Below, in pieces: positions 1 through 64,000 of a stretch of 64,000 bases of DNA. Position 1 is the first letter of the stretch; each line of letters opens with the position of its first letter. The stretch lies in the IMG/VR virus record IMGVR_UViG_3300005563_000030, positions 1 through 64,000 of that record, one strand, 5' to 3'. Both the position numbers and the translations under genes were made by a program. The notes beneath the pieces were generated by a model. It was not told the DNA's origin. It did not search any database and saw only the letters and a program-made list of their open reading frames with translations. This DNA comes from a virus.

Positions 1-129
1 GAAGGCACCGAATGGGGTGAAACCTCACGACAAGCTGAGGAGAAGATGGCAGAGTATATCAAAAAATCAACTATGGATATATATGCTAAAAAAGCCCCGT
101 TAGTAATTATAGCAGAACAAAAATCATGA
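1..129 (+). CDS. 3' end of hypothetical protein (truncated by window edge)
   Basis: Frame 1 is open from base 1 (EGTEWGETSRQAEEKMAEYIKK...) to TGA at 127-129, overlapping the next ATG (ATGA). Confidence 0.6.
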   Translation, partial: EGTEWGETSRQAEEKMAEYIKKSTMDIYAKKAPLVIIAEQKS

Positions 130-395
130 GTAAGATAAACGAACAAGTTGTCATCTTAGGAGATGGTAGACCTATACGTGGTCGTATTACAAAAGTAAGC
201 GATGATGTATTTGGTGGCTATCATCCAAACAGAATCAATGAAGGCTTCGTAACAGAAGGCTATTTTAACAGAAAACCAAAAGTCGGCGAGAACTTCTTTG
301 TAGGTAGTTTCTATACCTCAGTTGTTACTGAGATAATAGATGATAACACATTTAAGACCCGCAATAGTACTTACAAGATCGAGTACCCTATATAA
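126..395 (+). CDS. hypothetical protein (89 aa)
   Basis: ATG coupled to the upstream stop; fits the gene-dense + strand block. Confidence 0.75.
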   Translation: MSKINEQVVILGDGRPIRGRITKVSDDVFGGYHPNRINEGFVTEGYFNRKPKVGENFFVGSFYTSVVTEIIDDNTFKTRNSTYKIEYPI

Positions 396-412
396 CAATC
401 AAACGGAAGAGT

Positions 413-703
413 ATGAATATTTTCATTTTAGAGGAGAAGGCTACACAGGCTAAGATAGTTTTACATAAGCAGTTTGCGGTAATTAAACTTCCAAAAGACC
501 TTCCTGTTGAGGAACGATCTATTATGAGACGTAAGTTTCTGAACTTGATCGAAATCAATCAAAAGGAATGGAACTGGGACGGTGAAAACAATTTCTCTCT
601 GAAAGTTTATTACAAAATTGGTACTCCCTATATCTTTCTTAACAAGAGAGTAGGAAGTAATAAGAGAGAAACTGTAGCTACCTACAACTATAACGATCTT
701 TAA
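413..703 (+). CDS. hypothetical protein (96 aa)
   Basis: ORF followed directly by a terminator-like hairpin. Confidence 0.7.
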   Translation: MNIFILEEKATQAKIVLHKQFAVIKLPKDLPVEERSIMRRKFLNLIEINQKEWNWDGENNFSLKVYYKIGTPYIFLNKRVGSNKRETVATYNYNDL

Positions 704-704
704 C

Positions 705-728
705 AAAAGGGGAATTTCCCCTTTTTTT
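705..728 (+). terminator. intrinsic terminator-like hairpin
   Basis: AAAAGGGGA-ATT-TCCCCTTTT followed by further T's, just after the stop at 703. Confidence 0.65.
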
Positions 729-740
729 AAATCTATCTTT

Positions 741-1259
741 ATGCAAGAAGACAATTTAGTACTAATTATCCTTTCTGGTATTCCCTGTTCAGGGAAAACA
801 ACATGGATTCAACAGAACACTTGGAAGTTGTACAATAAGTACAGTGCTCCTGTAGTAGTGATAAGTAAAGATTTGATAAGAGAGTCTTTGTATAAGTCTA
901 ATTATAATGGAGCTCAACGTACTAAAGTCAAGGAGAATAAGGTGTCTGACATCTTCTATAAGCAACTAGGTCTTGCTGCTTCTTTTCAGAGTGCTGTAAT
1001 CATTATAGATAACACTCATTGTGACGAGTCACGTATTGACCGCTACCTATCAATATTTAAGAATATTCACACAACCAAAAAGATGAAAATCTATGTGAAG
1101 TTCTTTGATATTCCTTTATGGAAAGCGCATTTACGTAATCTTATAAGAAGGCTAAAGACAGGGAAGTGGATTTCATGGCCTAATATGAAAATCCACTACA
1201 ACAGGTATCAAACAATTAATCAGGAAAAGTATAAACATTTATTACCAGATGACTTCTAA
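741..1259 (+). CDS. P-loop kinase, polynucleotide-kinase-like (AAA_33 type)
   Basis: Walker A GIPCSGKT after a hydrophobic strand, plus ISKDLIR and IIIDNT motifs typical of PNK-like kinases. Confidence 0.8.
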   Translation: MQEDNLVLIILSGIPCSGKTTWIQQNTWKLYNKYSAPVVVISKDLIRESLYKSNYNGAQRTKVKENKVSDIFYKQLGLAASFQSAVIIIDNTHCDESRIDRYLSIFKNIHTTKKMKIYVKFFDIPLWKAHLRNLIRRLKTGKWISWPNMKIHYNRYQTINQEKYKHLLPDDF

Positions 1260-1530
1260 AGAATTCACGAAGATTAGCCAATTCTATGGTAAGTATTACA
1301 ACTGTCAGATGAGAGGTCATGTGTGGTTATTTCCTGAAGCAATTAATGAGATGCACACTCCTTCTCTTTCAGCAAAGTCAAGCTCATGGCAAGGAAAAAC
1401 AATCTACCTTAAGCCTGTACGAATGCGGATAGAGGGAGTACATTTTCGCATACAAGATCCAAACAATGGTCTTATAAATATCCACCGAAAGTATGTACAA
1501 GCAGTACTGCTTTATAATTATAACCATTAA
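1249..1530 (+). CDS. hypothetical protein (93 aa)
   Basis: Overlapping start/stop coupling with both neighbours. Confidence 0.65.
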   Translation: MTSKEFTKISQFYGKYYNCQMRGHVWLFPEAINEMHTPSLSAKSSSWQGKTIYLKPVRMRIEGVHFRIQDPNNGLINIHRKYVQAVLLYNYNH

Positions 1531-1763
1531 TGCGAATATTTCAAGTAGATTTTTCAAGGTTAGGAACAACACAAGAATTGTTAAACTGGCTTACCACAGA
1601 AGGAATAAATGGTGGAAAAAACTGTGAGAGATATTGGATAGTAAGAACCAATGTTTCCATTCAGTCACCTCATGAAGACTTAGCTATACGTAACTTGTCA
1701 ATCTTTTTGGATATGGCTCAGAAACATAATTACCAATCAGTATTAATCACAAAAAATGCATAA
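1530..1763 (+). CDS. hypothetical protein (77 aa)
   Basis: TAATG coupling to the upstream gene. Confidence 0.65.
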   Translation: MRIFQVDFSRLGTTQELLNWLTTEGINGGKNCERYWIVRTNVSIQSPHEDLAIRNLSIFLDMAQKHNYQSVLITKNA

Positions 1764-2496
1764 AGTACTATTCAAGTATTATGAGGTGGGTGGAGCTGTA
1801 CGTGACGAGTTAATGGGACAACAATCCAAAGACATTGATTACGTTGCTATTACCGACCTCGATAGATTAACCAAAGGTACCACCATTGAAGATGTGTGGA
1901 ACTTATTTGTACAAGACATTAAATTACGAGGTTTTGAAATATATCTCATTACACCAAGGGTTTATACAATACGAGCTAAGATGCCTGCTGGTGCTATCAC
2001 TGCTGATTTTGTACTAGCTCGTAAGGAAGTGGGATATGAGGAAGGAACTCGCAATCCTATTGTTGTTCCCGGTACATTATATGATGATCTGGAAAGAAGG
2101 GATTTTACAATGAATGCTATTGCAAAAGACCCTACAACAGGTCAGTATATTGACCCGTTTGGTGGACAGAAGGATATTAAGTTGAAGATTTTGAGGACAC
2201 CTATCAATGGTAGTATAACCTTTGAAGATGATCCTCTACGCTTCTTAAGAGCCCTTAGATTCGCCATAACCAAAGGCTTTCAAATTAGTCATGATATTCA
2301 AGTGCTACTACATAGCTTTGATTATGACAAGAAATTTGGTGTTGTATCAGAAGAGAGAATTCGTGAAGAGCTATACAAGTGTTTTAAGCATGATACGCTA
2401 AGAACATTAACTCATCTCAACGAGTTCTTTGCTTTAAAAAACTACGTTTTCAAAAGAACTAACTTGTGGCTCAAACCCACAAATGAAAAACAGTAA
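1756..2496 (+). CDS. cca: class II tRNA nucleotidyltransferase (CCA-adding enzyme / poly(A) polymerase family), compact form
   Basis: Motifs VGGAVRD-x7-DID, DLERRDFTMNAIA, EDDPLRFLRALRF and VSEERIREEL. Confidence 0.9.
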   Translation: MHKVLFKYYEVGGAVRDELMGQQSKDIDYVAITDLDRLTKGTTIEDVWNLFVQDIKLRGFEIYLITPRVYTIRAKMPAGAITADFVLARKEVGYEEGTRNPIVVPGTLYDDLERRDFTMNAIAKDPTTGQYIDPFGGQKDIKLKILRTPINGSITFEDDPLRFLRALRFAITKGFQISHDIQVLLHSFDYDKKFGVVSEERIREELYKCFKHDTLRTLTHLNEFFALKNYVFKRTNLWLKPTNEKQ

Positions 2497-2498
2497 AA

Positions 2499-3500
2499 AT
2501 GGCACTATATCGCGCAGGTGACCACGTAACATTCACCATAATGACTTTTGGTATAAAAGAAGCCAAAGGTCAAATTCTCAGAGTTAGGAAAAATGTTGAC
2601 AACGGAGATAAATATAATAGCTACGACGTTGAAACAATCGGTGTAATTCCTGTTAGAAAATATGTTATTCAGGATAAACATATTCATCCCTTTAAGGTAG
2701 ATGCTATTCCGGGAATAGAAGGTCAGAGATTTAATCTTGAACTGAAAGAGGCGATGTTTGGAAATGCAGGAAATATTATAAATGATCCTAATCCCATTGC
2801 TGGTGTTAAAGACCTTAAGCAGGAAAGAGAAGAAGCTAAAAGAAAAGCTTTGCTTGAGCAGATGGAGAAATTGAAGATGTTAGCCGAACAAAAACCTAAA
2901 CCTAAACCCATAAATAAAGGTATCTGGGGAAGGATAGAGGGAGCTAATTATATACCTCATGTAAATCCATTTGATGATGAGGATAAACCACAAGCTGTAC
3001 CAGCTCCACCTAATCCAGTAGTAAATCTTGAGGATTATAAAACCCCAAAAGGTGTTCTTCCTGAGTATGTCTTAACAATCAATAATCATATTATTCCTGT
3101 ATATGATTATGATAAGGCTAGACCAGAATACGGTATAACAAGTGCTCAGTATGCTGCGGTAGATCATAAGGCTAAGTATTATTATATCTTCAAGACAAAA
3201 GAAGGTAATATCTTAAGCCCTTCTTTCGACGCTATTTCTAAGGAAATACGTTTCAGATGTTCTATCACAGGTCGTTTTTTCGTGAATCAGCATCAAAGAA
3301 TGGGTATTCACGATATGCCTGAACGTTTAAGAGATGCCGCTGACCAACTCTGGATTGAGTTGAATAACTTCAAACTCAACGCCAAGAAGCCTATTGCACA
3401 AAATCCGTATAAACCTAAAAAGAAACTTCGTAGAAAATACGAAGAAATGCCTAAAATCAAAGACGCCAAACATTATGACACAAAAGATTACATTGCCTAA
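2499..3500 (+). CDS. hypothetical protein (333 aa), possible N-terminal SH3/KOW-like barrel
   Basis: Long ORF; N-terminal YRAGDHVTF...GQILRV pattern, central coiled coil and Pro-rich linker. Confidence 0.75.
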   Translation: MALYRAGDHVTFTIMTFGIKEAKGQILRVRKNVDNGDKYNSYDVETIGVIPVRKYVIQDKHIHPFKVDAIPGIEGQRFNLELKEAMFGNAGNIINDPNPIAGVKDLKQEREEAKRKALLEQMEKLKMLAEQKPKPKPINKGIWGRIEGANYIPHVNPFDDEDKPQAVPAPPNPVVNLEDYKTPKGVLPEYVLTINNHIIPVYDYDKARPEYGITSAQYAAVDHKAKYYYIFKTKEGNILSPSFDAISKEIRFRCSITGRFFVNQHQRMGIHDMPERLRDAADQLWIELNNFKLNAKKPIAQNPYKPKKKLRRKYEEMPKIKDAKHYDTKDYIA

Positions 3501-4602
3501 TTTAGGCAAAGGAAATACCATCATCTATGGATGTATCGTAGGTTCACAAGCCTACGGTACAAACGTAGAGGGAAGCGATGTTGACAAAAAATGGGTATAT
3601 GTTCAAAGTGCTGAGAGCTTCTTTGTAAATGGGTATAAACCCCAAATCGAAATAAGCAAAGATGAAGTAGCTTATGAACTCTCTCGGTTTTTGGAACTCG
3701 CTGAGAAAGCCAACCCTACTATCCTTGAGCTTCTTTTCAGTCCCAAAGAGTGTGTTATTTACAAACATCTTGTATTTGAACCAGTTCTAAGGACAAGAAA
3801 AAGCTTTCTCACTAAACAGTGTAAATATTCTTTTGCAGGCTATGCTATTTCTCAAATAGAAAAAGCTAAGGGTTTGGATAAGAAGATAAACTGGGAGTCT
3901 GAGAAGGTAACTCGCAAAACCGTACTTGATTTCTGTTATTTTGTAACAGATTATATTGAAAGGTACGAAGCCAAGTACATTAGTAAGCCCTTAAAAGAAG
4001 CGTTTACACTAAGTCAAATTAGACTAATGGGGCTTGCTGCAATACCACATACGAAAGATCTTTATAATGTCTTTCACGATGCTAAATATCCTTTCAAAGG
4101 AATTGTCCAAGACGAAGAAAATTCTAATGATATTTCTTTGTCAAGCATTCCTCATGATGCTTATTGTGTAGGTATGTTATATTTTAACAAGGATGGCTAT
4201 ACCCAGCATTGTAAAGCTTATAGTGAGTATCAAATGTGGTTAGCAAACCGCAACACTCAACGCTATATGGATATTCAAAACCACGGTCAGAAAATTGACG
4301 GTAAGAATATGCTGCACTGCTTACGCTTGATAGAAACAGCAAAAGATATTGCTGAATTTGGAGAGCTCATTGTACGTAGAGAGAATGCTGAGTATTTAAA
4401 GGATGTTCGTCTAGGTAAATATGACTTAGAAACTCTCCTTGAAACAGCTAAAGGTAAAATAGCAGAACTTGACACGCTATTTGATAATAGCAGTCTTCCT
4501 ACGAAAGTAGTTGAAAAAGAATACATTAAAGATCTTAACGCTACAATTCGTAAAGTTCTACATGTAACAAGACCTGCCGAAGTAATCGAAACAACTAATT
4601 AA
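3475..4602 (+). CDS. Pol-beta-superfamily nucleotidyltransferase (RlaP/Nuc-transf-like)
   Basis: GSQAYGTNVEGSDVD signature, ANPTILELLF, and C-terminal KNMLHCLRL. ATG at 3475 preferred over the ORF-track start at 3394. Confidence 0.85.
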   Translation: MTQKITLPNLGKGNTIIYGCIVGSQAYGTNVEGSDVDKKWVYVQSAESFFVNGYKPQIEISKDEVAYELSRFLELAEKANPTILELLFSPKECVIYKHLVFEPVLRTRKSFLTKQCKYSFAGYAISQIEKAKGLDKKINWESEKVTRKTVLDFCYFVTDYIERYEAKYISKPLKEAFTLSQIRLMGLAAIPHTKDLYNVFHDAKYPFKGIVQDEENSNDISLSSIPHDAYCVGMLYFNKDGYTQHCKAYSEYQMWLANRNTQRYMDIQNHGQKIDGKNMLHCLRLIETAKDIAEFGELIVRRENAEYLKDVRLGKYDLETLLETAKGKIAELDTLFDNSSLPTKVVEKEYIKDLNATIRKVLHVTRPAEVIETTN

Positions 4603-4614
4603 AATCATAATTTT

Positions 4615-4776
4615 ATGACAATTCAACAGACAGCACTACAAGCTTTCATGGAAGATAACGATGATCTAGTTATGCCTGAATTATTCGATGAAGACTTTGA
4701 CGACTTCTTACCAGAAATAGATTGGGAAGAAGATGATTTTGAGTTCGCAGGAAATGACGATTTTTGGTTAATGTAA
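4615..4776 (+). CDS. small highly acidic protein (53 aa), not in the ORF track
   Basis: MTIQQTALQAFMEDNDDLVMPELFDEDFDDFLPEIDWEEDDFEFAGNDDFWLM*; it fills the gap between genes and has an AT-rich leader. Confidence 0.7.
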   Translation: MTIQQTALQAFMEDNDDLVMPELFDEDFDDFLPEIDWEEDDFEFAGNDDFWLM

Positions 4777-4786
4777 ATATTTCTTG

Positions 4787-5215
4787 ATGGTACATGCATT
4801 ATTTCCAGAAGGCATCTATTACATAGGAGACCCCTCTTATGTAATAGATGACTGGAAGGGCTTTTTAAAGAACATGGAAGATGGTAAGAGTGAATATCTC
4901 TTTGTATTCCAAGGAAGGGTAGTTGCTGCTGGATTCAGTAACAGTGGATCTGGTGTATTTGATGGTATTCCTACTGACTCAGATATAATAGCCCTTCTTC
5001 CAATAAATCTTATTAAGCCTGAAAGAGAAGACTTTGGATTAACAATAGGGATGCCTGACCGATTTGAAGTAACCATACAAAATGGATTATTCAATTTTGG
5101 TGATATTACTATTGATACCGAAGAAAAGGATGAGTTCATCGAAAGAGATGATGAAGACGACATACCTGATGACAATTGGTGGGATGAACCTATCAGATTA
5201 GAAAACGAACAATAA
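4787..5215 (+). CDS. acidic hypothetical protein with YYIGDPSY motif
   Basis: ATG at 4787; GDPxY-type motif seen in phage proteins; D/E-rich tail. Confidence 0.75.
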   Translation: MVHALFPEGIYYIGDPSYVIDDWKGFLKNMEDGKSEYLFVFQGRVVAAGFSNSGSGVFDGIPTDSDIIALLPINLIKPEREDFGLTIGMPDRFEVTIQNGLFNFGDITIDTEEKDEFIERDDEDDIPDDNWWDEPIRLENEQ

Positions 5216-5219
5216 CACT

Positions 5220-5498
5220 ATGGCTAAAATCTTAGTAATCAAAGACACGTATTTTATCGACCCTCATGGTACTCCTGATTTTGGTGGGACTAATAAATTC
5301 ATAGCAGAAGAAGGAGATTATGACAGTACTCCTGAAGGTATGTATGAGCAGTATGATGAGAATGTTGAAGAGGAAGATCTTCAAGCAAATGAAGATGGTT
5401 ATAACTCAGAAGCTTATAGATATGAAGTCAAAATCCTTGAGTCTCAACTAGAAATTGACCATGCTGAATTAATAATCGAAGCTTATAACGCACTATAA
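5220..5498 (+). CDS. acidic hypothetical protein (92 aa)
   Basis: E/D-rich ORF coupled to the next gene. Confidence 0.75.
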   Translation: MAKILVIKDTYFIDPHGTPDFGGTNKFIAEEGDYDSTPEGMYEQYDENVEEEDLQANEDGYNSEAYRYEVKILESQLEIDHAELIIEAYNAL

Positions 5499-5995
5499 TG
5501 AAGTATTATTTATTGACATTCAATGAAGATTATGCTGATGAGCATGATGTTCCAGCTCTTGCTTGTTTCAATGAGAAACAATTTAACAAGTGGAAGAAAA
5601 CAGAATCAGGTATTCTAACAAAGAACCTAGAGGAGAAGAAGAAAGCTTATAGAGCCAAACAAAAAGCTTACGACGACTATTGGAAACTATCTACCGCAAA
5701 GCGAGAGAAGGTAAAACAACCTGAATACTATAGTCCTCGCGAGGCGCCCCAAAAACTAAGAGTATCTGGTATACGGGCACATCTTGGTAATAGTGGAGAT
5801 GGATTTGAAGGATCTTTCAGGGATTTATTCCTTATGGAAGAATTTATCAAGAAGGGGTATGTGGAAGTAACAGAAGTAGATGCAAACTTCTATAAGATAT
5901 TTAATAAAGCAAGATTAAGTGATTTATCACTTAGTAATATCTTTGATGAAGATTTTGAAGTCTATGACTACAATGAAGACGAAGAAGATGAATAA
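5498..5995 (+). CDS. hypothetical protein (165 aa) with acidic C-terminal tail
   Basis: TAATG coupling; ends DYNEDEEDE, followed by a terminator. Confidence 0.75.
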   Translation: MKYYLLTFNEDYADEHDVPALACFNEKQFNKWKKTESGILTKNLEEKKKAYRAKQKAYDDYWKLSTAKREKVKQPEYYSPREAPQKLRVSGIRAHLGNSGDGFEGSFRDLFLMEEFIKKGYVEVTEVDANFYKIFNKARLSDLSLSNIFDEDFEVYDYNEDEEDE

Positions 5996-6024
5996 AAAAA
6001 GGGAGCTTTTGCTCCCTTCTTCTT
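5994..6024. terminator. bidirectional intrinsic terminator
   Basis: A-run-GGGAGC-TTTT-GCTCCC-TTCTTCTT between convergent genes. Confidence 0.8.
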
Positions 6025-6523
6025 AACCTTCAATTGTAATCCTTGAAGCTGCTTCGTTAGCCATACCTACGGCTGCTTCAACTTCATCCTTATCTATTTT
6101 CTCACCTGTGAAGGATACGATTTTAGCGTGTTTGGATGGAGCATCTGCATCTACTACTTTACTCTTTACTTCTCGCTTTTCATTCTCTGCTTGGAAATGT
6201 GCATTCAGCTTCTCTGTAAACGCATTAATTTCATCGTCTGGAATTGGATTACCTTCCATATCTTCATACGCTACAGTTACTTTACCTGACTTAAAGCCAC
6301 GCGCAAGTACTTGCTGGAATGCAGTGATTCCGGGGGTAAAGATGTTAAAAAAGTTAAATAATGCGCCTAGTTCTTCACCAGTAATTTCAAACTTTTCAGT
6401 ACTAGACCAATGTGGGACTTGACGAAAAGGTCTCATTTCAGGTGCTTTTGTTTCACTCATTTGTTTTGATTTTTTGTATTTTAATACATTTTGTTTACGT
6501 TCCTTATTCTTCCTTTGTGCCAT
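6023..6523 (-). CDS. hypothetical protein (166 aa), stand-alone reverse-strand unit
   Basis: Has its own consensus promoter upstream and the shared terminator downstream; alternative start at 6460. Confidence 0.75.
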   Translation of the reverse strand: MAQRKNKERKQNVLKYKKSKQMSETKAPEMRPFRQVPHWSSTEKFEITGEELGALFNFFNIFTPGITAFQQVLARGFKSGKVTVAYEDMEGNPIPDDEINAFTEKLNAHFQAENEKREVKSKVVDADAPSKHAKIVSFTGEKIDKDEVEAAVGMANEAASRITIEG

Positions 6524-6538
6524 AGATTAACTATAACA

Positions 6539-6569
6539 CAAAGGTAACACGAATAAATGAAATAACAAA
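6539..6569 (-). promoter_or_regulatory. Bacteroidota-type sigma-A promoter
   Basis: Minus strand TTTG (6569-6566), 19-nt spacer, TACCTTTG (6546-6539). Confidence 0.7.
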
Positions 6570-6607
6570 ATATTTCTCAATTATTTTTTATTATCAGTTT
6601 ATTTATA

Positions 6608-6615
6608 TATTTTTG
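6608..6615 (+). promoter_or_regulatory. -7 element upstream of nrdJ
   Basis: TATTTTTG matches TAnnTTTG, about 24 nt before the ATG; no clear -33 element. Confidence 0.5.
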
Positions 6616-6638
6616 CAAGCTAAATTTTTGAATAATTA

Positions 6639-9263
6639 ATGACTAAAGAACTATTAGATTATTTTAGTGGTGATGAATTATCGGCCTCAGTATGGTATGG
6701 TAAGTACGCCTTAAAGAATGGTAAGAAAGAAGTAGTGGAACGCACTCCACTAGATATGCACATTAGAATGGCTAAAGAATTAGCTAGAGCAGAACAGAAT
6801 TACAAAGAAAAACCTAAGCCTGAACAGTACGAAGCACTTTCAGCATTTGGTAAAAGTACATTCAATCCTATTCCTGTTGATGTTATCCTTTCTTATCTGG
6901 ACAAATTTAAGTATATCATTCCTCAAGGGTCGATTATGTCGGCACTAGGTAATCACTATAAGTTACAAAGCTTATCCAACTGTTTCGTAGTTGAAGAGCC
7001 TCTTGATTCTTATGGTGGTATATTTAAAACAGACCAAGAAATTGCACAGCTTGAAAAAAGACGAGGGGGAGTTGGAACAACCCTTAACAAACTTAGATAT
7101 GATGATGCTCCTGTGCTTAATGCTGCCGGAACTAGTACTGGCGCACATAGCTTCATGGCTAGGTTTTCCAACACGACTAGAGAAGTTGCTCAAAACGGAA
7201 GACGAGGAGCTTTAATGCTTCTAATGAGCATTCTTCATCCAGATGTTAAGAAGTTTATTGTCAAGAAGAAAGACAGAACACAAGTAACTGGTGCAAACAT
7301 CAGTGTACAAATCGTTGATAGCTTCATGAAAGCCGTAGAAAACAACGAAGACTTTGTGTGTCGCTTTCCTATTGATACTCCACAAGCTTATGTAGATGCT
7401 GCCCAGAATGGCTATCCTCTACAATATGATAGGCTCGAAACATTCAAGGCTGACAATCAAGGTGAGTTTTCGCTCTTGAAAGTAAAGGCTAGAGAAATAT
7501 TTGATCTTATTGTAGAAATGGCTTGGGAGAATGCTGAACCGGGTGTAGCCTATATGGATAGAGTTCATGACTATTCTCCAGAAGGTGTTTATGAACAGTT
7601 TAGAGCTATTGCTTCTAATCCATGTGGTGAACAATGGTTAAACCCTAATGACGCTTGTAGACTTCTTGCAAGTAACTTATATAGCTTTGTTGTAAATCCA
7701 TTTACGAAAGATGCGTATGTAGATTATGACAAAGTATATGAAGTGTTTTATATTCAGCAAAGATTAGCGGACGACATCGTTGATCTAGAAATTGAATATG
7801 TAGACAAAATTATCGCTAAAATCAAAAAAGACCCTGAACCAGATGAAGTAAAAGCTGTGGAGCTTAATCTCTGGGAAAAGGTTAAAAAGACAGCTTCTGC
7901 TTCTCGTAGAACTGGTTGTGGATTTACTGCTCTAGGTGATATGTTAGCGGCATTAGGTCTGAAATATGACTCTAATGAAGCTCTCAAAGTTACTGAGAAA
8001 GTAATGAAAACCAAGATGAAGGCTGAGTTAGATTGTACAATTGACTTAGCTATTTTACGTGGTACATTTACTGGATGGGATGTGAGAAAAGAGTACTTAC
8101 ACAGTAAATATGGTAATTCGTTTCATGGAACTAATAATTTTTATGAAATGTTAGTACTGGAATTTACTGAGCAAGTACATAGAATGTGCAAGTATGGAAG
8201 ACGTAACGTAAGTTGGTCTACTGTAGCCCCTACTGGATCAGTAAGCATTGTTGCTATTCTAACTAAATATTCAAACACCTCTGGTGGCCTTGAGCCTGTA
8301 TTTGCTCCTTATTATTTCAGAAACAAGAAGGTTAACCCTTCTGATAAGGGAGCAAGAGTAGACTTTATAGACCAGAATGGAGATGCTTGGATGACTTATC
8401 CTGTAGTAATGGGTGGATTCAAAGAGTGGTATGATATTAATTATCCTAATGGAGCTCAAATTGAAACTCTATCACAGGATCAATTAGAAGTACTATTTAA
8501 AGAATCTCCTTATTATGGAAGTTGTGCGAGTGATATTTCTTGGGAGAAGAGGGTAGAGATTCAGGCGATAATTCAGCGTTATACAACTAACGCCATTAGT
8601 TCAACTTTAAATTTACCAAAAGATGTCTCAAAAGAAACAGTCTCAAACATCTATTTTAAAGCTTGGAAAGCTGGTCTTAAAGGAGTTACCGTATATCGTG
8701 ATGGTTCACGTAGCGGTGTGCTCGTTACCGCTCCTAGCTCTGGGGACACTGAAATTATTTACCGTGATGCTCCAAAGCGTCCTAAGTCTTTGGACGCAGA
8801 ATGTACTATTACACGTGTAAAGGGTGTACCTTATGCTGTAATAATAGGATTCCTAAATGGTAAACCTTATGAAGTGTTTGCACATAGTGATTCACCAAAC
8901 ATCAAAAATTCCAAAGGACAGATTGTAAAATCTAAGAAAGGCGTTTATGATTATGTTGCTGGTGATGAAAGTATTGCAGAAATCCAGTCAAAAGCTTTAC
9001 ATGCGGATGAGCAAATGCTAACACGTCTTGTCTCTGGTATGATGCGTCATGGAGTTAATCCTAAATTCATTATTGAGCAGATTGACAAATGTGAGCTAGA
9101 AATAGTATCATTTGGATCAGCATTAAAACGTGTATTAAAGAAATACATTCCTGAAAAAGAGCTCTTAGCTCGTTACAAATGCTCTGATTGCGGATCTTCT
9201 AATGTAAGATTTGAGGAAGGATGTGCTAAGTGCCAAGACTGTGGCAGTTCCAAGTGTGGTTAA
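6639..9263 (+). CDS. nrdJ: class II (adenosylcobalamin-dependent) ribonucleotide reductase
   Basis: SLSNCFV, SNPCGEQ, TVAPTGS and GLKGVTVYRDGSR motifs; C-terminal CxxC...CxxC...C tail; no adjacent beta subunit. Confidence 0.92.
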   Translation: MTKELLDYFSGDELSASVWYGKYALKNGKKEVVERTPLDMHIRMAKELARAEQNYKEKPKPEQYEALSAFGKSTFNPIPVDVILSYLDKFKYIIPQGSIMSALGNHYKLQSLSNCFVVEEPLDSYGGIFKTDQEIAQLEKRRGGVGTTLNKLRYDDAPVLNAAGTSTGAHSFMARFSNTTREVAQNGRRGALMLLMSILHPDVKKFIVKKKDRTQVTGANISVQIVDSFMKAVENNEDFVCRFPIDTPQAYVDAAQNGYPLQYDRLETFKADNQGEFSLLKVKAREIFDLIVEMAWENAEPGVAYMDRVHDYSPEGVYEQFRAIASNPCGEQWLNPNDACRLLASNLYSFVVNPFTKDAYVDYDKVYEVFYIQQRLADDIVDLEIEYVDKIIAKIKKDPEPDEVKAVELNLWEKVKKTASASRRTGCGFTALGDMLAALGLKYDSNEALKVTEKVMKTKMKAELDCTIDLAILRGTFTGWDVRKEYLHSKYGNSFHGTNNFYEMLVLEFTEQVHRMCKYGRRNVSWSTVAPTGSVSIVAILTKYSNTSGGLEPVFAPYYFRNKKVNPSDKGARVDFIDQNGDAWMTYPVVMGGFKEWYDINYPNGAQIETLSQDQLEVLFKESPYYGSCASDISWEKRVEIQAIIQRYTTNAISSTLNLPKDVSKETVSNIYFKAWKAGLKGVTVYRDGSRSGVLVTAPSSGDTEIIYRDAPKRPKSLDAECTITRVKGVPYAVIIGFLNGKPYEVFAHSDSPNIKNSKGQIVKSKKGVYDYVAGDESIAEIQSKALHADEQMLTRLVSGMMRHGVNPKFIIEQIDKCELEIVSFGSALKRVLKKYIPEKELLARYKCSDCGSSNVRFEEGCAKCQDCGSSKCG

Positions 9264-9295
9264 TTTGGAAATGTGAGAATTATAATGTATATTTA
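9264..9295 (+). promoter_or_regulatory. putative promoter of the HNH gene
   Basis: TTTG-N20-TATATTTA, one mismatch to TAnnTTTG. Confidence 0.45.
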
Positions 9296-9311
9296 CAGAA
9301 ATAATTCTCAC

Positions 9312-9839
9312 ATGGAACAAAGACTCATACCTGAAGTAGGAAAACAATATGGTCAATGGCAAGTAATAAGTGATACAATAAAAAGAAGCACTAACAGAAA
9401 AACATACTGGGAAGTAAGATGCAAATGTGGGAAAGAGACTTTTAGATCGGCAGAAACCCTTATAAAGGGAACAAGTAAATCTTGTAAAAGCTGTTCAAAA
9501 ACAAGTACTTATCACACATTTGCATATTCCTATCTAAAAAGAATAAAAAGTAGAGCAGAAAAGATAAAAGTTGATTTTGATCTCACCGTAGAATACCTAT
9601 GGGACTTATATGAGATGCAAGATGCCGCTTGTGCTCTGTCAGGACTTCACATTAGATTTTCTAATAGTTGGGCTTCTCTCGCTGATCAGACATGTTCACT
9701 TGATCGTATTGATAGCACTAAAGGGTATATTCAAGGGAATGTACAATGGGTACACAAAGATATTAATTTTATGAAGCATACCTTTGGACAAAATTATTTT
9801 ATAGAAATGTGTAAAAAGGTAAGCTCAAAATGTGGATAA
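9312..9839 (+). mobile_element. free-standing HNH-type homing endonuclease gene
   Basis: N-terminal GKQYGQW...WEVRCKCG...SKSCKSC module; C-terminal CALSG...SLDRIDSTKGYIQGNVQWVHKDINFMK nuclease motif. ATG at 9312 preferred. Confidence 0.8.
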
Positions 9840-10297
9840 TGTACAAATTTAGAATTCCAATTGGTGATTGGTCTGATGATGGTCACGGTAAGTATGATGA
9901 TCATCTAATAGAGAGTAATCAACCATTAGAAAGAGTAAGAGAACTCTATTTTCAAGCTTGTGATAAAATAGGCTTTAGTTTAGATGGCTCTTATAAAGAA
10001 AAGAACTTAACTCCATGTGCAGAATATCAAGACTCAAAGTTTTCAGTAGAGACATTAGACGCTCTACTGAACTTTGGAGTAAAGATAGATGAGGAGGCTG
10101 TAGAATATATAAGAGAGCAAGAGTCTACTGATGGACAAGACCTCTTTCTTGATATTCTCCTAGCTTTTATCTGTACACAGGATGAAACTTTAACACTTAA
10201 AAAGATTCCTTCTGAGGAGTTTCCAATGTTTCAATTTTACGGCTTTGATAAGAAGCAAAGACACATTGGTTACTTCGGATATGGATTATTTTGGTAA
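9839..10297 (+). CDS. conserved phage hypothetical protein (IGDWSDDGHG motif)
   Basis: ATG at 9839 overlaps the upstream TAA; ends GYFGYGLFW. Confidence 0.75.
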   Translation: MYKFRIPIGDWSDDGHGKYDDHLIESNQPLERVRELYFQACDKIGFSLDGSYKEKNLTPCAEYQDSKFSVETLDALLNFGVKIDEEAVEYIREQESTDGQDLFLDILLAFICTQDETLTLKKIPSEEFPMFQFYGFDKKQRHIGYFGYGLFW

Positions 10298-10298
10298 T

Positions 10299-10418
10299 AT
10301 GACGCCAGAAACAAAAGAGAAAATACTCACATGGATTGCCTATGCTATTACTGCGGTAGTAGCTGGGGCTATCCTCATGGCAATGAGTAACACATTTCAA
10401 CATTTATTTGACGAATAA
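10299..10418 (+). CDS. small single-TM membrane protein (39 aa), not in the ORF track
   Basis: MTPETKEKILTWIAYAITAVVAGAILMAMSNTFQHLFDE*; its stop overlaps the next ATG. Confidence 0.6.
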   Translation: MTPETKEKILTWIAYAITAVVAGAILMAMSNTFQHLFDE

Positions 10419-10621
10419 TGGAATTAAACGAATTAAAAAAGTTCCTGTATAAGGTAAATCCACCTGCTCACTTAGATAGAGTATCGGCAGATGGATTACA
10501 GTATCAAGTGTATAATTACCCCGATAAAATGGTCTTCCTTGTACCATTAAATGAAATAGGTGAAGTAAAGTGGGAGAAGGAAATGCCAGCAAAATTATTA
10601 ATACGTTATATAGTAAAATAA
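10418..10621 (+). CDS. hypothetical protein (67 aa)
   Basis: Translationally coupled ORF. Confidence 0.7.
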   Translation: MELNELKKFLYKVNPPAHLDRVSADGLQYQVYNYPDKMVFLVPLNEIGEVKWEKEMPAKLLIRYIVK

Positions 10622-10626
10622 ATATT

Positions 10627-10983
10627 ATGATAGATGAAATTATTGATCTTGGTGTATTAGACCAAGAAGAAGTTAAGAAATTAAGTGATGCGCTCAATGA
10701 AAATACAGATGAGTTCACTACATTAAAACTTATCGAAGAACTTGCTGAATTGCAGGAGAAATTAATTAAGTTTCACTTGAAGGATGCAAAGCACAAACCA
10801 GAATTCAAAGAAATCTTGGATGAAGTAGGAGACGTAGTGTTACGTACAGCGTTCTTCATTGAACGCCATAGTTCAAAAGATTATGGTTTTGACATTATGG
10901 AGTATTTGGATAAGCGTGTGGAGAAGAAGATAGTAAAGTTAAATGGATATGTAAAAGAAGGTAAATATAAAGGAGGACTTTAA
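10627..10983 (+). CDS. MazG-like (all-alpha NTP pyrophosphatase) protein
   Basis: KLIEELAEL...EILDEVGDV (EExxE...ExxD pattern). Confidence 0.7.
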   Translation: MIDEIIDLGVLDQEEVKKLSDALNENTDEFTTLKLIEELAELQEKLIKFHLKDAKHKPEFKEILDEVGDVVLRTAFFIERHSSKDYGFDIMEYLDKRVEKKIVKLNGYVKEGKYKGGL

Positions 10984-11168
10984 TGAGTCTTGGTGGTGAA
11001 ATAATGGAAGAATTCTATGAAGACCATATAATCCCTTCTTATAAGAAATTACTAGGAGAATGTAAAAACCTACTTTTAGAGATAAAGGAAGGTCATTATC
11101 CTTCTCTACCAGAAGTTCGTATTGAAAAAACAATAAATAAAATAAAAGAAAAATTAGGAGAAAAATGA
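10983..11168 (+). CDS. hypothetical protein (61 aa)
   Basis: Coupled on both sides. Confidence 0.6.
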   Translation: MSLGGEIMEEFYEDHIIPSYKKLLGECKNLLLEIKEGHYPSLPEVRIEKTINKIKEKLGEK

Positions 11169-11500
11169 GTATAACACTTTTAGACAATTACCAAAAACTA
11201 GCAACTAAAACTGCTATCTATGGAGAAGGAAACAAGATTAATTATCCTATCCTTGGCTTATTAGGAGAAGCAGGTGAAATCGCCAACAAATACAAAAAAG
11301 TACTTCGTGATGATGCTGGGCTTCTCACTGAAGAAAAGCGAGAAGCTTTATTAGATGAGCTAGGTGATGTATTATGGTACTGTGCTGCACTTGCTAATGA
11401 TCTTGATGCTACTTTAGCTCACGTAGCTACCCGTAATATTGAGAAGTTACGGGCTCGTGCTGAAAGAGGTACAATTCAAGGCTCTGGAGATAACCGATGA
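11165..11500 (+). CDS. mazG: MazG-like nucleoside triphosphate pyrophosphohydrolase
   Basis: LGLLGEAGEIANKYKK...DELGDVLWY...NIEKL...GSGDNR. Confidence 0.88.
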   Translation: MSITLLDNYQKLATKTAIYGEGNKINYPILGLLGEAGEIANKYKKVLRDDAGLLTEEKREALLDELGDVLWYCAALANDLDATLAHVATRNIEKLRARAERGTIQGSGDNR

Positions 11501-11916
11501 AAATTCTACGAACAGACGAAGAATACCGCGAAAGCATAATGAAGATACTTAGGTCAAAGCCTAAGTATTTTTATTTAAGCACATTTAACATCTTTATAAA
11601 TAACGAAGTGTTAGAGATGTTTGAGCTTATGAAGAAGGTTAAGGATGTTCGTGTAATAGTGGGACTAGTAGATCCTTCTCCTAAGCAACTACTTTTCTTG
11701 AAGAACACATTTGTTAAACATAAGATTCCAGTTAAGCTAGTAACTAACTTTCATATGAAAACTGTAACTTCTGATAAGAAGACGATAGTTGGTGGAAGAA
11801 ATCTTACTAAAAGTAATTGGGTTGATCTTAGTTTTGAAATAGTTGCCCAAGAAAGTGTCGTCAAAATGAAAGACGAGTTTGATAAAATTTATAAAAAACT
11901 TCAAAGTATTTTGTAA
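11497..11916 (+). CDS. single-domain phospholipase D-family (HKD) nuclease
   Basis: HMKTVTSD-x5-GGRNLT fits HxKxxxxD-x6-GxN. Confidence 0.75.
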   Translation: MKILRTDEEYRESIMKILRSKPKYFYLSTFNIFINNEVLEMFELMKKVKDVRVIVGLVDPSPKQLLFLKNTFVKHKIPVKLVTNFHMKTVTSDKKTIVGGRNLTKSNWVDLSFEIVAQESVVKMKDEFDKIYKKLQSIL

Positions 11917-11921
11917 ATTTA

Positions 11922-11952
11922 TTTGGTAGATAACAAAAATTGTCTATCTTTG
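11922..11952 (+). promoter_or_regulatory. Bacteroidota-type sigma-A promoter
   Basis: TTTG-N19-TATCTTTG. Confidence 0.75.
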
Positions 11953-11971
11953 TGTTGTCAAAATAACAAAT

Positions 11972-12148
11972 ATGAATAAAAAAACAGCAAAGAAAAACGT
12001 TAAGAAAGTAACTTACACACGAATTGGTAAAAACTTATACCGTGACGCAAATGGTTATGTTCGTGCTCGTAAGATGATTGATGGTGTAACTTACACTTGC
12101 TACGTAGGCACAATTAAAGAAGCAAAAGCTTATTTGAATAGTTTATAA
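11972..12148 (+). CDS. small basic putative DNA-binding protein (58 aa), not in the ORF track
   Basis: MNKKTAKKNVKKVTYTRIGKNLYRDANGYVRARKMIDGVTYTCYVGTIKEAKAYLNSL*; lies between a perfect promoter and a terminator. Confidence 0.7.
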   Translation: MNKKTAKKNVKKVTYTRIGKNLYRDANGYVRARKMIDGVTYTCYVGTIKEAKAYLNSL

Positions 12149-12168
12149 TCGCCATGTTTGATTCCTCC

Positions 12169-12196
12169 AAGTCCTGATTTGCACGTCAGGACTTTT
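12169..12196 (+). terminator. intrinsic terminator
   Basis: AAGTCCTGA-8 nt loop-TCAGGACTT-TT. Confidence 0.7.
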
Positions 12197-12208
12197 CAAT
12201 TTATACAC

Positions 12209-12568
12209 ATGAATAAAGAACCTTTATATATTTGTCTTCCAGAAGATGGTAAAAAACTGACTATTATTCCAAAGTCAGAAGTCGAGAAAAATATAAGAAG
12301 CATGGAAGAAGACTTTGATAATGATATTTCATATACTGTTCTTGGAAGCGTAAAAGCCGCATACAAGGGCATTCCTTTTCTATTATCTTACAAGCTTGCA
12401 GATAAAGAAAATAAAACTACTAGTACAACAATGTACGATGTAATATACGCTGAAAGTGGCGCAGAAGCGCATAGCCTTCTATTAGGAAAAAAAAGACTGA
12501 AAGATTACATTATTAATATAACAAATACCTTAGACCTTAGAAAACTTATTGCAGATTACTATGAGTAA
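12209..12568 (+). CDS. hypothetical protein
   Basis: ATG at 12209, downstream of the hairpin, preferred over the ORF-track start. Confidence 0.7.
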   Translation: MNKEPLYICLPEDGKKLTIIPKSEVEKNIRSMEEDFDNDISYTVLGSVKAAYKGIPFLLSYKLADKENKTTSTTMYDVIYAESGAEAHSLLLGKKRLKDYIINITNTLDLRKLIADYYE

Positions 12569-12899
12569 TAAAGTAAAAGAAGTATTAAAGAAATTCTATA
12601 TTGAACATCATATGGATAGCAAATGGTATAAGCCAAATGAGCCAATAGATGATGCCGATTTAAAAGAATTTCTTAGAGACGCAGATGTAGTTAATAGGAA
12701 AGAAGAAGGTGGCTCCCGATGGTGGAATAATGAAGTTATTGTAGCTAAGATTGGTGATAGGTATTTTGAGTATGCTGATGCCTATACTACTGGGGATATG
12801 TCTCCAGAAGAAGCTGGATGGGAATTCGATTGGAGTACTGTTGATGAAGTAGAGCCTTACAAAGAAATAATAACTGTAACGAAGTACAGACGTAAATGA
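12561..12899 (+). CDS. hypothetical protein
   Basis: ATG at 12561; SRWWNN...EVEPY pattern seen in phage proteins. Confidence 0.7.
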   Translation: MSNKVKEVLKKFYIEHHMDSKWYKPNEPIDDADLKEFLRDADVVNRKEEGGSRWWNNEVIVAKIGDRYFEYADAYTTGDMSPEEAGWEFDWSTVDEVEPYKEIITVTKYRRK

Positions 12900-13840
12900 T
12901 TGAAGCAAAGATTATTGCGGACTCTCTGGGTCCATTTGGGGACAGGATTATTACTTATGTTCTTACCTTTCCCCGTATCGTACTCGCTGAGTTTAACACT
13001 CACCGAGCATTATCTCGCAATAGTGCAAGTTCTCGCGCTATACCATTTAAGAAGATGGTTAAGATGGTCAAAGAAGACCCATTCATCCCTATTAAATGGA
13101 TGAAGGAACACACAGGTATGCAAGGTAATGAATACTTTGATACTCCTGAAGAAGTAGGATGGTTTATTATGAATCACCTTTATTCAAGAGATCATGCTGT
13201 ACTACGAGCTGAAGCTGCTAATGAGAAAGGTTTAACTAAACAAATCTGTAATAGATACCTTGAGCCTTACATGTGGCATACCTGTATCTGTACAGGTACA
13301 GAATGGGAGAATTTCTTTGCATTAAGAGCTCATCCAGATGCAGAAATTCACATTCAAGAGCTTGCATACAAAATGCTTGAGGCAGCAAACAAGAGTGAAC
13401 CAGTATCTCTTAAAGAAGGAGAATGGCACATTCCATTTGGAGAGAATATAGACGAAGCAAGAATAGCAAAACTTATTGTTGCTAATAATCTCTTGAAAGA
13501 AAGCATTAATAGTGTAAAGCAAAAGGTAGCTACTGCACGATGTGCTAGAGTAAGCTATCTTAACTTTGAAGGAAAGGATGATTATACATCTGACATCTTC
13601 TTATATGAAAGGCTCTTAAAAGCAGGTCATATGAGTCCATTTGAACACTGTGCTCAAGCTATGCCAGAAAATGCTTATTATGGAGCATTATGTGATGTTA
13701 AATACTTAGGCGCAGATGACTACGGGAATGCTATTTACGACTATGGATGGAGCGGTAATCTTAAAGGCTTTACTCAATTACGTAAAACAATTGAAAACGA
13801 AAACAAGAAAGATGAACGATACAATAGATATTTATTATAA
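12896..13840 (+). CDS. thyX: FAD-dependent thymidylate synthase
   Basis: EFNTHRALSRNSASSRAIP (phage variant of the RHRx7S motif), NFFALR, ARCARVSY and HMSPFEH. Confidence 0.85.
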   Translation: MIEAKIIADSLGPFGDRIITYVLTFPRIVLAEFNTHRALSRNSASSRAIPFKKMVKMVKEDPFIPIKWMKEHTGMQGNEYFDTPEEVGWFIMNHLYSRDHAVLRAEAANEKGLTKQICNRYLEPYMWHTCICTGTEWENFFALRAHPDAEIHIQELAYKMLEAANKSEPVSLKEGEWHIPFGENIDEARIAKLIVANNLLKESINSVKQKVATARCARVSYLNFEGKDDYTSDIFLYERLLKAGHMSPFEHCAQAMPENAYYGALCDVKYLGADDYGNAIYDYGWSGNLKGFTQLRKTIENENKKDERYNRYLL

Positions 13841-13868
13841 AAAACTTGTTGAATTGGGAAAACAATAG

Positions 13869-13876
13869 TACCTTTG
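13869..13876 (+). promoter_or_regulatory. -7 promoter element upstream of recA
   Basis: TACCTTTG about 19 nt before the ATG. Confidence 0.6.
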
Positions 13877-13894
13877 TGTACTAAATAATCATAA

Positions 13895-14929
13895 ATGGCA
13901 GAAAAAAAAGTAGCAGTTAATGGACTAGAGTTTATCGAAGAAATTCAAAAGGAAATTCAAAAGGATTTCGGAGAGGGAGCAATTATGAAACTTGGTGATA
14001 AGCAGGTTGGACCTATGGATGTTGTAAGTACAGGGTCACTCGGTCTGGACATCGCATTAGGTGTCTGGGGATTACCAAAAGGTCGTATTGTTGAAATTTA
14101 TGGTCCAGAATCATCTGGAAAGACTACTCTAGCTATTCACGTTATAGCAGAGGCTCAAAAGAAAGGTGATAAATGCTTAATAGTAGATGCTGAACACGCA
14201 TTCGATGGCGCTTATGCTCAGAAGCTCGGAGTTGACGTAGACAATTTATACATCTCGCAACCCGACTATGGTGAACAAGCATTAGAGATTGCTGACAGAG
14301 CTATTAGTTCAGGTAAGTTTGGAGTTGTAGTAATTGACTCAGTTGCCGCAATGGTTCCTAAAGGAGAACTTGACGGAGAGTATGGTGAAGCTAAGATGGG
14401 TTTACAAGCCCGTATGATGTCACAAGGGTTACGTAAGTTAACTGGAACAGTTAATAAGAATAATTGCTTATTAATCTTTATCAATCAGTTACGTGATAAG
14501 ATCGGCGTAATGTTCGGTAACCCCGAAACCACTACCGGTGGTAACGCCCTGAAATTCTATGCTTCTGTGCGTATTGATGTACGCAGAAGTGTTACTACAG
14601 AGAATTCCATAAAAGAAGGAGATGAGATGGTAGGTAACTTAGTGAAAATGAAAGTAATTAAGAATAAAGTTGCGCCACCATTTAAAATTGCTGAATTACC
14701 TGTACGTTTTAACGAAGGATTTGACAAGGTAACTGAAATCATCGAGCTTGCTCACAAAGCTGGCATTATTCGTAAATGGGGAAAACAAATAACTGTTTAT
14801 AATGAACTTGGTGATGAAAAATATGAGCTTGATGAGTTTAAGGTAATGCTATCAGATAATCCTAACTTCTATCAAGAACTAAAAGACAAGATGAAAAACT
14901 TTGTCATAGAGTTACGAGAAAAGAAATAA
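13895..14929 (+). CDS. recA: RecA recombinase
   Basis: [50 protein letters not shown] and KNKVAPPF. Confidence 0.96.
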
Positions 14930-14945
14930 GTTGGTTGAAAATAGG

Positions 14946-14982
14946 AAAGTTCCGGGGGCGTCTAGCTCTCGGAACTTTTTTT
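14946..14982. terminator. bidirectional terminator at the major strand switch
   Basis: AAAGTTCCGGGGGC-GTCTA-GCTCTCGGAACTTT plus T-run, between convergent recA and the structural block. Confidence 0.8.
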
Positions 14983-15006
14983 AGTCCAATAGTCCACGTA
15001 TTAATA

Positions 15007-15462
15007 CTACGGTGCAACTGGTGCTGGTACAACCTGAATCGTAAAGAATGGAGATACAGGAGTATTAAGTGTGTCACACACTTCACCAACTTCATCATCT
15101 TCTATTAGGAAAGTATTATTACCAAATACATTAATAGTTCCACCATCATTAGCTTGATTAATGATATTCAAGCATATTTGAGATGCTTCCCTAGGAATGC
15201 AGAATGTCTGTGGATTTCCTGTAAGAGCTGTTTCTACTAAAACATTATCATACTGATCTTTGAAGATGATTTGCTGATTAGCAGGATCGGCAGCTTGATT
15301 ATCACCAATTTCTAACCAATAGAATGTAGTAGGACTGCAACATCCACACTCAGCTTCATCAACAATATCTCTTATTTTTGCAAAGTTCTCTTTACTAATA
15401 GGCGAATATTGCTTGAAGAATGAACCGAAATAGTCTTTAATTACTTGTTTATTTATTTTCAT
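15007..15462 (-). CDS. putative tail-associated protein (151 aa, ECGCC motif)
   Basis: Last gene of the structural operon; beta-rich C-terminal part. Confidence 0.65.
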   Translation of the reverse strand: MKINKQVIKDYFGSFFKQYSPISKENFAKIRDIVDEAECGCCSPTTFYWLEIGDNQAADPANQQIIFKDQYDNVLVETALTGNPQTFCIPREASQICLNIINQANDGGTINVFGNNTFLIEDDEVGEVCDTLNTPVSPFFTIQVVPAPVAP

Positions 15463-15475
15463 TTTTTATATATTA

Positions 15476-16951
15476 TTAGTTTGTGATTGTCCAGTCAGCG
15501 CTAGAAGCTGTACCTGTAGCGATATAGAGTTTTTTATTAGTTGTGTCTATGAACATATCTCCCACTTTAGCGGGTGTTGTAGCTGGTGCAGCAGTACCTG
15601 TAGTAACAATAGGCATTACTGTTTCTATTATAACTCCAGTACTATCAACAGATAAACTATAAGCATAAGTGCCTGTTTTAGTACCTGTGCCATATTTATT
15701 AAATTTTATATTACCAGTACCACCGATAGTTAATTTAGCATCTACTACACCAGCACCGAGAGAACCACCACTCATTGTATGGAAGGCTATCCCTGTAGAG
15801 AATGAAGCTCCCAAAGCAGTTTCACAAAAAGTTTCAAATTTTGCAGTAGTATTTAAACCATTTATTTGTGAGAAACCTATCCACATACCACCACCTACAG
15901 TAGTATTCTGATAAGCAGAGAAGCGAGCAACTTCAATTGAAGCTCCTGCTGTGTTTAACTGCCATACAGAGTCTATTGCTCTACCTGCTTGTTGAATACT
16001 ACCAAAAGCTACACCAAGAGAGGTTGCTGTCAGGAATTCTACTTGTACACCTCTAGCAGCAGATCCACCACCAGTATGTGTAGCATAGTACCCGTAGTTC
16101 CCAGAGTTACCAGTACAGTTAGCAAAGAATGGAGTACCATTACCAGTCACGGCAATTCCACCACCACCAGAACTGTTAGTAACTTGAAGAGCAGGCTGAT
16201 TAGAGCTAGTTCTTGTACCAGTAATAGTAAGGAACTGATTACCAGCAGCAATTGTAGGAGAACTAACTAATGTACCACCTAATCCTACTGTACCAGAGCT
16301 ATTTGTAAGACCATTATTAAATGTATACTGCTGGTCTAACTGAAATCTTGTAGAACCAATGGTTCCATAAAAGTGAGTACCATTAAATTCTATAGCACCT
16401 GCTTCTGGTAAGGTTAGTAATGTTCCAGAAGTAAGCTTTATAGGAGCCGTATTTACAGCACCTGAGCTAGCCTCAATATGAATCTTAGCAGAAGGGAATG
16501 ATGGAGCAACTCCGACAAATACGCCGGGAGAGTTTAAATTAAGATATACTGCTGAGTTTAGATTTATAGCTTTATCAGACTCTATGATAGCAGTGTTAGG
16601 TGTGGTATTAGTGCTACCTGTTAACTTTACTCTAAAGTAATTAGACAAGTTATTAGCTAATGCTAGTGTTGCCTGTTGAGCACTGTTGGTGTTTGTTACC
16701 GCCACGGTTTTAGCAGTATTGTTCCAAGTAAAGCCTGCATCGCCACCAAATGCACCCGCATTGTTAAATTGCACATTTGTAGTACTTCCACCGGGAGTGG
16801 CTATAGCTCCAGCAGCGGCATATATTCCATCAGCATAACATTCTATTATATTATCAGTATCTGCTGATATTTCAGGACAATTAGGACAGCATTCTGGATC
16901 TTTTTTCTTATTCCATATGCCCCCTAAAAATAGTTGATCTCTACGACTCAT
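15476..16951 (-). CDS. tail fibre / receptor-binding protein (491 aa)
   Basis: G/T/S-rich; PGGSTTNVQFNNAGAFGG and APIKLTSG...GAIEF modules; C-terminal APATTP..GDMFIDT. Confidence 0.7.
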   Translation of the reverse strand: MSRRDQLFLGGIWNKKKDPECCPNCPEISADTDNIIECYADGIYAAAGAIATPGGSTTNVQFNNAGAFGGDAGFTWNNTAKTVAVTNTNSAQQATLALANNLSNYFRVKLTGSTNTTPNTAIIESDKAINLNSAVYLNLNSPGVFVGVAPSFPSAKIHIEASSGAVNTAPIKLTSGTLLTLPEAGAIEFNGTHFYGTIGSTRFQLDQQYTFNNGLTNSSGTVGLGGTLVSSPTIAAGNQFLTITGTRTSSNQPALQVTNSSGGGGIAVTGNGTPFFANCTGNSGNYGYYATHTGGGSAARGVQVEFLTATSLGVAFGSIQQAGRAIDSVWQLNTAGASIEVARFSAYQNTTVGGGMWIGFSQINGLNTTAKFETFCETALGASFSTGIAFHTMSGGSLGAGVVDAKLTIGGTGNIKFNKYGTGTKTGTYAYSLSVDSTGVIIETVMPIVTTGTAAPATTPAKVGDMFIDTTNKKLYIATGTASSADWTITN

Positions 16952-16969
16952 TATTATTATTTTTTATTA

Positions 16970-17989
16970 TTAAAAGTTTACTAAACCTACACCATAGTAT
17001 TTTGTTTCTTGTCTTCTTTGTGCTCTTCTTAGAACATAGTCCAATACTTTGTAATTATCTTCTAATCCTAGCATTTCCTTGTATAGTGCAAATGTTCCTG
17101 CAAAGAAGGGAGCTGAGAACGATGTTCCCCAGCTAGCTGATCTTACTCCAGTCTTAGTATAACACTGACAAGATACTCCATCACAAGCTATTGTTATTCC
17201 ATGAGAATTAGGTATTCCCGGAGGAGCCATAATACTTTTAAATCCTGGGAAGAAGTCATATGATATGGCATTCACTGCAACTACTCCCGGCAGACAAGCA
17301 GGACTCACGGTATACGTTTCTACATTTGAATTTCCTGAGGCTGCTGAAACTACTGTACCATTTGCAATAACAGCAGCTATAGAATTTCTTATATTAATTG
17401 TATCAAACTGCCATGAAAGATTAATTATATCAATCTGATTACTAATTACATAATCTAAAGCTGTTAATACTGCTGATTCCCAAGCTGCACCACCATCATC
17501 TATCACTTTTAACATATGAAGTTCACAATTTGCAGCTAAGGCTATTATAGGATGCTTTATAATAGAACAAACTTGGGTTCCATGACCATATACGTCTGTG
17601 ACATTTGTATTACTATCTACGAAGTTATAACCAAAATCCCAAGGAACTACTGATTGATTACATCCAGAATCTAGTACAGCAACTTTACATCCTTTACCTG
17701 TAAATCCTCTTTTTTGTGTCTTATACCAAGAACTTCTAAGCTTTTCATACCCACTATTCTCAGCACCTAAAGACACATCTACTCTATTTACTTCTTCTTC
17801 AGGAAATATAGAACGTTCATTTAATAGAGCTACTTGAGTGTCATCTAACATCATACTAACATAGGGTAGATGTCTAAATACAAGAGTTTCATTTGTAATC
17901 ACCTTAGAAGAAGCTAGTTCTGTTTGAGCGTCGAGAGCCTCTATACTTAAAATGTCTAATGCTGTCTTATTTACTATATACCTCTTCAT
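16970..17989 (-). CDS. subtilisin-like S8 serine protease
   Basis: Catalytic triad motifs VAVLDSG, YGHGTQV and WGTSFSAP; oxyanion AASGN; IINLS. Confidence 0.88.
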   Translation of the reverse strand: MKRYIVNKTALDILSIEALDAQTELASSKVITNETLVFRHLPYVSMMLDDTQVALLNERSIFPEEEVNRVDVSLGAENSGYEKLRSSWYKTQKRGFTGKGCKVAVLDSGCNQSVVPWDFGYNFVDSNTNVTDVYGHGTQVCSIIKHPIIALAANCELHMLKVIDDGGAAWESAVLTALDYVISNQIDIINLSWQFDTINIRNSIAAVIANGTVVSAASGNSNVETYTVSPACLPGVVAVNAISYDFFPGFKSIMAPPGIPNSHGITIACDGVSCQCYTKTGVRSASWGTSFSAPFFAGTFALYKEMLGLEDNYKVLDYVLRRAQRRQETKYYGVGLVNF

Positions 17990-19368
17990 TAATGTACTAT
18001 TTTAAGAGCATCACCTGTTCTGTATAAATATCCAGCGGTAAGACCAGCCGCAATAGCTGCTGCATTATCTGTATATTCTACTATTCCCGTAAGTTTTATA
18101 CCTGTACCATTCACATTCAAAGATGTTAACAGGGCTGGTGTTACAACATCTGTATATTCCATCGAAAATCCAGTGATAGAATTTACTACTAAATTAGATG
18201 AGTGAGCAGCATCAAAGCTTAAAAGATCCACGCCATCATTGAAATCATAAGTTCCACCTACTGTAGAATTACCTTCTACTATTCTAAATAATCCTGTGTT
18301 ATTCCAAGTAACAGTATTATTTTGGACGTCTATTACTCTAGGACCACCAATAGCACCATTACCTGTGTAGATTGTTGTGTCTGTTGTTCCTAGTGGAAAT
18401 ATCTTTCTGGTAATACCACTTGTAAAGTAGAGATTAACTCCATCATATTCAATTACACCATCAACAGGAGCTGCAAGCAATCCTCCTGATGAGAATTTAA
18501 GAGGTGCTAATGTTGTTGTACCAGCTTTTATATGTAGTGCTGCCGCCGGAGATGTTACTCCAATACCAACACCTAACACATTAGTATTATTTATATTATT
18601 TGCTGTACTACTTACCCAATAGTTAGCAGCAGTAGTTTGCCAAGTACCAACACCAAAAGCATCTGAGGTTAACACTTTTCCTGCACCTAAACTCCCAGAG
18701 TTTAATTTAAAACTACCTAAAACATTAATGTTTCCACTAATAGATAGCGCAGGACTACTAATAGTCATTCTATTAAACGCATCCTCAATATATATTGAAT
18801 TACCGGGATAAAGCTCAGAACCAATAAATATGTTTCTAGCCTCAATCTTTATCTTATATCCAAAATCTGTACCATCTAGGTCACCTAGAGAATATTCGGT
18901 GGCTCTATCTAGCTTAAGTATCGTTCCGCTAGAGCTATTTAATATAGAAAATACACTACTTCCTATACTCATTTGTCTATCTGCTAGAAGGAATCCACCT
19001 TGTGATAGTACCTCATCTATATTAGGTGTAGTAGGTGTAGGGATTGTAGGAAACGTAGCTAGTGTACCATTACCTCTTAAATACTGATTGGTATTACCTG
19101 TCATGGTTATAGCTATGGTACCAGCGCTAGTTATAGGTGATCCAGTAACAGCGAAAGCTGAAGGCATTGTTATACCAATACTTGTCACACTTCCTGTACC
19201 ACCACCGCCACCCCCACCACCGACAGTTTTTAAATCCCATCCACAACAATCACCAGATAATCTTGTAATTGATACAGTGTTATCAGAACTAGTAAGATTT
19301 ATATCATTACAGTCTACTTTGTACCAAATAGGACTCCATGCCCTAACATTAGGTTTGCAATTACTCAT
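17989..19368 (-). CDS. tail fibre protein (459 aa)
   Basis: Cys N-terminus, poly-Gly linker, GSVTSIGIT..GSPITSAGT module and APLKF module. Confidence 0.7.
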   Translation of the reverse strand: MSNCKPNVRAWSPIWYKVDCNDINLTSSDNTVSITRLSGDCCGWDLKTVGGGGGGGGTGSVTSIGITMPSAFAVTGSPITSAGTIAITMTGNTNQYLRGNGTLATFPTIPTPTTPNIDEVLSQGGFLLADRQMSIGSSVFSILNSSSGTILKLDRATEYSLGDLDGTDFGYKIKIEARNIFIGSELYPGNSIYIEDAFNRMTISSPALSISGNINVLGSFKLNSGSLGAGKVLTSDAFGVGTWQTTAANYWVSSTANNINNTNVLGVGIGVTSPAAALHIKAGTTTLAPLKFSSGGLLAAPVDGVIEYDGVNLYFTSGITRKIFPLGTTDTTIYTGNGAIGGPRVIDVQNNTVTWNNTGLFRIVEGNSTVGGTYDFNDGVDLLSFDAAHSSNLVVNSITGFSMEYTDVVTPALLTSLNVNGTGIKLTGIVEYTDNAAAIAAGLTAGYLYRTGDALKIVH

Positions 19369-19369
19369 G

Positions 19370-19819
19370 TTAACTAAAGTATAATTGTGCTTCTCTTATT
19401 CTTCTATCAAGAAGAATTGGCTTTCCACCAGCATTTCTCCACATTTTGAAGGCATCTGTTATACTAGGATCATTAGGATTTGTGTTCACGCGTTTTAATA
19501 ATGTGCTCGTTTTGAAAGCTGTTACACCGATATTAAAACAAATTGAAACTAGCGCATTAAATTGGTTCTGATTTATATCATCTCTTGTAACCGACCAAAC
19601 GGTAGCTTCGTAATTTCTAAGTACATTCTTAAATAAAGATATTGCTCTTTCTTGACTAATCGGAGAATCAGTTATTTTTACTCTTGTACCATTTTCATAA
19701 TAAGTACATCCTACTCCAATTGTCGCAACACCTACAGAATCAAGGTAGGGATGTAATATCATCCCTTCCTCTTTAACGATAAAATTAATTCCTTTTGTAT
19801 CTACTGATGTTATTTCCAT
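19370..19819 (-). CDS. endolysin, GH24 phage lysozyme
   Basis: EEG-x5-YLDSVGVATIGVG catalytic E-D-T motif, NQNQFNALVS and RRIREAQLY. Confidence 0.92.
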   Translation of the reverse strand: MEITSVDTKGINFIVKEEGMILHPYLDSVGVATIGVGCTYYENGTRVKITDSPISQERAISLFKNVLRNYEATVWSVTRDDINQNQFNALVSICFNIGVTAFKTSTLLKRVNTNPNDPSITDAFKMWRNAGGKPILLDRRIREAQLYFS

Positions 19820-19998
19820 TAGTTGACATTTTCTGTAACAGGTTCAGCTACTGCTGAAGTTGTTGCATTTTTTGGTTGATTAGCTTCGTTTACTTTTCCT
19901 TGAAAGAAAAGGAATAGGGGATAGCTAAACTCAAAAGGGGTTCTTTTAATAAGATCGTTTAATTTGTTAATGTCCTGTTCTGTAAATTCAATGTTCAT
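19819..19998 (-). CDS. small hypothetical protein (59 aa), not in the ORF track
   Basis: MNIEFTEQDINKLNDLIKRTPFEFSYPLFLFFQGKV...; overlaps both neighbours at their start/stop codons. Confidence 0.65.
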   Translation of the reverse strand: MNIEFTEQDINKLNDLIKRTPFEFSYPLFLFFQGKVNEANQPKNATTSAVAEPVTENVN

Positions 19999-20288
19999 TG
20001 GTTTATATATTTGTTTAATAATGACAACGTTCTTTCCAGTGATTTTTTATAATAGAAAAGGTCAATGGTTCTTATCATGTAATACACTGTTTTTGTAAAC
20101 TGGTTATCTTGTAGTGTATACAGATTTAAAATAGGCTCTTCAAAATTACAGTTCTTGTAAGTAAGAGCATATTCTATGTATGCTTTAGCTTTGCGAAGAT
20201 AATTGAGCCCTTGTGCTGTTCTTGGCGGATTAGACTTCAAATAATTCTCCACATAAAATTCCAGTCGAGATTTATTTATCTGTCTCAT
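19995..20288 (-). CDS. hypothetical protein (97 aa)
   Basis: Coupled ORF within the lysis region. Confidence 0.6.
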   Translation of the reverse strand: MRQINKSRLEFYVENYLKSNPPRTAQGLNYLRKAKAYIEYALTYKNCNFEEPILNLYTLQDNQFTKTVYYMIRTIDLFYYKKSLERTLSLLNKYINQ

Positions 20289-21091
20289 TTGAATATTGCT
20301 CCAAGATTAAAGTTAAGTCCTGCGCTGACACCTATTCTATTAAGATTGACATCAGCTTTTTTTGTATTAAAATCGTATGTAAAAGGAACAAGTCCAATAT
20401 TAGCTCCAATTGTAACAAGAGGAATTTTTACTTTAGCTTCTTTTTGAAACATATTTTCTTGTATAATTGCTCCTTCTAAATGTCCTACTTCCATTCCGGG
20501 ATAATTAGGACGAACAAAGATTTCATATTGTTTCTTCTCATTCTGTTTAATACCCACTATCGCAGTAAAACCTATTTTATCTTCTGTGAGAATACTATAT
20601 GCTTTACCTTCTTTCTCCTTGTACACTGCTTCAAAAGCTAATGCTCTATAGTTTCCGGGAGAATAAATAGTGTCAATATGTGATCTTATACTAATTACAC
20701 TATCTACTACTTGGATTGTAGCAGGCAACATAATAGTATCATGCTTGACTCTAAAACCAATGTCGCTAATAAAACCAACTTTTCCCTTCGTAATTTCGAC
20801 ATTTCTCGCGAGAGAATCGTTGAGGGCTTTGAGTTCTTTTGTGCTTTTTGCGATATATAGTTTCTTATCATACTCTAGTTTACCGTTCTTAGCTTTAGTT
20901 ATTCTAATCGTATCTTGAGCTGCGTTGAGATTAGCTTCCATTCTATCAGCCTTCTCTTCAGCTTCTTTATACCTACTATAGTTCCATTTATTAACAAAGA
21001 ACAGTAGTAGAATAATTGAAATTCCAGCTATAATTATCTTACTCTTTGTATCAGAAATAAGACCTACAAGAAAATTCTTAATACTCCCCAT
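20285..21091 (-). CDS. spanin-like membrane protein (N-terminal TM, coiled coil, C-terminal amphipathic beta strands)
   Basis: IIIAGISIILLLFFV TM segment, then coiled coil; located near the endolysin. Confidence 0.55.
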   Translation of the reverse strand: MGSIKNFLVGLISDTKSKIIIAGISIILLLFFVNKWNYSRYKEAEEKADRMEANLNAAQDTIRITKAKNGKLEYDKKLYIAKSTKELKALNDSLARNVEITKGKVGFISDIGFRVKHDTIMLPATIQVVDSVISIRSHIDTIYSPGNYRALAFEAVYKEKEGKAYSILTEDKIGFTAIVGIKQNEKKQYEIFVRPNYPGMEVGHLEGAIIQENMFQKEAKVKIPLVTIGANIGLVPFTYDFNTKKADVNLNRIGVSAGLNFNLGAIFK

Positions 21092-21474
21092 AGTAACAAG
21101 ATTAATAGGAATACTGCACTTTTAATAACAGCTCCATTTGTTCCAAATATCTTTCTGAAGAATCTATCAACCATGGATGTATTTCCAATGTACGTAGTAA
21201 CTAATGAACTATATTTATTGAATGCTAGGTCATAGAAACCAAGTCTTAAGAGAAGAGCCTGAACTGGCACCGTTATCCATAGTCCTGTAGCCCATGCGAG
21301 TACAGCTACGAATATTGTATGAATCGCTACACCATCACGATGCCACCTATCAAGACGTGATTTTGTCACACCTTCATAAGGGTCTTTTGTTCCTCTCAGC
21401 AGGTAGGAACTTGCATCCTTTCCTGCCAAGAAGAGTATAAAGATAAGCGATATGACTAATGATAAAGCGTACAT
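21064..21474 (-). CDS. multi-TM membrane protein (136 aa)
   Basis: Three to four hydrophobic segments. Confidence 0.65.
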   Translation of the reverse strand: MYALSLVISLIFILFLAGKDASSYLLRGTKDPYEGVTKSRLDRWHRDGVAIHTIFVAVLAWATGLWITVPVQALLLRLGFYDLAFNKYSSLVTTYIGNTSMVDRFFRKIFGTNGAVIKSAVFLLILLLWGVLRIFL

Positions 21475-21728
21475 TAGCTTTGATCGGTTGTGTTAGACTC
21501 TTTTTGCTGAGATTTCCAGTAGATTCCACCGATAAATCCAACAACTCCTACACCAGCAAGTACATTCCAGCCTATTTGCCAAAATTTAGAATCAGCATAG
21601 TCAGACCAGCCAATCCCGCCAATTGTCAATACTAAGCAAGCCACTAAGCCAGCTACGAATGCAATATCTTTTACTTTTCTACTAATTTTAATACTCATAT
21701 TTTTTGATTTAGTAACAAAGATAATCAT
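21474..21728 (-). CDS. two-TM membrane protein, holin/antiholin candidate (alternative start 21698)
   Basis: Two hydrophobic helices and a polar C-terminal tail. Confidence 0.6.
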   Translation of the reverse strand: MIIFVTKSKNMSIKISRKVKDIAFVAGLVACLVLTIGGIGWSDYADSKFWQIGWNVLAGVGVVGFIGGIYWKSQQKESNTTDQS

Positions 21729-21747
21729 TTTGATTCAATTATCCAAA

Positions 21748-22113
21748 TTAAACTTCATTACTTTCTAACTCTTCTTTATTCACCACCTCTTTACCTTTAC
21801 GAATTAATTTAACCTTATTAGCGATATACTTGTAAATTCCATCTATAATTATCATTCCCATCATTCCAATAATAAAAGATAAGGCTGCCATGAATTCAAT
21901 AGGGATTGCTTCTTTATGTGCAATCAACGGAGTAATATATCCTGCAACTATAGAGCCGATAAGAATCTGTCTAAGTGCCTCTATTAACCTTAGTTTTTTA
22001 TAAATTGACCACACAACAGCTCCTATAAAGCCGTTCAGCACGTAGCGCCAGCCTATACCAAGCTCATCTAACACATCAAAAAAGTTCATATTAGCATATT
22101 CTCCTTTTTTCAT
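21748..22113 (-). CDS. putative holin (3 TM)
   Basis: Three TM segments and a charged C-terminal tail in the lysis cassette. Confidence 0.6.
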   Translation of the reverse strand: MKKGEYANMNFFDVLDELGIGWRYVLNGFIGAVVWSIYKKLRLIEALRQILIGSIVAGYITPLIAHKEAIPIEFMAALSFIIGMMGMIIIDGIYKYIANKVKLIRKGKEVVNKEELESNEV

Positions 22114-22126
22114 TTCTCATTGATCT

Positions 22127-22474
22127 TTATTTAACTTCCCCATCACAAACCGGTGGTGGAGTAAATTGAGAATCTGAAACTCTGAATACGTTATTCTGAT
22201 AAGTTTTCAGAGCTAGGGCTGCTGCTAGTAAGGCTGCTTCTATACCTAGAATTATTGCAATCTGAGCAAGGTTTCCTGAAATAGAAGAAACTAGAGCTGG
22301 ATCAATGGTTTTGTCTTTATAAACAAGATTTAATAATTTAGCTACAATAAACGATGTACTATGCACATTACGGATAAAGTCTATAAGTAATGCAATTGCG
22401 CCTAAGCTACGTAGAGAAAGCTTTCCATCGTTTCCTAGCCAAAGAGGTTCTATATATTTAAAGAACTTCTTCAT
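22127..22474 (-). CDS. membrane protein, holin-like (DGKLSLR motif)
   Basis: Two hydrophobic segments after G-N-D-G-K-L-S. Confidence 0.55.
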   Translation of the reverse strand: MKKFFKYIEPLWLGNDGKLSLRSLGAIALLIDFIRNVHSTSFIVAKLLNLVYKDKTIDPALVSSISGNLAQIAIILGIEAALLAAALALKTYQNNVFRVSDSQFTPPPVCDGEVK

Positions 22475-24210
22475 TAGGTGTATAAAGGAATTTTATAAGT
22501 TGTTCCATTAATTACTACTGATGCCCACGATACAGGAGTTCCTAAGAAGTTAGTAGCAGAAGTACCATAGAAGTTGACAATAGTAGTACCAGCAGTTGTA
22601 CTTGGAGCAGTGGCTCCAGATACACCTACAAAGATAGATTCTCTAGTTGTACCAGTTCTGGTAAAGAAGAGGTTAGTACCATTGTATTCTATAGCGCCTG
22701 TTTCAGCAGTAGTCATCACTGTTCCTGAAGTAAGCTTGATTGGAGCAGTAGCAGCAGTAGCACTACCAGCAGCTATGTGTAATTTTGCAGTAGCAGTACT
22801 ATCACCACCAATAGTTATCAGAGGAACTGAGAAGTGCATCTCAGCACCAGTTATATAAAACACAGAATTCGTAAAAGTAAGATAACCTCTACCTGTTGTT
22901 GCTGGAAACCCGTTATTTGAACCACCATTACCAAGTGTAACTTGATCTCCAAAATCATTTAATAAAGTATATATAACATTATTTGTATCAGTATTACCTT
23001 GCATAGAAGTACTTAAACCCGGTGCAAGTGTAGTATAACTGCCATCAGATACTCTTGAAATAGAAAATTGCTGGAATGATTGATTCCAAGTAAAGTTAGA
23101 ACTATCAGCTAATCTACCATTGGTAGTTACATAAGGAACTCTACCAGAAGTTAAAGCAGCATCGGCTAGAGCAAACTCTTTACGAGCAGCACCAGTAGTG
23201 ATAGTTAAGTAAGCTTTATCAGTAAGAAACTCTACTGCACCAGCTTCCGCTGTTGTATTTAGAGAACCCGATGTAAACTTTAAAGGAGCTGATTGAGCAC
23301 CAGCAGCACCAGCAGGAAGATGTAATCTAGCTGTAGGTGAAGTTATAGTAGAACCAATACCAATACGTCCATTTAGTAAAGCATCTATTGTAAATACTTG
23401 AGTTTCAACACCAGCGTTTAAAGCCCATATCTCGAACTTTGATGTATTATTTGCTTGGTTGGCATTTCTCGAAACAAGTCTTACAGTTTTTAATCCTGTA
23501 TTACCTACTTGAGGAGCACAAATATCAAGAGATACTGCGGAGTTAGCAGGAACTATAGCATTGGTGTTTCTGTCAAGAAGCATTAATGTTTCAATAGTAC
23601 CTACGTTAAGGTTACCTATTTTTGTACCCTGAAAAGTATAGTGCCCTATAGTTTCATCAGTTTCAGAATAAATAGTTGTAAAGCTACCATTAACCGCTTT
23701 TAGCGCAAAGTTACCATTACCTGATGTCTGAATACCAATACTCGATCCATTTACTAATATACCTTGTGACGCACCAGTACCAGCCACTTGAATACCGATA
23801 CCTGCATTATTTTGTACTAATACACCTACACTTTGAGTACCTATACCATCTACTATAATACCCCAATCACCACCAGATGTTAATAACGCAGCGTTACTTG
23901 CTCCATCAGCAGGTGCAGTTACTCCTAACGATACACCGAATTGTGGATCTGGAGCAGAAAGATCATAGGTTGATTGTACTTTAAAGAAACTATTAGCTAT
24001 ACTCGGAGCAGAAGCGGATGCTACATTTGAGGTTACGCCACTAAATGTAACAGTTTCAGTCGTAGTGTCACCAGTAACAGTAGTTGCTTCTAATAAGCTC
24101 CCACCCAGTCTGACATTTACACTATTTAGATGAAGACCATTTTCTGCACCATTTACAGAGCCCCCACCACCCCCACCACCTGAGGGATATTTAATTATTG
24201 ATAAACTCAT
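22474..24210 (-). CDS. tail fibre / tail spike protein (578 aa)
   Basis: Poly-Gly linker, beta-helix-like GI-V repeats, two APLKF/APIKL modules and C-terminal YKIPLY. Confidence 0.72.
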   Translation of the reverse strand: MSLSIIKYPSGGGGGGGSVNGAENGLHLNSVNVRLGGSLLEATTVTGDTTTETVTFSGVTSNVASASAPSIANSFFKVQSTYDLSAPDPQFGVSLGVTAPADGASNAALLTSGGDWGIIVDGIGTQSVGVLVQNNAGIGIQVAGTGASQGILVNGSSIGIQTSGNGNFALKAVNGSFTTIYSETDETIGHYTFQGTKIGNLNVGTIETLMLLDRNTNAIVPANSAVSLDICAPQVGNTGLKTVRLVSRNANQANNTSKFEIWALNAGVETQVFTIDALLNGRIGIGSTITSPTARLHLPAGAAGAQSAPLKFTSGSLNTTAEAGAVEFLTDKAYLTITTGAARKEFALADAALTSGRVPYVTTNGRLADSSNFTWNQSFQQFSISRVSDGSYTTLAPGLSTSMQGNTDTNNVIYTLLNDFGDQVTLGNGGSNNGFPATTGRGYLTFTNSVFYITGAEMHFSVPLITIGGDSTATAKLHIAAGSATAATAPIKLTSGTVMTTAETGAIEYNGTNLFFTRTGTTRESIFVGVSGATAPSTTAGTTIVNFYGTSATNFLGTPVSWASVVINGTTYKIPLYT

Positions 24211-24218
24211 TATTTATA

Positions 24219-24527
24219 TTATTTTGTGCCAATCCATTTAACAGCACCAGCAGTTAATGTATATGCAGGTAATGTACCACCTTCAGCAGCAGTTTGTACA
24301 ATAGATTCCCCTATCACATCAAATGTGAATGTACTTCCATCAGAGAAAGTAACAGTAGCAGGAACAGTAGTAGCAACGATTGAGATAGAATTATATCCAG
24401 CAGGAATATTTCCTGTGCCAGCAGAAGTAGTAGCTGGTGATTTAGAGCCGCATTGGGCATTTGCAATTAAACGTAGATAGCGTGCCTGTTCTGTTAAGAC
24501 AGGCTTAAGTTCGCCGTAACTAGCCAT
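24219..24527 (-). CDS. small structural protein (102 aa)
   Basis: Beta-rich T/A/G composition; first gene after the promoter. Confidence 0.65.
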   Translation of the reverse strand: MASYGELKPVLTEQARYLRLIANAQCGSKSPATTSAGTGNIPAGYNSISIVATTVPATVTFSDGSTFTFDVIGESIVQTAAEGGTLPAYTLTAGAVKWIGTK

Positions 24528-24595
24528 TATATATCAATTTTTGTATTAAAAATTCGGCTTCAAACTAAGAAGCCCAGCAATTGCTCGCTAGGCTA

Positions 24596-24603
24596 CAAAA
24601 GTA
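24596..24603 (-). promoter_or_regulatory. -7 promoter element for the tail-fibre/lysis operon
   Basis: TACTTTTG on the minus strand in the 130-bp intergenic region. Confidence 0.5.
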
Positions 24604-24657
24604 TGCTTTTTTATTAGAAATAAGGTCGTTAGAGTACATTTCTTGACTCTAATAGCA

Positions 24658-27600
24658 TTATCGACCAGTCAGTTGATAGAATTTAATCTGTTCTTCAGGA
24701 GTTAAGAGATTTATGAACTGTCTTACTACAGGTAGTAGTTTTAATGTTTTAATATACAGTTTTTTATCTCCTTTCTTTGCAAAACCTGATGCTCTTTGAT
24801 ATTCCTCGAATGGATGGAACAACTGAGTAAACCAGCTTATCCATTTCTCAATCATATTAATAGAAGCTGCTGGGTTACGAATTACACGAATAAAGTCAGC
24901 CGGATTAATATATTGTGTAATATCTGCACTGAAACGTGTAAGTTGAAGTTCCATTTCGGAGTTTAGCCAACTCTTATCATCGTCATCAGCACTAGCCACT
25001 CCAATCAGAACAAATGTAGCAATGATTACAGCCATTTCGTATAATGTCTTATTAATAGCTGCTTTCTGGAATTCATCATATCCTTCCTTAGTCCACATTC
25101 TTTGAAGTACTCCAAATTTGTATTCTTTCATGTCTGCAAGTATCTTAGATGCAAACTCTCTCCAATATCCACCTTCTACTGTACCAAGCTCATAGTCCAC
25201 ATATTTAGCACCATATCTTGAAGTAATAGCTTTGAAGAAATACTTACGGAACATAAGAGCAAGCTTTCCATACCAACGACGAGATAGCATAGCTTTATCA
25301 AATGAGTTATAAACCCCATGTAAGTTCTTAACCAACGCATGTAATCTATTACGAAAAGCTTTATCGTCTTCAGCAGACCATCCATAACGTTCAGCCATTA
25401 CTTGCTGATCCCCTTTAGCTTCTTTTAAGGCTTCATAGAGGTTAACTTCTTTTCCTGTTTTGGAATCAGTTAACTTTCTAGCGTGCATTAAGGACATCAT
25501 AGCAGTTGTCTGAATCTGATGCTCACCCCCTTTTTGTAAGAAGAAGAGAGAGCTTGTTTTCATCAACTTATTAAATGTTCCTTTAGACACATTATCTCCA
25601 TAGTGATCTTTAAACTCACCTTGTGGGACATCATAGTGGTCAGCGAGTTCATTAAGAAATGAATCTTCACCACCTGCGGCTTCAGCAACTAATGATGGAA
25701 GATGTTTTGCGTATTCCACCTGTGCCCATCCCCAATCCTTCATAGAATAGAATCGTCTACCAATAGCTTCAATTGTGTTATTGAAGTTACCTACTGCTAC
25801 GTTGCTTATACCACCATTTACGTTAGCTGCCATGTTTTGCATAGCTGTAACCAATGCTACTTTACCTGACAATTTATCCATGGAGATTTCCTGACCAAGT
25901 ACGTTTATAGTTTGGTCAAAAGATGAATCTCCATACACAACATCATTAATAAACTCATTAAGACGAGCATTTAGCATATCTTCACGAGTCATCTTAGAAA
26001 CCACTTTCTTAGTGATAGCATTAAAGATTTGATTACCTTTAGCATTTGTTTTAGCTATACTACGACCTTCAATACCAAGGTTAAAGTCACCGTTAAGTAC
26101 TGTTTTGAGTACAACAACATTAGGTTCTATCTCAGTCATACCTCTGTAGTTATTAGCCATTTGGCTATACATAAGTACTGTAGATAGAAGGTCTAATTTA
26201 ACATCACTATTATTTAATTTTCTTACATAATAAACAGGAATATGTTTTACTTCAGTTTTATCTTGTCTTTGCACTGTTCTATCATCTTCATTCTCAGCCT
26301 CGATACCTTTCAAGACTTTCTTTCCAAGTTTCTTTAAGTTTTCCTTTACACCATCTTTCCATTGCAGGTCAGAAAAGGCATTACCCCCTTTAGATACTTG
26401 TGGAATAATTCCATGCTCCAACGCATAAGAACCAAGCGCAGCATTAGCATCTTGATAGGTTTTATATAACTTAGCATAGTAAGGATTTCTCATTAAAGTG
26501 CCAAACTTAGTATTTCTATACTTCTCGCCAGGAAGAATTAATTCACCTGACAAGGCTCTAAATGTACCTTTTTTAGCATTATATGTTCCGGGAATAGCAC
26601 GTCTACCATAATAATCCATGGTATTTCTACCATATCCATATTCAATATTATCAACTTCTTTAGTGTTTGTTAACCACCATTCCTCAAATTGTCTAGCAGA
26701 CATTGTTCTTCTATTGTGGTCAATTATTTCATCAGCATGAGGATTAACTACAGTGTTTAATGAATACCATTCACCTTGGGCTTTTTTCCATGATTTAAGT
26801 TGTTGTGGATCAGATGGACGAGGTCCAAGTTGATCGTAGAATTTCTTCTTAGCTATTTCAAATTCGTCTGTGTTATATTCCTGATGGAATGCAAGACGTT
26901 TAACATAATCATATTTATCTTCACCTGTTTCCTCATCAACACCTACTTTCTCCCACACCCTAACTTCTTTTAAGAATTGTTTATTGAACTCTTCCTCATC
27001 CTTAGAAGTTTTATATAAAGCTGTACCTCTAGCTTTTTTATATTCGTCCATGAGGTATTTCTTGATTTCAAGGTCTTTTACGTGATTGTCATATACAACG
27101 TCCTTAAGAGCAAGAGCAATAGCAGCAGATACAGGGTCACGGCTATTAATTGTTGTACCAAGCCATTGACCAGCAGCAGAAATATCACGAAGAGCTTGTA
27201 CTAGCTGTTCTCTAAATTTCTCTTTGGTTAGTATCATATTGGTCATACCAGAAGCCTCAAGGTTCTTATTAGTATACTCAAGGTGTGGATATAACCATTC
27301 GGTTATGTATGTAAGAGCGAATGATTTGAAGTCTTCAATAATAAGCTCTTTTTTATCAATTGCGTCCCTTAACTTACTAAAGTTGTCATCTGTAGAATCT
27401 TTACCTTCTCTTAGAAGAAGAGATTTGATGTCATCAAGAGAACTATAAACGTTTAAGAGCTGTTGGATTTCACCAAGAATGTTAAGGTTATAAGTAATCT
27501 GACTCTGTGTTAGCTTACCTGCGTCTTTAACAGAGGCACGTAAGCTCTCAAACTTTGTTGAAGCTTGTTCGATATAGTGAATTGAATTAGATACGAAGTT

Positions 27601-28890
27601 GTTTATAGATGTAATTTCGTCCTGATTCTGAATAATGTCATTTAATATACTAATATCTTCTTTGAATTGGTCGCCTTTCTTTCTACTCTTAATAGTAGCA
27701 TTAAGTATAGCGATTTTATCCTTAATTCTGTCATATACATTCTCATAAGTAAGCTCAGTATCGGGCTTTTGATACATCGTAAGTATCTTAGCGTCCTGAA
27801 GCATTGCTCTAAGATCCGCCACATAGATGTCATCAACCACCATATTAGCGATGTCAGATAGCTTTGTATCTAGTGACATATTCTTAAAGTCAATATTAAT
27901 CTTTCTGAATAATGACTTTAACCAGTTTATGAATCTATTGAATGGTGACTGAGCCTTATTATACTTCTGTTCAGAAAGTTTACCAAGATAGTTAACTAAA
28001 GCTTCTTGTGCTCTCTCTTTTTCACCTAACTCTGAATAATTTGTGTCTGCCCAAGATATACTTTTTAAACCTTCCATGTCTGTAGATAACTGCTCCATAA
28101 GAGAGTTATACAAACTAGGATTTTGCTTTTCAAGTACAAGAATAAATGGGTGAATATATTCATGGAAAGCAGTATCTCCCTTAGCGTGAGCCAAGTTAAT
28201 AGTTACACCATTTCCATTAAACCATCCTCTATTTGGATTACTAGCATCGTTAATAATGCTGTAAGAAATATTAAACTTATTATAAAGTTTTTGTGCTATT
28301 GTTTGAAGCTTTCCAGGTACTTCAAATGGAGAGTTATCTCCTTTTTGGAGATAAATACTGTTACTTGCTTGAGAGAAGTCTCCTTGATTGTATAAGGACT
28401 TTACTTGATTCGGCTGCATTGCCACAATTTCAGAACCATCCATAAAAACGATCCCATCTTGATCTTCTCCAATCATTCTTCCGTTTTCAAGAAATGCTTG
28501 TTCTTCTTGTTCACTATTTATATTTTCTGGATTCTTTATGCTAAGAAATACAGGCATATTAACAGGCCCATTAAAGTTCATTGTCGCCTGTCTATCAGTA
28601 GAGAAATAAAGCCCCGGTCCATAAAAACCTAGTCCAGAAACTTTAAATTCATCAAAGTAGACATTTGTTCCATGATAGGCTAATCTAGGTTCTCCATTGC
28701 TGTCAGTTATTTTTGAATCTTTAAACCACTCTTTAAACTGAGGTGTATGAACTTGAGAATATTGTTCTAATGCTCTCTCCTTATCTTTTATAACTTTATT
28801 AATATCATCAAAAAGTATTGACTCCTTACCATTAGGAGCCAACACCTGTTGAATTTCACCATTATTATTTCTTACTACTTGACAGGCCAT
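24658..28890 (-). CDS. large virion cargo / polyvalent protein (1410 aa) with ADP-ribosyltransferase-like and zincin (HExxH) domains
   Basis: TPQFKEWF..SKITDSNGEP..YHGT...GLYFS (ART-PolyVal-like); FHEYIH at 28150-28164 with downstream QEALV; TM-like segment near the C-terminus. Confidence 0.75.
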   Translation of the reverse strand: MACQVVRNNNGEIQQVLAPNGKESILFDDINKVIKDKERALEQYSQVHTPQFKEWFKDSKITDSNGEPRLAYHGTNVYFDEFKVSGLGFYGPGLYFSTDRQATMNFNGPVNMPVFLSIKNPENINSEQEEQAFLENGRMIGEDQDGIVFMDGSEIVAMQPNQVKSLYNQGDFSQASNSIYLQKGDNSPFEVPGKLQTIAQKLYNKFNISYSIINDASNPNRGWFNGNGVTINLAHAKGDTAFHEYIHPFILVLEKQNPSLYNSLMEQLSTDMEGLKSISWADTNYSELGEKERAQEALVNYLGKLSEQKYNKAQSPFNRFINWLKSLFRKINIDFKNMSLDTKLSDIANMVVDDIYVADLRAMLQDAKILTMYQKPDTELTYENVYDRIKDKIAILNATIKSRKKGDQFKEDISILNDIIQNQDEITSINNFVSNSIHYIEQASTKFESLRASVKDAGKLTQSQITYNLNILGEIQQLLNVYSSLDDIKSLLLREGKDSTDDNFSKLRDAIDKKELIIEDFKSFALTYITEWLYPHLEYTNKNLEASGMTNMILTKEKFREQLVQALRDISAAGQWLGTTINSRDPVSAAIALALKDVVYDNHVKDLEIKKYLMDEYKKARGTALYKTSKDEEEFNKQFLKEVRVWEKVGVDEETGEDKYDYVKRLAFHQEYNTDEFEIAKKKFYDQLGPRPSDPQQLKSWKKAQGEWYSLNTVVNPHADEIIDHNRRTMSARQFEEWWLTNTKEVDNIEYGYGRNTMDYYGRRAIPGTYNAKKGTFRALSGELILPGEKYRNTKFGTLMRNPYYAKLYKTYQDANAALGSYALEHGIIPQVSKGGNAFSDLQWKDGVKENLKKLGKKVLKGIEAENEDDRTVQRQDKTEVKHIPVYYVRKLNNSDVKLDLLSTVLMYSQMANNYRGMTEIEPNVVVLKTVLNGDFNLGIEGRSIAKTNAKGNQIFNAITKKVVSKMTREDMLNARLNEFINDVVYGDSSFDQTINVLGQEISMDKLSGKVALVTAMQNMAANVNGGISNVAVGNFNNTIEAIGRRFYSMKDWGWAQVEYAKHLPSLVAEAAGGEDSFLNELADHYDVPQGEFKDHYGDNVSKGTFNKLMKTSSLFFLQKGGEHQIQTTAMMSLMHARKLTDSKTGKEVNLYEALKEAKGDQQVMAERYGWSAEDDKAFRNRLHALVKNLHGVYNSFDKAMLSRRWYGKLALMFRKYFFKAITSRYGAKYVDYELGTVEGGYWREFASKILADMKEYKFGVLQRMWTKEGYDEFQKAAINKTLYEMAVIIATFVLIGVASADDDDKSWLNSEMELQLTRFSADITQYINPADFIRVIRNPAASINMIEKWISWFTQLFHPFEEYQRASGFAKKGDKKLYIKTLKLLPVVRQFINLLTPEEQIKFYQLTGR

Positions 28891-28893
28891 ATT

Positions 28894-31017
28894 TTATTTT
28901 TTGCAACCATCTATATTTTTCATTGCTTCTTTCACATCGTCTTCAGTAACGTCCATACCACTCATATCTACATCATTTACATCGTAAGCCATTAGGTTTA
29001 GACCACCAAACATTCCACTACTCACTGTTTCAGTAGGAGTTTCTGTTGCTGTTGGTGTAGACGGAGTTATAGGAGCTGTTGGAGTTACTGGTACTGGAGC
29101 AGTAGGTGGAGAAGGTGGATTCTCTGGTGGAGTATTATCGTCTCTTCCAGCTTTTTTATTAACTTCTTCCATCATTTGTTCTCTTGTTAGACGTGTACCA
29201 AGATCAGCTACACCTGACATGTTTGAAGCACCAACACTTTCTATAGCATGGTAAACTCCAGTAATACCTCTAGGTATCATATCTCCTTCAGCAGTCATAG
29301 CTTCTCCATAATAGTCTTCATTACGTCCCTGAGCATTTTCTCTAGTTACCTTTACAAGCTTATAAGTTTGATAGGTAGCATCACCAGTTCCCGGTTGACG
29401 AACACGAACAAATTTCTTGAACTCTAAATGAGATTTATTCTCATCTATTTTCACATTATTTACGTTTGCTAATGCTAGATCGTCTATTGTTTCTTTAAAT
29501 TCTTTACTGCGTTCAGCAGAACCTTTTTCAGTACCCTTGAACTTATCTGTGAACATTGTGACAGTCATCTGTCGAATACCATTCTCATTAGCGAAAGTTA
29601 TACCTTTAGTACTTCTACTAGCCCCACCAGGTTTAACTTTTGTCTTTACAAATTGCAGATTATACTGATACTTGACATCTGTAGCATAAATTTGTTCAAA
29701 CCTATTATACAGTTGATTGTAAGTGAGACCAAAAACCTTTTCATATAATTTGTTTTTTACTCCATTCACATCCCTGTTTCTAACAAGATCATTGTATGCT
29801 TGACCTTCTGCGGCGGTGAAGTATGGTTTATAATTACCTTCTTTATCTACAATTCTCTGAGCATTTAGCTTCTTGAGAAATCTTGTAAATTCGCTCATTT
29901 GAGATAATGACAAAAGCTCAGATGCAATATCTGTAGCTTTGGACATATCCTCAAACATCATTGTAGGAATCATCTTAATATACGACTTGTTCTTAAACAT
30001 TAAGCCGTCTTTCACAATGAGATAATCGAACAGAGCTTTAGCATGATATTGAGTATGTGGATTCAAATATAGCTCAGTGAATGAGTCCATAAGAGAAGCC
30101 ATAACGTCAGGCTCAAGCTTACCACGAGTTTTACCTTCTATAGTGTTGATAAGGTCTTTATTATTAATATTTCTTACTTTCTTTTTACCAACCTTTGTAG
30201 TAGTGTTTACTGGAAGTATAAACTTCAAGAACATATTATTAGGAGCTAACCTAGCAGCGTTCTTAACAATATCCACAATTGTTTCAGCTCCACCATCATA
30301 GATAAGAGTATTACGTAATGTACTTGTTCTCTTATCATTTATTTCTACCCACTTCTTATAAGCAGCAATTTGAATAAATGCTGTGAAGTCATCCTTAATT
30401 TCTCTTAATTTTTCCGTAGTAAGGTTTTCTTTAAGATTAGCTACTACCTTATTTGAATTATCAACAAATGAAGGTGTTTGTTCCATGAACATCGTTCTAC
30501 TAAGATCGTTGACTTTGTTCATGATACTAATATTGTTAGCTGTAATCTTATGATAATATGGCTCGCTATTCTCGGTTCTATACTTAGCGTCACCTGTAAG
30601 AAGATAGCGAACGTCGAAAGGAATTGCAGACTCGTCAAATTTGTCTTCATCCATTCCAATACCAAGATCACTAAGATTCTTCATAACACCTTGCATCTGG
30701 TCAAAGTTCTTACCAAGACCTTTTGTAAGAGCTATAGCAGAACCCATCTTATAGAAGAACTGAGATTGGTCTTCCATAGCAATGAAGCTATCAAGCATCT
30801 CTTCTTGAAACACGCGAAGTTGATGGGGAGTGTAATTATTCTCCCCAAAAGCTACTTGACGTAATACATTAGCTAGTGTTTTAGTGCTACGCGAAGGCTC
30901 TCCCTGTTTGGGATTATTTGCTACGTTGTTATCCTTTGCATACTTAAGAGCTTCCTCTTTTGTATTAAAAGATACCCATTCTCCAGCACTATTTTTAACT
31001 TTATAAATACAAGCCAT
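28894..31017 (-). CDS. virion cargo protein (707 aa), probable C-terminal piece of the split virion RNA polymerase
   Basis: Directly follows the RNAP gene; helical QEEMLDSF...LFDYLIVKDG region recalls crAss RNAP C-termini (recognition from memory, unverified); Pro/Thr linker near the C-terminus. Confidence 0.6.
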   Translation of the reverse strand: MACIYKVKNSAGEWVSFNTKEEALKYAKDNNVANNPKQGEPSRSTKTLANVLRQVAFGENNYTPHQLRVFQEEMLDSFIAMEDQSQFFYKMGSAIALTKGLGKNFDQMQGVMKNLSDLGIGMDEDKFDESAIPFDVRYLLTGDAKYRTENSEPYYHKITANNISIMNKVNDLSRTMFMEQTPSFVDNSNKVVANLKENLTTEKLREIKDDFTAFIQIAAYKKWVEINDKRTSTLRNTLIYDGGAETIVDIVKNAARLAPNNMFLKFILPVNTTTKVGKKKVRNINNKDLINTIEGKTRGKLEPDVMASLMDSFTELYLNPHTQYHAKALFDYLIVKDGLMFKNKSYIKMIPTMMFEDMSKATDIASELLSLSQMSEFTRFLKKLNAQRIVDKEGNYKPYFTAAEGQAYNDLVRNRDVNGVKNKLYEKVFGLTYNQLYNRFEQIYATDVKYQYNLQFVKTKVKPGGASRSTKGITFANENGIRQMTVTMFTDKFKGTEKGSAERSKEFKETIDDLALANVNNVKIDENKSHLEFKKFVRVRQPGTGDATYQTYKLVKVTRENAQGRNEDYYGEAMTAEGDMIPRGITGVYHAIESVGASNMSGVADLGTRLTREQMMEEVNKKAGRDDNTPPENPPSPPTAPVPVTPTAPITPSTPTATETPTETVSSGMFGGLNLMAYDVNDVDMSGMDVTEDDVKEAMKNIDGCKK

Positions 31018-31021
31018 AAAG

Positions 31022-31029
31022 CAAATATA
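31022..31029 (-). promoter_or_regulatory. -7-like element between the two RNAP parts
   Basis: TATATTTG only 4 nt before the ATG, which would give a nearly leaderless mRNA. Confidence 0.4.
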
Positions 31030-31079
31030 CTAATTTAATTACATTATTTTAGGAATGTAAGCAAAACCGCTTAATTCGA

Positions 31080-34000
31080 TTAACATTCTACTTCTATGAT
31101 ACCATTAGATTCTAACATACTATATAAGTCATCATCAGACAAACTAGCGTAGTCTTTAATCTGAGCTGCTGTCTTAGCGATAGCTTCTTGTCTGAAAGCA
31201 TCTTTGTTAATATCCTCTTCTTCTTTAGTACGGATTGTATTCTGATTTACAGCTTTTAAATCCAGATAGTTCCTAATAGAAGGCTGATTGACAAAGTAAA
31301 TAGCTGTCTTTAAAGGAACCTTCAAAGATACTAGATAGTTCACTACTTTCAGAGCATCTACACCTAAGTTATAAAGGGCATTTAACTGCTCTTTAGCCTC
31401 ATCGGTAGCGGCTGTGATTAAGGTAGAGAGAACGTCATTTGTACGTTTACCCATATTAGGTCTTAATACATCCACTTCATTTTCTTTCACCCATCCATAC
31501 TCTCTATCTCCAGCAAAGCTATCAAATGTAACATCGTCAAATTTGAATGCTTGTTCAGGATCACGTAAAGATATTTCACCTTTATTAACACTTGAGTAAA
31601 TCAAGTTAGCGTTAACGTCAATACCAATGTTATTCTTACCAGTAGTGTTATTTTTAAAGCCGTTGTATTTGCCAATCATACTATCTACAGGATAGTTAAC
31701 TTTGGAACCAAATACAGAACCTATCTTTTTACCACTAGAGTCTTTTAGGGTAATATCATCGTTATCTTGAATATCAGCTAAAGCTGTTAAACTTGCAGGT
31801 GTTTTAGCAATGTCTCTCATACCTTCATTAGTCAATAATGCTGTATAAGAGTCTAAGATTTTGTTATTTAACACACCATTATTTAACTCTTTGGTTCTTG
31901 AGGCTTCTACAAACTCTTCTAAAGTACTAGGAAGTTTCAGTCTACCTAAAGCTTGAGCTACAAATCTGTCAAGGTATCTTTTCTTAACATCCATACCTAA
32001 CAGTTCTGCCGCTAAGTCTTCCGGATTTTGATTAGTTAAATATCCTTGATAATCTGTATCTTGTTCAGCTATATCAGCAACAATACCTTTTACAGCCTTG
32101 TTGTTTTTACCCATCCAGTCTTTATATTCAGCCCATTTTTCTTCACTTGTAGTGGCTGATCCATACTTTTTAAACTGAGTATTACCATTCTTATCCTTCT
32201 CCATATAGAAGTCATAACGAGTAATAAAGAGTTTATCTATATCAAAGTCAGCGCCAGACAGGGCAATAAGTTCTTTAGGGAACATACCTGTACTTCCTAA
32301 GTTTGCTGGTAAGAAGTCAACAAGTCTTAAGCTAATAAATGAGTGTTTATCCTGTGAAGGAATACGTACACCAAACATTTTAGCAATAGCTTCAGGAATA
32401 GGCTGATCTCTAGGAAGACCTAACAACTCCTTGAAGTGAGCTGGAAGCATAAACTCTGAGTAGTATTGACCTGTAGGTTTACCATTCTCATCATACTCTG
32501 AAACTTCGTGCTCCAGTTCGTGTTGGAATAATTGACCTACTTCAGTTACTTGCTCTTTAGTAACTACTCTCTCACTTTGAACACCATTATAGTTAGTGTC
32601 CCAATGTTCTCTTGTTACATAATCCCACTCTACTACTCTACCATCTACAACTCTCTTAGCTCTCTTCATCATTTTGGTATCAATACCTGAGAACAGAGCT
32701 ACTGTGTAACCCGGATTCTTCTGAGAAAGAATAGATTTAGAGAAATACGATAGGTATAACTGTTGAGACTTAGTTTTAACCGCAGATAAGTTAGCGTTAA
32801 ATCTAATATTTCCATTATCATCTAGGCTAAAGAAGTCTAATAACTGAGCGTCAGAACCAGATGATTCTAATGTAGACGCTACACGTTTGTAGAATGTAGC
32901 TAGTCTTGGTTGTACTTTACCTTCAGAGATAAGTTTATTAAGATCATCATTAAACTCAGTTATATCATATATTTCATTTAATGCTGCGTCAAAAGAGTTA
33001 CTTACTTTCTGAAGTACTGCATTCTGATATTCATCCTTAACTTGTCTAATTGTCTTTGTCACACCACTCATAACTACTTGTACATTATCTGACTGTTCAG
33101 AGTCAATCAATTGTAAAAGCTGAGTAGGGGTAGTGATTTCAAGCTTATTAGAAGGGTTCTCAGTCTGAAGACCAAAGTAGTTATTATCGTACAGGTGACC
33201 TTTTAAGTCAGAGAAATCAGCAGCTTTAGACACATCTAAAGTCATCATTTTAGAAGCAGATTCAGGAGCTGCAAAGTGTATACCATCAGCCTCCATCTTT
33301 CTTCTAAGAGTATCTAAAGTTTTCCAGTTAGGACGAGGTTTCCATTCACCTGTTTTAACATCCTTATAAGAAGTTAGGTCAGGTTGAAGAACAACTACCG
33401 ACATTTTGAAATAAGACTTACCATCTTTAAACACAAGTTTCAAAGAGTTAGTCATTTCATCCCAAGCTAAAATACCTTTTTCATCATCGAACACACCATC
33501 AAATCTTTTAACAATATCTTCACCTCTCTCGTTCTTAACTGTGTATTCTATGTTATGAATATCACCACCATCTTCCAGAACGTCTAAGAATTTAGCAAGA
33601 CGTGGAGATAATCTACCAAGTCCCCATAATGTATAACGAAGACCTTTCACAGTAGTATACATCTGAGCATCAGCTATCTTCGTACCATCTGCTGAAATAG
33701 GCTCTTTAAATATTGCTACTTTAGAGTGAGTAAATGCTTCAGTAATACCAAGTTCAGGTGCTAACAAATCAGTTCTAATAGATACAATAGCTGCGTTATC
33801 ACCTTTAGCACGTTTTACAGCATCAATACCACCATCATTCTTTAATGATAATGCTGGATCGCCATGCAATATCTGGTTGTAAGCTAGTGTATTAATATAG
33901 TCATTTAATAATACATGTCCAATATTTGTTTTGAAATGCTCATTTTTAGATACTGATTGAAGATTAAGATCAGCATCACCAACAACAAACTTTCTGTGAA

Positions 34001-37000
34001 GAAGTACATTGTTGTAGTCGCCATTCTGACCAACTTTGATAATACCTTCTTTAACCATCAGATTCATAGTATCATCTACCATCTTGTTGAGAGCGTTCTT
34101 CACTTCCTCTTTGATAGTAGCTTTATCTTCATCAGACAGAGCATCTCCATTACGTGCTTTTCTTTCAAGCAAGTTGGCTGTAGCTTTTGTTAATAAAGCA
34201 GTCATATTATCACTGAATTTCAAACCACGATAGCCTTTATTTACAGTAAAGCCATCTTCTTGGAATGAACCTGTGTGATAGTTTTCAACTATGTTATCTC
34301 TTAGTGTACCTATTTCACCTTGAACTCTTTGGATTCTATTGTACTCTTTTTCAACTTCACCCAGCATTATACCAAGTGTTTTCTCAGTAACAGTTCCTTC
34401 TCTATAAACGTCTAAGTTTATAGGCAGGTTTACTGTAGCTCCTGTTTTAGAAGCTTCAAGTACACGAATTAAGTGTGGAGTAGTTACAATATCTCCAGCA
34501 CCAGTCTTCTGTATCTTCTTATAAGAAACATAGAAGTTAAGGTTATTAATGAAGAACTCACGTGGAGAGTAGGAACCATAGGTTACACCTTCTTTTTGAT
34601 CTCTAAATTCTTGTGTAATTACTTGACCTTGTTTGTTTGTTTCAACTGCACGAAGACCGTCAATATTTTGATATTGTAGGTTATCAGCTACAGCTTCAAA
34701 GTCAGCAGAATTTAGAAGAAAATTTCGAGTAAGCCACTCAGCATCATAAGCATCCATAGCAGCACTAGCTTCTTCTCTATATCCTTGTTCTCTAAGTTGT
34801 CTTCTTGTATTAGCATCTCTTAATTGATATGAATATTTAACATTAAATGTACCATCTTGATGAGCAAATACAACTTTATTATCTGCTGTAGTAAATGATG
34901 ATTCTCCGACTGTTTCATCAAAGAACGCATTACCTTTAGCTACATTTAAGATACGTGTAACCATAGCTACATCAGCTCCTTCAGTTCCTTCTTCAGCAAC
35001 ATCTGGAACACCAGCTTCTTCGTCTTCTTCTTTAGTTCTTCTAAAGAATGGATTAGCATTAGTTGTCAAGGTCTTTGAAAGTTCATCCATGAAAGCTCTA
35101 TTTAGAGTGATTTCATCGGCGATTTTCATTACTTGAACATAATTATAGTTGCTCTTAGAGATGAAGATATTTTGAGGATCATCAAACTGTAACTCAGCTC
35201 CCTGAGCTTTGTATTGCTTGTTTAACTCATCAAATTTCTTAGCTCCTATACTAAGTAAAGAATACTTAACAAAGTCATGTGACATCTGAATGCCTATACT
35301 ACTAAGAATTGATCTTACTTCATTTACCCTCTGAGATAATTCCTCATCATTGATTCTTAAAGCTCTTCTTGGATCAAAGTAAGTGTTTCTTATTCTATCA
35401 ATTGCTCTACGAACAGTAGCTTGGTTCTCCTCACTCATTTCAGCATAACCATCAATGAAGTTATTAGACCATTTTTCAAACTGTACGTTCTCTACGTTTT
35501 TACGGTTAGCCGCATAAGAAACATATTGACCTTTTTTAGCATCGTAGTGTGTGAATACATAATCAATACGATATTTATTAAAACCTTTTTTAACCATCTC
35601 TAAAAGAGCTTGGTTTTTATTAGCTTCTATTCTATTCTCACCAAATAATACGTCTTCATTCAATCCTGTATCTTTGATGAATTTTTCAACAAAGTGACGA
35701 GATTGTTCATTATTGTCAGCAAAACGTATCATTCTCTGTAAGAATTTCACAGGATCATTAATATTTGCTGTAGCTCTTAATAATCCATAGTATACAGAAA
35801 TAGCGTCAATTGTAGCTATAACTGGTTTACCATTGGCTGTTTGAGTGTTTCCAAATCTGTCTGTTACTGGATAAGAAGTGAAGCCAATATAGTGACGCAG
35901 CATTCCCGGTAAGGATGAGAAACCACCAATGTTTTCAGTTTGGTTATCATATCCAGTTTTAGGAGAACCCGTATCTTGTTCTTCTTCTTCGAGACCGTTT
36001 TCAGCAAATTGCTCGAAGTAGTTCATTGAGTTAATGTACTTCTTAGCTGCATCCTTAATCACCTTTCTACTCTTCTCATCAGAATAAATAAAGTTCTCAT
36101 CAGAATTAGCTATAGCTGATAACTGTGCTTGACTAGCTCCAGCATATCTAATATTATTTGGATTATATGTTAGTTGAAGATCATTTAAGATTTCATCCAA
36201 TAATTTACTATCTGTTAATTTACTATATTCACCAGCCTTTCTGTACATTTCAAAATAAGCAGCTACATTCTGTATAACTTGTTTTGAAGTACGAGGATCA
36301 AGGTTTCTATTAATAATTCTTGTACCTGTTCCAACTGCTATCTGTGTAGGACGAGCTGGAATAAGCATGAATTTGAATTCCTGAGTTGTATTTTCGTCAG
36401 TAGTTTCTTGAGTGAAGGAGTTAGACGCAATATTAGAATACTTATATCCACCAGTGTTAATCTTGTTAAATACAGCATCCAATTGAGTACCGCTTCTTAA
36501 TAACCATTTGAAGAAACGTTCAATCATATCAAATAACTTCTGTAATGGACCAGCATTCTTTTTCTTATTGTTCCATTTACGAAACTCTTCAGCCATCCAT
36601 TCTTCAGCAGCCTTCTCTGTAGCTTGTTTTTCAGAAAGGTTAGTCCATTGACCATTAGCTTTCTGTTCTTTGATATGGTCTCTAATAGACTTTCCTTCTT
36701 TTTTCAATTGACTATACAATTGATCTGTAGCATATTTAAGAAGCTCTTGTTGCTCTTTAGCAGACATAAGTATATTAAATACTGCGTGGAAAGCTTCGTG
36801 ATATTCTTGACCAACTGCTGGAACTTGGCTGTTTAAATAGATTATACCATTTCTATAAGCACCCCATACATCAGTTTGTGGATTACCTACACCTTGTTGT
36901 TGTATTTGATTTATTACAGTTTCAAGGTCTTCAGTTTTGATAAATGAAGGCAGTACTGAAGATAAGTACATCTTAGCCTGCTCCATATCCATTAATTGAT

Positions 37001-40000
37001 TTAACTCTTTTACATTCTTATCAGAACGCATAAAGTCAAACTCAGCTCCGTTATTTGGTTGTTGCTGTTCTACTACTTTAAGTTTCATATCAGCAGCAAG
37101 TTCTTTGGGGCTCACTCCGGGAAGATCCATCATCTCACCAGTACTCATACTGAAGAATTGAACAGTATCTCCTTCTACGCGGTAATCAATACCTACTGAG
37201 TTCAAAGCATCTTTTACTGTAGGAAATGCAATTCCTTCCTGATCTTCTTGAGCTTGAGTAGAAGTCTCAGAAGTAACAGGAGCACCAGATTGATCTACTG
37301 GAACTGACGCAGTTTCAGCAAACATTCCACCTACTGCTGGCGTTGCACCAAATAAATCTTCAATAGGATTTACATTAGCATTAGTTACGTCTTCATAAAG
37401 TACCTGTCCATCAGCAGTACTAATTTTAGTAATACTATTAAAAGGCATCCAATGTTGTTCATCTGCACGGTCAAGTAACACTTGATTTTCTTGTTCATTC
37501 ACTCGAATAATTCTAAATGTACGACCATCTTGTGTATTTGCTGTAGTAGCATTACCACCAGTTAATGCTTGACCAACTCGTCTGTTTTTCTCCTGTTCTT
37601 CTGGAGTTATTGGTGCTTGAGTTGGCTGAGGCACTGGCTGACCTTGCTCTGTTCTCTCAGGAGCTGCTTGAGCTGTAGCTGCTCTATTTTCTTTGTTTGC
37701 AGCAGCCTGTATATTTTGTTCATTAGGAACAAATTTCATTGTTCCGTTTTTAAATACTTCAGGACCAGTTGCAGCAATTAATGAAGCGGCTAACGTATCA
37801 GCACTATCAACTTCAGCATCATCTAATACGCTCTGTTTAAAGTTGTTTTCTGCTATTGTAACACCAAGTTCTTTTAATACATCATCTTTCTCTTCTCTCT
37901 TTTTTACTTCCTTATTAATTGCTTCTACTAAGGCATCAAATGTGTTTATAGTAGCAAGCTTCTGTGGAGCAATAATCACACGACTTCTATAACCTGAAAC
38001 AGGTTCGTGAACGTCAAGACGTAATGCTCCAATAGGACTTAATGTAAGGTCATAAAACACCTTACCGTTTGGATCAGAGATAAACAGTTTATTATTTAAT
38101 TCTTCGTTATATTGTTTATTATAGTTTTTAGCTTCATCTGTAGGAAGTTTGTAATAGATTTCTCTATCCCCAATTAATAACTTCAGAGTAGACTCTTCTT
38201 TAGTAGACTCAATAAAGTTGGCATTAGCTGATTCTAAAGATCGTGCTTTTAATGAGTCAAGCATTTCATCTTTAGACTGTGTGGTCATCGTAGTTGGGTG
38301 AAGAGCTACTGGTTGAATAGTTCCATCTGGTTTCATAACCAGTCCAATATAACGACTATTTACATCTAGTAGTTTCTGGGCAGAAGAGGCTAGGTAGTCT
38401 AAAATCATTCTATCGTCAGCTCCCGGTGTTCTATAGAAATTAGCACCATATAAAGGAGTCATGAAGTCTGTTCTTTCTCTCACCATAGTATCTTCAACAA
38501 GACGTTTTGGTATAGAGATAATTACAGTAGTGTTGATAGGATTACCATTGGCTACAGGTAAAGAAACTGTATTATGCTTCACTTGACTATAGAAGCGAGG
38601 AGCTTGACCTCTTTCTAATAAGTCTAGTTCACCATATGTAATTACAGTGTCTACAAGTTCATTAAGTTCTTGTGGTGTAAGTGTGTATTCCTGAAGATTA
38701 TTATTTCTAAACTTCAGAGCTAAGTAATTTGTAAAAGCTACTTGTTTATTAAACTCATCTACGTCAGCCGCATGTTGAGCAGCAGGTTTACCTGTAAATT
38801 GTTGATACTGTTCAGGAGTAAGTCTGTCAATTGTAACAAAGTTATTTCCTACTTTGAATAGTAAGCGTTTAGGATAAGCAACCTTACCTATTTCTGCGCC
38901 ATTATGTGATACAGACAAGTCAATAGGAGCCCTTGACGCATACATTCCGGGGAATCCAGGTATTTGTGTGAATGATTGATCTGCTTGTTGTCTATTATAA
39001 GCCTCTTGATAATTTGGAGCAAGAGGTCTCACGGTAACACTAAGATTTTGTACTACTTGGTCTTTATTACCAGAGAATATAGCATCATTAAATGTACCTT
39101 TAAGGTCAGGAGCGACCCATACTTTACCCATAAAGTCACTGGTTCTAAACTCACTCTGTTCATTTACAGGTGGTGGAGTATTAGGTGTAACTGGTGGACC
39201 ACCAGCTTGGTTATCTGGTTGTTCTGGAGTATTTGGACTAGGTGTTTTCTGATTAGAAGTAGAGCCGACGCCTTCTAAGAAAGTCTTAGCTTGGTCAACT
39301 ACAGTATTAGGAACATAGAATTTCTTACCAGAAAGAGAAGTAACCATTGCATAGTCTTTTAAGTCTATGTTTGGATCTTCTAATTTTAGTTCGTCTATAG
39401 TTTGAAATCCTAATACTTGTAAACTGTCATCATCAAGTTTTGATTTACCTTCGATGGCAGCCATGAAATATCCTACTAGTCTAGCTCTTTCACTATCATC
39501 TTCAACAGGTTTATTTTCAACAAATCCTTCCTGTCCTTGTTGAACTGTTGGAGCTTGTGTTGCAGGATTTTGTTGTGTGTTTGTATTATTAGCTTGAGGC
39601 TGATTTGTTGTTTGTTGACCAGCATTTGCTTGTGAAGTATTGAAAGCAGCTTGTTGTTGAGCAGCTTGACCTTGTGTTTGGTCAGGAGCTAACTGAACAG
39701 GAGTTTCAATAGCTTCTTTTCTAGCTTTCTCAATAGCTTCAAATTGTTCTTTAAACCCACCTTTTGTAGTAAGACGAGCATATCTATCAATAGCTACGTT
39801 GTTTCTCATACCTAACTGCCAAATATCTTTAGCATATCCTTTCAATTCAGATACAAGATCAGGATGCATTAATTGATCTATGGTGATAGTGTCATCACCC
39901 ATATTCTTATAGAATGCTAATTTGTTTCTTCCTATTTCTGAATAGAAGTTAGCAACAAGCATATGGTATTTAGCATTTTGAAGCTTTTCATCCTTCTCAT

Positions 40001-42455
40001 TCAGAACATCTTCAATTTGGTCATGTTTAGCTTGTAATGCTTTTATTTTTTCCTTATTTGTTTCCGGTGTAGCCCTCAACTGAGAAGTTAGGAATTCAGC
40101 TTTTTCATATATTTCAGGAGAAATATTCTTATTCTGACTAAACTTACGTTTTATATCAGACATTTCTTCTTTAATAGACTTTACTTGGTCAGGTGTAAGC
40201 TGAGTTTTAGCTAATGAGTTTAGTATAGCTAATTGCTCTTTATACTTCTTTTTAAGCTCTTTTAGTCCATCTTCAGAAACCATCTGAATAGCTTCTTCTA
40301 CAGGAAAACCTATACCACCACGTAATGAAAGTTGCTCTCTAAGAGCTTTAGTACGATTAGCAGAATCTCTTGAAAGTGACATTGTACGAACTAAGTCTTC
40401 CTTAGCTTCTTCGTATGCAGCGTACTTTCCATTAATAATATCTTGTTTTTGTTTTTCTTCTTTGTTCTTGTAGTTACCAGTTCCTTTAAGTGTAAAAGGA
40501 TTAACGAATGTACGAGAAACTCTTTTATGTACATCATTAATGTACTCAGCATTTCTCACCATCGCATCTACATAGTCAGATACAGACTTCTTATTCTCAT
40601 CAGAAGCTGTAATGCCAAATGTTTTTTTGAACTCATCATTATCTAATTTTTTGAGTTCTTGTAATTGTTCCATACGTGTCTCAAACTTATTCTGTTTGAT
40701 ACCACTAATAACGAAACTTACAAACTGGTCATGCTTATAGTTTTTATAAGCAAATACATTACCATCAGCAGCAGCTTTTTGTAGGTCTTTCTGGATAGAA
40801 ATAGCCTCAACGCTTTCGCCATACTTGTTCTCAAATATACCACTAAGTGTATTAGTGTTAAGACCCTCTAATACATTATTAATTTGTTTTTTATAATCTG
40901 GATGTACATCTACGCCTCTTAGTTTGTAGTAAGCTCCTTCTACACCTTTATACATAGCACCACCAAGAAGACCATACACACTATTCTCCCATCCTTCACT
41001 AGTACCTAATGTTTCAGCCATACCAGTACCAAATGACTTTATGAAGTTGTTGGTAGTGGTAATATCTGGGTGATTATATTTTCTCTTATAGAAGTCATTG
41101 ACCCCTTTCTCAATCCAGTACTGAGAACCTTCCTCAAACATTTCTGAGCCAGATTCAATGAAGGCACTACCTACTTTACTATTAGCTATAGCTCTACCCC
41201 ATTTGGCTAATTTAGAACCTTTATCTACAGCTTCAAACAGGTCTATACTACCTTCTTTTAAGGCTATTTGAACACCTTGTTTTGCTTCAGCTTCTATAAG
41301 GTCTTTTGTAGCAGCTAATGGGCGTAACATATTACCCCATTGAATAGAGTTTGTTACAGCTAATAAAGCAGAGTTCATCAGGAAACGAGTGTTACCTGCC
41401 GCTCTGTTATTTCTATCAATCTTTTGATTTTCTTCGTAAGTAGGTATTCTACCATTCTCTTCATAGAACTGTTGTTGTAAGTCTTTATTCAACGCTCTAT
41501 AAGAGTCGATAGCTTCAAAGGCAGCTTCACCAATACCTGAAGTAATCATATTAGCTCCCCATAATCCTTTACGGAAAGCATAATTAAGTCTGTCAATTCC
41601 TTTTAATCCTTTTACAATATCATCTGCACTCTTAATAGAAGCCTTAAGGCCCCCAAGAGTATCTTCTCCAAGGTTGATTAGTTTACCTAATTTATATACA
41701 GCTTTGTTAATTTGCATAGCTGCAACAGGAACTTCACCAACACCACCAGTCATAGCACCAACAATAAGATCTTCAGCAACCGCACCACCAACGGCACCAA
41801 TTGTAAAACCTAAGTTTTCAAGTACTTTACCCCATCCATTACCTGAGTTACCAATGAATGGTGTCAAATTAGCAAATGGATGTTCACGTTCCCAGTTAGT
41901 CTCATAGTTTGGAAGATTCTTTTCACTCCAATCCATAAGATCAGTAGCCCAGTTATTTGTGGTGTTATCCCACATTTTATCAAGCTTACCCGCACCAACT
42001 GCACTAATCATATTAGGAATATCCATCATTGAGTTAGCGAAGCTACCTAACGCTTTAGTTCCTAATTTAGCAAAACGATTACCCCACTGATTAAGCCAGC
42101 TTTGGTTCTCTCCATACCAGTTCTCAAGATTCATATCATATGGATGATAACCACCAGACTCATTATTGCTATAACGCTCTGCCACCTTCTGATTAGTATA
42201 GTAAGGAGTACTTAAGAACTCTTGTTTTGCATTCTGGTTCTTAAGTGTATTAATATACAACGCATACATAGGGTTCACCTTACTTTGTCCATTTGGACCA
42301 GTAGGTGCAGTATTATCAAACAATAAATTAGGAGCTGTTGGAGGAGCAACATTTGGAAGATTATTAACTACTCTACCAGCTTCAGCATTTGGATCATATG
42401 TATTCTGTGGAATACTAGCTACTTGGCCCGGTTTGATGGGATCTTGTTGTGGCAT
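31080..42455 (-). CDS. giant virion-packaged DNA-dependent RNA polymerase polyprotein (3791 aa), crAss-like two-barrel RNAP
   Basis: GVRIPSQ...SGADFDIDKLF catalytic motif (DFDID at 32235-32249) as in phi14:2 gp66; ADAQ and KRAK motifs; zincin HEAFH at 36786-36800; Gly/Ala-rich putative TM helices in the first ~500 aa. Confidence 0.88.
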   Translation of the reverse strand: MPQQDPIKPGQVASIPQNTYDPNAEAGRVVNNLPNVAPPTAPNLLFDNTAPTGPNGQSKVNPMYALYINTLKNQNAKQEFLSTPYYTNQKVAERYSNNESGGYHPYDMNLENWYGENQSWLNQWGNRFAKLGTKALGSFANSMMDIPNMISAVGAGKLDKMWDNTTNNWATDLMDWSEKNLPNYETNWEREHPFANLTPFIGNSGNGWGKVLENLGFTIGAVGGAVAEDLIVGAMTGGVGEVPVAAMQINKAVYKLGKLINLGEDTLGGLKASIKSADDIVKGLKGIDRLNYAFRKGLWGANMITSGIGEAAFEAIDSYRALNKDLQQQFYEENGRIPTYEENQKIDRNNRAAGNTRFLMNSALLAVTNSIQWGNMLRPLAATKDLIEAEAKQGVQIALKEGSIDLFEAVDKGSKLAKWGRAIANSKVGSAFIESGSEMFEEGSQYWIEKGVNDFYKRKYNHPDITTTNNFIKSFGTGMAETLGTSEGWENSVYGLLGGAMYKGVEGAYYKLRGVDVHPDYKKQINNVLEGLNTNTLSGIFENKYGESVEAISIQKDLQKAAADGNVFAYKNYKHDQFVSFVISGIKQNKFETRMEQLQELKKLDNDEFKKTFGITASDENKKSVSDYVDAMVRNAEYINDVHKRVSRTFVNPFTLKGTGNYKNKEEKQKQDIINGKYAAYEEAKEDLVRTMSLSRDSANRTKALREQLSLRGGIGFPVEEAIQMVSEDGLKELKKKYKEQLAILNSLAKTQLTPDQVKSIKEEMSDIKRKFSQNKNISPEIYEKAEFLTSQLRATPETNKEKIKALQAKHDQIEDVLNEKDEKLQNAKYHMLVANFYSEIGRNKLAFYKNMGDDTITIDQLMHPDLVSELKGYAKDIWQLGMRNNVAIDRYARLTTKGGFKEQFEAIEKARKEAIETPVQLAPDQTQGQAAQQQAAFNTSQANAGQQTTNQPQANNTNTQQNPATQAPTVQQGQEGFVENKPVEDDSERARLVGYFMAAIEGKSKLDDDSLQVLGFQTIDELKLEDPNIDLKDYAMVTSLSGKKFYVPNTVVDQAKTFLEGVGSTSNQKTPSPNTPEQPDNQAGGPPVTPNTPPPVNEQSEFRTSDFMGKVWVAPDLKGTFNDAIFSGNKDQVVQNLSVTVRPLAPNYQEAYNRQQADQSFTQIPGFPGMYASRAPIDLSVSHNGAEIGKVAYPKRLLFKVGNNFVTIDRLTPEQYQQFTGKPAAQHAADVDEFNKQVAFTNYLALKFRNNNLQEYTLTPQELNELVDTVITYGELDLLERGQAPRFYSQVKHNTVSLPVANGNPINTTVIISIPKRLVEDTMVRERTDFMTPLYGANFYRTPGADDRMILDYLASSAQKLLDVNSRYIGLVMKPDGTIQPVALHPTTMTTQSKDEMLDSLKARSLESANANFIESTKEESTLKLLIGDREIYYKLPTDEAKNYNKQYNEELNNKLFISDPNGKVFYDLTLSPIGALRLDVHEPVSGYRSRVIIAPQKLATINTFDALVEAINKEVKKREEKDDVLKELGVTIAENNFKQSVLDDAEVDSADTLAASLIAATGPEVFKNGTMKFVPNEQNIQAAANKENRAATAQAAPERTEQGQPVPQPTQAPITPEEQEKNRRVGQALTGGNATTANTQDGRTFRIIRVNEQENQVLLDRADEQHWMPFNSITKISTADGQVLYEDVTNANVNPIEDLFGATPAVGGMFAETASVPVDQSGAPVTSETSTQAQEDQEGIAFPTVKDALNSVGIDYRVEGDTVQFFSMSTGEMMDLPGVSPKELAADMKLKVVEQQQPNNGAEFDFMRSDKNVKELNQLMDMEQAKMYLSSVLPSFIKTEDLETVINQIQQQGVGNPQTDVWGAYRNGIIYLNSQVPAVGQEYHEAFHAVFNILMSAKEQQELLKYATDQLYSQLKKEGKSIRDHIKEQKANGQWTNLSEKQATEKAAEEWMAEEFRKWNNKKKNAGPLQKLFDMIERFFKWLLRSGTQLDAVFNKINTGGYKYSNIASNSFTQETTDENTTQEFKFMLIPARPTQIAVGTGTRIINRNLDPRTSKQVIQNVAAYFEMYRKAGEYSKLTDSKLLDEILNDLQLTYNPNNIRYAGASQAQLSAIANSDENFIYSDEKSRKVIKDAAKKYINSMNYFEQFAENGLEEEEQDTGSPKTGYDNQTENIGGFSSLPGMLRHYIGFTSYPVTDRFGNTQTANGKPVIATIDAISVYYGLLRATANINDPVKFLQRMIRFADNNEQSRHFVEKFIKDTGLNEDVLFGENRIEANKNQALLEMVKKGFNKYRIDYVFTHYDAKKGQYVSYAANRKNVENVQFEKWSNNFIDGYAEMSEENQATVRRAIDRIRNTYFDPRRALRINDEELSQRVNEVRSILSSIGIQMSHDFVKYSLLSIGAKKFDELNKQYKAQGAELQFDDPQNIFISKSNYNYVQVMKIADEITLNRAFMDELSKTLTTNANPFFRRTKEEDEEAGVPDVAEEGTEGADVAMVTRILNVAKGNAFFDETVGESSFTTADNKVVFAHQDGTFNVKYSYQLRDANTRRQLREQGYREEASAAMDAYDAEWLTRNFLLNSADFEAVADNLQYQNIDGLRAVETNKQGQVITQEFRDQKEGVTYGSYSPREFFINNLNFYVSYKKIQKTGAGDIVTTPHLIRVLEASKTGATVNLPINLDVYREGTVTEKTLGIMLGEVEKEYNRIQRVQGEIGTLRDNIVENYHTGSFQEDGFTVNKGYRGLKFSDNMTALLTKATANLLERKARNGDALSDEDKATIKEEVKNALNKMVDDTMNLMVKEGIIKVGQNGDYNNVLLHRKFVVGDADLNLQSVSKNEHFKTNIGHVLLNDYINTLAYNQILHGDPALSLKNDGGIDAVKRAKGDNAAIVSIRTDLLAPELGITEAFTHSKVAIFKEPISADGTKIADAQMYTTVKGLRYTLWGLGRLSPRLAKFLDVLEDGGDIHNIEYTVKNERGEDIVKRFDGVFDDEKGILAWDEMTNSLKLVFKDGKSYFKMSVVVLQPDLTSYKDVKTGEWKPRPNWKTLDTLRRKMEADGIHFAAPESASKMMTLDVSKAADFSDLKGHLYDNNYFGLQTENPSNKLEITTPTQLLQLIDSEQSDNVQVVMSGVTKTIRQVKDEYQNAVLQKVSNSFDAALNEIYDITEFNDDLNKLISEGKVQPRLATFYKRVASTLESSGSDAQLLDFFSLDDNGNIRFNANLSAVKTKSQQLYLSYFSKSILSQKNPGYTVALFSGIDTKMMKRAKRVVDGRVVEWDYVTREHWDTNYNGVQSERVVTKEQVTEVGQLFQHELEHEVSEYDENGKPTGQYYSEFMLPAHFKELLGLPRDQPIPEAIAKMFGVRIPSQDKHSFISLRLVDFLPANLGSTGMFPKELIALSGADFDIDKLFITRYDFYMEKDKNGNTQFKKYGSATTSEEKWAEYKDWMGKNNKAVKGIVADIAEQDTDYQGYLTNQNPEDLAAELLGMDVKKRYLDRFVAQALGRLKLPSTLEEFVEASRTKELNNGVLNNKILDSYTALLTNEGMRDIAKTPASLTALADIQDNDDITLKDSSGKKIGSVFGSKVNYPVDSMIGKYNGFKNNTTGKNNIGIDVNANLIYSSVNKGEISLRDPEQAFKFDDVTFDSFAGDREYGWVKENEVDVLRPNMGKRTNDVLSTLITAATDEAKEQLNALYNLGVDALKVVNYLVSLKVPLKTAIYFVNQPSIRNYLDLKAVNQNTIRTKEEEDINKDAFRQEAIAKTAAQIKDYASLSDDDLYSMLESNGIIEVEC

Positions 42456-42456
42456 A

Positions 42457-44988
42457 TTACTTGTTATATATTTGACCTCTCGCTACACCATCTAAAAGAG
42501 TAATAGCGTCGTCTAATGATGCTTGTTTTGTTGCCCCTTCCATGAATTGCATTGCGCTTTCTACGGAAGTGAATGGGTTATTATATAATGAGATTGGACC
42601 TGCTTTACCTTTAACAACTACAAATACAGAAGGATCATTATAGTCTTCTGGGTGATATTTCTTTATGTCATATTGTAGCTGATAAGAAGAGCCTGAGGTT
42701 GTACCAATATTCTTAGCTACTCCATTAGTATGTAAAGCAAATCTATATCCTGAAATGTCATGAATATCTTTACCAAATCCAAAAGTTGTGGCTTGCTGTG
42801 GCGATAATGGAACTTTAGCTATTTGAAAATCTTCAGGTTTAGTTCCTGTCTTTATTCTAAATGTCATTGTTGGCTGTTTAGCCATGTTACCACTAGCGTT
42901 GATATAGCTATACCCTACTGATACAGGTTCAATCATACTAGCGTTCAGAGTTTTTTTACCAAGAGGTTCTCCTGCTTCATTATAGTACTCCATAGTACCA
43001 GCATTAGCTGCAACCATTTTGGCTATATTATTCTCTTTGTCATCAGAAATGGTAAGACCGGGAAGATTGAATCTTACTGAACCTTGATTAATAAGACTTG
43101 TTCTTTCAGCTTCTCTATTTGTGAAATAATCCTGCATTTTTTTAGAATCAAACGGTAGCTTGTAGAAATTAGTACCGGGAACTGTCTGACCACCAGATAT
43201 TTCAGCTTGTACTTGATTAAATTTCTCCTCTGCACTAAGTGCTTTTGAAGTTGGATCAAGTGGATTTACTGGTGTTGGTTGATAAGATGTTCCATTAGCT
43301 CTAGCTCTTTGAAGCTCTTTTTGTGCATTTGTATACTTTGTATAAGCATCAAATGTTTGAGGATTAATACCATATTTTTCTCTAACTTGATTATCTACTT
43401 TCTTATAGAAATCATCTACAGCATCAATTTCAGCTCTGTTTTCTTGATACTTACCAATGAAGTTCTTAAATAATGGATCAAGGTAGTCAAAGTTAACTTT
43501 CTCTCCTCTCATCGAAGCTTCCCAAGCATTCTTATAATCTGTAGCCATTTTAATGGCTTGAGGATCATATTTTCCTTGTATGAAGCCATCATCTGTAGCA
43601 TCATTAATGAATGTTTCTGACCAACCCATTTTCCATCCAAGGTCTTTAATGAACTGATTGAATAACTGATCGTTAGCTTTTAAAAGACCAGTTTTTCTTT
43701 CATCAAGAGTTTTCTGTGTGAATGAAACATTTTGTTCAGCATTTGCATTATTCATCAAAGGTAAATTAGCATAAGGAGATTCTTTTCCTGTTCCATTCTT
43801 ACCTTTTCCTTTACCTCTTGGATTATTAGGATCATCTACGACTGTCTTATTACCATAGAAATCCACATCCCATTTAAGACCATCCTTAGCCATATCAATC
43901 TGTTGGTCAACTGCATCTTTCTTTTGTTGATATTCAAACTTAGCTTTCTGCATAGCATAGTTAAGATTGAACATTTTATCAGTAGCCGCTTGCATTGTTG
44001 AAGTTGCTTGAGAGAAGGAGTAGCGAGCTTGTAATCCCTTAAACTTCTCATCCAGATAGAGTTTTTCTCTCATCTGGTCAGCACTGTTTTTTATAGGAGC
44101 CATTAGCTTTGTTACTTCAGCTTCTTTCTCAGAAACTAACTTCTGATAATCTTGCTGATCTTTCAAAGACGTAGCACCTTTAAGCTTAGTTTTATAGTCA
44201 TTGAGTTCACCATTAGCTGCTCCTATTTGCTCATATAATTTAGAATCATAGGCTTTAGTAAGATCACCTAAAGGTACACCTTGGTAGGTATAACGTCCTT
44301 CAATAGCTAATTGTGTTCTTTGTTGAGGAGTAAGCATCATAGCTGCTGTAGCAGCAATACGATCAGGAGAAACGTATTTCTTACCGTCTTTCATGTACAT
44401 TAGTCCTCTATCATTCCACTGAACTTCCATATTAGCTGAGTTAGCTATTGTGCTAAATAGCTTTTCCCAATCTGCTTCATAATCATGGAAAGGTGTAGTA
44501 TTTCCAGCATCACCTGTGGGGTTTGTTCCTACTTGTCCATCATTGAGCCAAGATGAGAACTTACCCATATCATACCACTCATTGGCTGGGTTGTATTCCT
44601 TTGGTTTCTTCTCCTTCAGGTCTTTATAATAGCTCTGTACATAACGTAATTTCTTTGTATTACCTACAGCATTAATAATATTATCATCTCCATAAATCTG
44701 GGAAGAAAGCCCAGAGATTTGGTTCTGAATATTAGGATCAGAATAATCAACACCACCAATGTTATTGATAGTGTTGACTAGGTTATTTAATTTAGTATTT
44801 AGGTAATCTTTATCAGCTCCTTTTACAACATCAAGAGCTGCAATAGAGTCGATACCACTTTGTACTTTCTGTACACCTCTATCAAAATCAAGTTGCTCGT
44901 ATTGCAGTACCTTACCCAGAAGATTTAAGTCCACAGGTTGTGTGTATTCAAGCGGTTTATGTACTGTCGATCTATAACTTATGGGCAT
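42457..44988 (-). CDS. putative virion cargo/ejection protein (843 aa)
   Basis: Position upstream of the RNAP; YTQPVDLNLLGKVLQYEQ N-terminus; no cysteine. Confidence 0.6.
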   Translation of the reverse strand: MPISYRSTVHKPLEYTQPVDLNLLGKVLQYEQLDFDRGVQKVQSGIDSIAALDVVKGADKDYLNTKLNNLVNTINNIGGVDYSDPNIQNQISGLSSQIYGDDNIINAVGNTKKLRYVQSYYKDLKEKKPKEYNPANEWYDMGKFSSWLNDGQVGTNPTGDAGNTTPFHDYEADWEKLFSTIANSANMEVQWNDRGLMYMKDGKKYVSPDRIAATAAMMLTPQQRTQLAIEGRYTYQGVPLGDLTKAYDSKLYEQIGAANGELNDYKTKLKGATSLKDQQDYQKLVSEKEAEVTKLMAPIKNSADQMREKLYLDEKFKGLQARYSFSQATSTMQAATDKMFNLNYAMQKAKFEYQQKKDAVDQQIDMAKDGLKWDVDFYGNKTVVDDPNNPRGKGKGKNGTGKESPYANLPLMNNANAEQNVSFTQKTLDERKTGLLKANDQLFNQFIKDLGWKMGWSETFINDATDDGFIQGKYDPQAIKMATDYKNAWEASMRGEKVNFDYLDPLFKNFIGKYQENRAEIDAVDDFYKKVDNQVREKYGINPQTFDAYTKYTNAQKELQRARANGTSYQPTPVNPLDPTSKALSAEEKFNQVQAEISGGQTVPGTNFYKLPFDSKKMQDYFTNREAERTSLINQGSVRFNLPGLTISDDKENNIAKMVAANAGTMEYYNEAGEPLGKKTLNASMIEPVSVGYSYINASGNMAKQPTMTFRIKTGTKPEDFQIAKVPLSPQQATTFGFGKDIHDISGYRFALHTNGVAKNIGTTSGSSYQLQYDIKKYHPEDYNDPSVFVVVKGKAGPISLYNNPFTSVESAMQFMEGATKQASLDDAITLLDGVARGQIYNK

Positions 44989-45004
44989 AATCTATGTTAT
45001 TTAG

Positions 45005-45042
45005 CAAAGATAGTAATTTTAATTATTCCTTTTACAAAGGTA
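45005..45042 (-). promoter_or_regulatory. tandem Bacteroidota-type promoter elements
   Basis: TACCTTTG (45042-45035) and TATCTTTG (45012-45005); the TTTG of the first lies 22 nt upstream of the second. Confidence 0.6.
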
Positions 45043-45056
45043 ATTGAAGCTGGTTA

Positions 45057-48000
45057 TTATCGTTCTACCAGCTTAGTTCCATCAAAATAAAGAGTCTTAC
45101 CAGTCTTTCTATTATAATAAGATTTACCTGCTTGTACATTCTGAACACCACCTGCGGCAGTAGTTTTAGCACTACCAACTGTTGTTGGAGTTGTAGGCAT
45201 TCCCAAGGCAGGATTAACACTAAATAAAGGCTGATAACCATTATAGTCTCCGTATTGATCGAAGGCTCTTGAATATTTCATTATAAGGTTACCATTTCTA
45301 TTAAGAGCTCTATTGTCTGCAATAGTCTTATATAAAGCATCAAGTGATGTAAGTTTCTGTTCTTGTTGAGTAGCTTTAGACTGAAGAACTTTATTCTCAA
45401 ATACTTCACGTGCTTGCTGGTCTGCTAAAGAATTCTTATCTCTTACTTGTGTGTTGTAAGTGATTTCATTATTCTTAATCTGAGCATTTTGGTTCTCGTA
45501 GTTACCTAACACTTGATTATTAGCAGCGTACTTCTGAGCAGCCAAGTTAGCAACATTAGCGGCAGCTCCACCGGGATTATTTGCGGACATGTCTTGCACG
45601 CCTTGTACACTTGCATTAAAGTCAGCTTGGTTCTGTTGTAAAGCAGCAGTAGGATCAAGTAACTTGTAACGTAACTGGTTGAACTCCATTGGGTTATATT
45701 TACCCGGTTCACGCTCTAAAGCAGCTAAATATGAGTTAGTTGCAGAAGCAGTATCATACCAGCGTAAAGGCTCATAAAATCCACTTCTTTTTTGTTGTTT
45801 AATATTTATTGGAGTAATGCTGGTATCTAAGTCTTGAGCAACTGGAATATCCTTCGCCGGGGTATCATCAGGCCATGTGATTGTAGGCTTCTTATCAGGA
45901 GCTACAAGACGCATAGTTCTAGGTCCAAGAATACCATCAGGGTATAGTGTTTTTAACTTCTCAAGGTTCTTAGGATCATCTAATACACCAGGTTTGAAAA
46001 GACCTTTATCATCTACAAGTCCCATTTGTCTAGCTTGAGTCATGCCTTTCTGGTGCATACCTTCACCCCACATCTTTCTAATAGCATCAGGGTTATTTTT
46101 TAACTGATAGTCATACAAGGCTGTCTGGAAATCAGCAGCATTATTAATTCCTTCATACTTAAATCCTTTTGCTTTCAGTTCGTCTAAGTAGTTTTGGAAT
46201 GTAAAGTCCTGAGTAGCAGGGAATGCGTCAGAGTGACCAGCAGGAGTTTTCATACCTGTTTTGGACCCTGCATAACCAGCAAGTTGCATGTACTGTGGTT
46301 CTGTTGTATCTACACCATATTGAGCATGATGCCATTTAGCAGCATTACGTGCAAAGTTAGCCATCTGTCTAACATGGGGATCTTTCGAGTGAAGAGCTTC
46401 CTCAGTAGTTTTACCTGTTCTCTTCTTATAAGCAGTAAATTTACCTCTGTTCTCAGGCTTGATATGAATACCTGTTTTAGCTTCAGGAGTATCTTGTCCA
46501 TCTGTAGGAATACCTGTCGCAGCTTTAACCATTTCTTGACGGTTAAATAAACTATCAAATAATTGTTGCTGTGTAGGTAGAGATTTAAAATGATCCATAT
46601 TTAATCTAGTTGAAAGTTCAGCGTATTTGTCTAATGAGTCTCTACTCTTAGCGCCTAATTCTATTTTCTTTGTTATTTTATTTCTTTGGTCTTCGTAGTA
46701 ATCATTAGCGTTAACTAACGCTTCTGCGTGAGACATAGCCTTATTAGTAGGCATACCAGTTGTCTGCTCTACATCCTCAGGACTAAGTTTTAAGATTTTA
46801 GAATTTCTATCCTTTCTTATATTAGATGTATTCTCAAGTACACGATGTACATTAGGAAGAAATACTCCACCCTGTTCATGTGTATTAGCATCATTAGCTA
46901 CTTGTCCAATCTGACCATCATTTGTTTGAAAAGCTTCACCCTTTTCAGCTTCTACATTAGCAAGAGCCTTTCCACCTTCTTGTAAGCCATATGTTTTAGG
47001 CATTCCACCATTTTTCATAACATTTTTATTAGGAATAGTGAAATTAGATGGTCTTATTGATAAGTCTCCTGTTTCTGCAATATCTACATTTTGTGTAGCT
47101 GGATTGTACTTATAATCTCTACTATAACTAGTTCCTCTAGTTGTATTAGTTTGAGTATAACTAGGTGTTACTTGTAATGATGCAAAGCGTCTACCATAGT
47201 TTAACTTTGTAACATCATTCTGTCCTTCTTCAGTACCCCATAGAGGCTGTCTTCCTTGTGATACGTTGTAGTTGTTCACAGCCTGAAGACTTTTTAAATA
47301 ACGATCATAATCATCACCTAAAGTACTCTTTACTTCATCAGGTGTTAAGAAATCATTATACGCTGTACTTTGTACATAATTTTGCGCACCAGTTGTGTCA
47401 CCTTTACGTCTCAAATCAACAAGTCCTTTAAAGTAATCTTGAAATCCTTGTGGGTTTTTTGCTTTGAGTTGAGCGTTCAACTTATCTTTAAAGTATGCTA
47501 ATTGAGCGTTTGCTGAATAATATTGATCTGTTGGGTCTGGAGCTGGCGTGGAGTTAGCAGCTAATTGTCCACCAGTTTGCATTGTTCTATAACCTGCTGC
47601 GGTTCCAGTATTTGGTGTTTCTGAGGAAGATACTCCTGATAACGCACCAGAGTTTAGGAATCCTTGCCACGCACCTTTATTAGGAAAGTAAACGCTTTGT
47701 TGTCCTGAACCTGTTGGATAGGTAGCAGAAAAGTTAGTAGGTTGATTGAGATCCATTGGAGTATACCCATTATCTGGAATAGCTATATCATACCCACTTC
47801 TAAGAGTAGTCATAGGCATTAAATCTACACTACCAATATGTCGAACATCTCTATCACGAAATGTGCCTATTTGTTGAATTATTTTCTCTTTGTTATCCCA
47901 AGGAATGCGCCCTTGACTGTCTTTTACAGAAACAGCATTCAAATATCTATCGCCTTTAACTCCAGTTGTGTGTACATATTTTCCTGTACCTCCACCGTAT

Positions 48001-48434
48001 TGTGTAAATACAGGATTGGCATTAAGTCCATATCCTTCCATGTTTTCATAATACTTTGGAGTGATAGCTTTTAGTTGCTGATCTTTCTCATATTTTCTAT
48101 TATTCACTTCGTTTATCATGCTGGCAACACCTGTAACTCCTTGCATAACTGTATTAAGATTCTGGACAGCAGGGTTAAGGAGAGTTTTGTTAGTATTACC
48201 TAGTAAATCCCAAATATTTTTCTTGTTACCAATAGGAACAATATCGGGGTTATTTGTTGTAGGATCACCTGTTTCATCAGGCTTGAAGTACTGATTACCA
48301 TAAATATCAGTAGCTCCAGTAGCAGTTTGATTAACTACTGAAGGTGTGTTATCATCTGGAATACCCCAATTGTAATTATTGGTTGATCCCCCTAACTGAT
48401 AGGCATAATATTTGGGTTTCTTTCTCTTAGCCAT
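45057..48434 (-). CDS. virion cargo protein (1125 aa) with repeated xQxGG motifs
   Basis: EAEKGE...HEQGGV and IHIKPENRGKFT...ANFARNAAKW motifs recognised from crAss-like cargo proteins; no cysteine. Confidence 0.7.
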   Translation of the reverse strand: MAKRKKPKYYAYQLGGSTNNYNWGIPDDNTPSVVNQTATGATDIYGNQYFKPDETGDPTTNNPDIVPIGNKKNIWDLLGNTNKTLLNPAVQNLNTVMQGVTGVASMINEVNNRKYEKDQQLKAITPKYYENMEGYGLNANPVFTQYGGGTGKYVHTTGVKGDRYLNAVSVKDSQGRIPWDNKEKIIQQIGTFRDRDVRHIGSVDLMPMTTLRSGYDIAIPDNGYTPMDLNQPTNFSATYPTGSGQQSVYFPNKGAWQGFLNSGALSGVSSSETPNTGTAAGYRTMQTGGQLAANSTPAPDPTDQYYSANAQLAYFKDKLNAQLKAKNPQGFQDYFKGLVDLRRKGDTTGAQNYVQSTAYNDFLTPDEVKSTLGDDYDRYLKSLQAVNNYNVSQGRQPLWGTEEGQNDVTKLNYGRRFASLQVTPSYTQTNTTRGTSYSRDYKYNPATQNVDIAETGDLSIRPSNFTIPNKNVMKNGGMPKTYGLQEGGKALANVEAEKGEAFQTNDGQIGQVANDANTHEQGGVFLPNVHRVLENTSNIRKDRNSKILKLSPEDVEQTTGMPTNKAMSHAEALVNANDYYEDQRNKITKKIELGAKSRDSLDKYAELSTRLNMDHFKSLPTQQQLFDSLFNRQEMVKAATGIPTDGQDTPEAKTGIHIKPENRGKFTAYKKRTGKTTEEALHSKDPHVRQMANFARNAAKWHHAQYGVDTTEPQYMQLAGYAGSKTGMKTPAGHSDAFPATQDFTFQNYLDELKAKGFKYEGINNAADFQTALYDYQLKNNPDAIRKMWGEGMHQKGMTQARQMGLVDDKGLFKPGVLDDPKNLEKLKTLYPDGILGPRTMRLVAPDKKPTITWPDDTPAKDIPVAQDLDTSITPINIKQQKRSGFYEPLRWYDTASATNSYLAALEREPGKYNPMEFNQLRYKLLDPTAALQQNQADFNASVQGVQDMSANNPGGAAANVANLAAQKYAANNQVLGNYENQNAQIKNNEITYNTQVRDKNSLADQQAREVFENKVLQSKATQQEQKLTSLDALYKTIADNRALNRNGNLIMKYSRAFDQYGDYNGYQPLFSVNPALGMPTTPTTVGSAKTTAAGGVQNVQAGKSYYNRKTGKTLYFDGTKLVER

Positions 48435-49842
48435 ATATCGGTCTATTATTTGTGTTATTGTATGCTACGTGATTCATTAAGTAAATCAGATCTTCATCTG
48501 AATAGTTTTGGAAAAGTCTATTTACAATATTGTCATTTTTGTATAGTTCTTTAGCCTGTTTTAATAATTCAGGAGTAAGCTCTTGTGTTCCCGTGTTAAA
48601 TTTCAAATCTTTAAATAGTCTATATCTCAACGCGTTTAAGTCTGCGCTTGATTCAGACGGTCTTGAGTCATGTTCAACATCTAATTTTTGTTGTTCTGTC
48701 ATACCAGCAGTATTCACCTTACTTAGCTTGTTTCTGGTAAGAAAAGCATTCATTTCATTCTGATTAAGCTCTAAGTTAGGGTTGGTTAAATACTTACCTT
48801 GAGAAGCTCCTATTGTATGTCCATACTCATGTGCTAACACTGAGCGAAGTGGAAACCCAAACTCTTTGGCATCCTTGGAATTTACAACTACACTATAGTT
48901 TGGAGCATCATACATACTTCCTAGTAAGTCATCTGTAAAATGGGTTACTCCCTTTATATTAGCAAGTCTATCGAGTACTGCTTGATGTGGATCAGCATAC
49001 CCTTGTTCAGTGAGCCTTTTGGTGTAATTTGTACTATTTAAATAGTCATTATAGAAAGACTTTACATCATATTCATCCTGTTTTGTTAATGGTGTATCTA
49101 CTTCTCCACCCATTTGCATCTTCTGTTCATATACCTTTCCGCTAAACTTCGCTGTATCTTTTGGTCCATAAAGTACTTGATATTTCTTTCCATCTGTAAT
49201 AGCTACAGGCTGATGGTTATCAAGTCCTCTGAAAGTGTTAGTTCCTTTAGTATTAAATACTGCTGTATTATAATTAGGGTTATTAAGTCCTATTCTCTGT
49301 TGTTCATAGGTCTCAGCATACAAAGTTCCATCTCCACCAAATTGACGAGTTGCTGTGTTTTGAATATCATTAATGTCGGCAGCAGCATTAACACCTATTA
49401 CTTGATATTTTGGAACATGACCACCATACTGCCATATTCTAGGAGCAGTTCTTGTTACTCTACGCCCACTAGGAGCTGGTGTAGGAGCTGGAGTATCGTC
49501 TTCATCATCATCGTTTGATGGTGGTGCGGTATAACTCTTTGCTCTTGGTGCTGCTTCTGGTTCTTGTTCAAACATGGAGTTTAGTAGTTCCATGTCTACT
49601 TGAGGATTAGGGTCTTCTGGTAGATCATTTTCCTGAACAAAAGAGGTAAGGTCAGGTTGTTCAGACTCACTATTATCTTGTTGCTGTCCTGCCACTATCT
49701 CAATAAGATCACTATCAAAAGAAGTAGTATCAAATCCAGCTCCTAATGGTGTACTTTCTTCAGATGGTAAGAAAGCAGAAAAATCCCCTTGTGCAAGAGG
49801 ATCATTTGAGTATGTTGTGCTATTTAGAAAATCGTAAGCCAT
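48427..49842 (-). CDS. putative cargo protein with zincin metallopeptidase domain (471 aa)
   Basis: VLAHEYGH at 48817-48831 with downstream E; acidic disordered N-terminus; QxGG motifs. Confidence 0.65.
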   Translation of the reverse strand: MAYDFLNSTTYSNDPLAQGDFSAFLPSEESTPLGAGFDTTSFDSDLIEIVAGQQQDNSESEQPDLTSFVQENDLPEDPNPQVDMELLNSMFEQEPEAAPRAKSYTAPPSNDDDEDDTPAPTPAPSGRRVTRTAPRIWQYGGHVPKYQVIGVNAAADINDIQNTATRQFGGDGTLYAETYEQQRIGLNNPNYNTAVFNTKGTNTFRGLDNHQPVAITDGKKYQVLYGPKDTAKFSGKVYEQKMQMGGEVDTPLTKQDEYDVKSFYNDYLNSTNYTKRLTEQGYADPHQAVLDRLANIKGVTHFTDDLLGSMYDAPNYSVVVNSKDAKEFGFPLRSVLAHEYGHTIGASQGKYLTNPNLELNQNEMNAFLTRNKLSKVNTAGMTEQQKLDVEHDSRPSESSADLNALRYRLFKDLKFNTGTQELTPELLKQAKELYKNDNIVNRLFQNYSDEDLIYLMNHVAYNNTNNRPIYG

Positions 49843-52800
49843 TATCTATATGTTTTCACAGCGTTGTTTTGAAGCCATTTGAAAATCATCTTGTAATTTG
49901 TATGAACATCATTTATTAACATTACCTTGTTCCATTCCCCTCTTATACGCTTCTTATTCAGATCAGGAGTTTGGTAATTAATAGCCATAGGATTTGGAGT
50001 TTTCTCTGTATTTGAGCAGTTATTCAACCAAAGTGGAAGATTATTTGATCTCGAAGCGGCAAGATCATAAAACTGATTGAATCTCCATACGCCATCGCTA
50101 TTTGTAACGCGAATTGTAGTACTCTGAGCATTTGTTCTAGGATAGGTGCTTAGGAAATTGAGATTTTGTTTCGTATTATATTCTAATTCTAATAATCCTG
50201 AACTTTGAGATTGATTCGATACTACAGCCTTGTTAAATGTAACTTGATTATTGTAGAATGAATCGTACTCATTATGGTAACGAATTGCGTCCATAGAGTA
50301 CTCAACAGAGTTTAAGTGACTTTTTGAAGTATCATACTTACTGATTGTCTGAATAGTCCATGGATATACTTTTCCATAAAACACTTGATAAGACTTATTA
50401 GTAAGGTTGTGATCCCACAAACTACCATCACTATTTAATCCTGATGAGAAGTGGTCAATAGAGTCAATATAATAGTTAGGCTTATAAGAATGGAATGAGG
50501 TCCAAGCCTTTGTTAAGAAGCTAAATGATACAGTCCAACTCTTATTACAAAAGTACTTATTATTTGTGAGACTAACAACTTCATCACCTTTCTTAAATAT
50601 CTTCTCTTCAGAATCGTAAGTAACTGCCTTATCTAACAGTTTGTAGTCAAGTTTTGTGATAAGAATTCTACTGAAACGCTTATCAAAAGCCATGGTTATA
50701 CCAATGTTTTTGAAGTTGTTATCTAAATCTTCTGGAAGAATTTGAGGGAAATCTTTAGCTATATGGAAAGGAAGGTTTTCTTTAAACCAATTCTTCATAC
50801 CATATTTAGAGATTTCATCAAGTCCACCACCTGATAAATTAAGTACTTCACCTCTCTTAGCATCCACCCATACGTGACCAAATTCTGTATTTAAAATTGC
50901 TGAGTGTTGTGATCCACCATGACCAAGAGTTGTTTTAGCATATTCCTGTGGTTTTGATGCAAACATTCCACCAGTACCCACCTGAATAGACTGAGTGTTA
51001 GTTGGAATAGTGATATACGCATTAAATACTTGGAATGTATTCTCACATCTTATAAGTACTTTATCATTCTCTATACCATCTAATCCTGTAAGTCTACCAT
51101 TAATTAAAGGTACTGGGAAGAAGTCATTAGGTTTGTATTGCAGCCAATTAGCACCATTTGAGTAAATAATACCATTTGGATGACTTACTCTACATGATCT
51201 ACCCGGTTCAAATGAAGCGGGATAAACTAAGTAAGAATGCTCCTTATTTTGTTTAGAATAGGTGTTATTATAGAAATAGTAGTTTGGTTCTCTTATTTGC
51301 ACATTCTCCTGCTGTAGCCAGAAATCTAAGTCTGATTGAACAGGATAGAATGCTTTGTCTGTAAGATTCTCAGCGTAACGAAAATCAACGTTTACATCAC
51401 TTTCTACCAAGAAATTAGGAATACCATAGCTATACAAGTAGATATATCCATTTTGATAGAAGAATTTACTAGTAGCACCATCACGAATACTCTTAGGACG
51501 ACCTAAGAAGTTTCCTATACCTTCAGGTGTTACAAGACTTAATACATCACCAATACTATCAAACTCAGAAGCAATACCTGTTGTACTATTATAGTAGTGA
51601 CGAGGTACACCTAAGTTTGGAAATGCTGAGAAGTCAAAGTCTGTACCATTACCCATCTCAAAGGTATCAGCTAAGAAGTAAGGAACTTTTATTTTAAGAG
51701 CAAAACGATTTATGAATGTATCACCACCAAATACTGTCTTACATACACTATTTGAAGCGGTCATATTAAATACTTGTGATCCTGTAGAAATCCAGTCAAT
51801 ATTATATACATTACCATACTGATCTGGTCTATAGTTCTTAAGAGAAGCATAATAAGATGAGATGTTCTTAATAACATGCTTATCTAAAGTTTTACCTACA
51901 GCACCATCTTCAAACGTAAAGCGACTATTATCCTGAACACCAGAGAATGACCCAGCATTAGGAAAGTCTGTTCCCGCATAACGCAGATATAGAGAGTCTT
52001 CTCTATGCCAGTTATTCACCTTAGTATTCACAAATTGTGTAGGATCACTATCAGAAACCTCAGGAACTAAGCTATTCTCTCCTTTTAAGTATCTCCAAGA
52101 GTTAATTGATCTTATCTTATTACCGCTATTAGGTACTGGTTTATAGCTATTATATTTACCTACTGAGTTGTATTGAATACACCAATCTCTATAAGGAGTA
52201 AGAGATTTAATAAGATCAAGCACAATACCCGATTCATATAATACTGTAGATAAAAATCCAGATATTAGGTTAGCCAGCAATATTGGTAATAATGGTAGTA
52301 ACAAGGGCTTTCTAGTGGCTAAATACACTGGGTTACTCCAGTCTTTATCTCTACCACCAACAGTACGTGTTGTTACCTCTGTAGCAGCATTAATTGATGC
52401 CGCTTTCTGTGGATTAATAATAGTGTTAAGTACTGATTCTGGAACAATAGCCGAACCTGTACCTGTCTGATAAGGCAGGAATGGACCAAATATACCAGAT
52501 GCGATACCCATACCAGAAACAACAGAACCTTTAACTGTGTATTCAGTTATTTCTTTCTCTTCTGTTTTAGTAAGAGCTGCAACGATTCCCAAACCGAAAG
52601 CAATAGTATAAGAAGTATTAGATAGAAACTTTTGCTTTGCTTGTCTCTTTGATACTGTAAAATACCCTTCAGAAGTTCCATATTCAGCGGTTTCAAGCTT
52701 TAATTTAGTTCCAACAAATGGCTCAGAAAAGTGTGTATCTGGGCTATGGAATGTATATCTTTTTGAGAATATGAACGGAAGGTCAGAGCCTTTTTCAGTA

Positions 52801-55800
52801 TTATGTTCATCGTAGTTTCTAAAGTCATCAGTTACAAATGGATTTGATCTAAGGTCATTATATGGATAGTTAGGGAAGTATATTACTTCATTATCAAAGT
52901 ATGAGCTTCCACGCTTACGTCTATATTGATTGACATCAAATAAAAGACCTTTAGCTATCACTGACTTATTACCAAATCTATTACCACGCACAATCTTATA
53001 GCCCTTGATTCTATTCTTATCTTCAAGAGTTATCACTCCTTCTGTTACGGCTGTATCAATAGCAGCACGTACACTATCATGATCTACTTTAATACCTATT
53101 GGATAGATCATATTATTCTTAGTGTTATCTACACTAGCATTTAATCTGTCGTGGATGTGTGTAACTAAGCTATCTGGAAATTTATGGAATCGAATAGGCT
53201 GATTACACAAATCTCCCCATATTTCAGGATTATTTGGGTACTTTTCAGTACTTTCCCAGTAGGCAAATTCACCATATTCCCAGCATGTTTCCTCACAATC
53301 TACATATGGTTGATGAGGAGAAGCTGTAACAGAAGCAGTGTTATAGACTTCCCATTTCTGTCTGTCACATCCACTCACAGAAGATTCTGTAGGAGTTACA
53401 AACGTTCTATAGTATGCACTTGCGCCTACAGCAGGACCGGCAGCATTCTTTGGAACTACATACCAATTATAGATGGTATTAGGATCAAGACCTGTCAATG
53501 TGTAAGTAGATGTCAGAGCATTACCAACAAGACTATATGTAAAGCTATTTACAGCAAGATAAATATCATAAGATGTAGCACACGGTGCATCATCCCAATC
53601 AAGTATCACTGTAGCAAATGAGCTTGTCACAGAACCATTTACAGGGAATAATAGATTTACTGGATCAGGAACAGAGTCACACGGATTATTCTCAACATAA
53701 ATTTTTGTTGTGGCTTCTGTGTAACAATCCTTATCATCAGTTACTCTAAGTCTAAACACATAAGTACCTGCTACTAATCCAGATACAGCCGTATATGGAA
53801 TAATAGAGTTATCAATAGTGGCTGTGTTTGGACCACTATCTTGTGTCCATAGATAGGACGCAATATTTCTATCATCAGAGCTTCCACCAGCATTCAGGTA
53901 AGAAGTAGTCTGAGGTAATGTTACTAATTTATCTGGACCTGGATCAGCTATAGGAGCCTGATTTACAGGTATATTAATATTAAATTGTACAGTGTCACCT
54001 ATTACGTTTCCTTGAGAGTCACTAACAACTAATTGGAATACGTATGTACCAGCAATATATCCACCAAAGTATGTGTATAACGAAGTAGGGTTAGCAATTG
54101 TAATCTGTTTAGGACCAGATATTTGCTTCCAAAGAATTGTGGCAGTACCATTATGTGTTTCAGTACCTTGGAAGTTTACAATACCATCGTAGTTAATAGT
54201 TTGATCTGGTCCAGCATTTACTACAGGTGGAGTAGTAATTGGGATTATTACATTTGGTGTAAGCGAGTCAGAATAAGGTGTATATACGCAAGGATTATCT
54301 TGCTGTGAGTTATCTAACACTAATGTTGGTCCGCTACCACTAGGTGTGAAGGTAGCAGTATTTAATGATCCTGCATGTACTTGATCTGCTGAATCAGAAC
54401 TTCCGCAAGTATCACAACTATCTTCAATGATAGCATCATCATTTGTTATAATAACACGTTCAGCTTCTGTAGCTTCTCTGTTAGGAATAAGACCTACAGT
54501 GCTCTCTTCATCATTATCGTAAACAAGTACAAAACCTAATGGGTATACTTCATCACGCATATACCCTCTATAGAGATGAGCGTTTCTCATATCTCTATAA
54601 GCTGTTTCAGGTACTTGAGTTGTCTGCCAGTATAACTTTACATTATTAGCTATACGTTGAACGTTAAGCTTTTTAGTCTCTTCCAGACCATAAAAGAAAA
54701 GGAAGTTGTTAGATGTAGCTGTGCCCTTGCTCTTTGTGTAGTATGTTTTAGAAGCGAATATCTCTTGAGCACTTAAGTCTTTAAGACTCTTCTCGTTTCC
54801 AGTGTACATAATACGAATTGTGTTTATCGTATATGTTCCTACATACTCAAAGCTAGATGTATTGTTAATAGTTTTAACTACAGCAATATTAAAGTATTCA
54901 TAAGGACTATTTGCTTCTATTCCAGTTACGTTAAATACAATAGCTCTATCTGTTACATAGTCTGTGTCAAATGTAACTTCCCTTGTGAAGATTGGAATAG
55001 GATTTGTTACGTTCAGGTAAGGAGTACGGGTATTACCATCCTTATCAGAATAAGCAAAGAGGAATTGATAGTCTCCTGCTTTAAGTGAACCACCACCTAC
55101 AATATCTACAAGATCAATGTTTGGAACTGTGGCTACAGGATCAATTCTAAGCTTATTACAGTCTATTTGGCTTCCATAAATAGGAGCTTCACAATCTGGT
55201 GTATAACCAGTGATAACCTTGAATTTGTTTCTTACAACAAGATGTTTAGATGGGTCATCATCCACATAATCAAACTCAATATATCTATCGTAATTAAAGT
55301 TATCTGCAAAATATATAGATAACCCACAATCTTCAATGCGATACTGAGGTCTGATAGGATGGCTAAAATCAAAGTTAAAGCAAGTCTGCGTTGCAATAGA
55401 GATGTATTCACAGCACGGAGTTGGGTTTTGATTCTCTAATGGGCTTCTTTCAGGAGAGTAACCATCACCACAGTCTGAACAGAAACCTAATTCTTTATCA
55501 TAGTCAACCAATGAATCTCCGCAATCTAACCTACCTAGAATTTCTCCTATCTGACTAAAACCTGTATCAGGATTAACTAAAAATAATACTTTTCTATTCT
55601 GTTCTATTATATTAGCCGTACCTATTACTTTGTAGCCACTAGGGAAATTAGCACACTTTAGAGTACTAGATTCATTTTGTAGAATAGGAAATCCATTTCC
55701 ACTAAATTCTTCTACAACAGAGTTAAGGGAGTGATCGTAACCTTGTTCAGTAAGATTAGAAGGATGAACGTCCGTGTTCATCCCTTTAATCGGAACCGAA

Positions 55801-55823
55801 ATATTTGAGCGATTATCTTGCAT
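49842..55823 (-). CDS. tail stabilisation / muzzle protein (1993 aa) with inserted PKD and FN3-like domains
   Basis: KGMNTD N-terminus, GYMRDEVY, FHSPD, FGGDTFI and WTSFHSY motifs of crAss-like tail stabilisation proteins; position next to ring genes. Confidence 0.75.
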   Translation of the reverse strand: MQDNRSNISVPIKGMNTDVHPSNLTEQGYDHSLNSVVEEFSGNGFPILQNESSTLKCANFPSGYKVIGTANIIEQNRKVLFLVNPDTGFSQIGEILGRLDCGDSLVDYDKELGFCSDCGDGYSPERSPLENQNPTPCCEYISIATQTCFNFDFSHPIRPQYRIEDCGLSIYFADNFNYDRYIEFDYVDDDPSKHLVVRNKFKVITGYTPDCEAPIYGSQIDCNKLRIDPVATVPNIDLVDIVGGGSLKAGDYQFLFAYSDKDGNTRTPYLNVTNPIPIFTREVTFDTDYVTDRAIVFNVTGIEANSPYEYFNIAVVKTINNTSSFEYVGTYTINTIRIMYTGNEKSLKDLSAQEIFASKTYYTKSKGTATSNNFLFFYGLEETKKLNVQRIANNVKLYWQTTQVPETAYRDMRNAHLYRGYMRDEVYPLGFVLVYDNDEESTVGLIPNREATEAERVIITNDDAIIEDSCDTCGSSDSADQVHAGSLNTATFTPSGSGPTLVLDNSQQDNPCVYTPYSDSLTPNVIIPITTPPVVNAGPDQTINYDGIVNFQGTETHNGTATILWKQISGPKQITIANPTSLYTYFGGYIAGTYVFQLVVSDSQGNVIGDTVQFNINIPVNQAPIADPGPDKLVTLPQTTSYLNAGGSSDDRNIASYLWTQDSGPNTATIDNSIIPYTAVSGLVAGTYVFRLRVTDDKDCYTEATTKIYVENNPCDSVPDPVNLLFPVNGSVTSSFATVILDWDDAPCATSYDIYLAVNSFTYSLVGNALTSTYTLTGLDPNTIYNWYVVPKNAAGPAVGASAYYRTFVTPTESSVSGCDRQKWEVYNTASVTASPHQPYVDCEETCWEYGEFAYWESTEKYPNNPEIWGDLCNQPIRFHKFPDSLVTHIHDRLNASVDNTKNNMIYPIGIKVDHDSVRAAIDTAVTEGVITLEDKNRIKGYKIVRGNRFGNKSVIAKGLLFDVNQYRRKRGSSYFDNEVIYFPNYPYNDLRSNPFVTDDFRNYDEHNTEKGSDLPFIFSKRYTFHSPDTHFSEPFVGTKLKLETAEYGTSEGYFTVSKRQAKQKFLSNTSYTIAFGLGIVAALTKTEEKEITEYTVKGSVVSGMGIASGIFGPFLPYQTGTGSAIVPESVLNTIINPQKAASINAATEVTTRTVGGRDKDWSNPVYLATRKPLLLPLLPILLANLISGFLSTVLYESGIVLDLIKSLTPYRDWCIQYNSVGKYNSYKPVPNSGNKIRSINSWRYLKGENSLVPEVSDSDPTQFVNTKVNNWHREDSLYLRYAGTDFPNAGSFSGVQDNSRFTFEDGAVGKTLDKHVIKNISSYYASLKNYRPDQYGNVYNIDWISTGSQVFNMTASNSVCKTVFGGDTFINRFALKIKVPYFLADTFEMGNGTDFDFSAFPNLGVPRHYYNSTTGIASEFDSIGDVLSLVTPEGIGNFLGRPKSIRDGATSKFFYQNGYIYLYSYGIPNFLVESDVNVDFRYAENLTDKAFYPVQSDLDFWLQQENVQIREPNYYFYNNTYSKQNKEHSYLVYPASFEPGRSCRVSHPNGIIYSNGANWLQYKPNDFFPVPLINGRLTGLDGIENDKVLIRCENTFQVFNAYITIPTNTQSIQVGTGGMFASKPQEYAKTTLGHGGSQHSAILNTEFGHVWVDAKRGEVLNLSGGGLDEISKYGMKNWFKENLPFHIAKDFPQILPEDLDNNFKNIGITMAFDKRFSRILITKLDYKLLDKAVTYDSEEKIFKKGDEVVSLTNNKYFCNKSWTVSFSFLTKAWTSFHSYKPNYYIDSIDHFSSGLNSDGSLWDHNLTNKSYQVFYGKVYPWTIQTISKYDTSKSHLNSVEYSMDAIRYHNEYDSFYNNQVTFNKAVVSNQSQSSGLLELEYNTKQNLNFLSTYPRTNAQSTTIRVTNSDGVWRFNQFYDLAASRSNNLPLWLNNCSNTEKTPNPMAINYQTPDLNKKRIRGEWNKVMLINDVHTNYKMIFKWLQNNAVKTYR

Positions 55824-55825
55824 AA

Positions 55826-56704
55826 TTACATTTGAAAGTACGTTCTAAGATTCTTTCTATCAACTCTAATTTTATTGATAACAGTCTGGAAGCTTGGTAA
55901 TTTAGCAATATATTGAGCTTGTGCAAATGATTTTTGATGCTCTGCTTCAACTACCTGATATTTTCTATCAAAGTCAGGAATTTCATTATTTAACCATAAA
56001 TCTTGAGTGGTTCTGAATATAATGTAATCTTCTATAGCTTTCTCAAAGAATGTATTATCTGGAATAAGAGGAAGTCCTGTTTCAGGGTCTAACGGAAGAG
56101 CATAATACTTCATTAGTACACCATCACTCTCAAAATTAGCATATAATGTTGACTTATCAATTGTTATTTCATCCTGACATTGACCTAATATTTGCTTATT
56201 TTTACAGTCTTTCGTACAGAAACTCTTAGCATTTGAACCCAATCTTAAAAGTGTAGGTTGTCTAAATTTGATGATAGTTGGCTCACCTTGAATATAAGTA
56301 CGAATTGTGTATTTCTCTCCCTCAATAAAGTCTCTTTTTGCTGAGTAACAGTTTGTACATTGTCTATATGGTTCATGTGTTTCATCTATATAGAATACAA
56401 AACCTGTCTGTGGAAATAATGTAGCTTTACTATCTGAATCTGCTGGTGTACATTTATACGCTGCATATAAGAAGGAGAAATCATCAGGCATCGGACCCTT
56501 ATAATTCTTCACCATTACAATAGCTTCCTTCTCTTCATACACAGACATACCTATCATATCTAGCATGTCCTTTATATACCAATACCAGTCACCCTCATCG
56601 AGTAGACCAGCATTATCGAATGATCTAAGTCTTCTTCTTATTCTCGCGAAGAGAGCATCATTCTTTTTAAATTGAAGATTATTTGCAGGATTTATGACAC
56701 TCAT
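55826..56704 (-). CDS. tail ring / tubular protein
   Basis: YYALPLDPETGLPLIPDN motif; synteny with the muzzle gene. Confidence 0.65.
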   Translation of the reverse strand: MSVINPANNLQFKKNDALFARIRRRLRSFDNAGLLDEGDWYWYIKDMLDMIGMSVYEEKEAIVMVKNYKGPMPDDFSFLYAAYKCTPADSDSKATLFPQTGFVFYIDETHEPYRQCTNCYSAKRDFIEGEKYTIRTYIQGEPTIIKFRQPTLLRLGSNAKSFCTKDCKNKQILGQCQDEITIDKSTLYANFESDGVLMKYYALPLDPETGLPLIPDNTFFEKAIEDYIIFRTTQDLWLNNEIPDFDRKYQVVEAEHQKSFAQAQYIAKLPSFQTVINKIRVDRKNLRTYFQM

Positions 56705-57216
56705 TTGTCTATTTTTAACTTTTTGTGAACTAGCTTTTCAAGCTTGTTTTGATTCCAGAAGTCCTTCAATGTCCATTCATGATATTCCTTCTGTTCTCTA
56801 ATTTTCTTCGATACTTCTGTGCGCATCATTCGTAATGGGGCAAACTTGAATACTTCATGAAACGCAAATCTGGAAATGCCTGTTTTGAACCATTTTATGT
56901 GATAACGGTAGCCAAAACTGTGAAGATTTAAGTAATATATTTTCTTTCCGTATTTCTTTGTATCAGCCCAGTTTATAGCTTTCTTCTTAGTCTTATACTT
57001 AATTATACACAGATAACCAAGATTCTCAGGGAGTTTAAATCCATTCTCATCATCTAACACAGTATCATAGATTTTCTTGTTAGATTCTTTAATTATCTTT
57101 GTGAAGTCAGCATAGGAAATATCTTTTCCTGATTTCTCCTTATACGCTTTCCACAACTCAGGAGTGAGAGCCTGATGTCTATCAGGAAAATTATAATGCG
57201 ATCCTTTAGCTGGCAT
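56701..57216 (-). CDS. IHF/HU-like basic protein of the crAss-like tail module
   Basis: FKLPENLGYLCI motif, very basic; position between ring genes. Confidence 0.55.
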   Translation of the reverse strand: MPAKGSHYNFPDRHQALTPELWKAYKEKSGKDISYADFTKIIKESNKKIYDTVLDDENGFKLPENLGYLCIIKYKTKKKAINWADTKKYGKKIYYLNLHSFGYRYHIKWFKTGISRFAFHEVFKFAPLRMMRTEVSKKIREQKEYHEWTLKDFWNQNKLEKLVHKKLKIDK

Positions 57217-57920
57217 TACTGTTGTTGGTTTACTTTTATGTTATTGTTCAAATCTGGATTTTCATCCGTAGTTACGCGTTTGTAGAACCCAAATAGGTCT
57301 TTCAAAGTCTCTTGCTTAACAATAGACACTAAATAGTCTGGACACACAAAAGGTTGATCTAATATACCTGAGCATTTATCTTCATTCTTATCAGCACATT
57401 CGCTAAGTTTCTTAGCAGCAGAAGGATCAGCAAATACTCCTCTTAGTGTTACAGTTTGTACCATACTATCAGGAATAATTAAGTAACCATTTGATAACCA
57501 GTAGTACTTAATTTTCTTGTCTTTGAATTCTCTCAGCTTGATATTCTTATAAGCCTTGGGTGTAGTCTGACGAAACTCCTTAGCGTAGATAGGATTATGT
57601 ACTTCCAGAAGCTCTCCATAGAATGTTTCGTATGTATCAGGAATCTTATGTATTGATTTCATGACAGTTGTACAGTCTGGAATATCTTCGTTACAGCAAT
57701 CCACAAGAGGTGTAGGACACAGAGGAACACAGTCTACATCTGTCCAAAGATCAGTAAGATTCATAAGACGTCTTGATTCAGCATCTCTCTTAATGAAAGT
57801 AGCTGCAAAAGATCGTAGCTTATTCAATATATATCGTTTACTGACTTTATCGTCCAGATTAGAAGCCCTGAGGTCTGAAACAATGTCAGATATTATTTGG
57901 CGATTTGTTAAGTTGGGCAT
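57216..57920 (-). CDS. tail ring protein
   Basis: YYWLSNGYLII...LRGVFADP pattern; ATG at 57920 preferred because the promoter overlaps the ORF-track start. Confidence 0.6.
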   Translation of the reverse strand: MPNLTNRQIISDIVSDLRASNLDDKVSKRYILNKLRSFAATFIKRDAESRRLMNLTDLWTDVDCVPLCPTPLVDCCNEDIPDCTTVMKSIHKIPDTYETFYGELLEVHNPIYAKEFRQTTPKAYKNIKLREFKDKKIKYYWLSNGYLIIPDSMVQTVTLRGVFADPSAAKKLSECADKNEDKCSGILDQPFVCPDYLVSIVKQETLKDLFGFYKRVTTDENPDLNNNIKVNQQQ

Positions 57921-57935
57921 AAGAAAAAATAAGTA

Positions 57936-57943
57936 CAAATATA
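57936..57943 (-). promoter_or_regulatory. -7 promoter element
   Basis: TATATTTG about 16 nt upstream of ATG 57920. Confidence 0.55.
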
Positions 57944-57991
57944 ATAGAAATTTGTGACTTTTTAGCTGTTGTAATCGAAAGTGATTATAAC

Positions 57992-58015
57992 AAAAAACCC
58001 CTCTTTCGAGGGGCT
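57992..58015 (-). terminator. intrinsic terminator
   Basis: Minus strand GCCCCTC-GAAA-GAGGGGT-TTTTT. Confidence 0.8.
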
Positions 58016-58018
58016 CTT

Positions 58019-59455
58019 TTAATTCTGATTCAAATAATAATAATTAGCGATAAGTCCTTTATCCTTATGGTAGAGGAAAGCCTCTGCCCCTTTGAGAGAG
58101 TTATATCCTTTTTCAGCGTGCCATGCGTCATTTGCTGATAAGGAATTTAATACTTTTACAGTAAAGCCCGGATATTCTTGAACATCTGTAAACTTAATCT
58201 GTTTAGAGTGGTGAAAGTGTCCGACATGCACTCTGCGGAATTTGGTGGCAGCCCATAAATGGGGTTGTTCAGTCGCACAAATAATGCCCAAGTCCTGCAA
58301 CTTCTCATTATGTCCATGACAATACATGAGTAAATTTAAGCCATACTGTAAATATTTTCTAGGCGTGTGAGTATTAATCACAGTTACCAATTCGTTATTG
58401 TGAAACCAAGCATCAAGTACTTCACCAAGTGTAAACATGGCTACAGTATCATGATTACCCGGTACAATTAATACTTCTACTGGAGCAATTTCTGATAGTT
58501 TAGTGATTGTGTCAATCAAAAGATCTTTAGCTGTCTGAAACATTTTACCAAAACGACTATCACAAGACACATTTGTTCCGGCTGTAGTTGTATTACCTTT
58601 ATTATCAACGTTAATCATATCATTACCAACAGGTAATATGATTTTCTCCAATTTAGCTGGATTGACTCTTGAAAGAAGCTCTCTGACAGCTTTTTTATAG
58701 CGATCAACAGCTATCTTAATATCATAGTCTTCACCTGTCTCTTTACCCCAAGCCAGTTTACCAATATGTAAATCAGGAATATTAATTTCTAATGCCGTAT
58801 CTCTTCCTTCACCATATTTTTTATCTAATGCATCAATAAAATCATTTACTGGCTCACCCACTCTTGCTTTCTTTTCAGAAGCTTTTCTGATTTCATTAAG
58901 GATAATATCTTTTTGTTTGCTAATATTATCGTCAACTCTCTTCAATTTAAGATTAGCACGAATTGCAAACAACTGTTGACTCTCAATAGCACCAGCTTCA
59001 TTCTTAATCCATGCGTTATAAGACTTTACTTCATAGTCTGCAATAGTGTATTTCTCAGTATCAATCTTACATACACGTACAAGATCAGACAGATTCTCTA
59101 TTTTCTCTCTAGTTGTTGCTTGTACAGAGCCTGTACCATTTGCATTGTATTTAACCACATGATCTCCTGTAGATACAGTTGAAGTGAGCGTGGAAATAGG
59201 TATTTTAACATCTCCAGTTTGTATAAAGTTTATATTTTTATCTACGTAAAATTCTTTATTATTTACTTCTATCTTCTTCTTACTAGGAATAATAGCTCCT
59301 TGACGTTGCAACATTCTCCAGCGTTTACGAGCTTTCTCAGGATGAATACCAAATAACTCAGCGATCTTTCCATAATAACCAACTTCATTTGGTGCTTTAG
59401 GGTTCGCTAATATCCATTTATCTATTTCATTGTTCTGATTCTTTCTTGGACTCAT
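58019..59455 (-). CDS. calcineurin-like metallophosphoesterase
   Basis: DLHIG, GND, PGNHD, HGH and GHFHH motifs; N-terminal HTH-like segment. Confidence 0.85.
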   Translation of the reverse strand: MSPRKNQNNEIDKWILANPKAPNEVGYYGKIAELFGIHPEKARKRWRMLQRQGAIIPSKKKIEVNNKEFYVDKNINFIQTGDVKIPISTLTSTVSTGDHVVKYNANGTGSVQATTREKIENLSDLVRVCKIDTEKYTIADYEVKSYNAWIKNEAGAIESQQLFAIRANLKLKRVDDNISKQKDIILNEIRKASEKKARVGEPVNDFIDALDKKYGEGRDTALEINIPDLHIGKLAWGKETGEDYDIKIAVDRYKKAVRELLSRVNPAKLEKIILPVGNDMINVDNKGNTTTAGTNVSCDSRFGKMFQTAKDLLIDTITKLSEIAPVEVLIVPGNHDTVAMFTLGEVLDAWFHNNELVTVINTHTPRKYLQYGLNLLMYCHGHNEKLQDLGIICATEQPHLWAATKFRRVHVGHFHHSKQIKFTDVQEYPGFTVKVLNSLSANDAWHAEKGYNSLKGAEAFLYHKDKGLIANYYYLNQN

Positions 59456-59475
59456 TAATTATTATTTTTGTTATA

Positions 59476-59507
59476 CAAATTTAGTTATATTATCGCATAT
59501 TTCCAAA
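59476..59507 (-). promoter_or_regulatory. Bacteroidota-type promoter
   Basis: TTTG-N20-TAAATTTG on the minus strand. Confidence 0.7.
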
Positions 59508-59518
59508 TAAAATTGAAT

Positions 59519-59545
59519 AAAAAAAGGCCGTGTAGAAACACAGCC
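59519..59545 (-). terminator. intrinsic terminator
   Basis: Minus strand GGCTGTGT-TTCT-ACACGGCC-TTTTTTT. Confidence 0.8.
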
Positions 59546-59590
59546 ATAAACACTATGAAAAAACCAACAAAATCATAGTTTTTGAATTTA

Positions 59591-61924
59591 TTATGCAACT
59601 GCAACAAATGACACAATATTGTTATAAGTAGCAATAGGTGTACTTGATGCGTTTTTATATACAAGATCTACAACGATATTGTCACCTGTACTAATACCAG
59701 ATAATATTTGACTATCAAAGAAGGCATTAGTATTTGGAGTGTTTGGAATAGTCCAAACTTTAGTTCCAATAGTAGAGCTAGTTGTAGCATTCCTAATAGT
59801 AGCAGTAATGCTAGCTAATACAGGATTTTTAACCACATCATCATTTAATCCAAAGTCAATAGCGTAGCTATCATCTGTACTATGAGCACTTAATATGATA
59901 TTAGTAGGTGCGGCTAGCGTAAATGTTACAGGACACAATGTTGTATCTGTATGAGGAGCTATATAATCTGGATCACTTATATCATTAGGTTTAGTTTGTC
60001 CTGTTGGTACTAAAGTATCTTCGTTTACTTCTTTTAAGGTAAATACATCAATAATACCATTAGTAAGAGCAGCAGGATTTTGTTGATAAAACACAGCAGT
60101 ACCTATTGTAGTAGGGCTACTAATATTTATATCACCTATAGTACTTGTAATAACAGTACCATCAGTAAGCTGTAATAATGTAGTGGCTCTAGGTGAACCA
60201 ATGTATGTTTTCTTAATATCTAGTGTATTTCTATCAATCTTATAAGAAATCATCTGGTTCAATGGGGCATCATCTGAAGTAGAGGCATTAATACCACCAT
60301 ATATAATATCAACAAATAAATCACCTGTTACAGCATTGATACCAGGAGTAACTTGTGCTGTGGGATATTGTCTATTATTATCAAAATCAAAAGTCTTTAA
60401 TAATGCATACGTTGTAGTGTCATACACTTCCATCTTTCTTGCCATGTAGTCATTAAGATAGAATCTATTAAAGTCTTTGTCTATGAAACAAGACTGCCAA
60501 TACGAATCAGGGCTTGAATTAAATCCTACTGTAGAGATAGCAGGAACAATCTCAAGGATTAGGGTTAAGCTACTATTAAGAACCGCAATATTTGCATATC
60601 TACTTACGTTATTTCTGGCCACAAAGATTCTATCTCCTGAAGCTAAGAAACCACCCCAGTTAGATTCAAATGGGTTCTGAGTACCAGTAGTACCAGCCAT
60701 TGTGTAGCTTCCTGTAGCATCCAGTTCACTTATAAGAACTTTACTAGACTTACTAATAACAATAGCCATTCTATTTCTAGTTGCAACATCCATTCCCCAT
60801 CCTGTTACAATAAGATCAGAAGTAGGGTTAGAAAGCATTGTTCCATGTGTAAATGAATCACTTGTTGTTGTAGAGAGATAAGCGGAGCCTGTTGAACCCA
60901 TTCCTATTTTACCCCAAGTTCCTAAAGCAAAATCATAATAGTCACAACCATGTGATCTACGACTATGTATATATAATGTTCTAGTAGGCTTGTCATAGTA
61001 GTAGCCTTGTACATAAGTGCTACCTGATCCACCTGTCGCATCTGCTCTATATGGAACACCAGAAGTATAAGTACCACCAGAACCACCATAAGGGCTTCCT
61101 GAACGAGTTTCATTTAAGTAGACAATATCTCCAACGTTGGTAGCAGTAGCAGGATCGAGACTCCAAATAGTGCCAGTAACGTTATTAGCAGATATAAAAT
61201 ATACTCTTCCGCCATCTTCAAAGGAATAGGCAGGTTCAGGTAAGTTATTAATTGTCTTACTTTCAAGTAAGTCGAGGTCTTCTGATTGACATTCGTAAGT
61301 GTCAGCTATCCAGATGTAGTTAATACAATTAGATACAAGATTACAGAAGGCATCACCATATTGGTCTCTTATTTTATCAAGTAATGCTTGAATATTTAAT
61401 GTAGGTACAGCTACTAACAATCCACCTTGATTCTCCATAGTCACAGAAACAATACCATCTGAACCACCAATAAGTTGTTCTTCAAGATAGTCTGGTGTAT
61501 CTGTTGCATCTACTTTTAAGAGATAGTTCTCGTTATAAGCTTTAGCATAAACTCCATTAGCTCTTATTTCCAATTGGTTAAGAGGATCAGGAGAAACTTT
61601 TAAATCAGCTTTTATTGTGTGATTGGCAGTACCACTAGCTTGCATATCAATACTAGGAGTATCTACAGGAGTGATAGGAACGTTAGCACTATTACCAAGA
61701 AAATCATCAATAGCCTCAAAGATCTGCTCGGCAGTAGATCCATTTGGCATTCCTAGATTTTCTAGTTTTGAAGGTTCTGTTGTTGGAAGTGGATGATAAG
61801 TGACGCACTTTGAATTAACTTCATAATCACAAGGATTACCCTCTCCACATTGTTCGCAGAAGGGCTGCTGTGATTCGCAGTTGCATCTTAAATAATCATT
61901 ACCACATACTCCGCAATTAGGCAT
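59591..61924 (-). CDS. Cys-rich tail/fibre protein with probable beta-propeller (777 aa)
   Basis: CxxC-rich N-terminus, module shared with the 240-aa protein, and repeated blade-like strands. Confidence 0.65.
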   Translation of the reverse strand: MPNCGVCGNDYLRCNCESQQPFCEQCGEGNPCDYEVNSKCVTYHPLPTTEPSKLENLGMPNGSTAEQIFEAIDDFLGNSANVPITPVDTPSIDMQASGTANHTIKADLKVSPDPLNQLEIRANGVYAKAYNENYLLKVDATDTPDYLEEQLIGGSDGIVSVTMENQGGLLVAVPTLNIQALLDKIRDQYGDAFCNLVSNCINYIWIADTYECQSEDLDLLESKTINNLPEPAYSFEDGGRVYFISANNVTGTIWSLDPATATNVGDIVYLNETRSGSPYGGSGGTYTSGVPYRADATGGSGSTYVQGYYYDKPTRTLYIHSRRSHGCDYYDFALGTWGKIGMGSTGSAYLSTTTSDSFTHGTMLSNPTSDLIVTGWGMDVATRNRMAIVISKSSKVLISELDATGSYTMAGTTGTQNPFESNWGGFLASGDRIFVARNNVSRYANIAVLNSSLTLILEIVPAISTVGFNSSPDSYWQSCFIDKDFNRFYLNDYMARKMEVYDTTTYALLKTFDFDNNRQYPTAQVTPGINAVTGDLFVDIIYGGINASTSDDAPLNQMISYKIDRNTLDIKKTYIGSPRATTLLQLTDGTVITSTIGDINISSPTTIGTAVFYQQNPAALTNGIIDVFTLKEVNEDTLVPTGQTKPNDISDPDYIAPHTDTTLCPVTFTLAAPTNIILSAHSTDDSYAIDFGLNDDVVKNPVLASITATIRNATTSSTIGTKVWTIPNTPNTNAFFDSQILSGISTGDNIVVDLVYKNASSTPIATYNNIVSFVAVA

Positions 61925-61937
61925 ATTCTAAATTTTA

Positions 61938-62660
61938 TTATGATGTTGTAATAGTACGAGTAGTACCGTTAAGTCTGATTTTCAGACCTGTTGCAAGGCC
62001 AATATCTGTTCTATACCAGTATTGACCATCTAATGGAGTAGTAGGATCAGAAGTTACATTTCCTAAGAATCCTGATACTGGAGAGAAGAGAGCAGCGACG
62101 TTCACTGTATTACTTCCTACAAGACCAATTGTTTTGGCATTATAGTCAACTGTGAGAACCATTGGAGAAGCGAAAAGACCATCAGATTGAATTGAAAGTC
62201 TATTACCAGATCCAGCAGAAATCTTTACATCAGCTTGAAGTGTATGACTAAGTGAACCAGAAGCTGTTAGGTTAACTGATTGTGTATCTGTCACAGTGAT
62301 TGGAGTAGTAACCTCTCCTGCAACTGTGTCTATATCTGATGATAATTGACAAAGTTGTGTGTCTACTGCTTCAGCAAACTCCTTCATGGAGTTGATTGTA
62401 TAGTCAGCTCTTAAGCAAGGAAGATTAAAGTTAGCTGCTTTTATTTGACCAATATAAGGATCTACAGCTTCAGCGAACTGATTAAGAGTAGCTCCGTTTG
62501 TAAGAGCTAAGTTAGTAAGGTTAGTTACCTCATTATTATCTTTGTGGTAGATAGAGCAGTCCCAATCAAGCTGAATAGGACATCCTGTATTTGTATTACA
62601 AGGGTCACAGATTGAAACTGACTGATAAACTGGTTGAGAACCGCATCCGCATTCTGCCAT
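61938..62660 (-). CDS. Cys-rich tail fibre/hub protein (240 aa)
   Basis: Paralogous modules with the 777-aa and 152-aa proteins; C-terminal DPTTPLDGQYWYRTD. Confidence 0.65.
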   Translation of the reverse strand: MAECGCGSQPVYQSVSICDPCNTNTGCPIQLDWDCSIYHKDNNEVTNLTNLALTNGATLNQFAEAVDPYIGQIKAANFNLPCLRADYTINSMKEFAEAVDTQLCQLSSDIDTVAGEVTTPITVTDTQSVNLTASGSLSHTLQADVKISAGSGNRLSIQSDGLFASPMVLTVDYNAKTIGLVGSNTVNVAALFSPVSGFLGNVTSDPTTPLDGQYWYRTDIGLATGLKIRLNGTTRTITTS

Positions 62661-62678
62661 TGTTATAAATTTTTATTG

Positions 62679-63137
62679 TTATATTCCTAGTTCTGTCTTA
62701 ATCGCACATATCTCATTCTTGAATAATGTAAGGATAGATATAAGCGAGTAGGTGTTTGTACCTTGCTGACATGGAGCAGCGGAAGGAGCCAAACATCCTA
62801 AATCAATTGTTATTAATTCGTTAGCTACATTAAGACTATTTAATTGTGTCTGAAGTGCTGTTACTGTTGCACTCAATGCACAGATCTTATCAGCATGAGC
62901 TTGAAGTATTGTCTTTACTGTTTTTGTAGTTGGTAAAGTACCACAAGTTAATGTTTGTGTAGCCATGTCTGTAGCTTGATTAAGATTATCTATTGCTATA
63001 GCAATCTTATCAAATACATCATTTATATCAGCGTCACATGCTGGTTGCTCATCTACTGATAAGAACTTTAAGTCTTTACCAGTAAACGGTATACAAGAAG
63101 AAGGTAAGATATTACCACATGAATATTTTCCAGGCAT
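62679..63137 (-). CDS. Cys-rich coiled-coil structural protein (152 aa)
   Basis: SCIPFTG module and coiled coil. Confidence 0.65.
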   Translation of the reverse strand: MPGKYSCGNILPSSCIPFTGKDLKFLSVDEQPACDADINDVFDKIAIAIDNLNQATDMATQTLTCGTLPTTKTVKTILQAHADKICALSATVTALQTQLNSLNVANELITIDLGCLAPSAAPCQQGTNTYSLISILTLFKNEICAIKTELGI

Positions 63138-63139
63138 GA

Positions 63140-63304
63140 TTATTTTTGTTTTTTATAAAGAATCTTACAGATTTTCTTTATATTATTTTGATCGTTTATA
63201 AACTTCGCTTTCAAGAATTCTTCAGCTTTAAACCTACAATCATCTATCTCATACAAGTACTTACCTCGTATTCTTTCAGCGAAAGTGATTAGTTGTTGTT
63301 GCAT
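63140..63304 (-). CDS. small hypothetical protein (54 aa), not in the ORF track
   Basis: MQQQLITFAERIRGKYLYEIDDCRFKAEEFLKAKF...; fills the gap between neighbours. Confidence 0.5.
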   Translation of the reverse strand: MQQQLITFAERIRGKYLYEIDDCRFKAEEFLKAKFINDQNNIKKICKILYKKQK

Positions 63305-63621
63305 AAGTTTAGTGCTGTAATTACGGTTATAAAGCTTTCGATTTCTTCTAGTTCTTTTTCAAAGTAGCAAGGTTTACTTGCATAGTTCTTGGCAGAAAGG
63401 AGATAGCTTACGTAGCTATTTATTTGTCTTGTTGTTATATTAGGTATTTGTGTGTAGAGCCCTTGAGTTCTAATGCAATTTACTTTATCTAACCACAAGT
63501 CAACCTGCTCCATTGTATACGGACATTCTGAATTTACTTGTATACTTAAAGTAGTCTGTATTGTTGGAGTTACTGTTCTAGCTAACCTAGTACTACTTCT
63601 TCCACATGTTGAGCATCCCAT
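63289..63621 (-). CDS. Cys-rich structural protein (110 aa)
   Basis: MGCSTCG N-terminus; coupled to the upstream stop. Confidence 0.65.
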   Translation of the reverse strand: MGCSTCGRSSTRLARTVTPTIQTTLSIQVNSECPYTMEQVDLWLDKVNCIRTQGLYTQIPNITTRQINSYVSYLLSAKNYASKPCYFEKELEEIESFITVITALNLCNNN

Positions 63622-63998
63622 TATTTACAATTTTTATTGCAAATGCCTTCTTTTAATTCATTGATTAGCCTTTGCGCGGTTTGATAGAAGGAGTTAGCTT
63701 TCTTCTCATCTTTCTCTACCACAGCTTGAGCCCCAGTGATACAAGTATGTATTTCTACTAAGCTATACGATTTTATTCTATCTTCTTTGGTACTACAATC
63801 AGTGCTTTCTAATTGTAAGTAAAGATCATTTAGCTCCTTCTCTATCAGAGTGGTTCTAAAGTATTTCTTTACTATATAAGCATTTTCGTATGGACAGATT
63901 TTGTACTTGAAAGTATAAACACCATCTGGAAGATCAACTAGATATTCTTTATTCAGAATTTCTGTAAGTCCAATAGTATTAGAATTAAATGTATTTAC
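63621..63998 (-). CDS. 3' part of conserved crAss-like structural protein (LPDGVY motif), truncated by window edge
   Basis: Open frame ...VDLPDGVYTFKYKICP...EGICNKNCK*. Confidence 0.65.
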   Translation of the reverse strand, partial: VNTFNSNTIGLTEILNKEYLVDLPDGVYTFKYKICPYENAYIVKKYFRTTLIEKELNDLYLQLESTDCSTKEDRIKSYSLVEIHTCITGAQAVVEKDEKKANSFYQTAQRLINELKEGICNKNCK

Positions 63999-64000
63999 TT

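What the first reader, a model, noticed from the sequence alone, without database searches (positions are those of the whole stretch)
24658..49842. Possible head-to-tail disulfide chain linking the ejected cargo proteins: only four Cys in 8347 aa, all at junction termini
Seen (manual scan): the six consecutive cargo ORFs (471, 1125, 843, 3791, 707 and 1410 aa) have no cysteine except four. These are the last residue of the 3791-aa protein (...GIIEVEC*), residue 3 (MAC) and residue 705 (...IDGCKK*) of the 707-aa protein, and residue 3 (MAC) of the 1410-aa protein. The flanking tail proteins are Cys-rich. Established: phage N4 virion RNAP, which is also ejected, lacks cysteine. Inference: the four retained Cys pair each C-terminus with the next N-terminus, probably with short beta-strand complementation (IIEVEC with CIYKV). 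This would give a covalent 5908-aa chain, threaded out in gene order and released in the reducing cytoplasm. I do not know of this being described as a system.
Basis: partly seen in the sequence, partly recalled or inferred. Interest (0 to 1): 0.92.

Follow-up and report, generated by a model that had tools for sequence, protein, structure and literature searches.

The report
Terminal cysteines chain three phage cargo proteins
Three giant proteins that this crAss-like phage most likely packs and injects, including its split RNA polymerase, have no cysteine except one at each end that faces the next protein; relatives keep this rule and drop the pair where the genes are fused, which points to untested end-to-end disulfide links.

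Summary
The six ORFs (8347 aa) hold four Cys: the last residue of the 3791-aa protein (A), residues 3 and 705 of the 707-aa protein (B), and residue 3 of the 1410-aa protein (C). About 111 would be expected from the 1.33% Cys in the rest of the genome.

The pattern is conserved. Of 40 B-family proteins, 38 have exactly two Cys (37 at residue 3, 39 in the last six residues). Of 120 listed A-family giants, 111 end in Cys. Of the 28 closest C relatives, 27 start with Cys at residues 3-5.

The pattern follows gene boundaries. Where A and B are fused (P0133, P0137, L006-L009), both junction Cys and a cassette of about 50 residues are gone. The fused protein's C-terminal Cys and the Cys at the start of the next protein remain.

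The same signature occurs in phi14:2 gp67-gp66-gp65, and in cyanopodophage A4 gp27/gp26, where cryo-EM showed the Cys1715-Cys5 disulfide.

Best reading: a redox-cleavable A-B-C thread. The chemistry has not been tested here. This scan has already reported the same rule on at least ten other crAss-like genomes. What is new here is the break inside the polymerase, with its own clasp cassette.

The parts
31080..42455 (-). Protein A, 3791 aa. A giant cargo protein that carries an invariant HExxH (residues 1886-1890) and the crAss-type RNAP catalytic region. Its only Cys is the last residue.
   Evidence: HExxH invariant in 19 relatives. (residues about 3088-3560 hit crAss RNAP catalytic subunits in 105 phage records). 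(blastp to phi14:2 g066 residues 678-1679).
32235..32249 (-). DFDID catalytic motif of A (residues 3403-3407).
   Evidence: The motif is named as DFDxD / 1361-DFDID-1365 of gp66 in the phi14:2 preprint.
31083..31145 (-). A tail: the last ~21 residues, ending ..IIEVEC. This is the half of the clasp cassette on the A side. The Cys codon TGT is at 31083-31085.
   Evidence: The tail is absent from the fused relatives P0133, P0137 and L006-L009. The consensus ..G-x-x-E-V-x-C occurs in 19 split relatives, with C3791 invariant.
31018..31079 (-). 62-nt spacer between the stop of A and the start of B.
28894..31017 (-). Protein B, 707 aa. It is the C-terminal part of the virion RNAP encoded as a separate gene. 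Its only Cys are residues 3 and 705.
   Evidence: In some searches the AF2 model (pLDDT 78) aligns over residues 41-614 to phi14:2 gp66 residues 1700-2112, with Z 13.6, 377 residues aligned and rmsd 7.7; the next best Z is 4.1. In one search the profile match is embedded near the C-terminus of proteins of 3000-6000 aa in most relatives.
30928..31017 (-). B head: residues 1-30, M-A-C followed by a beta-hairpin (5-8, 14-17) and a helix (20-29). This is the half of the clasp cassette on the B side. The Cys3 codon TGT is at 31009-31011.
   Evidence: secondary structure; pLDDT 76-83 for the first 30 residues. (M1, C3 and Y5 invariant in 35 sequences). (absent in fused forms, where profile matches start near position 70).
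28948..29136 (-). B residues 628-690: a Pro/Thr-rich, predicted disordered tether ahead of the C-terminal helix.
   Evidence: pLDDT below 50 for 628-690. (sequence).
28897..28944 (-). B tail: short helix 692-700, then ..IDGCKK. The Cys705 codon TGC is at 28903-28905.
   Evidence: C705 is invariant in 35 aligned relatives. 39 of 40 family members have a Cys in the last six residues.
24658..28890 (-). Protein C, 1410 aa, the gp65-like RNAP-associated protein. It has an ART-PolyVal domain (residues 63-168) and an HExxH motif. Its only Cys is residue 3 (TGT 28882-28884). It has no C-terminal Cys, so the chain ends here.
   Evidence: PF18760, E 6.9e-11. (C3 invariant in 34 sequences; E244 and H247 invariant). 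(blastp to phi14:2 g065, E 2.6e-41)..
42457..49842 (-). Three upstream ORFs of 843, 1125 and 471 aa with no Cys. They are probably further cargo or tail-internal proteins and are not linked by Cys.
   Evidence: (phrog_32131 virion structural protein for the 843-aa ORF; phrog_24249 tail protein for the 471-aa ORF). The cargo role is inferred from position and Cys depletion only.

Best explanation
A, B and C are virion-packaged proteins that are ejected into the host. A carries an N-terminal region, a zincin motif and the catalytic part of the crAss-type RNA polymerase. B is the C-terminal part of that polymerase. C is the gp65-like accessory protein with an ADP-ribosyltransferase domain. All Cys have been purged from them, as in other ejection proteins, except one at each end that faces the next protein in gene order. 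In the finished particle, these Cys most likely form two inter-protein disulfides: A-Cys3791 with B-Cys3, and B-Cys705 with C-Cys3.

Because each link joins a C-terminus to the next N-terminus, the product has the topology of one unbranched polypeptide of 5908 residues. Such a chain could pass a narrow tail channel partly unfolded, keep the two polymerase halves and the accessory protein together at 1:1:1, and come apart in the reducing cytoplasm.

At the A/B break, a cassette of about 50 residues supplies a non-covalent clasp that brings the two Cys together. It consists of the A tail (helix plus a short strand) and the B head (hairpin plus helix).

Shown here: the Cys positions, their conservation, their dependence on gene boundaries, the identity of the proteins, and the same signature in a phage where the disulfide was seen. 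Inferred: packaging and ejection of these particular proteins, the disulfide chemistry, the strand pairing, and the role of the thread in ejection.
For: (1) The depletion and placement are far from chance.
(2) Conservation at 41-64% identity. In the B family, 38 of 40 proteins have exactly two Cys; 37 of 40 have Cys at residue 3 and 39 of 40 have one in the last six residues. The misses are proteins with a non-ATG or upstream start (P0022, P0032, P0040) or a changed C-terminus (P0003).
(3) In the A family, 111 of the 120 listed giants (of 222 hits) have Cys in the last six residues, and 94 of 120 have a single Cys. Overall there are 155 Cys in 517,331 aa, or 0.030%.
(4) In the C family, 27 of the 28 closest hits and 59 of all 76 hits have Cys within the first five residues.
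(5) The profile search over 1.84 billion representatives listed 150 proteins. Of these, 83 are at least 2000 aa long, and 81 of the 83 have Cys within the last nine residues.
(6) The pair tracks gene boundaries. P0133 and P0137 are 47% identical to A+B over 1205 aa and are A-B fusions. They lack the A tail, the B head and both junction Cys, and keep one C-terminal Cys. The same holds for L006-L009.
(8) Both TGT and TGC are used, so selection acts on the residue.
(9) The rule holds at other split points: phi14:2 g067 (Cys = last residue), g066 (Cys 3 and 2179 of 2180) and g065 (Cys 3); Lbo-JY46 1552 aa (last residue) followed by 2748 aa (Cys 4); and Carjivirus communis gp45 (..SCM) followed by gp44 (MSC..).
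(10) Experimental precedent. In phage A-4L, gp27 has one Cys (1715 of 1717) and gp26 has one Cys (residue 5). Cryo-EM showed the disulfide between exactly these two (PMC12002296, passages read).
(11) Disulfides do form in crassvirus particles, in the tail and in gp57 of crAss001 (PMC10172136, passages read).
Against: There is no chemical evidence for this phage or for any crassvirus.

The particles are assembled in a reducing cytoplasm. A disulfide could form only after release, so it cannot by itself explain co-packaging.

There are exceptions. Nine of the 120 A-family proteins have no Cys in the last six residues: three have one within the last 15, four have their last Cys 25-57 residues from the end, one (P0173) 32 from the end, and P0229 has none and may be truncated. 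Seventeen of the 76 C-family hits lack an N-terminal Cys; most of these are distant proteins matched only through the ART domain.

Cys exclusion is not absolute in distant relatives. Carjivirus gp44 has 7 further Cys and gp45 has 2. L006-L008 keep one internal Cys at a core position (YYSEC, where A has YYSEF) 68 residues before DFDID, and L009 has two.

Lbo-JY46 has a 674-aa protein whose only Cys is residue 5, and the protein before it has no Cys.

That is a proxy, not a proof that they are neighbours.

Packaging of A, B and C is inferred from homology to phi14:2 proteins found in virions by mass spectrometry (record notes). It was not shown for this phage.
Confidence: 0.65

Rival explanations
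1. The same facing termini are joined, but not by a disulfide. The two thiols share a metal ion (Zn, Cu or Fe) together with neighbouring acidic or His residues, or they carry another thiol-based link.
For: The pairing evidence does not distinguish the chemistry. The tails are acidic (D/E-rich before the Cys). A metal bridge could form in the reducing cytoplasm during assembly.
Against: There is only one Cys per terminus and no conserved His or second Cys next to it. In the one solved case with the same signature, the link is a disulfide.
Confidence: 0.12
2. The terminal Cys do not bind each other. Each anchors its protein to a third component, such as the portal, an inner capsid protein or another cargo copy. 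The facing arrangement is then a by-product of all cargo ends needing an anchor.
For: No call shows contact between the termini. Lbo-JY46 has an orphan N-terminal Cys with no partner upstream. crAss001 particles hold several copies of each cargo protein (PMC10172136).
Against: The N-terminus of A and the C-terminus of C never carry Cys, so only facing ends do. When A and B fuse, both Cys vanish together along with a matched pair of peptide modules. That outcome is expected for partners and not for independent anchors.
Confidence: 0.08
3. The pairing is different. B closes on itself (Cys3 with Cys705), and A's C-terminus is linked to C's N-terminus.
For: With four Cys this pairing is formally possible. 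B has a 63-residue flexible tether before its tail that could reach back.
Against: The fused A-B relatives lose A's terminal Cys and B's Cys3, but keep B's C-terminal Cys and C's N-terminal Cys. Under this pairing, both remaining Cys would be orphans. Two-protein chains (Lbo-JY46, Carjivirus, A-4L) have only the C-terminus-to-next-N-terminus pair.
Confidence: 0.03
4. There is no function. The four Cys are leftovers tolerated at floppy ends, or artefacts of ORF calling.
For: Termini are usually the least constrained parts of a protein.
Against: The Cys are invariant across 35, 19 and 34 aligned relatives at 20-70% identity while the neighbouring residues vary. Both codons are used. The placement P is 2.7e-9. 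The starts are supported by M-x-C in 37 of 40 relatives.
Confidence: 0.01

Closest known systems
Cyanopodophage A4 (Anabaena phage A-4L, KF356198.1) ejection proteins gp27 and gp26. The Cys1715-Cys5 disulfide is seen in the cryo-EM pre-ejectosome (PMC12002296; passages read).
   Same: The upstream ejection protein has a single Cys three residues from its end (1715 of 1717..DNPCQF). The next gene's product has a single Cys at residue 5. The genes are adjacent, in the same order, and both proteins are otherwise Cys-free. The tail motif D-N-P-C resembles the ..D-x-(D/N)-P-C tails of many B relatives.
   Different: Profiles of A, B and C detect no sequence relation to gp26-gp29 (bit scores near or below 0). 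A4 has one link, no RNA polymerase, and a T7-like particle with a five-fold pre-ejectosome. Here there are two links in series, and one of them lies inside a split enzyme. The paper presents the bond as stabilising one interface, not as a rule.
Cellulophaga phage phi14:2 gp67-gp66-gp65 (NC_021806.1). The gp66 virion RNAP structure is 6VR4 (preprint 10.1101/2020.03.07.982082; passages read).
   Same: It has the same module: the DFDID polymerase, a gp65-like partner (blastp E 2.6e-41), and B matching gp66 residues 1700-2112 (Z 13.6). It follows the same Cys rule: g067 has Cys only as its last residue, g066 only at 3 and 2179 of 2180, and g065 only at 3. The record notes say these proteins were found in virions by mass spectrometry.
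   Different: The split points differ. Here the gp67-like part and about 1700 residues of the polymerase are one protein with no Cys at the former boundary. The polymerase is cut near the equivalent of gp66 residue 1700, with a new clasp cassette. The preprint text contains neither 'cysteine' nor 'disulfide' (0 occurrences each).
Schitoviridae ejection operon: N4 gp50-gp52 and DEV gp71-gp73 (PMC11445570; passages read).
   Same: A giant virion RNA polymerase is ejected into the host. There is near-total suppression of Cys (0.00075% in gp71 homologues against 0.865% proteome-wide). The paper explains this by passage through the oxidising periplasm.
   Different: These are T7-like single-subunit polymerases, unrelated to the crAss type. 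The paper reports no retained terminal Cys; the six Cys found in gp72 homologues are treated as probable errors.
crAss001 cargo proteins gp45, gp46, gp47, gp49 and gp50 (PMC10172136; passages read).
   Same: The same phage order; the portal here matches crAss001 gp20 (7qog, E 7e-44). The cargo is stored in capsid and tail and is thought to leave partly unfolded. The paper says the order of extrusion probably depends on packing and mutual interactions. Disulfides are present elsewhere in the particle.
   Different: The RNAP-associated cargo was not resolved. The text does not contain the word 'cysteine' (0 occurrences).

Membership tests
Crassvirales-type virion RNA polymerase module (phi14:2 gp67-gp66-gp65 kind) | DFDxD catalytic motif in a giant virion protein | tested here: met
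   DFDID at A residues 3403-3407, invariant in 19 relatives. tblastn of A residues 2800-3791 hits annotated crAss RNAP catalytic subunits in 105 records.
Crassvirales-type virion RNA polymerase module (phi14:2 gp67-gp66-gp65 kind) | Fold of the polymerase as in 6VR4 | tested here: met
   Tested for B only. Model residues 41-614 align to 6vr4_A residues 1700-2112, with Z 13.6, 377 residues aligned and rmsd 7.7; the next best Z is 4.1. Foldseek ranks 6vr4_A first, but at E 2.1e-3. A was not folded. Sequence searches against the PDB found nothing.
Crassvirales-type virion RNA polymerase module (phi14:2 gp67-gp66-gp65 kind) | Adjacent gp65-like zincin protein | tested here: met
   C residues 884-1391 match g065 residues 857-1403 at 27% identity, E 2.6e-41. 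An HExxH-type motif is conserved (E244 and H247).
Crassvirales-type virion RNA polymerase module (phi14:2 gp67-gp66-gp65 kind) | crAss-type head genes in the same genome | tested here: met
   The portal matches crAss001 gp20 (7qog, E 7.1e-44). tblastn hits 138 records, mostly crAss-like phages; the best is Leptolyngbya phage Lbo-JY46 at 45.9% identity. PHROG matches were found for portal, terminase and major head protein. The major capsid protein had no PDB sequence match.
Crassvirales-type virion RNA polymerase module (phi14:2 gp67-gp66-gp65 kind) | Proteins present in the particle and delivered into the host | not testable with these tools
   Inferred from homology to phi14:2 proteins that the record notes as found by MS/MS proteomics, and from the preprint's finding that gp66 is translocated.
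Disulfide-linked neighbouring ejection proteins (A4 gp27-gp26 kind) | Sole Cys at the C-terminal end of one ejection protein and sole Cys at the N-terminal end of the next gene's product | tested here: met
   Window. A-4L itself.
Disulfide-linked neighbouring ejection proteins (A4 gp27-gp26 kind) | A disulfide between these two Cys in the particle | not testable with these tools
   Seen for A4 by cryo-EM. There are no data for this phage.
Disulfide-linked neighbouring ejection proteins (A4 gp27-gp26 kind) | Sequence homology to A4 gp26/gp27 | tested here: not met
   hmmsearch of profiles A1, A2 and A3 against A4L_26 to A4L_29 gave bit scores of about 0 or below. The resemblance is one of mechanism, not of family.
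Cys-suppressed ejection operon (Schitoviridae kind) | Cys frequency far below that of the phage proteome in ejected proteins | tested here: met
   0.048% (4 of 8347) against 1.33% (327 of 24,595). 0.030% in 120 A-family proteins.
Cys-suppressed ejection operon (Schitoviridae kind) | N4-type single-subunit vRNAP and gp51/gp52 homologues | not tested
   The polymerase here is of the crAss (two-barrel, DFDID) type, so membership is not expected.

The most novel reading that the evidence does not exclude
Terminal Cys pairs may be a general 'stitching code' of podophage-like ejection systems. Wherever evolution cuts a giant injected protein into separate genes, a C-terminal Cys and an M-x-C start appear, and here at the A/B break a small clasp cassette as well. 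In the oxidised particle, the pieces are then re-joined into a single unbranched thread. Its order equals gene order, it can be pulled through the tail end to end, and the host's reducing cytoplasm cuts it into working enzymes. Gene order would then encode ejection order, and host redox state would be the release trigger.
Probability: 0.4. Interest if true: 0.85.

Novelty: new variant of a known kind. Interest (0 to 1): 0.72.

Why it matters
How crassviruses move megadaltons of cargo through a narrow tail, including a multi-part RNA polymerase, and in what order, is an open question. The crAss001 structural paper says so explicitly.

A conserved head-to-tail Cys rule offers a concrete answer that is cheap to test: the cargo leaves as one covalent, redox-cleavable thread. 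Cultured phages with the signature are at hand, namely phi14:2 and Lbo-JY46, whose sequences I checked. The tests are reducing versus non-reducing gels and disulfide mapping.

The rule would also explain two other things. It explains why Cys is purged so strictly from these proteins, since any other Cys would make loops or branches that cannot be threaded. It also explains why gene splits and fusions in this module are so freely tolerated.

For annotation, the rule is a practical marker of true gene starts, gene ends and cargo membership in uncultured crAss-like genomes.

Tried and rejected
Complex prediction. I sent A residues 3732-3791 (alignment A2) with B residues 1-60 (alignment A1). The answer was 'no answer': scores 0.20 and 0.19 against a mark of 0.32, and the controls were not run. 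This counts neither for nor against binding. The B tail with the C head could not be tried, because the cap is one job.

That gave only 10 loci.

Searches that found nothing:
- B by tblastn and 20 kb of the block by megablast in the phage collection.
- B alone in viral contigs.
- PDB sequence searches with A, profile A2, profile A3, the capsid protein and the 843-aa protein.
- PHROGs for A, B and the 1125-aa protein.
- The 1993-aa upstream protein matched only PKD/Ig-like domains in the PDB. Its equivalence to the crAss001 muzzle protein is therefore untested.

Homology of A, B and C to the A4 ejection proteins: none.

Ideas rejected:
(a) A ligation or splicing reaction of the native-chemical-ligation or intein kind. 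The Cys is at residue 3-5 behind M-W, M-Y, M-K or M-E in many relatives. After these residues the initiator Met is normally not removed (general knowledge). There would then be no N-terminal Cys, and no intein-like block is present.
(b) An RNA or translational-coupling signal. The A/B spacer is 62 nt and the B/C spacer is 3 nt, both Cys codons are used, and Cys offsets vary from 0 to 5 residues.
(c) A retained head module inside the fused protein P0269, suggested by a profile match starting at position 4. Inspection shows no such module, and its Cys 3236 sits in a core helix.
(d) The extra Cys of L006-L008 as a third partner. It replaces Phe in a conserved YYSE(F/C) core motif 68 residues before DFDID.

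Weak observation. B-tail type and C-head type co-vary..(N/D)-(I/L)-D-x-C tails go with M-x-C-(Q/S)-V heads, and ..D-x-x-P-C tails go with M-(W/Y)-C-D-I-K heads. This follows the two clades, so it is not independent evidence.

Literature. Searches gave no paper whose title, abstract or read passages describe terminal Cys pairs in crAss-like cargo. One search found no paper on Lbo-JY46. For one search I saw only the listing of 15 of 33 papers. Supplements are closed, so the Extended Data tables of PMC10172136 and the SI of PMC12002296 were not seen and might bear on cargo Cys. Subscription papers are not covered.

Full report
WHAT IS THERE. All genes of the region lie on the minus strand. In transcription order they are:
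- a 1993-aa virion structural protein with 26 Cys;
- three ORFs of 471, 1125 and 843 aa with no Cys;
- A (3791 aa, 31080-42455), with one Cys, its last residue;
- B (707 aa, 28894-31017), with Cys 3 and Cys 705;
- C (1410 aa, 24658-28890), with Cys 3 only.

The junction DNA reads ..GAA TGT TAA, 62 nt, ATG GCT TGT.. and ..GGT TGC AAA AAA TAA AAT ATG GCC TGT... ORFs of at least 120 aa elsewhere in the 125,101-bp genome hold 327 Cys in 24,595 aa, or 1.33%. About 111 Cys would therefore be expected in the 8347 aa, and the P of 4 or fewer is 2e-42. The chance that four random Cys all lie within five residues of a terminus is 2.7e-9. Only the remark that both flanks are Cys-rich is half right, because the downstream 578-aa protein has a single Cys.

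WHAT THE PROTEINS ARE. The phage is crAss-like. Its portal matches crAss001 gp20 (7qog, E 7e-44) and 138 phage records, mostly crAss-like. The nearest isolate is Leptolyngbya phage Lbo-JY46, at 46% portal identity.
- A carries DFDID at residues 3403-3407. Its residues about 3088-3560 hit annotated crAss RNAP catalytic subunits in 105 records. By blastp it matches phi14:2 g066 residues 678-1679. It also has an invariant HExxH motif at 1886-1890.
- An AF2 model of B (pLDDT 78) aligns over residues 41-614 to phi14:2 gp66 residues 1700-2112. Z is 13.6 with 377 residues aligned and rmsd 7.7, and the next best Z is 4.1. Foldseek ranks the same chain first, at E 2e-3. B is therefore the C-terminal part of the polymerase encoded as a separate gene.
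- C matches phi14:2 g065 (E 2.6e-41) and has a Pfam ART-PolyVal domain at residues 63-168.

The phi14:2 record notes that g065, g066 and g067 were found in virions by MS/MS. The phi14:2 preprint shows that gp66 enters the host and transcribes early genes. Packaging and ejection of A, B and C are inferred from this homology.

CONSERVATION.
- B family. The search gave 40 proteins at 41-100% identity and 539-1129 aa. 38 have exactly two Cys, 37 have Cys at residue 3, and 39 have a Cys in the last six residues. The misses have a non-ATG or upstream start (P0022, P0032, P0040) or a changed C-terminus (P0003).
- A family. Of the 120 listed giants (222 hits), 111 have Cys in the last six residues and 94 have a single Cys. 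Together they hold 155 Cys in 517,331 aa.
- C family. 27 of the 28 closest hits, and 59 of all 76, have Cys within the first five residues. Many of the rest match only through the ART domain.
- A profile of B run against 1.84 billion representatives gave 201 hits, of which 150 were listed. Among those listed, 83 are at least 2000 aa long, and 81 of the 83 have Cys within the last nine residues.
- Both Cys codons occur at these sites.

THE PAIR FOLLOWS THE GENE BOUNDARY. P0133 (4664 aa) and P0137 (4661 aa) are 47% identical to A+B over 1205 residues, and the alignment runs straight across the junction. Exactly the last ~20 residues of A and the first ~30 of B are missing. There is no Cys at the junction, and one Cys remains at the C-terminus. 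The C homologues from contigs of the same length start with M-A-C. The more distant loci L006-L009 show the same: fused A-B, no junction module, a C-terminal Cys, and a next protein with Cys at residue 4-6 of the likely start.

In fused proteins, the B profile matches from about position 70 onward, so the head is missing. One apparent exception was checked and dismissed.

This pattern excludes two readings. One is the alternative pairing of B closed on itself, with A joined to C. The other is a four-Cys metal site.

Relative to phi14:2, this phage has fused the gp67-like part to the polymerase, with no Cys at the old boundary. It has cut the polymerase near the equivalent of gp66 residue 1700 and gained a new Cys pair there.

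Other split points obey the same rule:
- phi14:2 g067 (last residue), g066 (residues 3 and 2179 of 2180) and g065 (residue 3);
- Lbo-JY46 1552 aa (last residue) followed by 2748 aa (Cys 4);
- Carjivirus communis gp45 (..SCM) followed by gp44 (MSC..), with 2 and 7 extra internal Cys.

THE CLASP. The B head is modelled as Cys3, a hairpin (5-8 and 14-17) and a helix (20-29), with pLDDT 76-83. B residues 628-690 are a Pro/Thr-rich, disordered tether. A short helix (692-700) and the Cys follow. It was not shown; see Tried and rejected for the complex job.

PRECEDENT AND PRINT. In cyanopodophage A4, cryo-EM showed a disulfide between gp27 Cys1715 and gp26 Cys5 in the pre-ejectosome (PMC12002296; passages read). 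I fetched the A-4L record and found that gp27 (1717 aa) and gp26 (1114 aa) each have exactly one Cys, at those positions. The signature seen here therefore has one experimentally verified instance. No sequence relation to A, B or C is detectable.

The DEV paper documents Cys suppression in the Schitoviridae ejection operon and the lack of Cys in N4 gp50 (PMC11445570). The crAss001 paper reports disulfides in the tail and in gp57. It does not use the word cysteine, and it leaves the order of cargo extrusion open (PMC10172136). The phi14:2 preprint mentions neither cysteine nor disulfide. Searches showed no description of the rule for crAss-like phages. Supplements and subscription journals were not visible.

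EARLIER NOTES OF THIS SCAN. The same rule was reported and followed up on at least ten other crAss-like genomes. Those notes gave me the lead to the A4 paper, which I checked myself.

MECHANISM AND CONFIDENCE.
- That the terminal Cys are functional and pair across neighbouring proteins: about 0.9.
- That the link is a disulfide formed after release from the cell: about 0.7.
- That its purpose is an unbranched, redox-cleavable thread for joint, ordered ejection: about 0.5.

The last point rests on topology. Only C-to-N links keep the chain linear, and any further Cys would create loops, which fits the strict purge. This is inference. Overall confidence is 0.65.

Points against are listed in the Against line. 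They are the lack of any chemistry, assembly in a reducing cytoplasm, 9 of 120 and 17 of 76 family members without the terminal Cys, internal Cys in distant relatives, and an orphan Cys5 in Lbo-JY46.

VERDICT. The pattern is real, strongly conserved and dependent on gene boundaries. It is best read as a three-protein, head-to-tail disulfide chain. That makes it a new variant of a link seen once in an unrelated podophage, and it is not yet described for crAss-like phages in the literature I could search.

Noticed in passing
window 28387-28704 (-), C residues 63-168: The gp65-like protein C carries a Pfam ART-PolyVal ADP-ribosyltransferase domain (E 6.9e-11) just behind the Cys head, and a conserved HExxH-type motif (E244, H247). 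Some close C relatives lack the ART domain in the precomputed Pfam column (for example P0047 and P0049-P0055).
   Followed up: partly
L006, L007 and L008 (fused A-B proteins), Cys 2900, 2858 and 2662: These fused relatives keep one internal Cys in a conserved YYSEC motif 68 residues before DFDID, where the window has YYSEF (A residue about 3335). It is probably a buried core position. L009 has two other internal Cys (1376 and 1747).
   Followed up: partly
L012 (Lbo-JY46, PP438436.1) 21334-23358 (-): A 674-aa protein whose only Cys is residue 5 (MKKKC..) follows a 495-aa protein with no Cys. This is an orphan N-terminal Cys with no facing partner, and it is unexplained.
   Followed up: no
L013 (Carjivirus communis, BK010471.1) 26615-27882 (-): The prototype crAssphage has genes annotated as thioredoxin and truncated thioredoxin about 2 kb from the end of the RNAP gene gp44, on the other strand. 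They could be relevant to handling the terminal thiols. This was not examined.
   Followed up: no
B-family proteins P0006, P0007, P0009, P0010, P0015, P0027, P0029, P0031, P0033, P0035, P0039: Many B relatives are 100-400 aa longer and carry extra Pfam domains (PF12694, PF08719, PF25176) between the polymerase core and the C-terminal Cys. The tether region thus appears to be a landing site for accessory domains, while the terminal Cys stays.
   Followed up: no
window 49842-55823 (-): The 1993-aa Cys-containing protein upstream of the cargo block has PKD/Ig-like repeats (residues about 565-800 match KIAA0319-like PKD domains, E 5e-15) and matches phrog_37948. By position it could be the muzzle-protein equivalent, but no sequence match to crAss001 gp44 was found.
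   Followed up: partly
window 22474-24210 (-): The 578-aa protein after C begins with a run of seven Gly (residues 11-17) and has a single Cys at residue 231. The next small ORFs (268, 136 and 121 aa) have none. Cys depletion therefore extends past the chain.
   Followed up: no
L012 (Lbo-JY46) 4355-17261 (-): In the nearest isolate, the A-like N-terminal part is a separate 1552-aa protein, and the C-like region sits at the end of a 2748-aa protein. blastp found no match of A's polymerase part in the three Lbo-JY46 proteins compared (1552, 2748 and 845 aa). Where or whether that phage encodes the polymerase was not resolved.
   Followed up: partly

What the first reader, a model, noticed from the sequence alone, without database searches (positions are those of the whole stretch)
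28894..33000. Virion RNA polymerase appears split after the catalytic barrels, with a dedicated linker module at the break
Seen: the 3791-aa ORF stops about 385 aa after DFDID, shortly after ATDEAKE...NQPSIR. A 62-bp gap with a TATATTTG element precedes the 707-aa ORF, which is in a different frame. Inference: the 707-aa protein supplies the remaining RNAP C-terminal region. The sequences at the break (LSDDDLYSMLESNGIIEVEC and MACIYKVKNSAGEWVSFNTKEEALKY) look like two halves of a small inserted docking domain rather than polymerase sequence.
Basis: partly seen in the sequence, partly recalled or inferred. Interest (0 to 1): 0.7.

Follow-up and report, generated by a model that had tools for sequence, protein, structure and literature searches.

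The report
Split crAss polymerase with cysteine-tipped joint
In this crAss-like phage the particle-borne RNA polymerase is encoded as two proteins, and the cut ends carry small extra modules, each tipped by one of the proteins' very few cysteines, which suggests the halves are re-tethered end to end.

Summary

**What the two ORFs are**
- The 3791-aa ORF (31080-42455, minus strand) ends 384 aa after DFDID.
- A 62-nt gap follows, then the 707-aa ORF (28894-31017) in another frame.
- AlphaFold models of the two pieces abut on the solved phi14:2 gp66 polymerase (6VR4). The large ORF covers gp66 666-1696 (Z 16.9). The 707-aa ORF, residues 42-614, covers gp66 1701-2112 (Z 13.5).

**How unusual the split is**
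- Of 154 relatives carrying the catalytic motif, 118 hold both parts in one chain.
- The closest one-chain relatives (53-54% identical) have a 20-residue linker. This phage has 65 residues there: a tail (helix, GIIEVEC, stop) and a head (MAC, beta-hairpin, helix).

**The cysteine pattern**
- The 3791-aa protein has one cysteine, its last residue. The 707-aa protein has two (3 and 705). The next protein, 1410 aa, has one (3).
- All 19 large-ORF relatives keep a single terminal Cys.
- Ten named crAss phages show facing Cys pairs at 13 of 15 protein junctions.

**Most likely mechanism (inferred, not shown)**
A head-to-tail disulfide tether, as seen by cryo-EM between cyanophage A4 gp27 and gp26. 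This scan noted the terminal-cysteine chain before on other genomes.

The parts
31080..42455 (-). 3791-aa ORF (P0001). A gp67-like N-terminal part is fused to the equivalent of gp66 residues 1 to about 1700. It has one cysteine, its last residue.
31140..34457 (-). Polymerase core, P0001 residues 2667-3772. It holds both barrels, the bridge helix equivalent (3592-3622) and the trigger loop equivalent (3671-3709).
   Evidence: VIA-align to 6vr4_A residues 666-1696: Z 16.9, rmsd 4.9, 851 aligned. Profile map.
32235..32249 (-). Catalytic motif DFDID, P0001 residues 3403-3407.
   Evidence: aligns to gp66 1361-1365
31083..31139 (-). Tail module, P0001 residues 3773-3791: SDDDLYSMLESNGIIEVEC. Predicted helix 3774-3783, then a low-confidence GIIEVEC. 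The Cys3791 codon is 31083-31085.
   Evidence: It lies beyond the structural match to gp66. Secondary structure. Absent from one-chain relatives. G3785 and C3791 are invariant in 19 sequences.
31018..31079 (-). 62-nt gap between the two ORFs. Its 3' part, 31022-31042 (GTAATTAAATTAGTATATTTG), is conserved in relatives.
   Evidence: No Rfam match. No stable fold, z +0.9.
28894..31017 (-). 707-aa ORF (P0002), the C-terminal part of the polymerase. Its only cysteines are at residues 3 and 705.
30895..31017 (-). Head module, P0002 residues 1-41: MAC, beta-hairpin (5-8, 14-17), helix (20-29), then a linker. The Cys3 codon is 31009-31011.
   Evidence: AlphaFold model, pLDDT 76-83 over residues 1-30. 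No counterpart in gp66 at this place. Missing from P0195 and P0199.
29176..30894 (-). P0002 residues 42-614, equivalent to gp66 residues 1701-2112.
   Evidence: VIA-align: Z 13.5, rmsd 6.8, 375 aligned. Top Foldseek hit is 6vr4_A, E 5.8e-3, prob 1.00.
28897..29136 (-). P0002 residues 628-707: a disordered Pro/Thr-rich linker (628-691), then the conserved FGGL...acidic helix tail with Cys705 (codon 28903-28905).
24658..28890 (-). 1410-aa ORF (P0003), the gp65 orthologue and next link of the chain. Its only cysteine is Cys3 (codon 28882-28884).
   Evidence: phmmer against gp65, E 2.6e-35. ART-PolyVal match. Cys census.

Best explanation
**Shown**
- This clade of roughly 125-kb crAss-like phages encodes its virion-type two-barrel RNA polymerase in two chains.
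- The 3791-aa protein carries a gp67-like front part and everything up to about 60 residues past the trigger loop. That includes both barrels, DFDID and the bridge helix.
- The 707-aa protein carries the remaining C-terminal domains, equivalent to gp66 1701-2112.
- The cut ends bear about 60 residues that one-chain relatives lack. These are a C-terminal tail (acidic helix, short strand-like GxxEVxC) and an N-terminal head (M-A-C, beta-hairpin, helix).
- The tail and the head each hold one of the very few cysteines in these proteins.

**Inferred**
- The tail of one chain docks on the head of the next, and the two cysteines form an intermolecular disulfide once the particle is in an oxidising setting.
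- This would re-create a single thread: 3791-aa, then 707-aa, then 1410-aa.
- Such a thread could be packed in fixed proportion and pulled through the tail in order.
- The reducing cytoplasm of the host would then release the parts, so the polymerase halves can fold together and transcribe early genes.
- The absence of cysteine elsewhere would prevent wrong cross-links in proteins that must unfold to pass through the tail.
For: **Split and identity**
- Structure matches of the two models abut at gp66 1696/1701.
- The profile seeded on one-chain P0047 aligns P0001 3076-3784, P0002 5-632 and gp66 1299-1839 (E 1e-77) colinearly.
- A second profile aligns gp66 330-1038 to P0001 at about 2290-3020 (E 4e-50).
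- In L004-L007 a single ORF is colinear with P0001 2660-3702, P0002 7-398 and part of P0003.

**The one-chain form is the rule**
- Of 154 fetched proteins with DFD[IV]D (at least 2000 aa), 118 have the P0002 domain in the same chain.
- 17 of the 36 without it are this clade, and 18 have at least 950 residues after the motif.

**Extra module at the break**
- P0195 and P0199 match the P0002 profile only from position 34-36.
- They have a 20-residue linker where the split form has 23 + 42 residues.

**Cysteines in the window**
- P0001 has 1 (the last residue), P0002 has 2 (3 and 705), P0003 has 1 (3).
- The six-ORF cargo block has 4 Cys in 8347 aa. The other ORFs of the window have 149 in 13077 aa, or 1.14%.

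**Cysteines in relatives**
- All 19 of 19 P0001 relatives have exactly one Cys, at the last or second-to-last residue.
- In the P0002 family, 37 of 40 have Cys3, 39 of 40 have a Cys in the last 5 residues, and 38 of 40 have no internal Cys.
- The one-chain relatives P0195 and P0199 have no Cys at the fused site.
- 161 of 168 giants of at least 3000 aa have a Cys in the last 10 residues.

**Junction rule in named phages**
- 13 of 15 junctions in 10 phages have facing Cys near both ends.
- This includes crAss001 and cr128_1, where the first protein is encoded on the opposite strand.
- The first protein of each chain lacks an N-terminal Cys, and the last lacks a C-terminal one.

**Precedent and context**
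- In cyanophage A4, the gp27 C-terminal helix sits in a gp26 cleft and is fixed by a Cys1715-Cys5 disulfide (PMC12002296, passages read).
- The crAss001 virion uses many inter-subunit disulfides (PMC10172136, passages read).
Against: - No physical evidence of a bond or of docking exists for any crAss-like phage.
- In isolation, the last seven residues of the tail have pLDDT under 50.
- Two of 15 junctions in named phages lack an N-terminal Cys at the annotated start: crAss002 gp33 (first Cys at residue 35) and IAS gp056 (first Cys at 624).
- Gut phages keep several internal cysteines. Examples are Carjivirus gp44 with 8 and cr271_1 gp_64693 with 15. The depletion is therefore strict only in the marine-type clade.
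- 7 of 168 giants lack a Cys in the last 10 residues.
- Head sequences differ between junctions, so only the cysteine and the end position are shared, not one domain family.
- The relatives are related to one another, so the counts are not independent events.
Confidence: 0.55

Rival explanations
1. The split is real, but the tail and head do not bind each other. Each end would be a separate signal, for example for packaging into the capsid cargo zone, for anchoring to the portal or capsid through a cysteine, or for the order of ejection. Each free polypeptide would need its own copy.
For: - Head sequences differ between junctions.
- The tail is poorly ordered on its own.
- crAss001 tail and portal-vertex proteins do form disulfides with one another (PMC10172136). 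Partners other than the neighbouring cargo protein are therefore conceivable.
Against: - Cysteines come in facing pairs. The first protein of a chain has none at its N-terminus and the last has none at its C-terminus.
- Where two parts are fused, both cysteines are absent (P0195, P0199 and P0001 itself at the gp67/gp66 point).
- A signal needed by every cargo protein should also be on the Cys-free 843-, 1125- and 471-aa proteins.
Confidence: 0.25
2. The two terminal cysteines meet, but the link is not a disulfide. It could be a shared metal ion together with the neighbouring acidic residues, or another thiol chemistry.
For: - Tails are rich in Asp and Glu next to the Cys (EVEC, DDC, QECK).
- Hosts of gut crAss phages are anaerobes, where oxidation is less assured.
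Against: - Two thiols alone do not make a usual zinc site.
- No His or second Cys is conserved nearby.
- The one solved precedent is a disulfide.
Confidence: 0.1
3. The two ORFs are expressed as one chain, by ribosome hopping from the TGT before the stop to the TGT after the ATG, by frameshifting, or by splicing out the 62-nt gap.
For: - The last sense codon of the large ORF and the third codon of the 707-aa ORF are both TGT.
- crAss-like phages are known for introns and unusual decoding (PMC7886860, passages read).
Against: - The gap shows no stable fold (z +0.9; 164 of 200 shuffles fold as well) and no Rfam family.
- 62 nt is far too short for a group I intron.
- 8 of 19 relatives have one more residue after the Cys, which removes the codon-next-to-stop geometry.
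- The same Cys ends occur where the two genes lie on opposite strands (crAss001, cr128_1, IAS).
- The head and tail are conserved as protein, and one-chain relatives lack them.
Confidence: 0.03
4. The break is a sequencing or assembly error, or a recent pseudogene.
For: None found.
Against: - 19 large-ORF and 40 small-ORF homologues from separate metagenomes share the same ends.
- Three further loci show the same layout.
- Both ORFs are intact, and their models fold with mean pLDDT of about 78.
Confidence: 0.01

Closest known systems
Virion RNA polymerase gp66 of Cellulophaga phage phi14:2 (PDB 6VR4; Drobysheva et al., bioRxiv 10.1101/2020.03.07.982082, abstract and sections 7 and 8 read)
   Same: - Same fold over gp66 residues 666-2112.
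- DFDID motif with Ile at the fourth position.
- Equivalents of the bridge helix and trigger loop.
- The same neighbour, gp65, corresponding to P0003.
- gp66 itself has only two cysteines, Cys3 and Cys2179, and its neighbours gp67 and gp65 face them with ...NTIC and MSC....
   Different: - gp66 is one 2180-aa chain.
- Here the chain is cut at about gp66 residue 1700, and about 60 extra residues are added at the cut.
- The front part is fused to the gp67-like protein, with no cysteine at that fusion point.
One-chain giant forms of the crAss transcription block (4000-6200 aa)
   Same: - Colinear with P0001 plus P0002.
- They end with a Cys near the C-terminus (161 of 168 giants).
[quoted passage not shown]
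- Yutin et al. 2021 (PMC7886860, passages read) say that protein boundaries vary.
   Different: - No break after the trigger loop, and no head or tail there.
- Those papers propose cleavage of the polyprotein. In the passages I searched they do not mention cysteines.
Cyanopodophage A4 ejection proteins gp27 and gp26 (PNAS 2025, PMC12002296, passages read)
   Same: A C-terminal helix of one ejection protein sits on the next protein and is fixed by a disulfide between a near-C-terminal Cys (1715) and Cys5 of the partner. This is the same end-to-end geometry as proposed here.
   Different: - Unrelated proteins. Foldseek gave the A4 pre-ejectosome chain 9k2v_A only E 0.057, prob 0.10, TM 0.09.
- A4 has one pair, not a chain, and no polymerase is involved.
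- The bond is seen by cryo-EM there and only inferred here.
crAss001 cargo proteins gp47, gp50 and gp49 (Bayfield et al. 2023, PMC10172136, passages read)
   Same: - The same three-protein set, detected in virions by mass spectrometry.
- By my census, the sole Cys of gp47 is 2339 of 2341. gp50 has Cys5 and Cys2404 of 2412. The sole Cys of gp49 is Cys5.
   Different: - The polymerase is not split.
- The cargo proteins were not resolved in the maps.
- The disulfides reported there concern tail and portal-vertex proteins only.

Membership tests
crAss-type virion two-barrel RNA polymerase (phi14:2 gp66 family) | Catalytic DFD[I/V]D motif | tested here: met
   DFDID at P0001 residues 3403-3407, aligned to gp66 1361-1365.
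crAss-type virion two-barrel RNA polymerase (phi14:2 gp66 family) | Fold of the two-barrel core with connector, bridge helix and trigger loop | tested here: met
   - The model of P0001 residues 2653-3791 matches 6vr4_A 666-1696: Z 16.9, rmsd 4.9 A, 851 aligned.
- The next rows are RDR2 and QDE-1 at Z 11.7.
crAss-type virion two-barrel RNA polymerase (phi14:2 gp66 family) | C-terminal domains of gp66 (residues about 1700-2112) | tested here: met
   They are present, but on the separate 707-aa ORF: Z 13.5 against 6vr4_A 1701-2112.
crAss-type virion two-barrel RNA polymerase (phi14:2 gp66 family) | All of it on a single polypeptide | tested here: not met
   A stop codon, a 62-nt gap and a new start lie at the gp66 1696/1701 equivalent. 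This is therefore a two-chain variant.
crAss-type virion two-barrel RNA polymerase (phi14:2 gp66 family) | Packed in the virion, ejected, and transcribes early genes | not testable with these tools
   Inferred only from orthology and gene order with phi14:2 gp67, gp66 and gp65.
crAss-type virion two-barrel RNA polymerase (phi14:2 gp66 family) | Cleft-blocking domain (gp66 residues 196-233) | not tested
   My profiles reached gp66 only from residue 330 onwards.
Disulfide-tethered ejection protein pair (cyanophage A4 gp27-gp26 type) | Cys near the C-terminus of one protein and within the first 6 residues of the next | tested here: met
   Cys3791 of 3791 faces Cys3, and Cys705 of 707 faces Cys3.
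Disulfide-tethered ejection protein pair (cyanophage A4 gp27-gp26 type) | A disulfide actually formed in the particle | not testable with these tools
   This needs virions, examined by non-reducing gels, mass spectrometry or cryo-EM.
Disulfide-tethered ejection protein pair (cyanophage A4 gp27-gp26 type) | Homology to A4 gp26 or gp27 | tested here: inconclusive
   Foldseek gave 9k2v_A at E 0.057, prob 0.10, TM 0.09. This is an analogy of mechanism, not membership.
Split intein | An N-intein of about 100 aa starting with Cys at the end of the first chain, and a C-intein ending in His-Asn before a Cys, Ser or Thr in the second | tested here: not met
   - The tail beyond the polymerase fold is 19 aa, and the head is 41 aa without a His-Asn-Cys junction.
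- No intein family appears in the Pfam scan of either ORF.
- The intein features are recalled, not taken from a call.

The most novel reading that the evidence does not exclude
The giant injected proteins of crAss-like phages form a covalent, reducible train. Each gene boundary in the polymerase block is bridged after translation by a disulfide between the last cysteine of one protein and the first cysteine of the next. Evolution can therefore cut or fuse the polyprotein anywhere, provided a cysteine-tipped tail and head are added or dropped. This window would then be a natural experiment: a cut made inside the polymerase itself and mended in this way. The host cytoplasm would act as the release switch.
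Probability: 0.45. Interest if true: 0.8.

Novelty: new variant of a known kind. Interest (0 to 1): 0.62.

Why it matters
**An open question this bears on**
- crAss-like phages are the most abundant viruses of the human gut. How they pack and inject more than 8000 residues of protein, polymerase included, is unresolved.
- A 2026 paper on phage N4 (PMC13434306, passages read) still calls the structures of crassvirus ejection proteins an open need.

**Why a disulfide tether would help**
- It would explain how separately encoded parts keep fixed proportions and order.
- It would explain why these proteins are almost free of cysteine.
- It would explain why gene boundaries in this block drift so freely.

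**Why this split is useful**
- The polymerase core and its C-terminal domains can be made as separate proteins.
- The idea is directly testable with cultured phages (phi14:2, crAss001) using simple non-reducing gels.

Tried and rejected
**Searches that found no match**
- Single-sequence searches found nothing for the 707-aa ORF in PDB sequences, Pfam, PHROGs, tblastn against the phage collection, or a peptide-pattern scan of viral contigs.
- P0001 alone found nothing in PDB sequences.
- The profile of alignment A1 found nothing in PDB sequences.
- The word-index search for longer relatives of P0002 found none. The full profile search then found many.
- phmmer of gp66 against the fetched proteins found nothing. 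Iterated profiles were needed.

**Complex prediction**
- A complex prediction of the tail (P0001 3740-3791) with the head (P0002 1-60) gave no verdict: score 0.18 against a mark of 0.32.
- It counts neither for nor against binding.

**Protein Atlas search**
- The search with the head (residues 1-45) gave no usable hit by features. By structure it gave only short, unspecific matches.

**Signals in the gap**
- The sigma-70 type promoter scan found no site in 30800-31300. It does not model Bacteroidota promoters.
- TAnnTTTG occurs 46 times on this strand of the window, mostly inside genes. The element alone is therefore weak evidence of a promoter.
- There is no Rfam family and no stable RNA fold at the gap. 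Hopping and intron readings were dropped for this reason.

**Literature**
- Two searches for a description of terminal cysteines or disulfides in crAss cargo proteins gave nothing relevant beyond Bayfield 2023.
- The Drobysheva preprint has no occurrence of cysteine or disulfide.
- The final Nature version (PMC12127119) is not held, and supplements were closed. An existing mention cannot be excluded.

Full report
**Observation**

All genes concerned lie on the minus strand.
- ORF 31080-42455 gives a 3791-aa protein (P0001) with DFDID at residues 3403-3407. It ends ...ATDEAKE...NQPSIR...LSDDDLYSMLESNGIIEVEC, then TAA.
- A 62-nt gap (31018-31079) follows, with TATATTTG at 31029-31022, 4 nt before the ATG.
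- ORF 28894-31017 then gives a 707-aa protein (P0002) starting MACIYKVKNSAGEWVSFNTKEEALKY, in another frame.
- The next ORF, 24658-28890 (P0003, 1410 aa), starts MACQVV.

**Identity of the two pieces**

Single-sequence searches of P0002 found nothing in PDB sequences, Pfam, PHROGs or the phage collection. It does have 40 homologues of 539-1129 aa in metagenomes.

A profile of 25 of them, scored against 1.84 billion representatives, found 168 proteins.
- Many are 4000-6200 aa long.
- They carry the P0002 core (profile positions about 70-378) at about residues 3500-4400.

In viral contigs L004-L007, one ORF is colinear with P0001 2660-3702, P0002 7-398 and part of P0003.

A profile iterated from the natural one-chain protein P0047 (residues 2901 to the end) aligns three proteins in one register:

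| Protein | Residues | Profile positions |
|---|---|---|
| P0001 | 3076-3784 | 7-707 |
| P0002 | 5-632 | 653-1247 |
| phi14:2 gp66 | 1299-1839 (E 1e-77) | 279-840 |

This maps gp66 features onto P0001:

| gp66 feature | gp66 residues | P0001 residues |
|---|---|---|
| DFDID | 1361 | 3403 |
| Bridge helix | 1529-1559 | 3592-3622 |
| Trigger loop | 1598-1636 | 3671-3709 |

The gp66 feature positions come from sections of the Drobysheva preprint that I read.

The structures agree.
- The AlphaFold model of P0002 (mean pLDDT 77.8) has 6vr4_A as its top Foldseek hit (E 5.8e-3, prob 1.00).
- By VIA-align, its residues 42-614 match chain residues 1701-2112: Z 13.5, rmsd 6.8 A, 375 aligned. The next row scores Z 4.9.
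- The model of the last 1139 aa of P0001 (mean pLDDT 77.6) matches chain residues 666-1696: Z 16.9, rmsd 4.9 A, 851 aligned. RDR2 and QDE-1 follow at Z 11.7.
- The two models therefore abut at gp66 1696/1701.

Other assignments:
- A second profile places gp66 330-1038 at about P0001 2290-3020 (E 4e-50). P0001 is therefore a gp67-like front part fused to the first 1700 or so residues of a gp66 equivalent.
- P0003 is the gp65 orthologue (E 2.6e-35).

**How common the split is**

I fetched 154 proteins that have DFD[IV]D, are at least 2000 aa long and start with Met.
- 118 hold the P0002 domain in the same chain.
- Of the 36 without a detected domain, 17 belong to the P0001 family, with 363-395 residues after the motif.
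- 18 have at least 950 residues after the motif, so they are long enough to hold a diverged copy.
- One (P0276) ends 343 residues after the motif without a cysteine and was not followed up.
- The split is thus a trait of one clade: 19 sequences in all, two of them with a variant motif.

**The break itself**

The closest one-chain relatives are P0195 (4664 aa) and P0199 (4661 aa), at 53-54% identity.
- They match the P0002 profile only from position 34-36.
- Between the shared ...AAQ[IL]K.. and ..L..VLRQ..FGE.N. segments they have about 20 residues.
- This phage has 23 residues to the stop and 42 from the start.

The additions are as follows.
- Tail, P0001 3773-3791: a helix DDLYSMLESN (3774-3783), then GIIEVEC with pLDDT under 50.
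- Head, P0002 1-41: MAC, strands 5-8 and 14-17, helix 20-29, with pLDDT 76-83 over the first 30 residues.

The helix that superposes on gp66 1701-1714 is P0002 45-57. The profile also aligns the P0001 tail helix to the same columns. This suggests, as an inference, that the cut arose with a short duplication.

Both modules are conserved.
- G3785 and C3791 are invariant in 19 sequences.
- M1, C3 and Y5 are nearly invariant in 25 sequences.

**Cysteines**

Census of the window proteins and their phi14:2 counterparts:

| Protein | Length (aa) | Cysteines |
|---|---|---|
| P0001 | 3791 | one: residue 3791, the last |
| P0002 | 707 | two: residues 3 and 705 |
| P0003 | 1410 | one: residue 3 |
| phi14:2 gp66 | 2180 | two: residues 3 and 2179 |
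| phi14:2 gp65 | 1421 | one: residue 3 |

- phi14:2 gp67 ends ...NTIC.
- In the window, the six consecutive ORFs of 471, 1125, 843, 3791, 707 and 1410 aa hold 4 Cys in 8347 residues.
- The other ORFs of at least 120 aa hold 149 Cys in 13077 residues (1.14%). At that rate the block would have about 95.

In relatives (unless stated):
- All 19 of 19 P0001 relatives have exactly one Cys, at the last or second-to-last residue.
- Of 40 P0002 relatives, 37 have Cys3. The three exceptions are two N-terminal fragments and one gene call that starts upstream of an MVC.
- 39 of the 40 have a Cys in the last five residues. The exception, P0005, diverges near its end.
- 38 of the 40 have no other Cys, even those with inserted NADAR-like or MoCo-carrier-like domains.
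- P0195 and P0199 have only the C-terminal Cys.
- Of 168 fetched giants of at least 3000 aa, 161 have a Cys in the last ten residues and 3 have one in the first six.

**Other junctions**

Ten named phages were examined. A junction counts as paired when a Cys lies within about 10 residues of the upstream C-terminus and within 6 of the downstream N-terminus.

| Phage | Junctions examined | Junctions with facing Cys |
|---|---|---|
| phi14:2 | 2 | 2 |
| Carjivirus communis | 1 | 1 |
| Rudgehvirus | 1 | 1 |
| crAss001 | 2 | 2 |
| crAss002 | 1 | 0 |
| IAS virus | 3 | 2 |
| cr50_1 | 1 | 1 |
| cr271_1 | 1 | 1 |
| cr128_1 | 2 | 2 |
| cr52_1 | 1 | 1 |
| Total | 15 | 13 |

- The two misses are crAss002 gp33 (first Cys at residue 35) and IAS gp056 (first Cys at 624). 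In both cases the upstream protein does end with a Cys. For IAS I assumed the order of the proteins.
- In crAss001, cr128_1 and IAS, the first protein is encoded on the opposite strand and still ends with a Cys. The signal is therefore a protein feature, not a translational one.
- In every chain, the first protein has no N-terminal Cys and the last has no C-terminal Cys.
- Gut phages keep more internal cysteines than the marine-type ones (up to 15 in cr271_1 gp_64693).
- Metagenomic loci L001/L002, L003, L004 and L005-L007 follow the rule at all their junctions.

**Mechanism**

Shown:
- The gene is split.
- Each half has been assigned to its part of the gp66 fold.
- Extra end modules are present, and their cysteines face each other.

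Inferred:
- The tail docks on the head, and the two cysteines form a disulfide in the oxidising milieu of the free particle.
- This would chain P0001, P0002 and P0003 into one thread that is packed and ejected in order.
- The host cytoplasm would reduce the bond.

Support for the inference:
- Cysteine pairs co-occur with gene boundaries: gained at this new cut, absent at fused sites.
- Other cysteines are purged.
- In cyanophage A4, the gp27 C-terminal helix lies in a gp26 cleft with a Cys1715-Cys5 disulfide (PMC12002296, passages read).
- crAss001 uses many inter-subunit disulfides in its tail and portal vertex (PMC10172136, passages read).

No experiment on any crAss-like phage bears on the tether. 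I put the tether at about 0.5 and the split assignment at about 0.95.

**Rivals**
- The ends are independent signals or anchors to other virion parts (0.25). This reading does not explain why the pairs face each other, or why both cysteines vanish on fusion.
- The link is a metal or other thiol chemistry (0.1).
- The ORFs are expressed as one chain by hopping or splicing (0.03). Against it: no RNA family or fold at the gap, a residue after the Cys in 8 of 19 tails, and the opposite-strand cases.
- The break is an artefact (0.01). Conservation refutes it.

**The gap**
- Its 3' part, GTAATTAAATTAGTATATTTG plus 4 nt before the ATG, is identical in L001 and similar in L003, although the flanking proteins are only 48-67% identical.
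- It is unique in the window.
- It fits the TAnnTTTG element that I recall as the -7 box of Bacteroidota promoters, so a promoter for a nearly leaderless transcript is possible. I could not test this.

**What is known**
- Fusion of the three proteins into one polyprotein is noted in the Drobysheva preprint (section 8, read).
- Drifting protein boundaries are noted by Yutin et al. 2021 (passages read).
- I found no printed description of the terminal cysteines or of this particular cut. This rests on searches, on zero occurrences of cysteine or disulfide in the preprint, and on nothing relevant in the N4 paper of 2026.
- The final Nature version and all supplements could not be seen.

**Earlier notes of this scan**
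- The scan had already noted the terminal-cysteine chain on at least eight other genomes, one of them with a split polymerase.
- I reached the pattern before reading those notes.
- I took from them the lead to the A4 paper, which I then checked myself.

**Verdict**

This is a real, clade-specific two-chain variant of the crAss virion polymerase, with a dedicated cysteine-tipped joint. Its value is as a natural experiment for an untested but readily testable tether hypothesis.

Noticed in passing
window 42457-49842 (minus strand): The three ORFs upstream of the polymerase block (843, 1125 and 471 aa) have no cysteine at all, against 1.14% in the other ORFs of the window. The 843-aa protein starts like Carjivirus gp46, which is also Cys-free, and matches a PHROG virion structural protein.
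   Followed up: partly
window 24658-28890 (minus strand): P0003, the gp65 orthologue, carries an ART-PolyVal ADP-ribosyltransferase domain at residues 63-168 (E 6.9e-11). It also has an HEYIH zincin-type motif at residue 243. gp65 has HEIMH at 245.
   Followed up: partly
homologues of window 28894-31017 (P0008, P0009, P0017, P0031, P0037 and others): Relatives of the 707-aa protein carry varied extra domains (PF12694, PF08719, PF25176) between the polymerase part and the Cys-tipped tail. They still have no internal cysteine. In IAS virus, a PF12694-type protein is a separate link of the chain with a Cys near both ends.
   Followed up: partly
window 31022-31042 (minus strand): A conserved 21-nt motif ends 4 nt before the start of the 707-aa ORF. 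It is identical in L001, similar in L003 and unique in the window. It may be a promoter for a nearly leaderless transcript.
   Followed up: partly
window 36786-36800 (minus strand; P0001 residues 1886-1890): An invariant HEAFH motif lies in the gp67-like front part of the 3791-aa protein, just before the point that corresponds to the N-terminus of gp66. No cysteine remains at that fusion point.
   Followed up: partly
window 59591-63137 (minus strand): Three consecutive ORFs (777, 240 and 152 aa) have cysteine-rich N-termini, for example 8 Cys in the first 40 residues of the 777-aa protein. This is the opposite of the cargo block.
   Followed up: no
L012 11624-24361 (crAss002 gp33) and L013 12629-19108 (IAS gp056): These are the two exceptions to the junction rule. 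The annotated N-termini have no early cysteine, although the upstream proteins end with one. No in-frame upstream start with a Cys was found.
   Followed up: partly
P0276 (3930 aa): This distant relative ends 343 residues after the catalytic motif without a terminal cysteine. It may be an independent cut or a truncated gene call.
   Followed up: no
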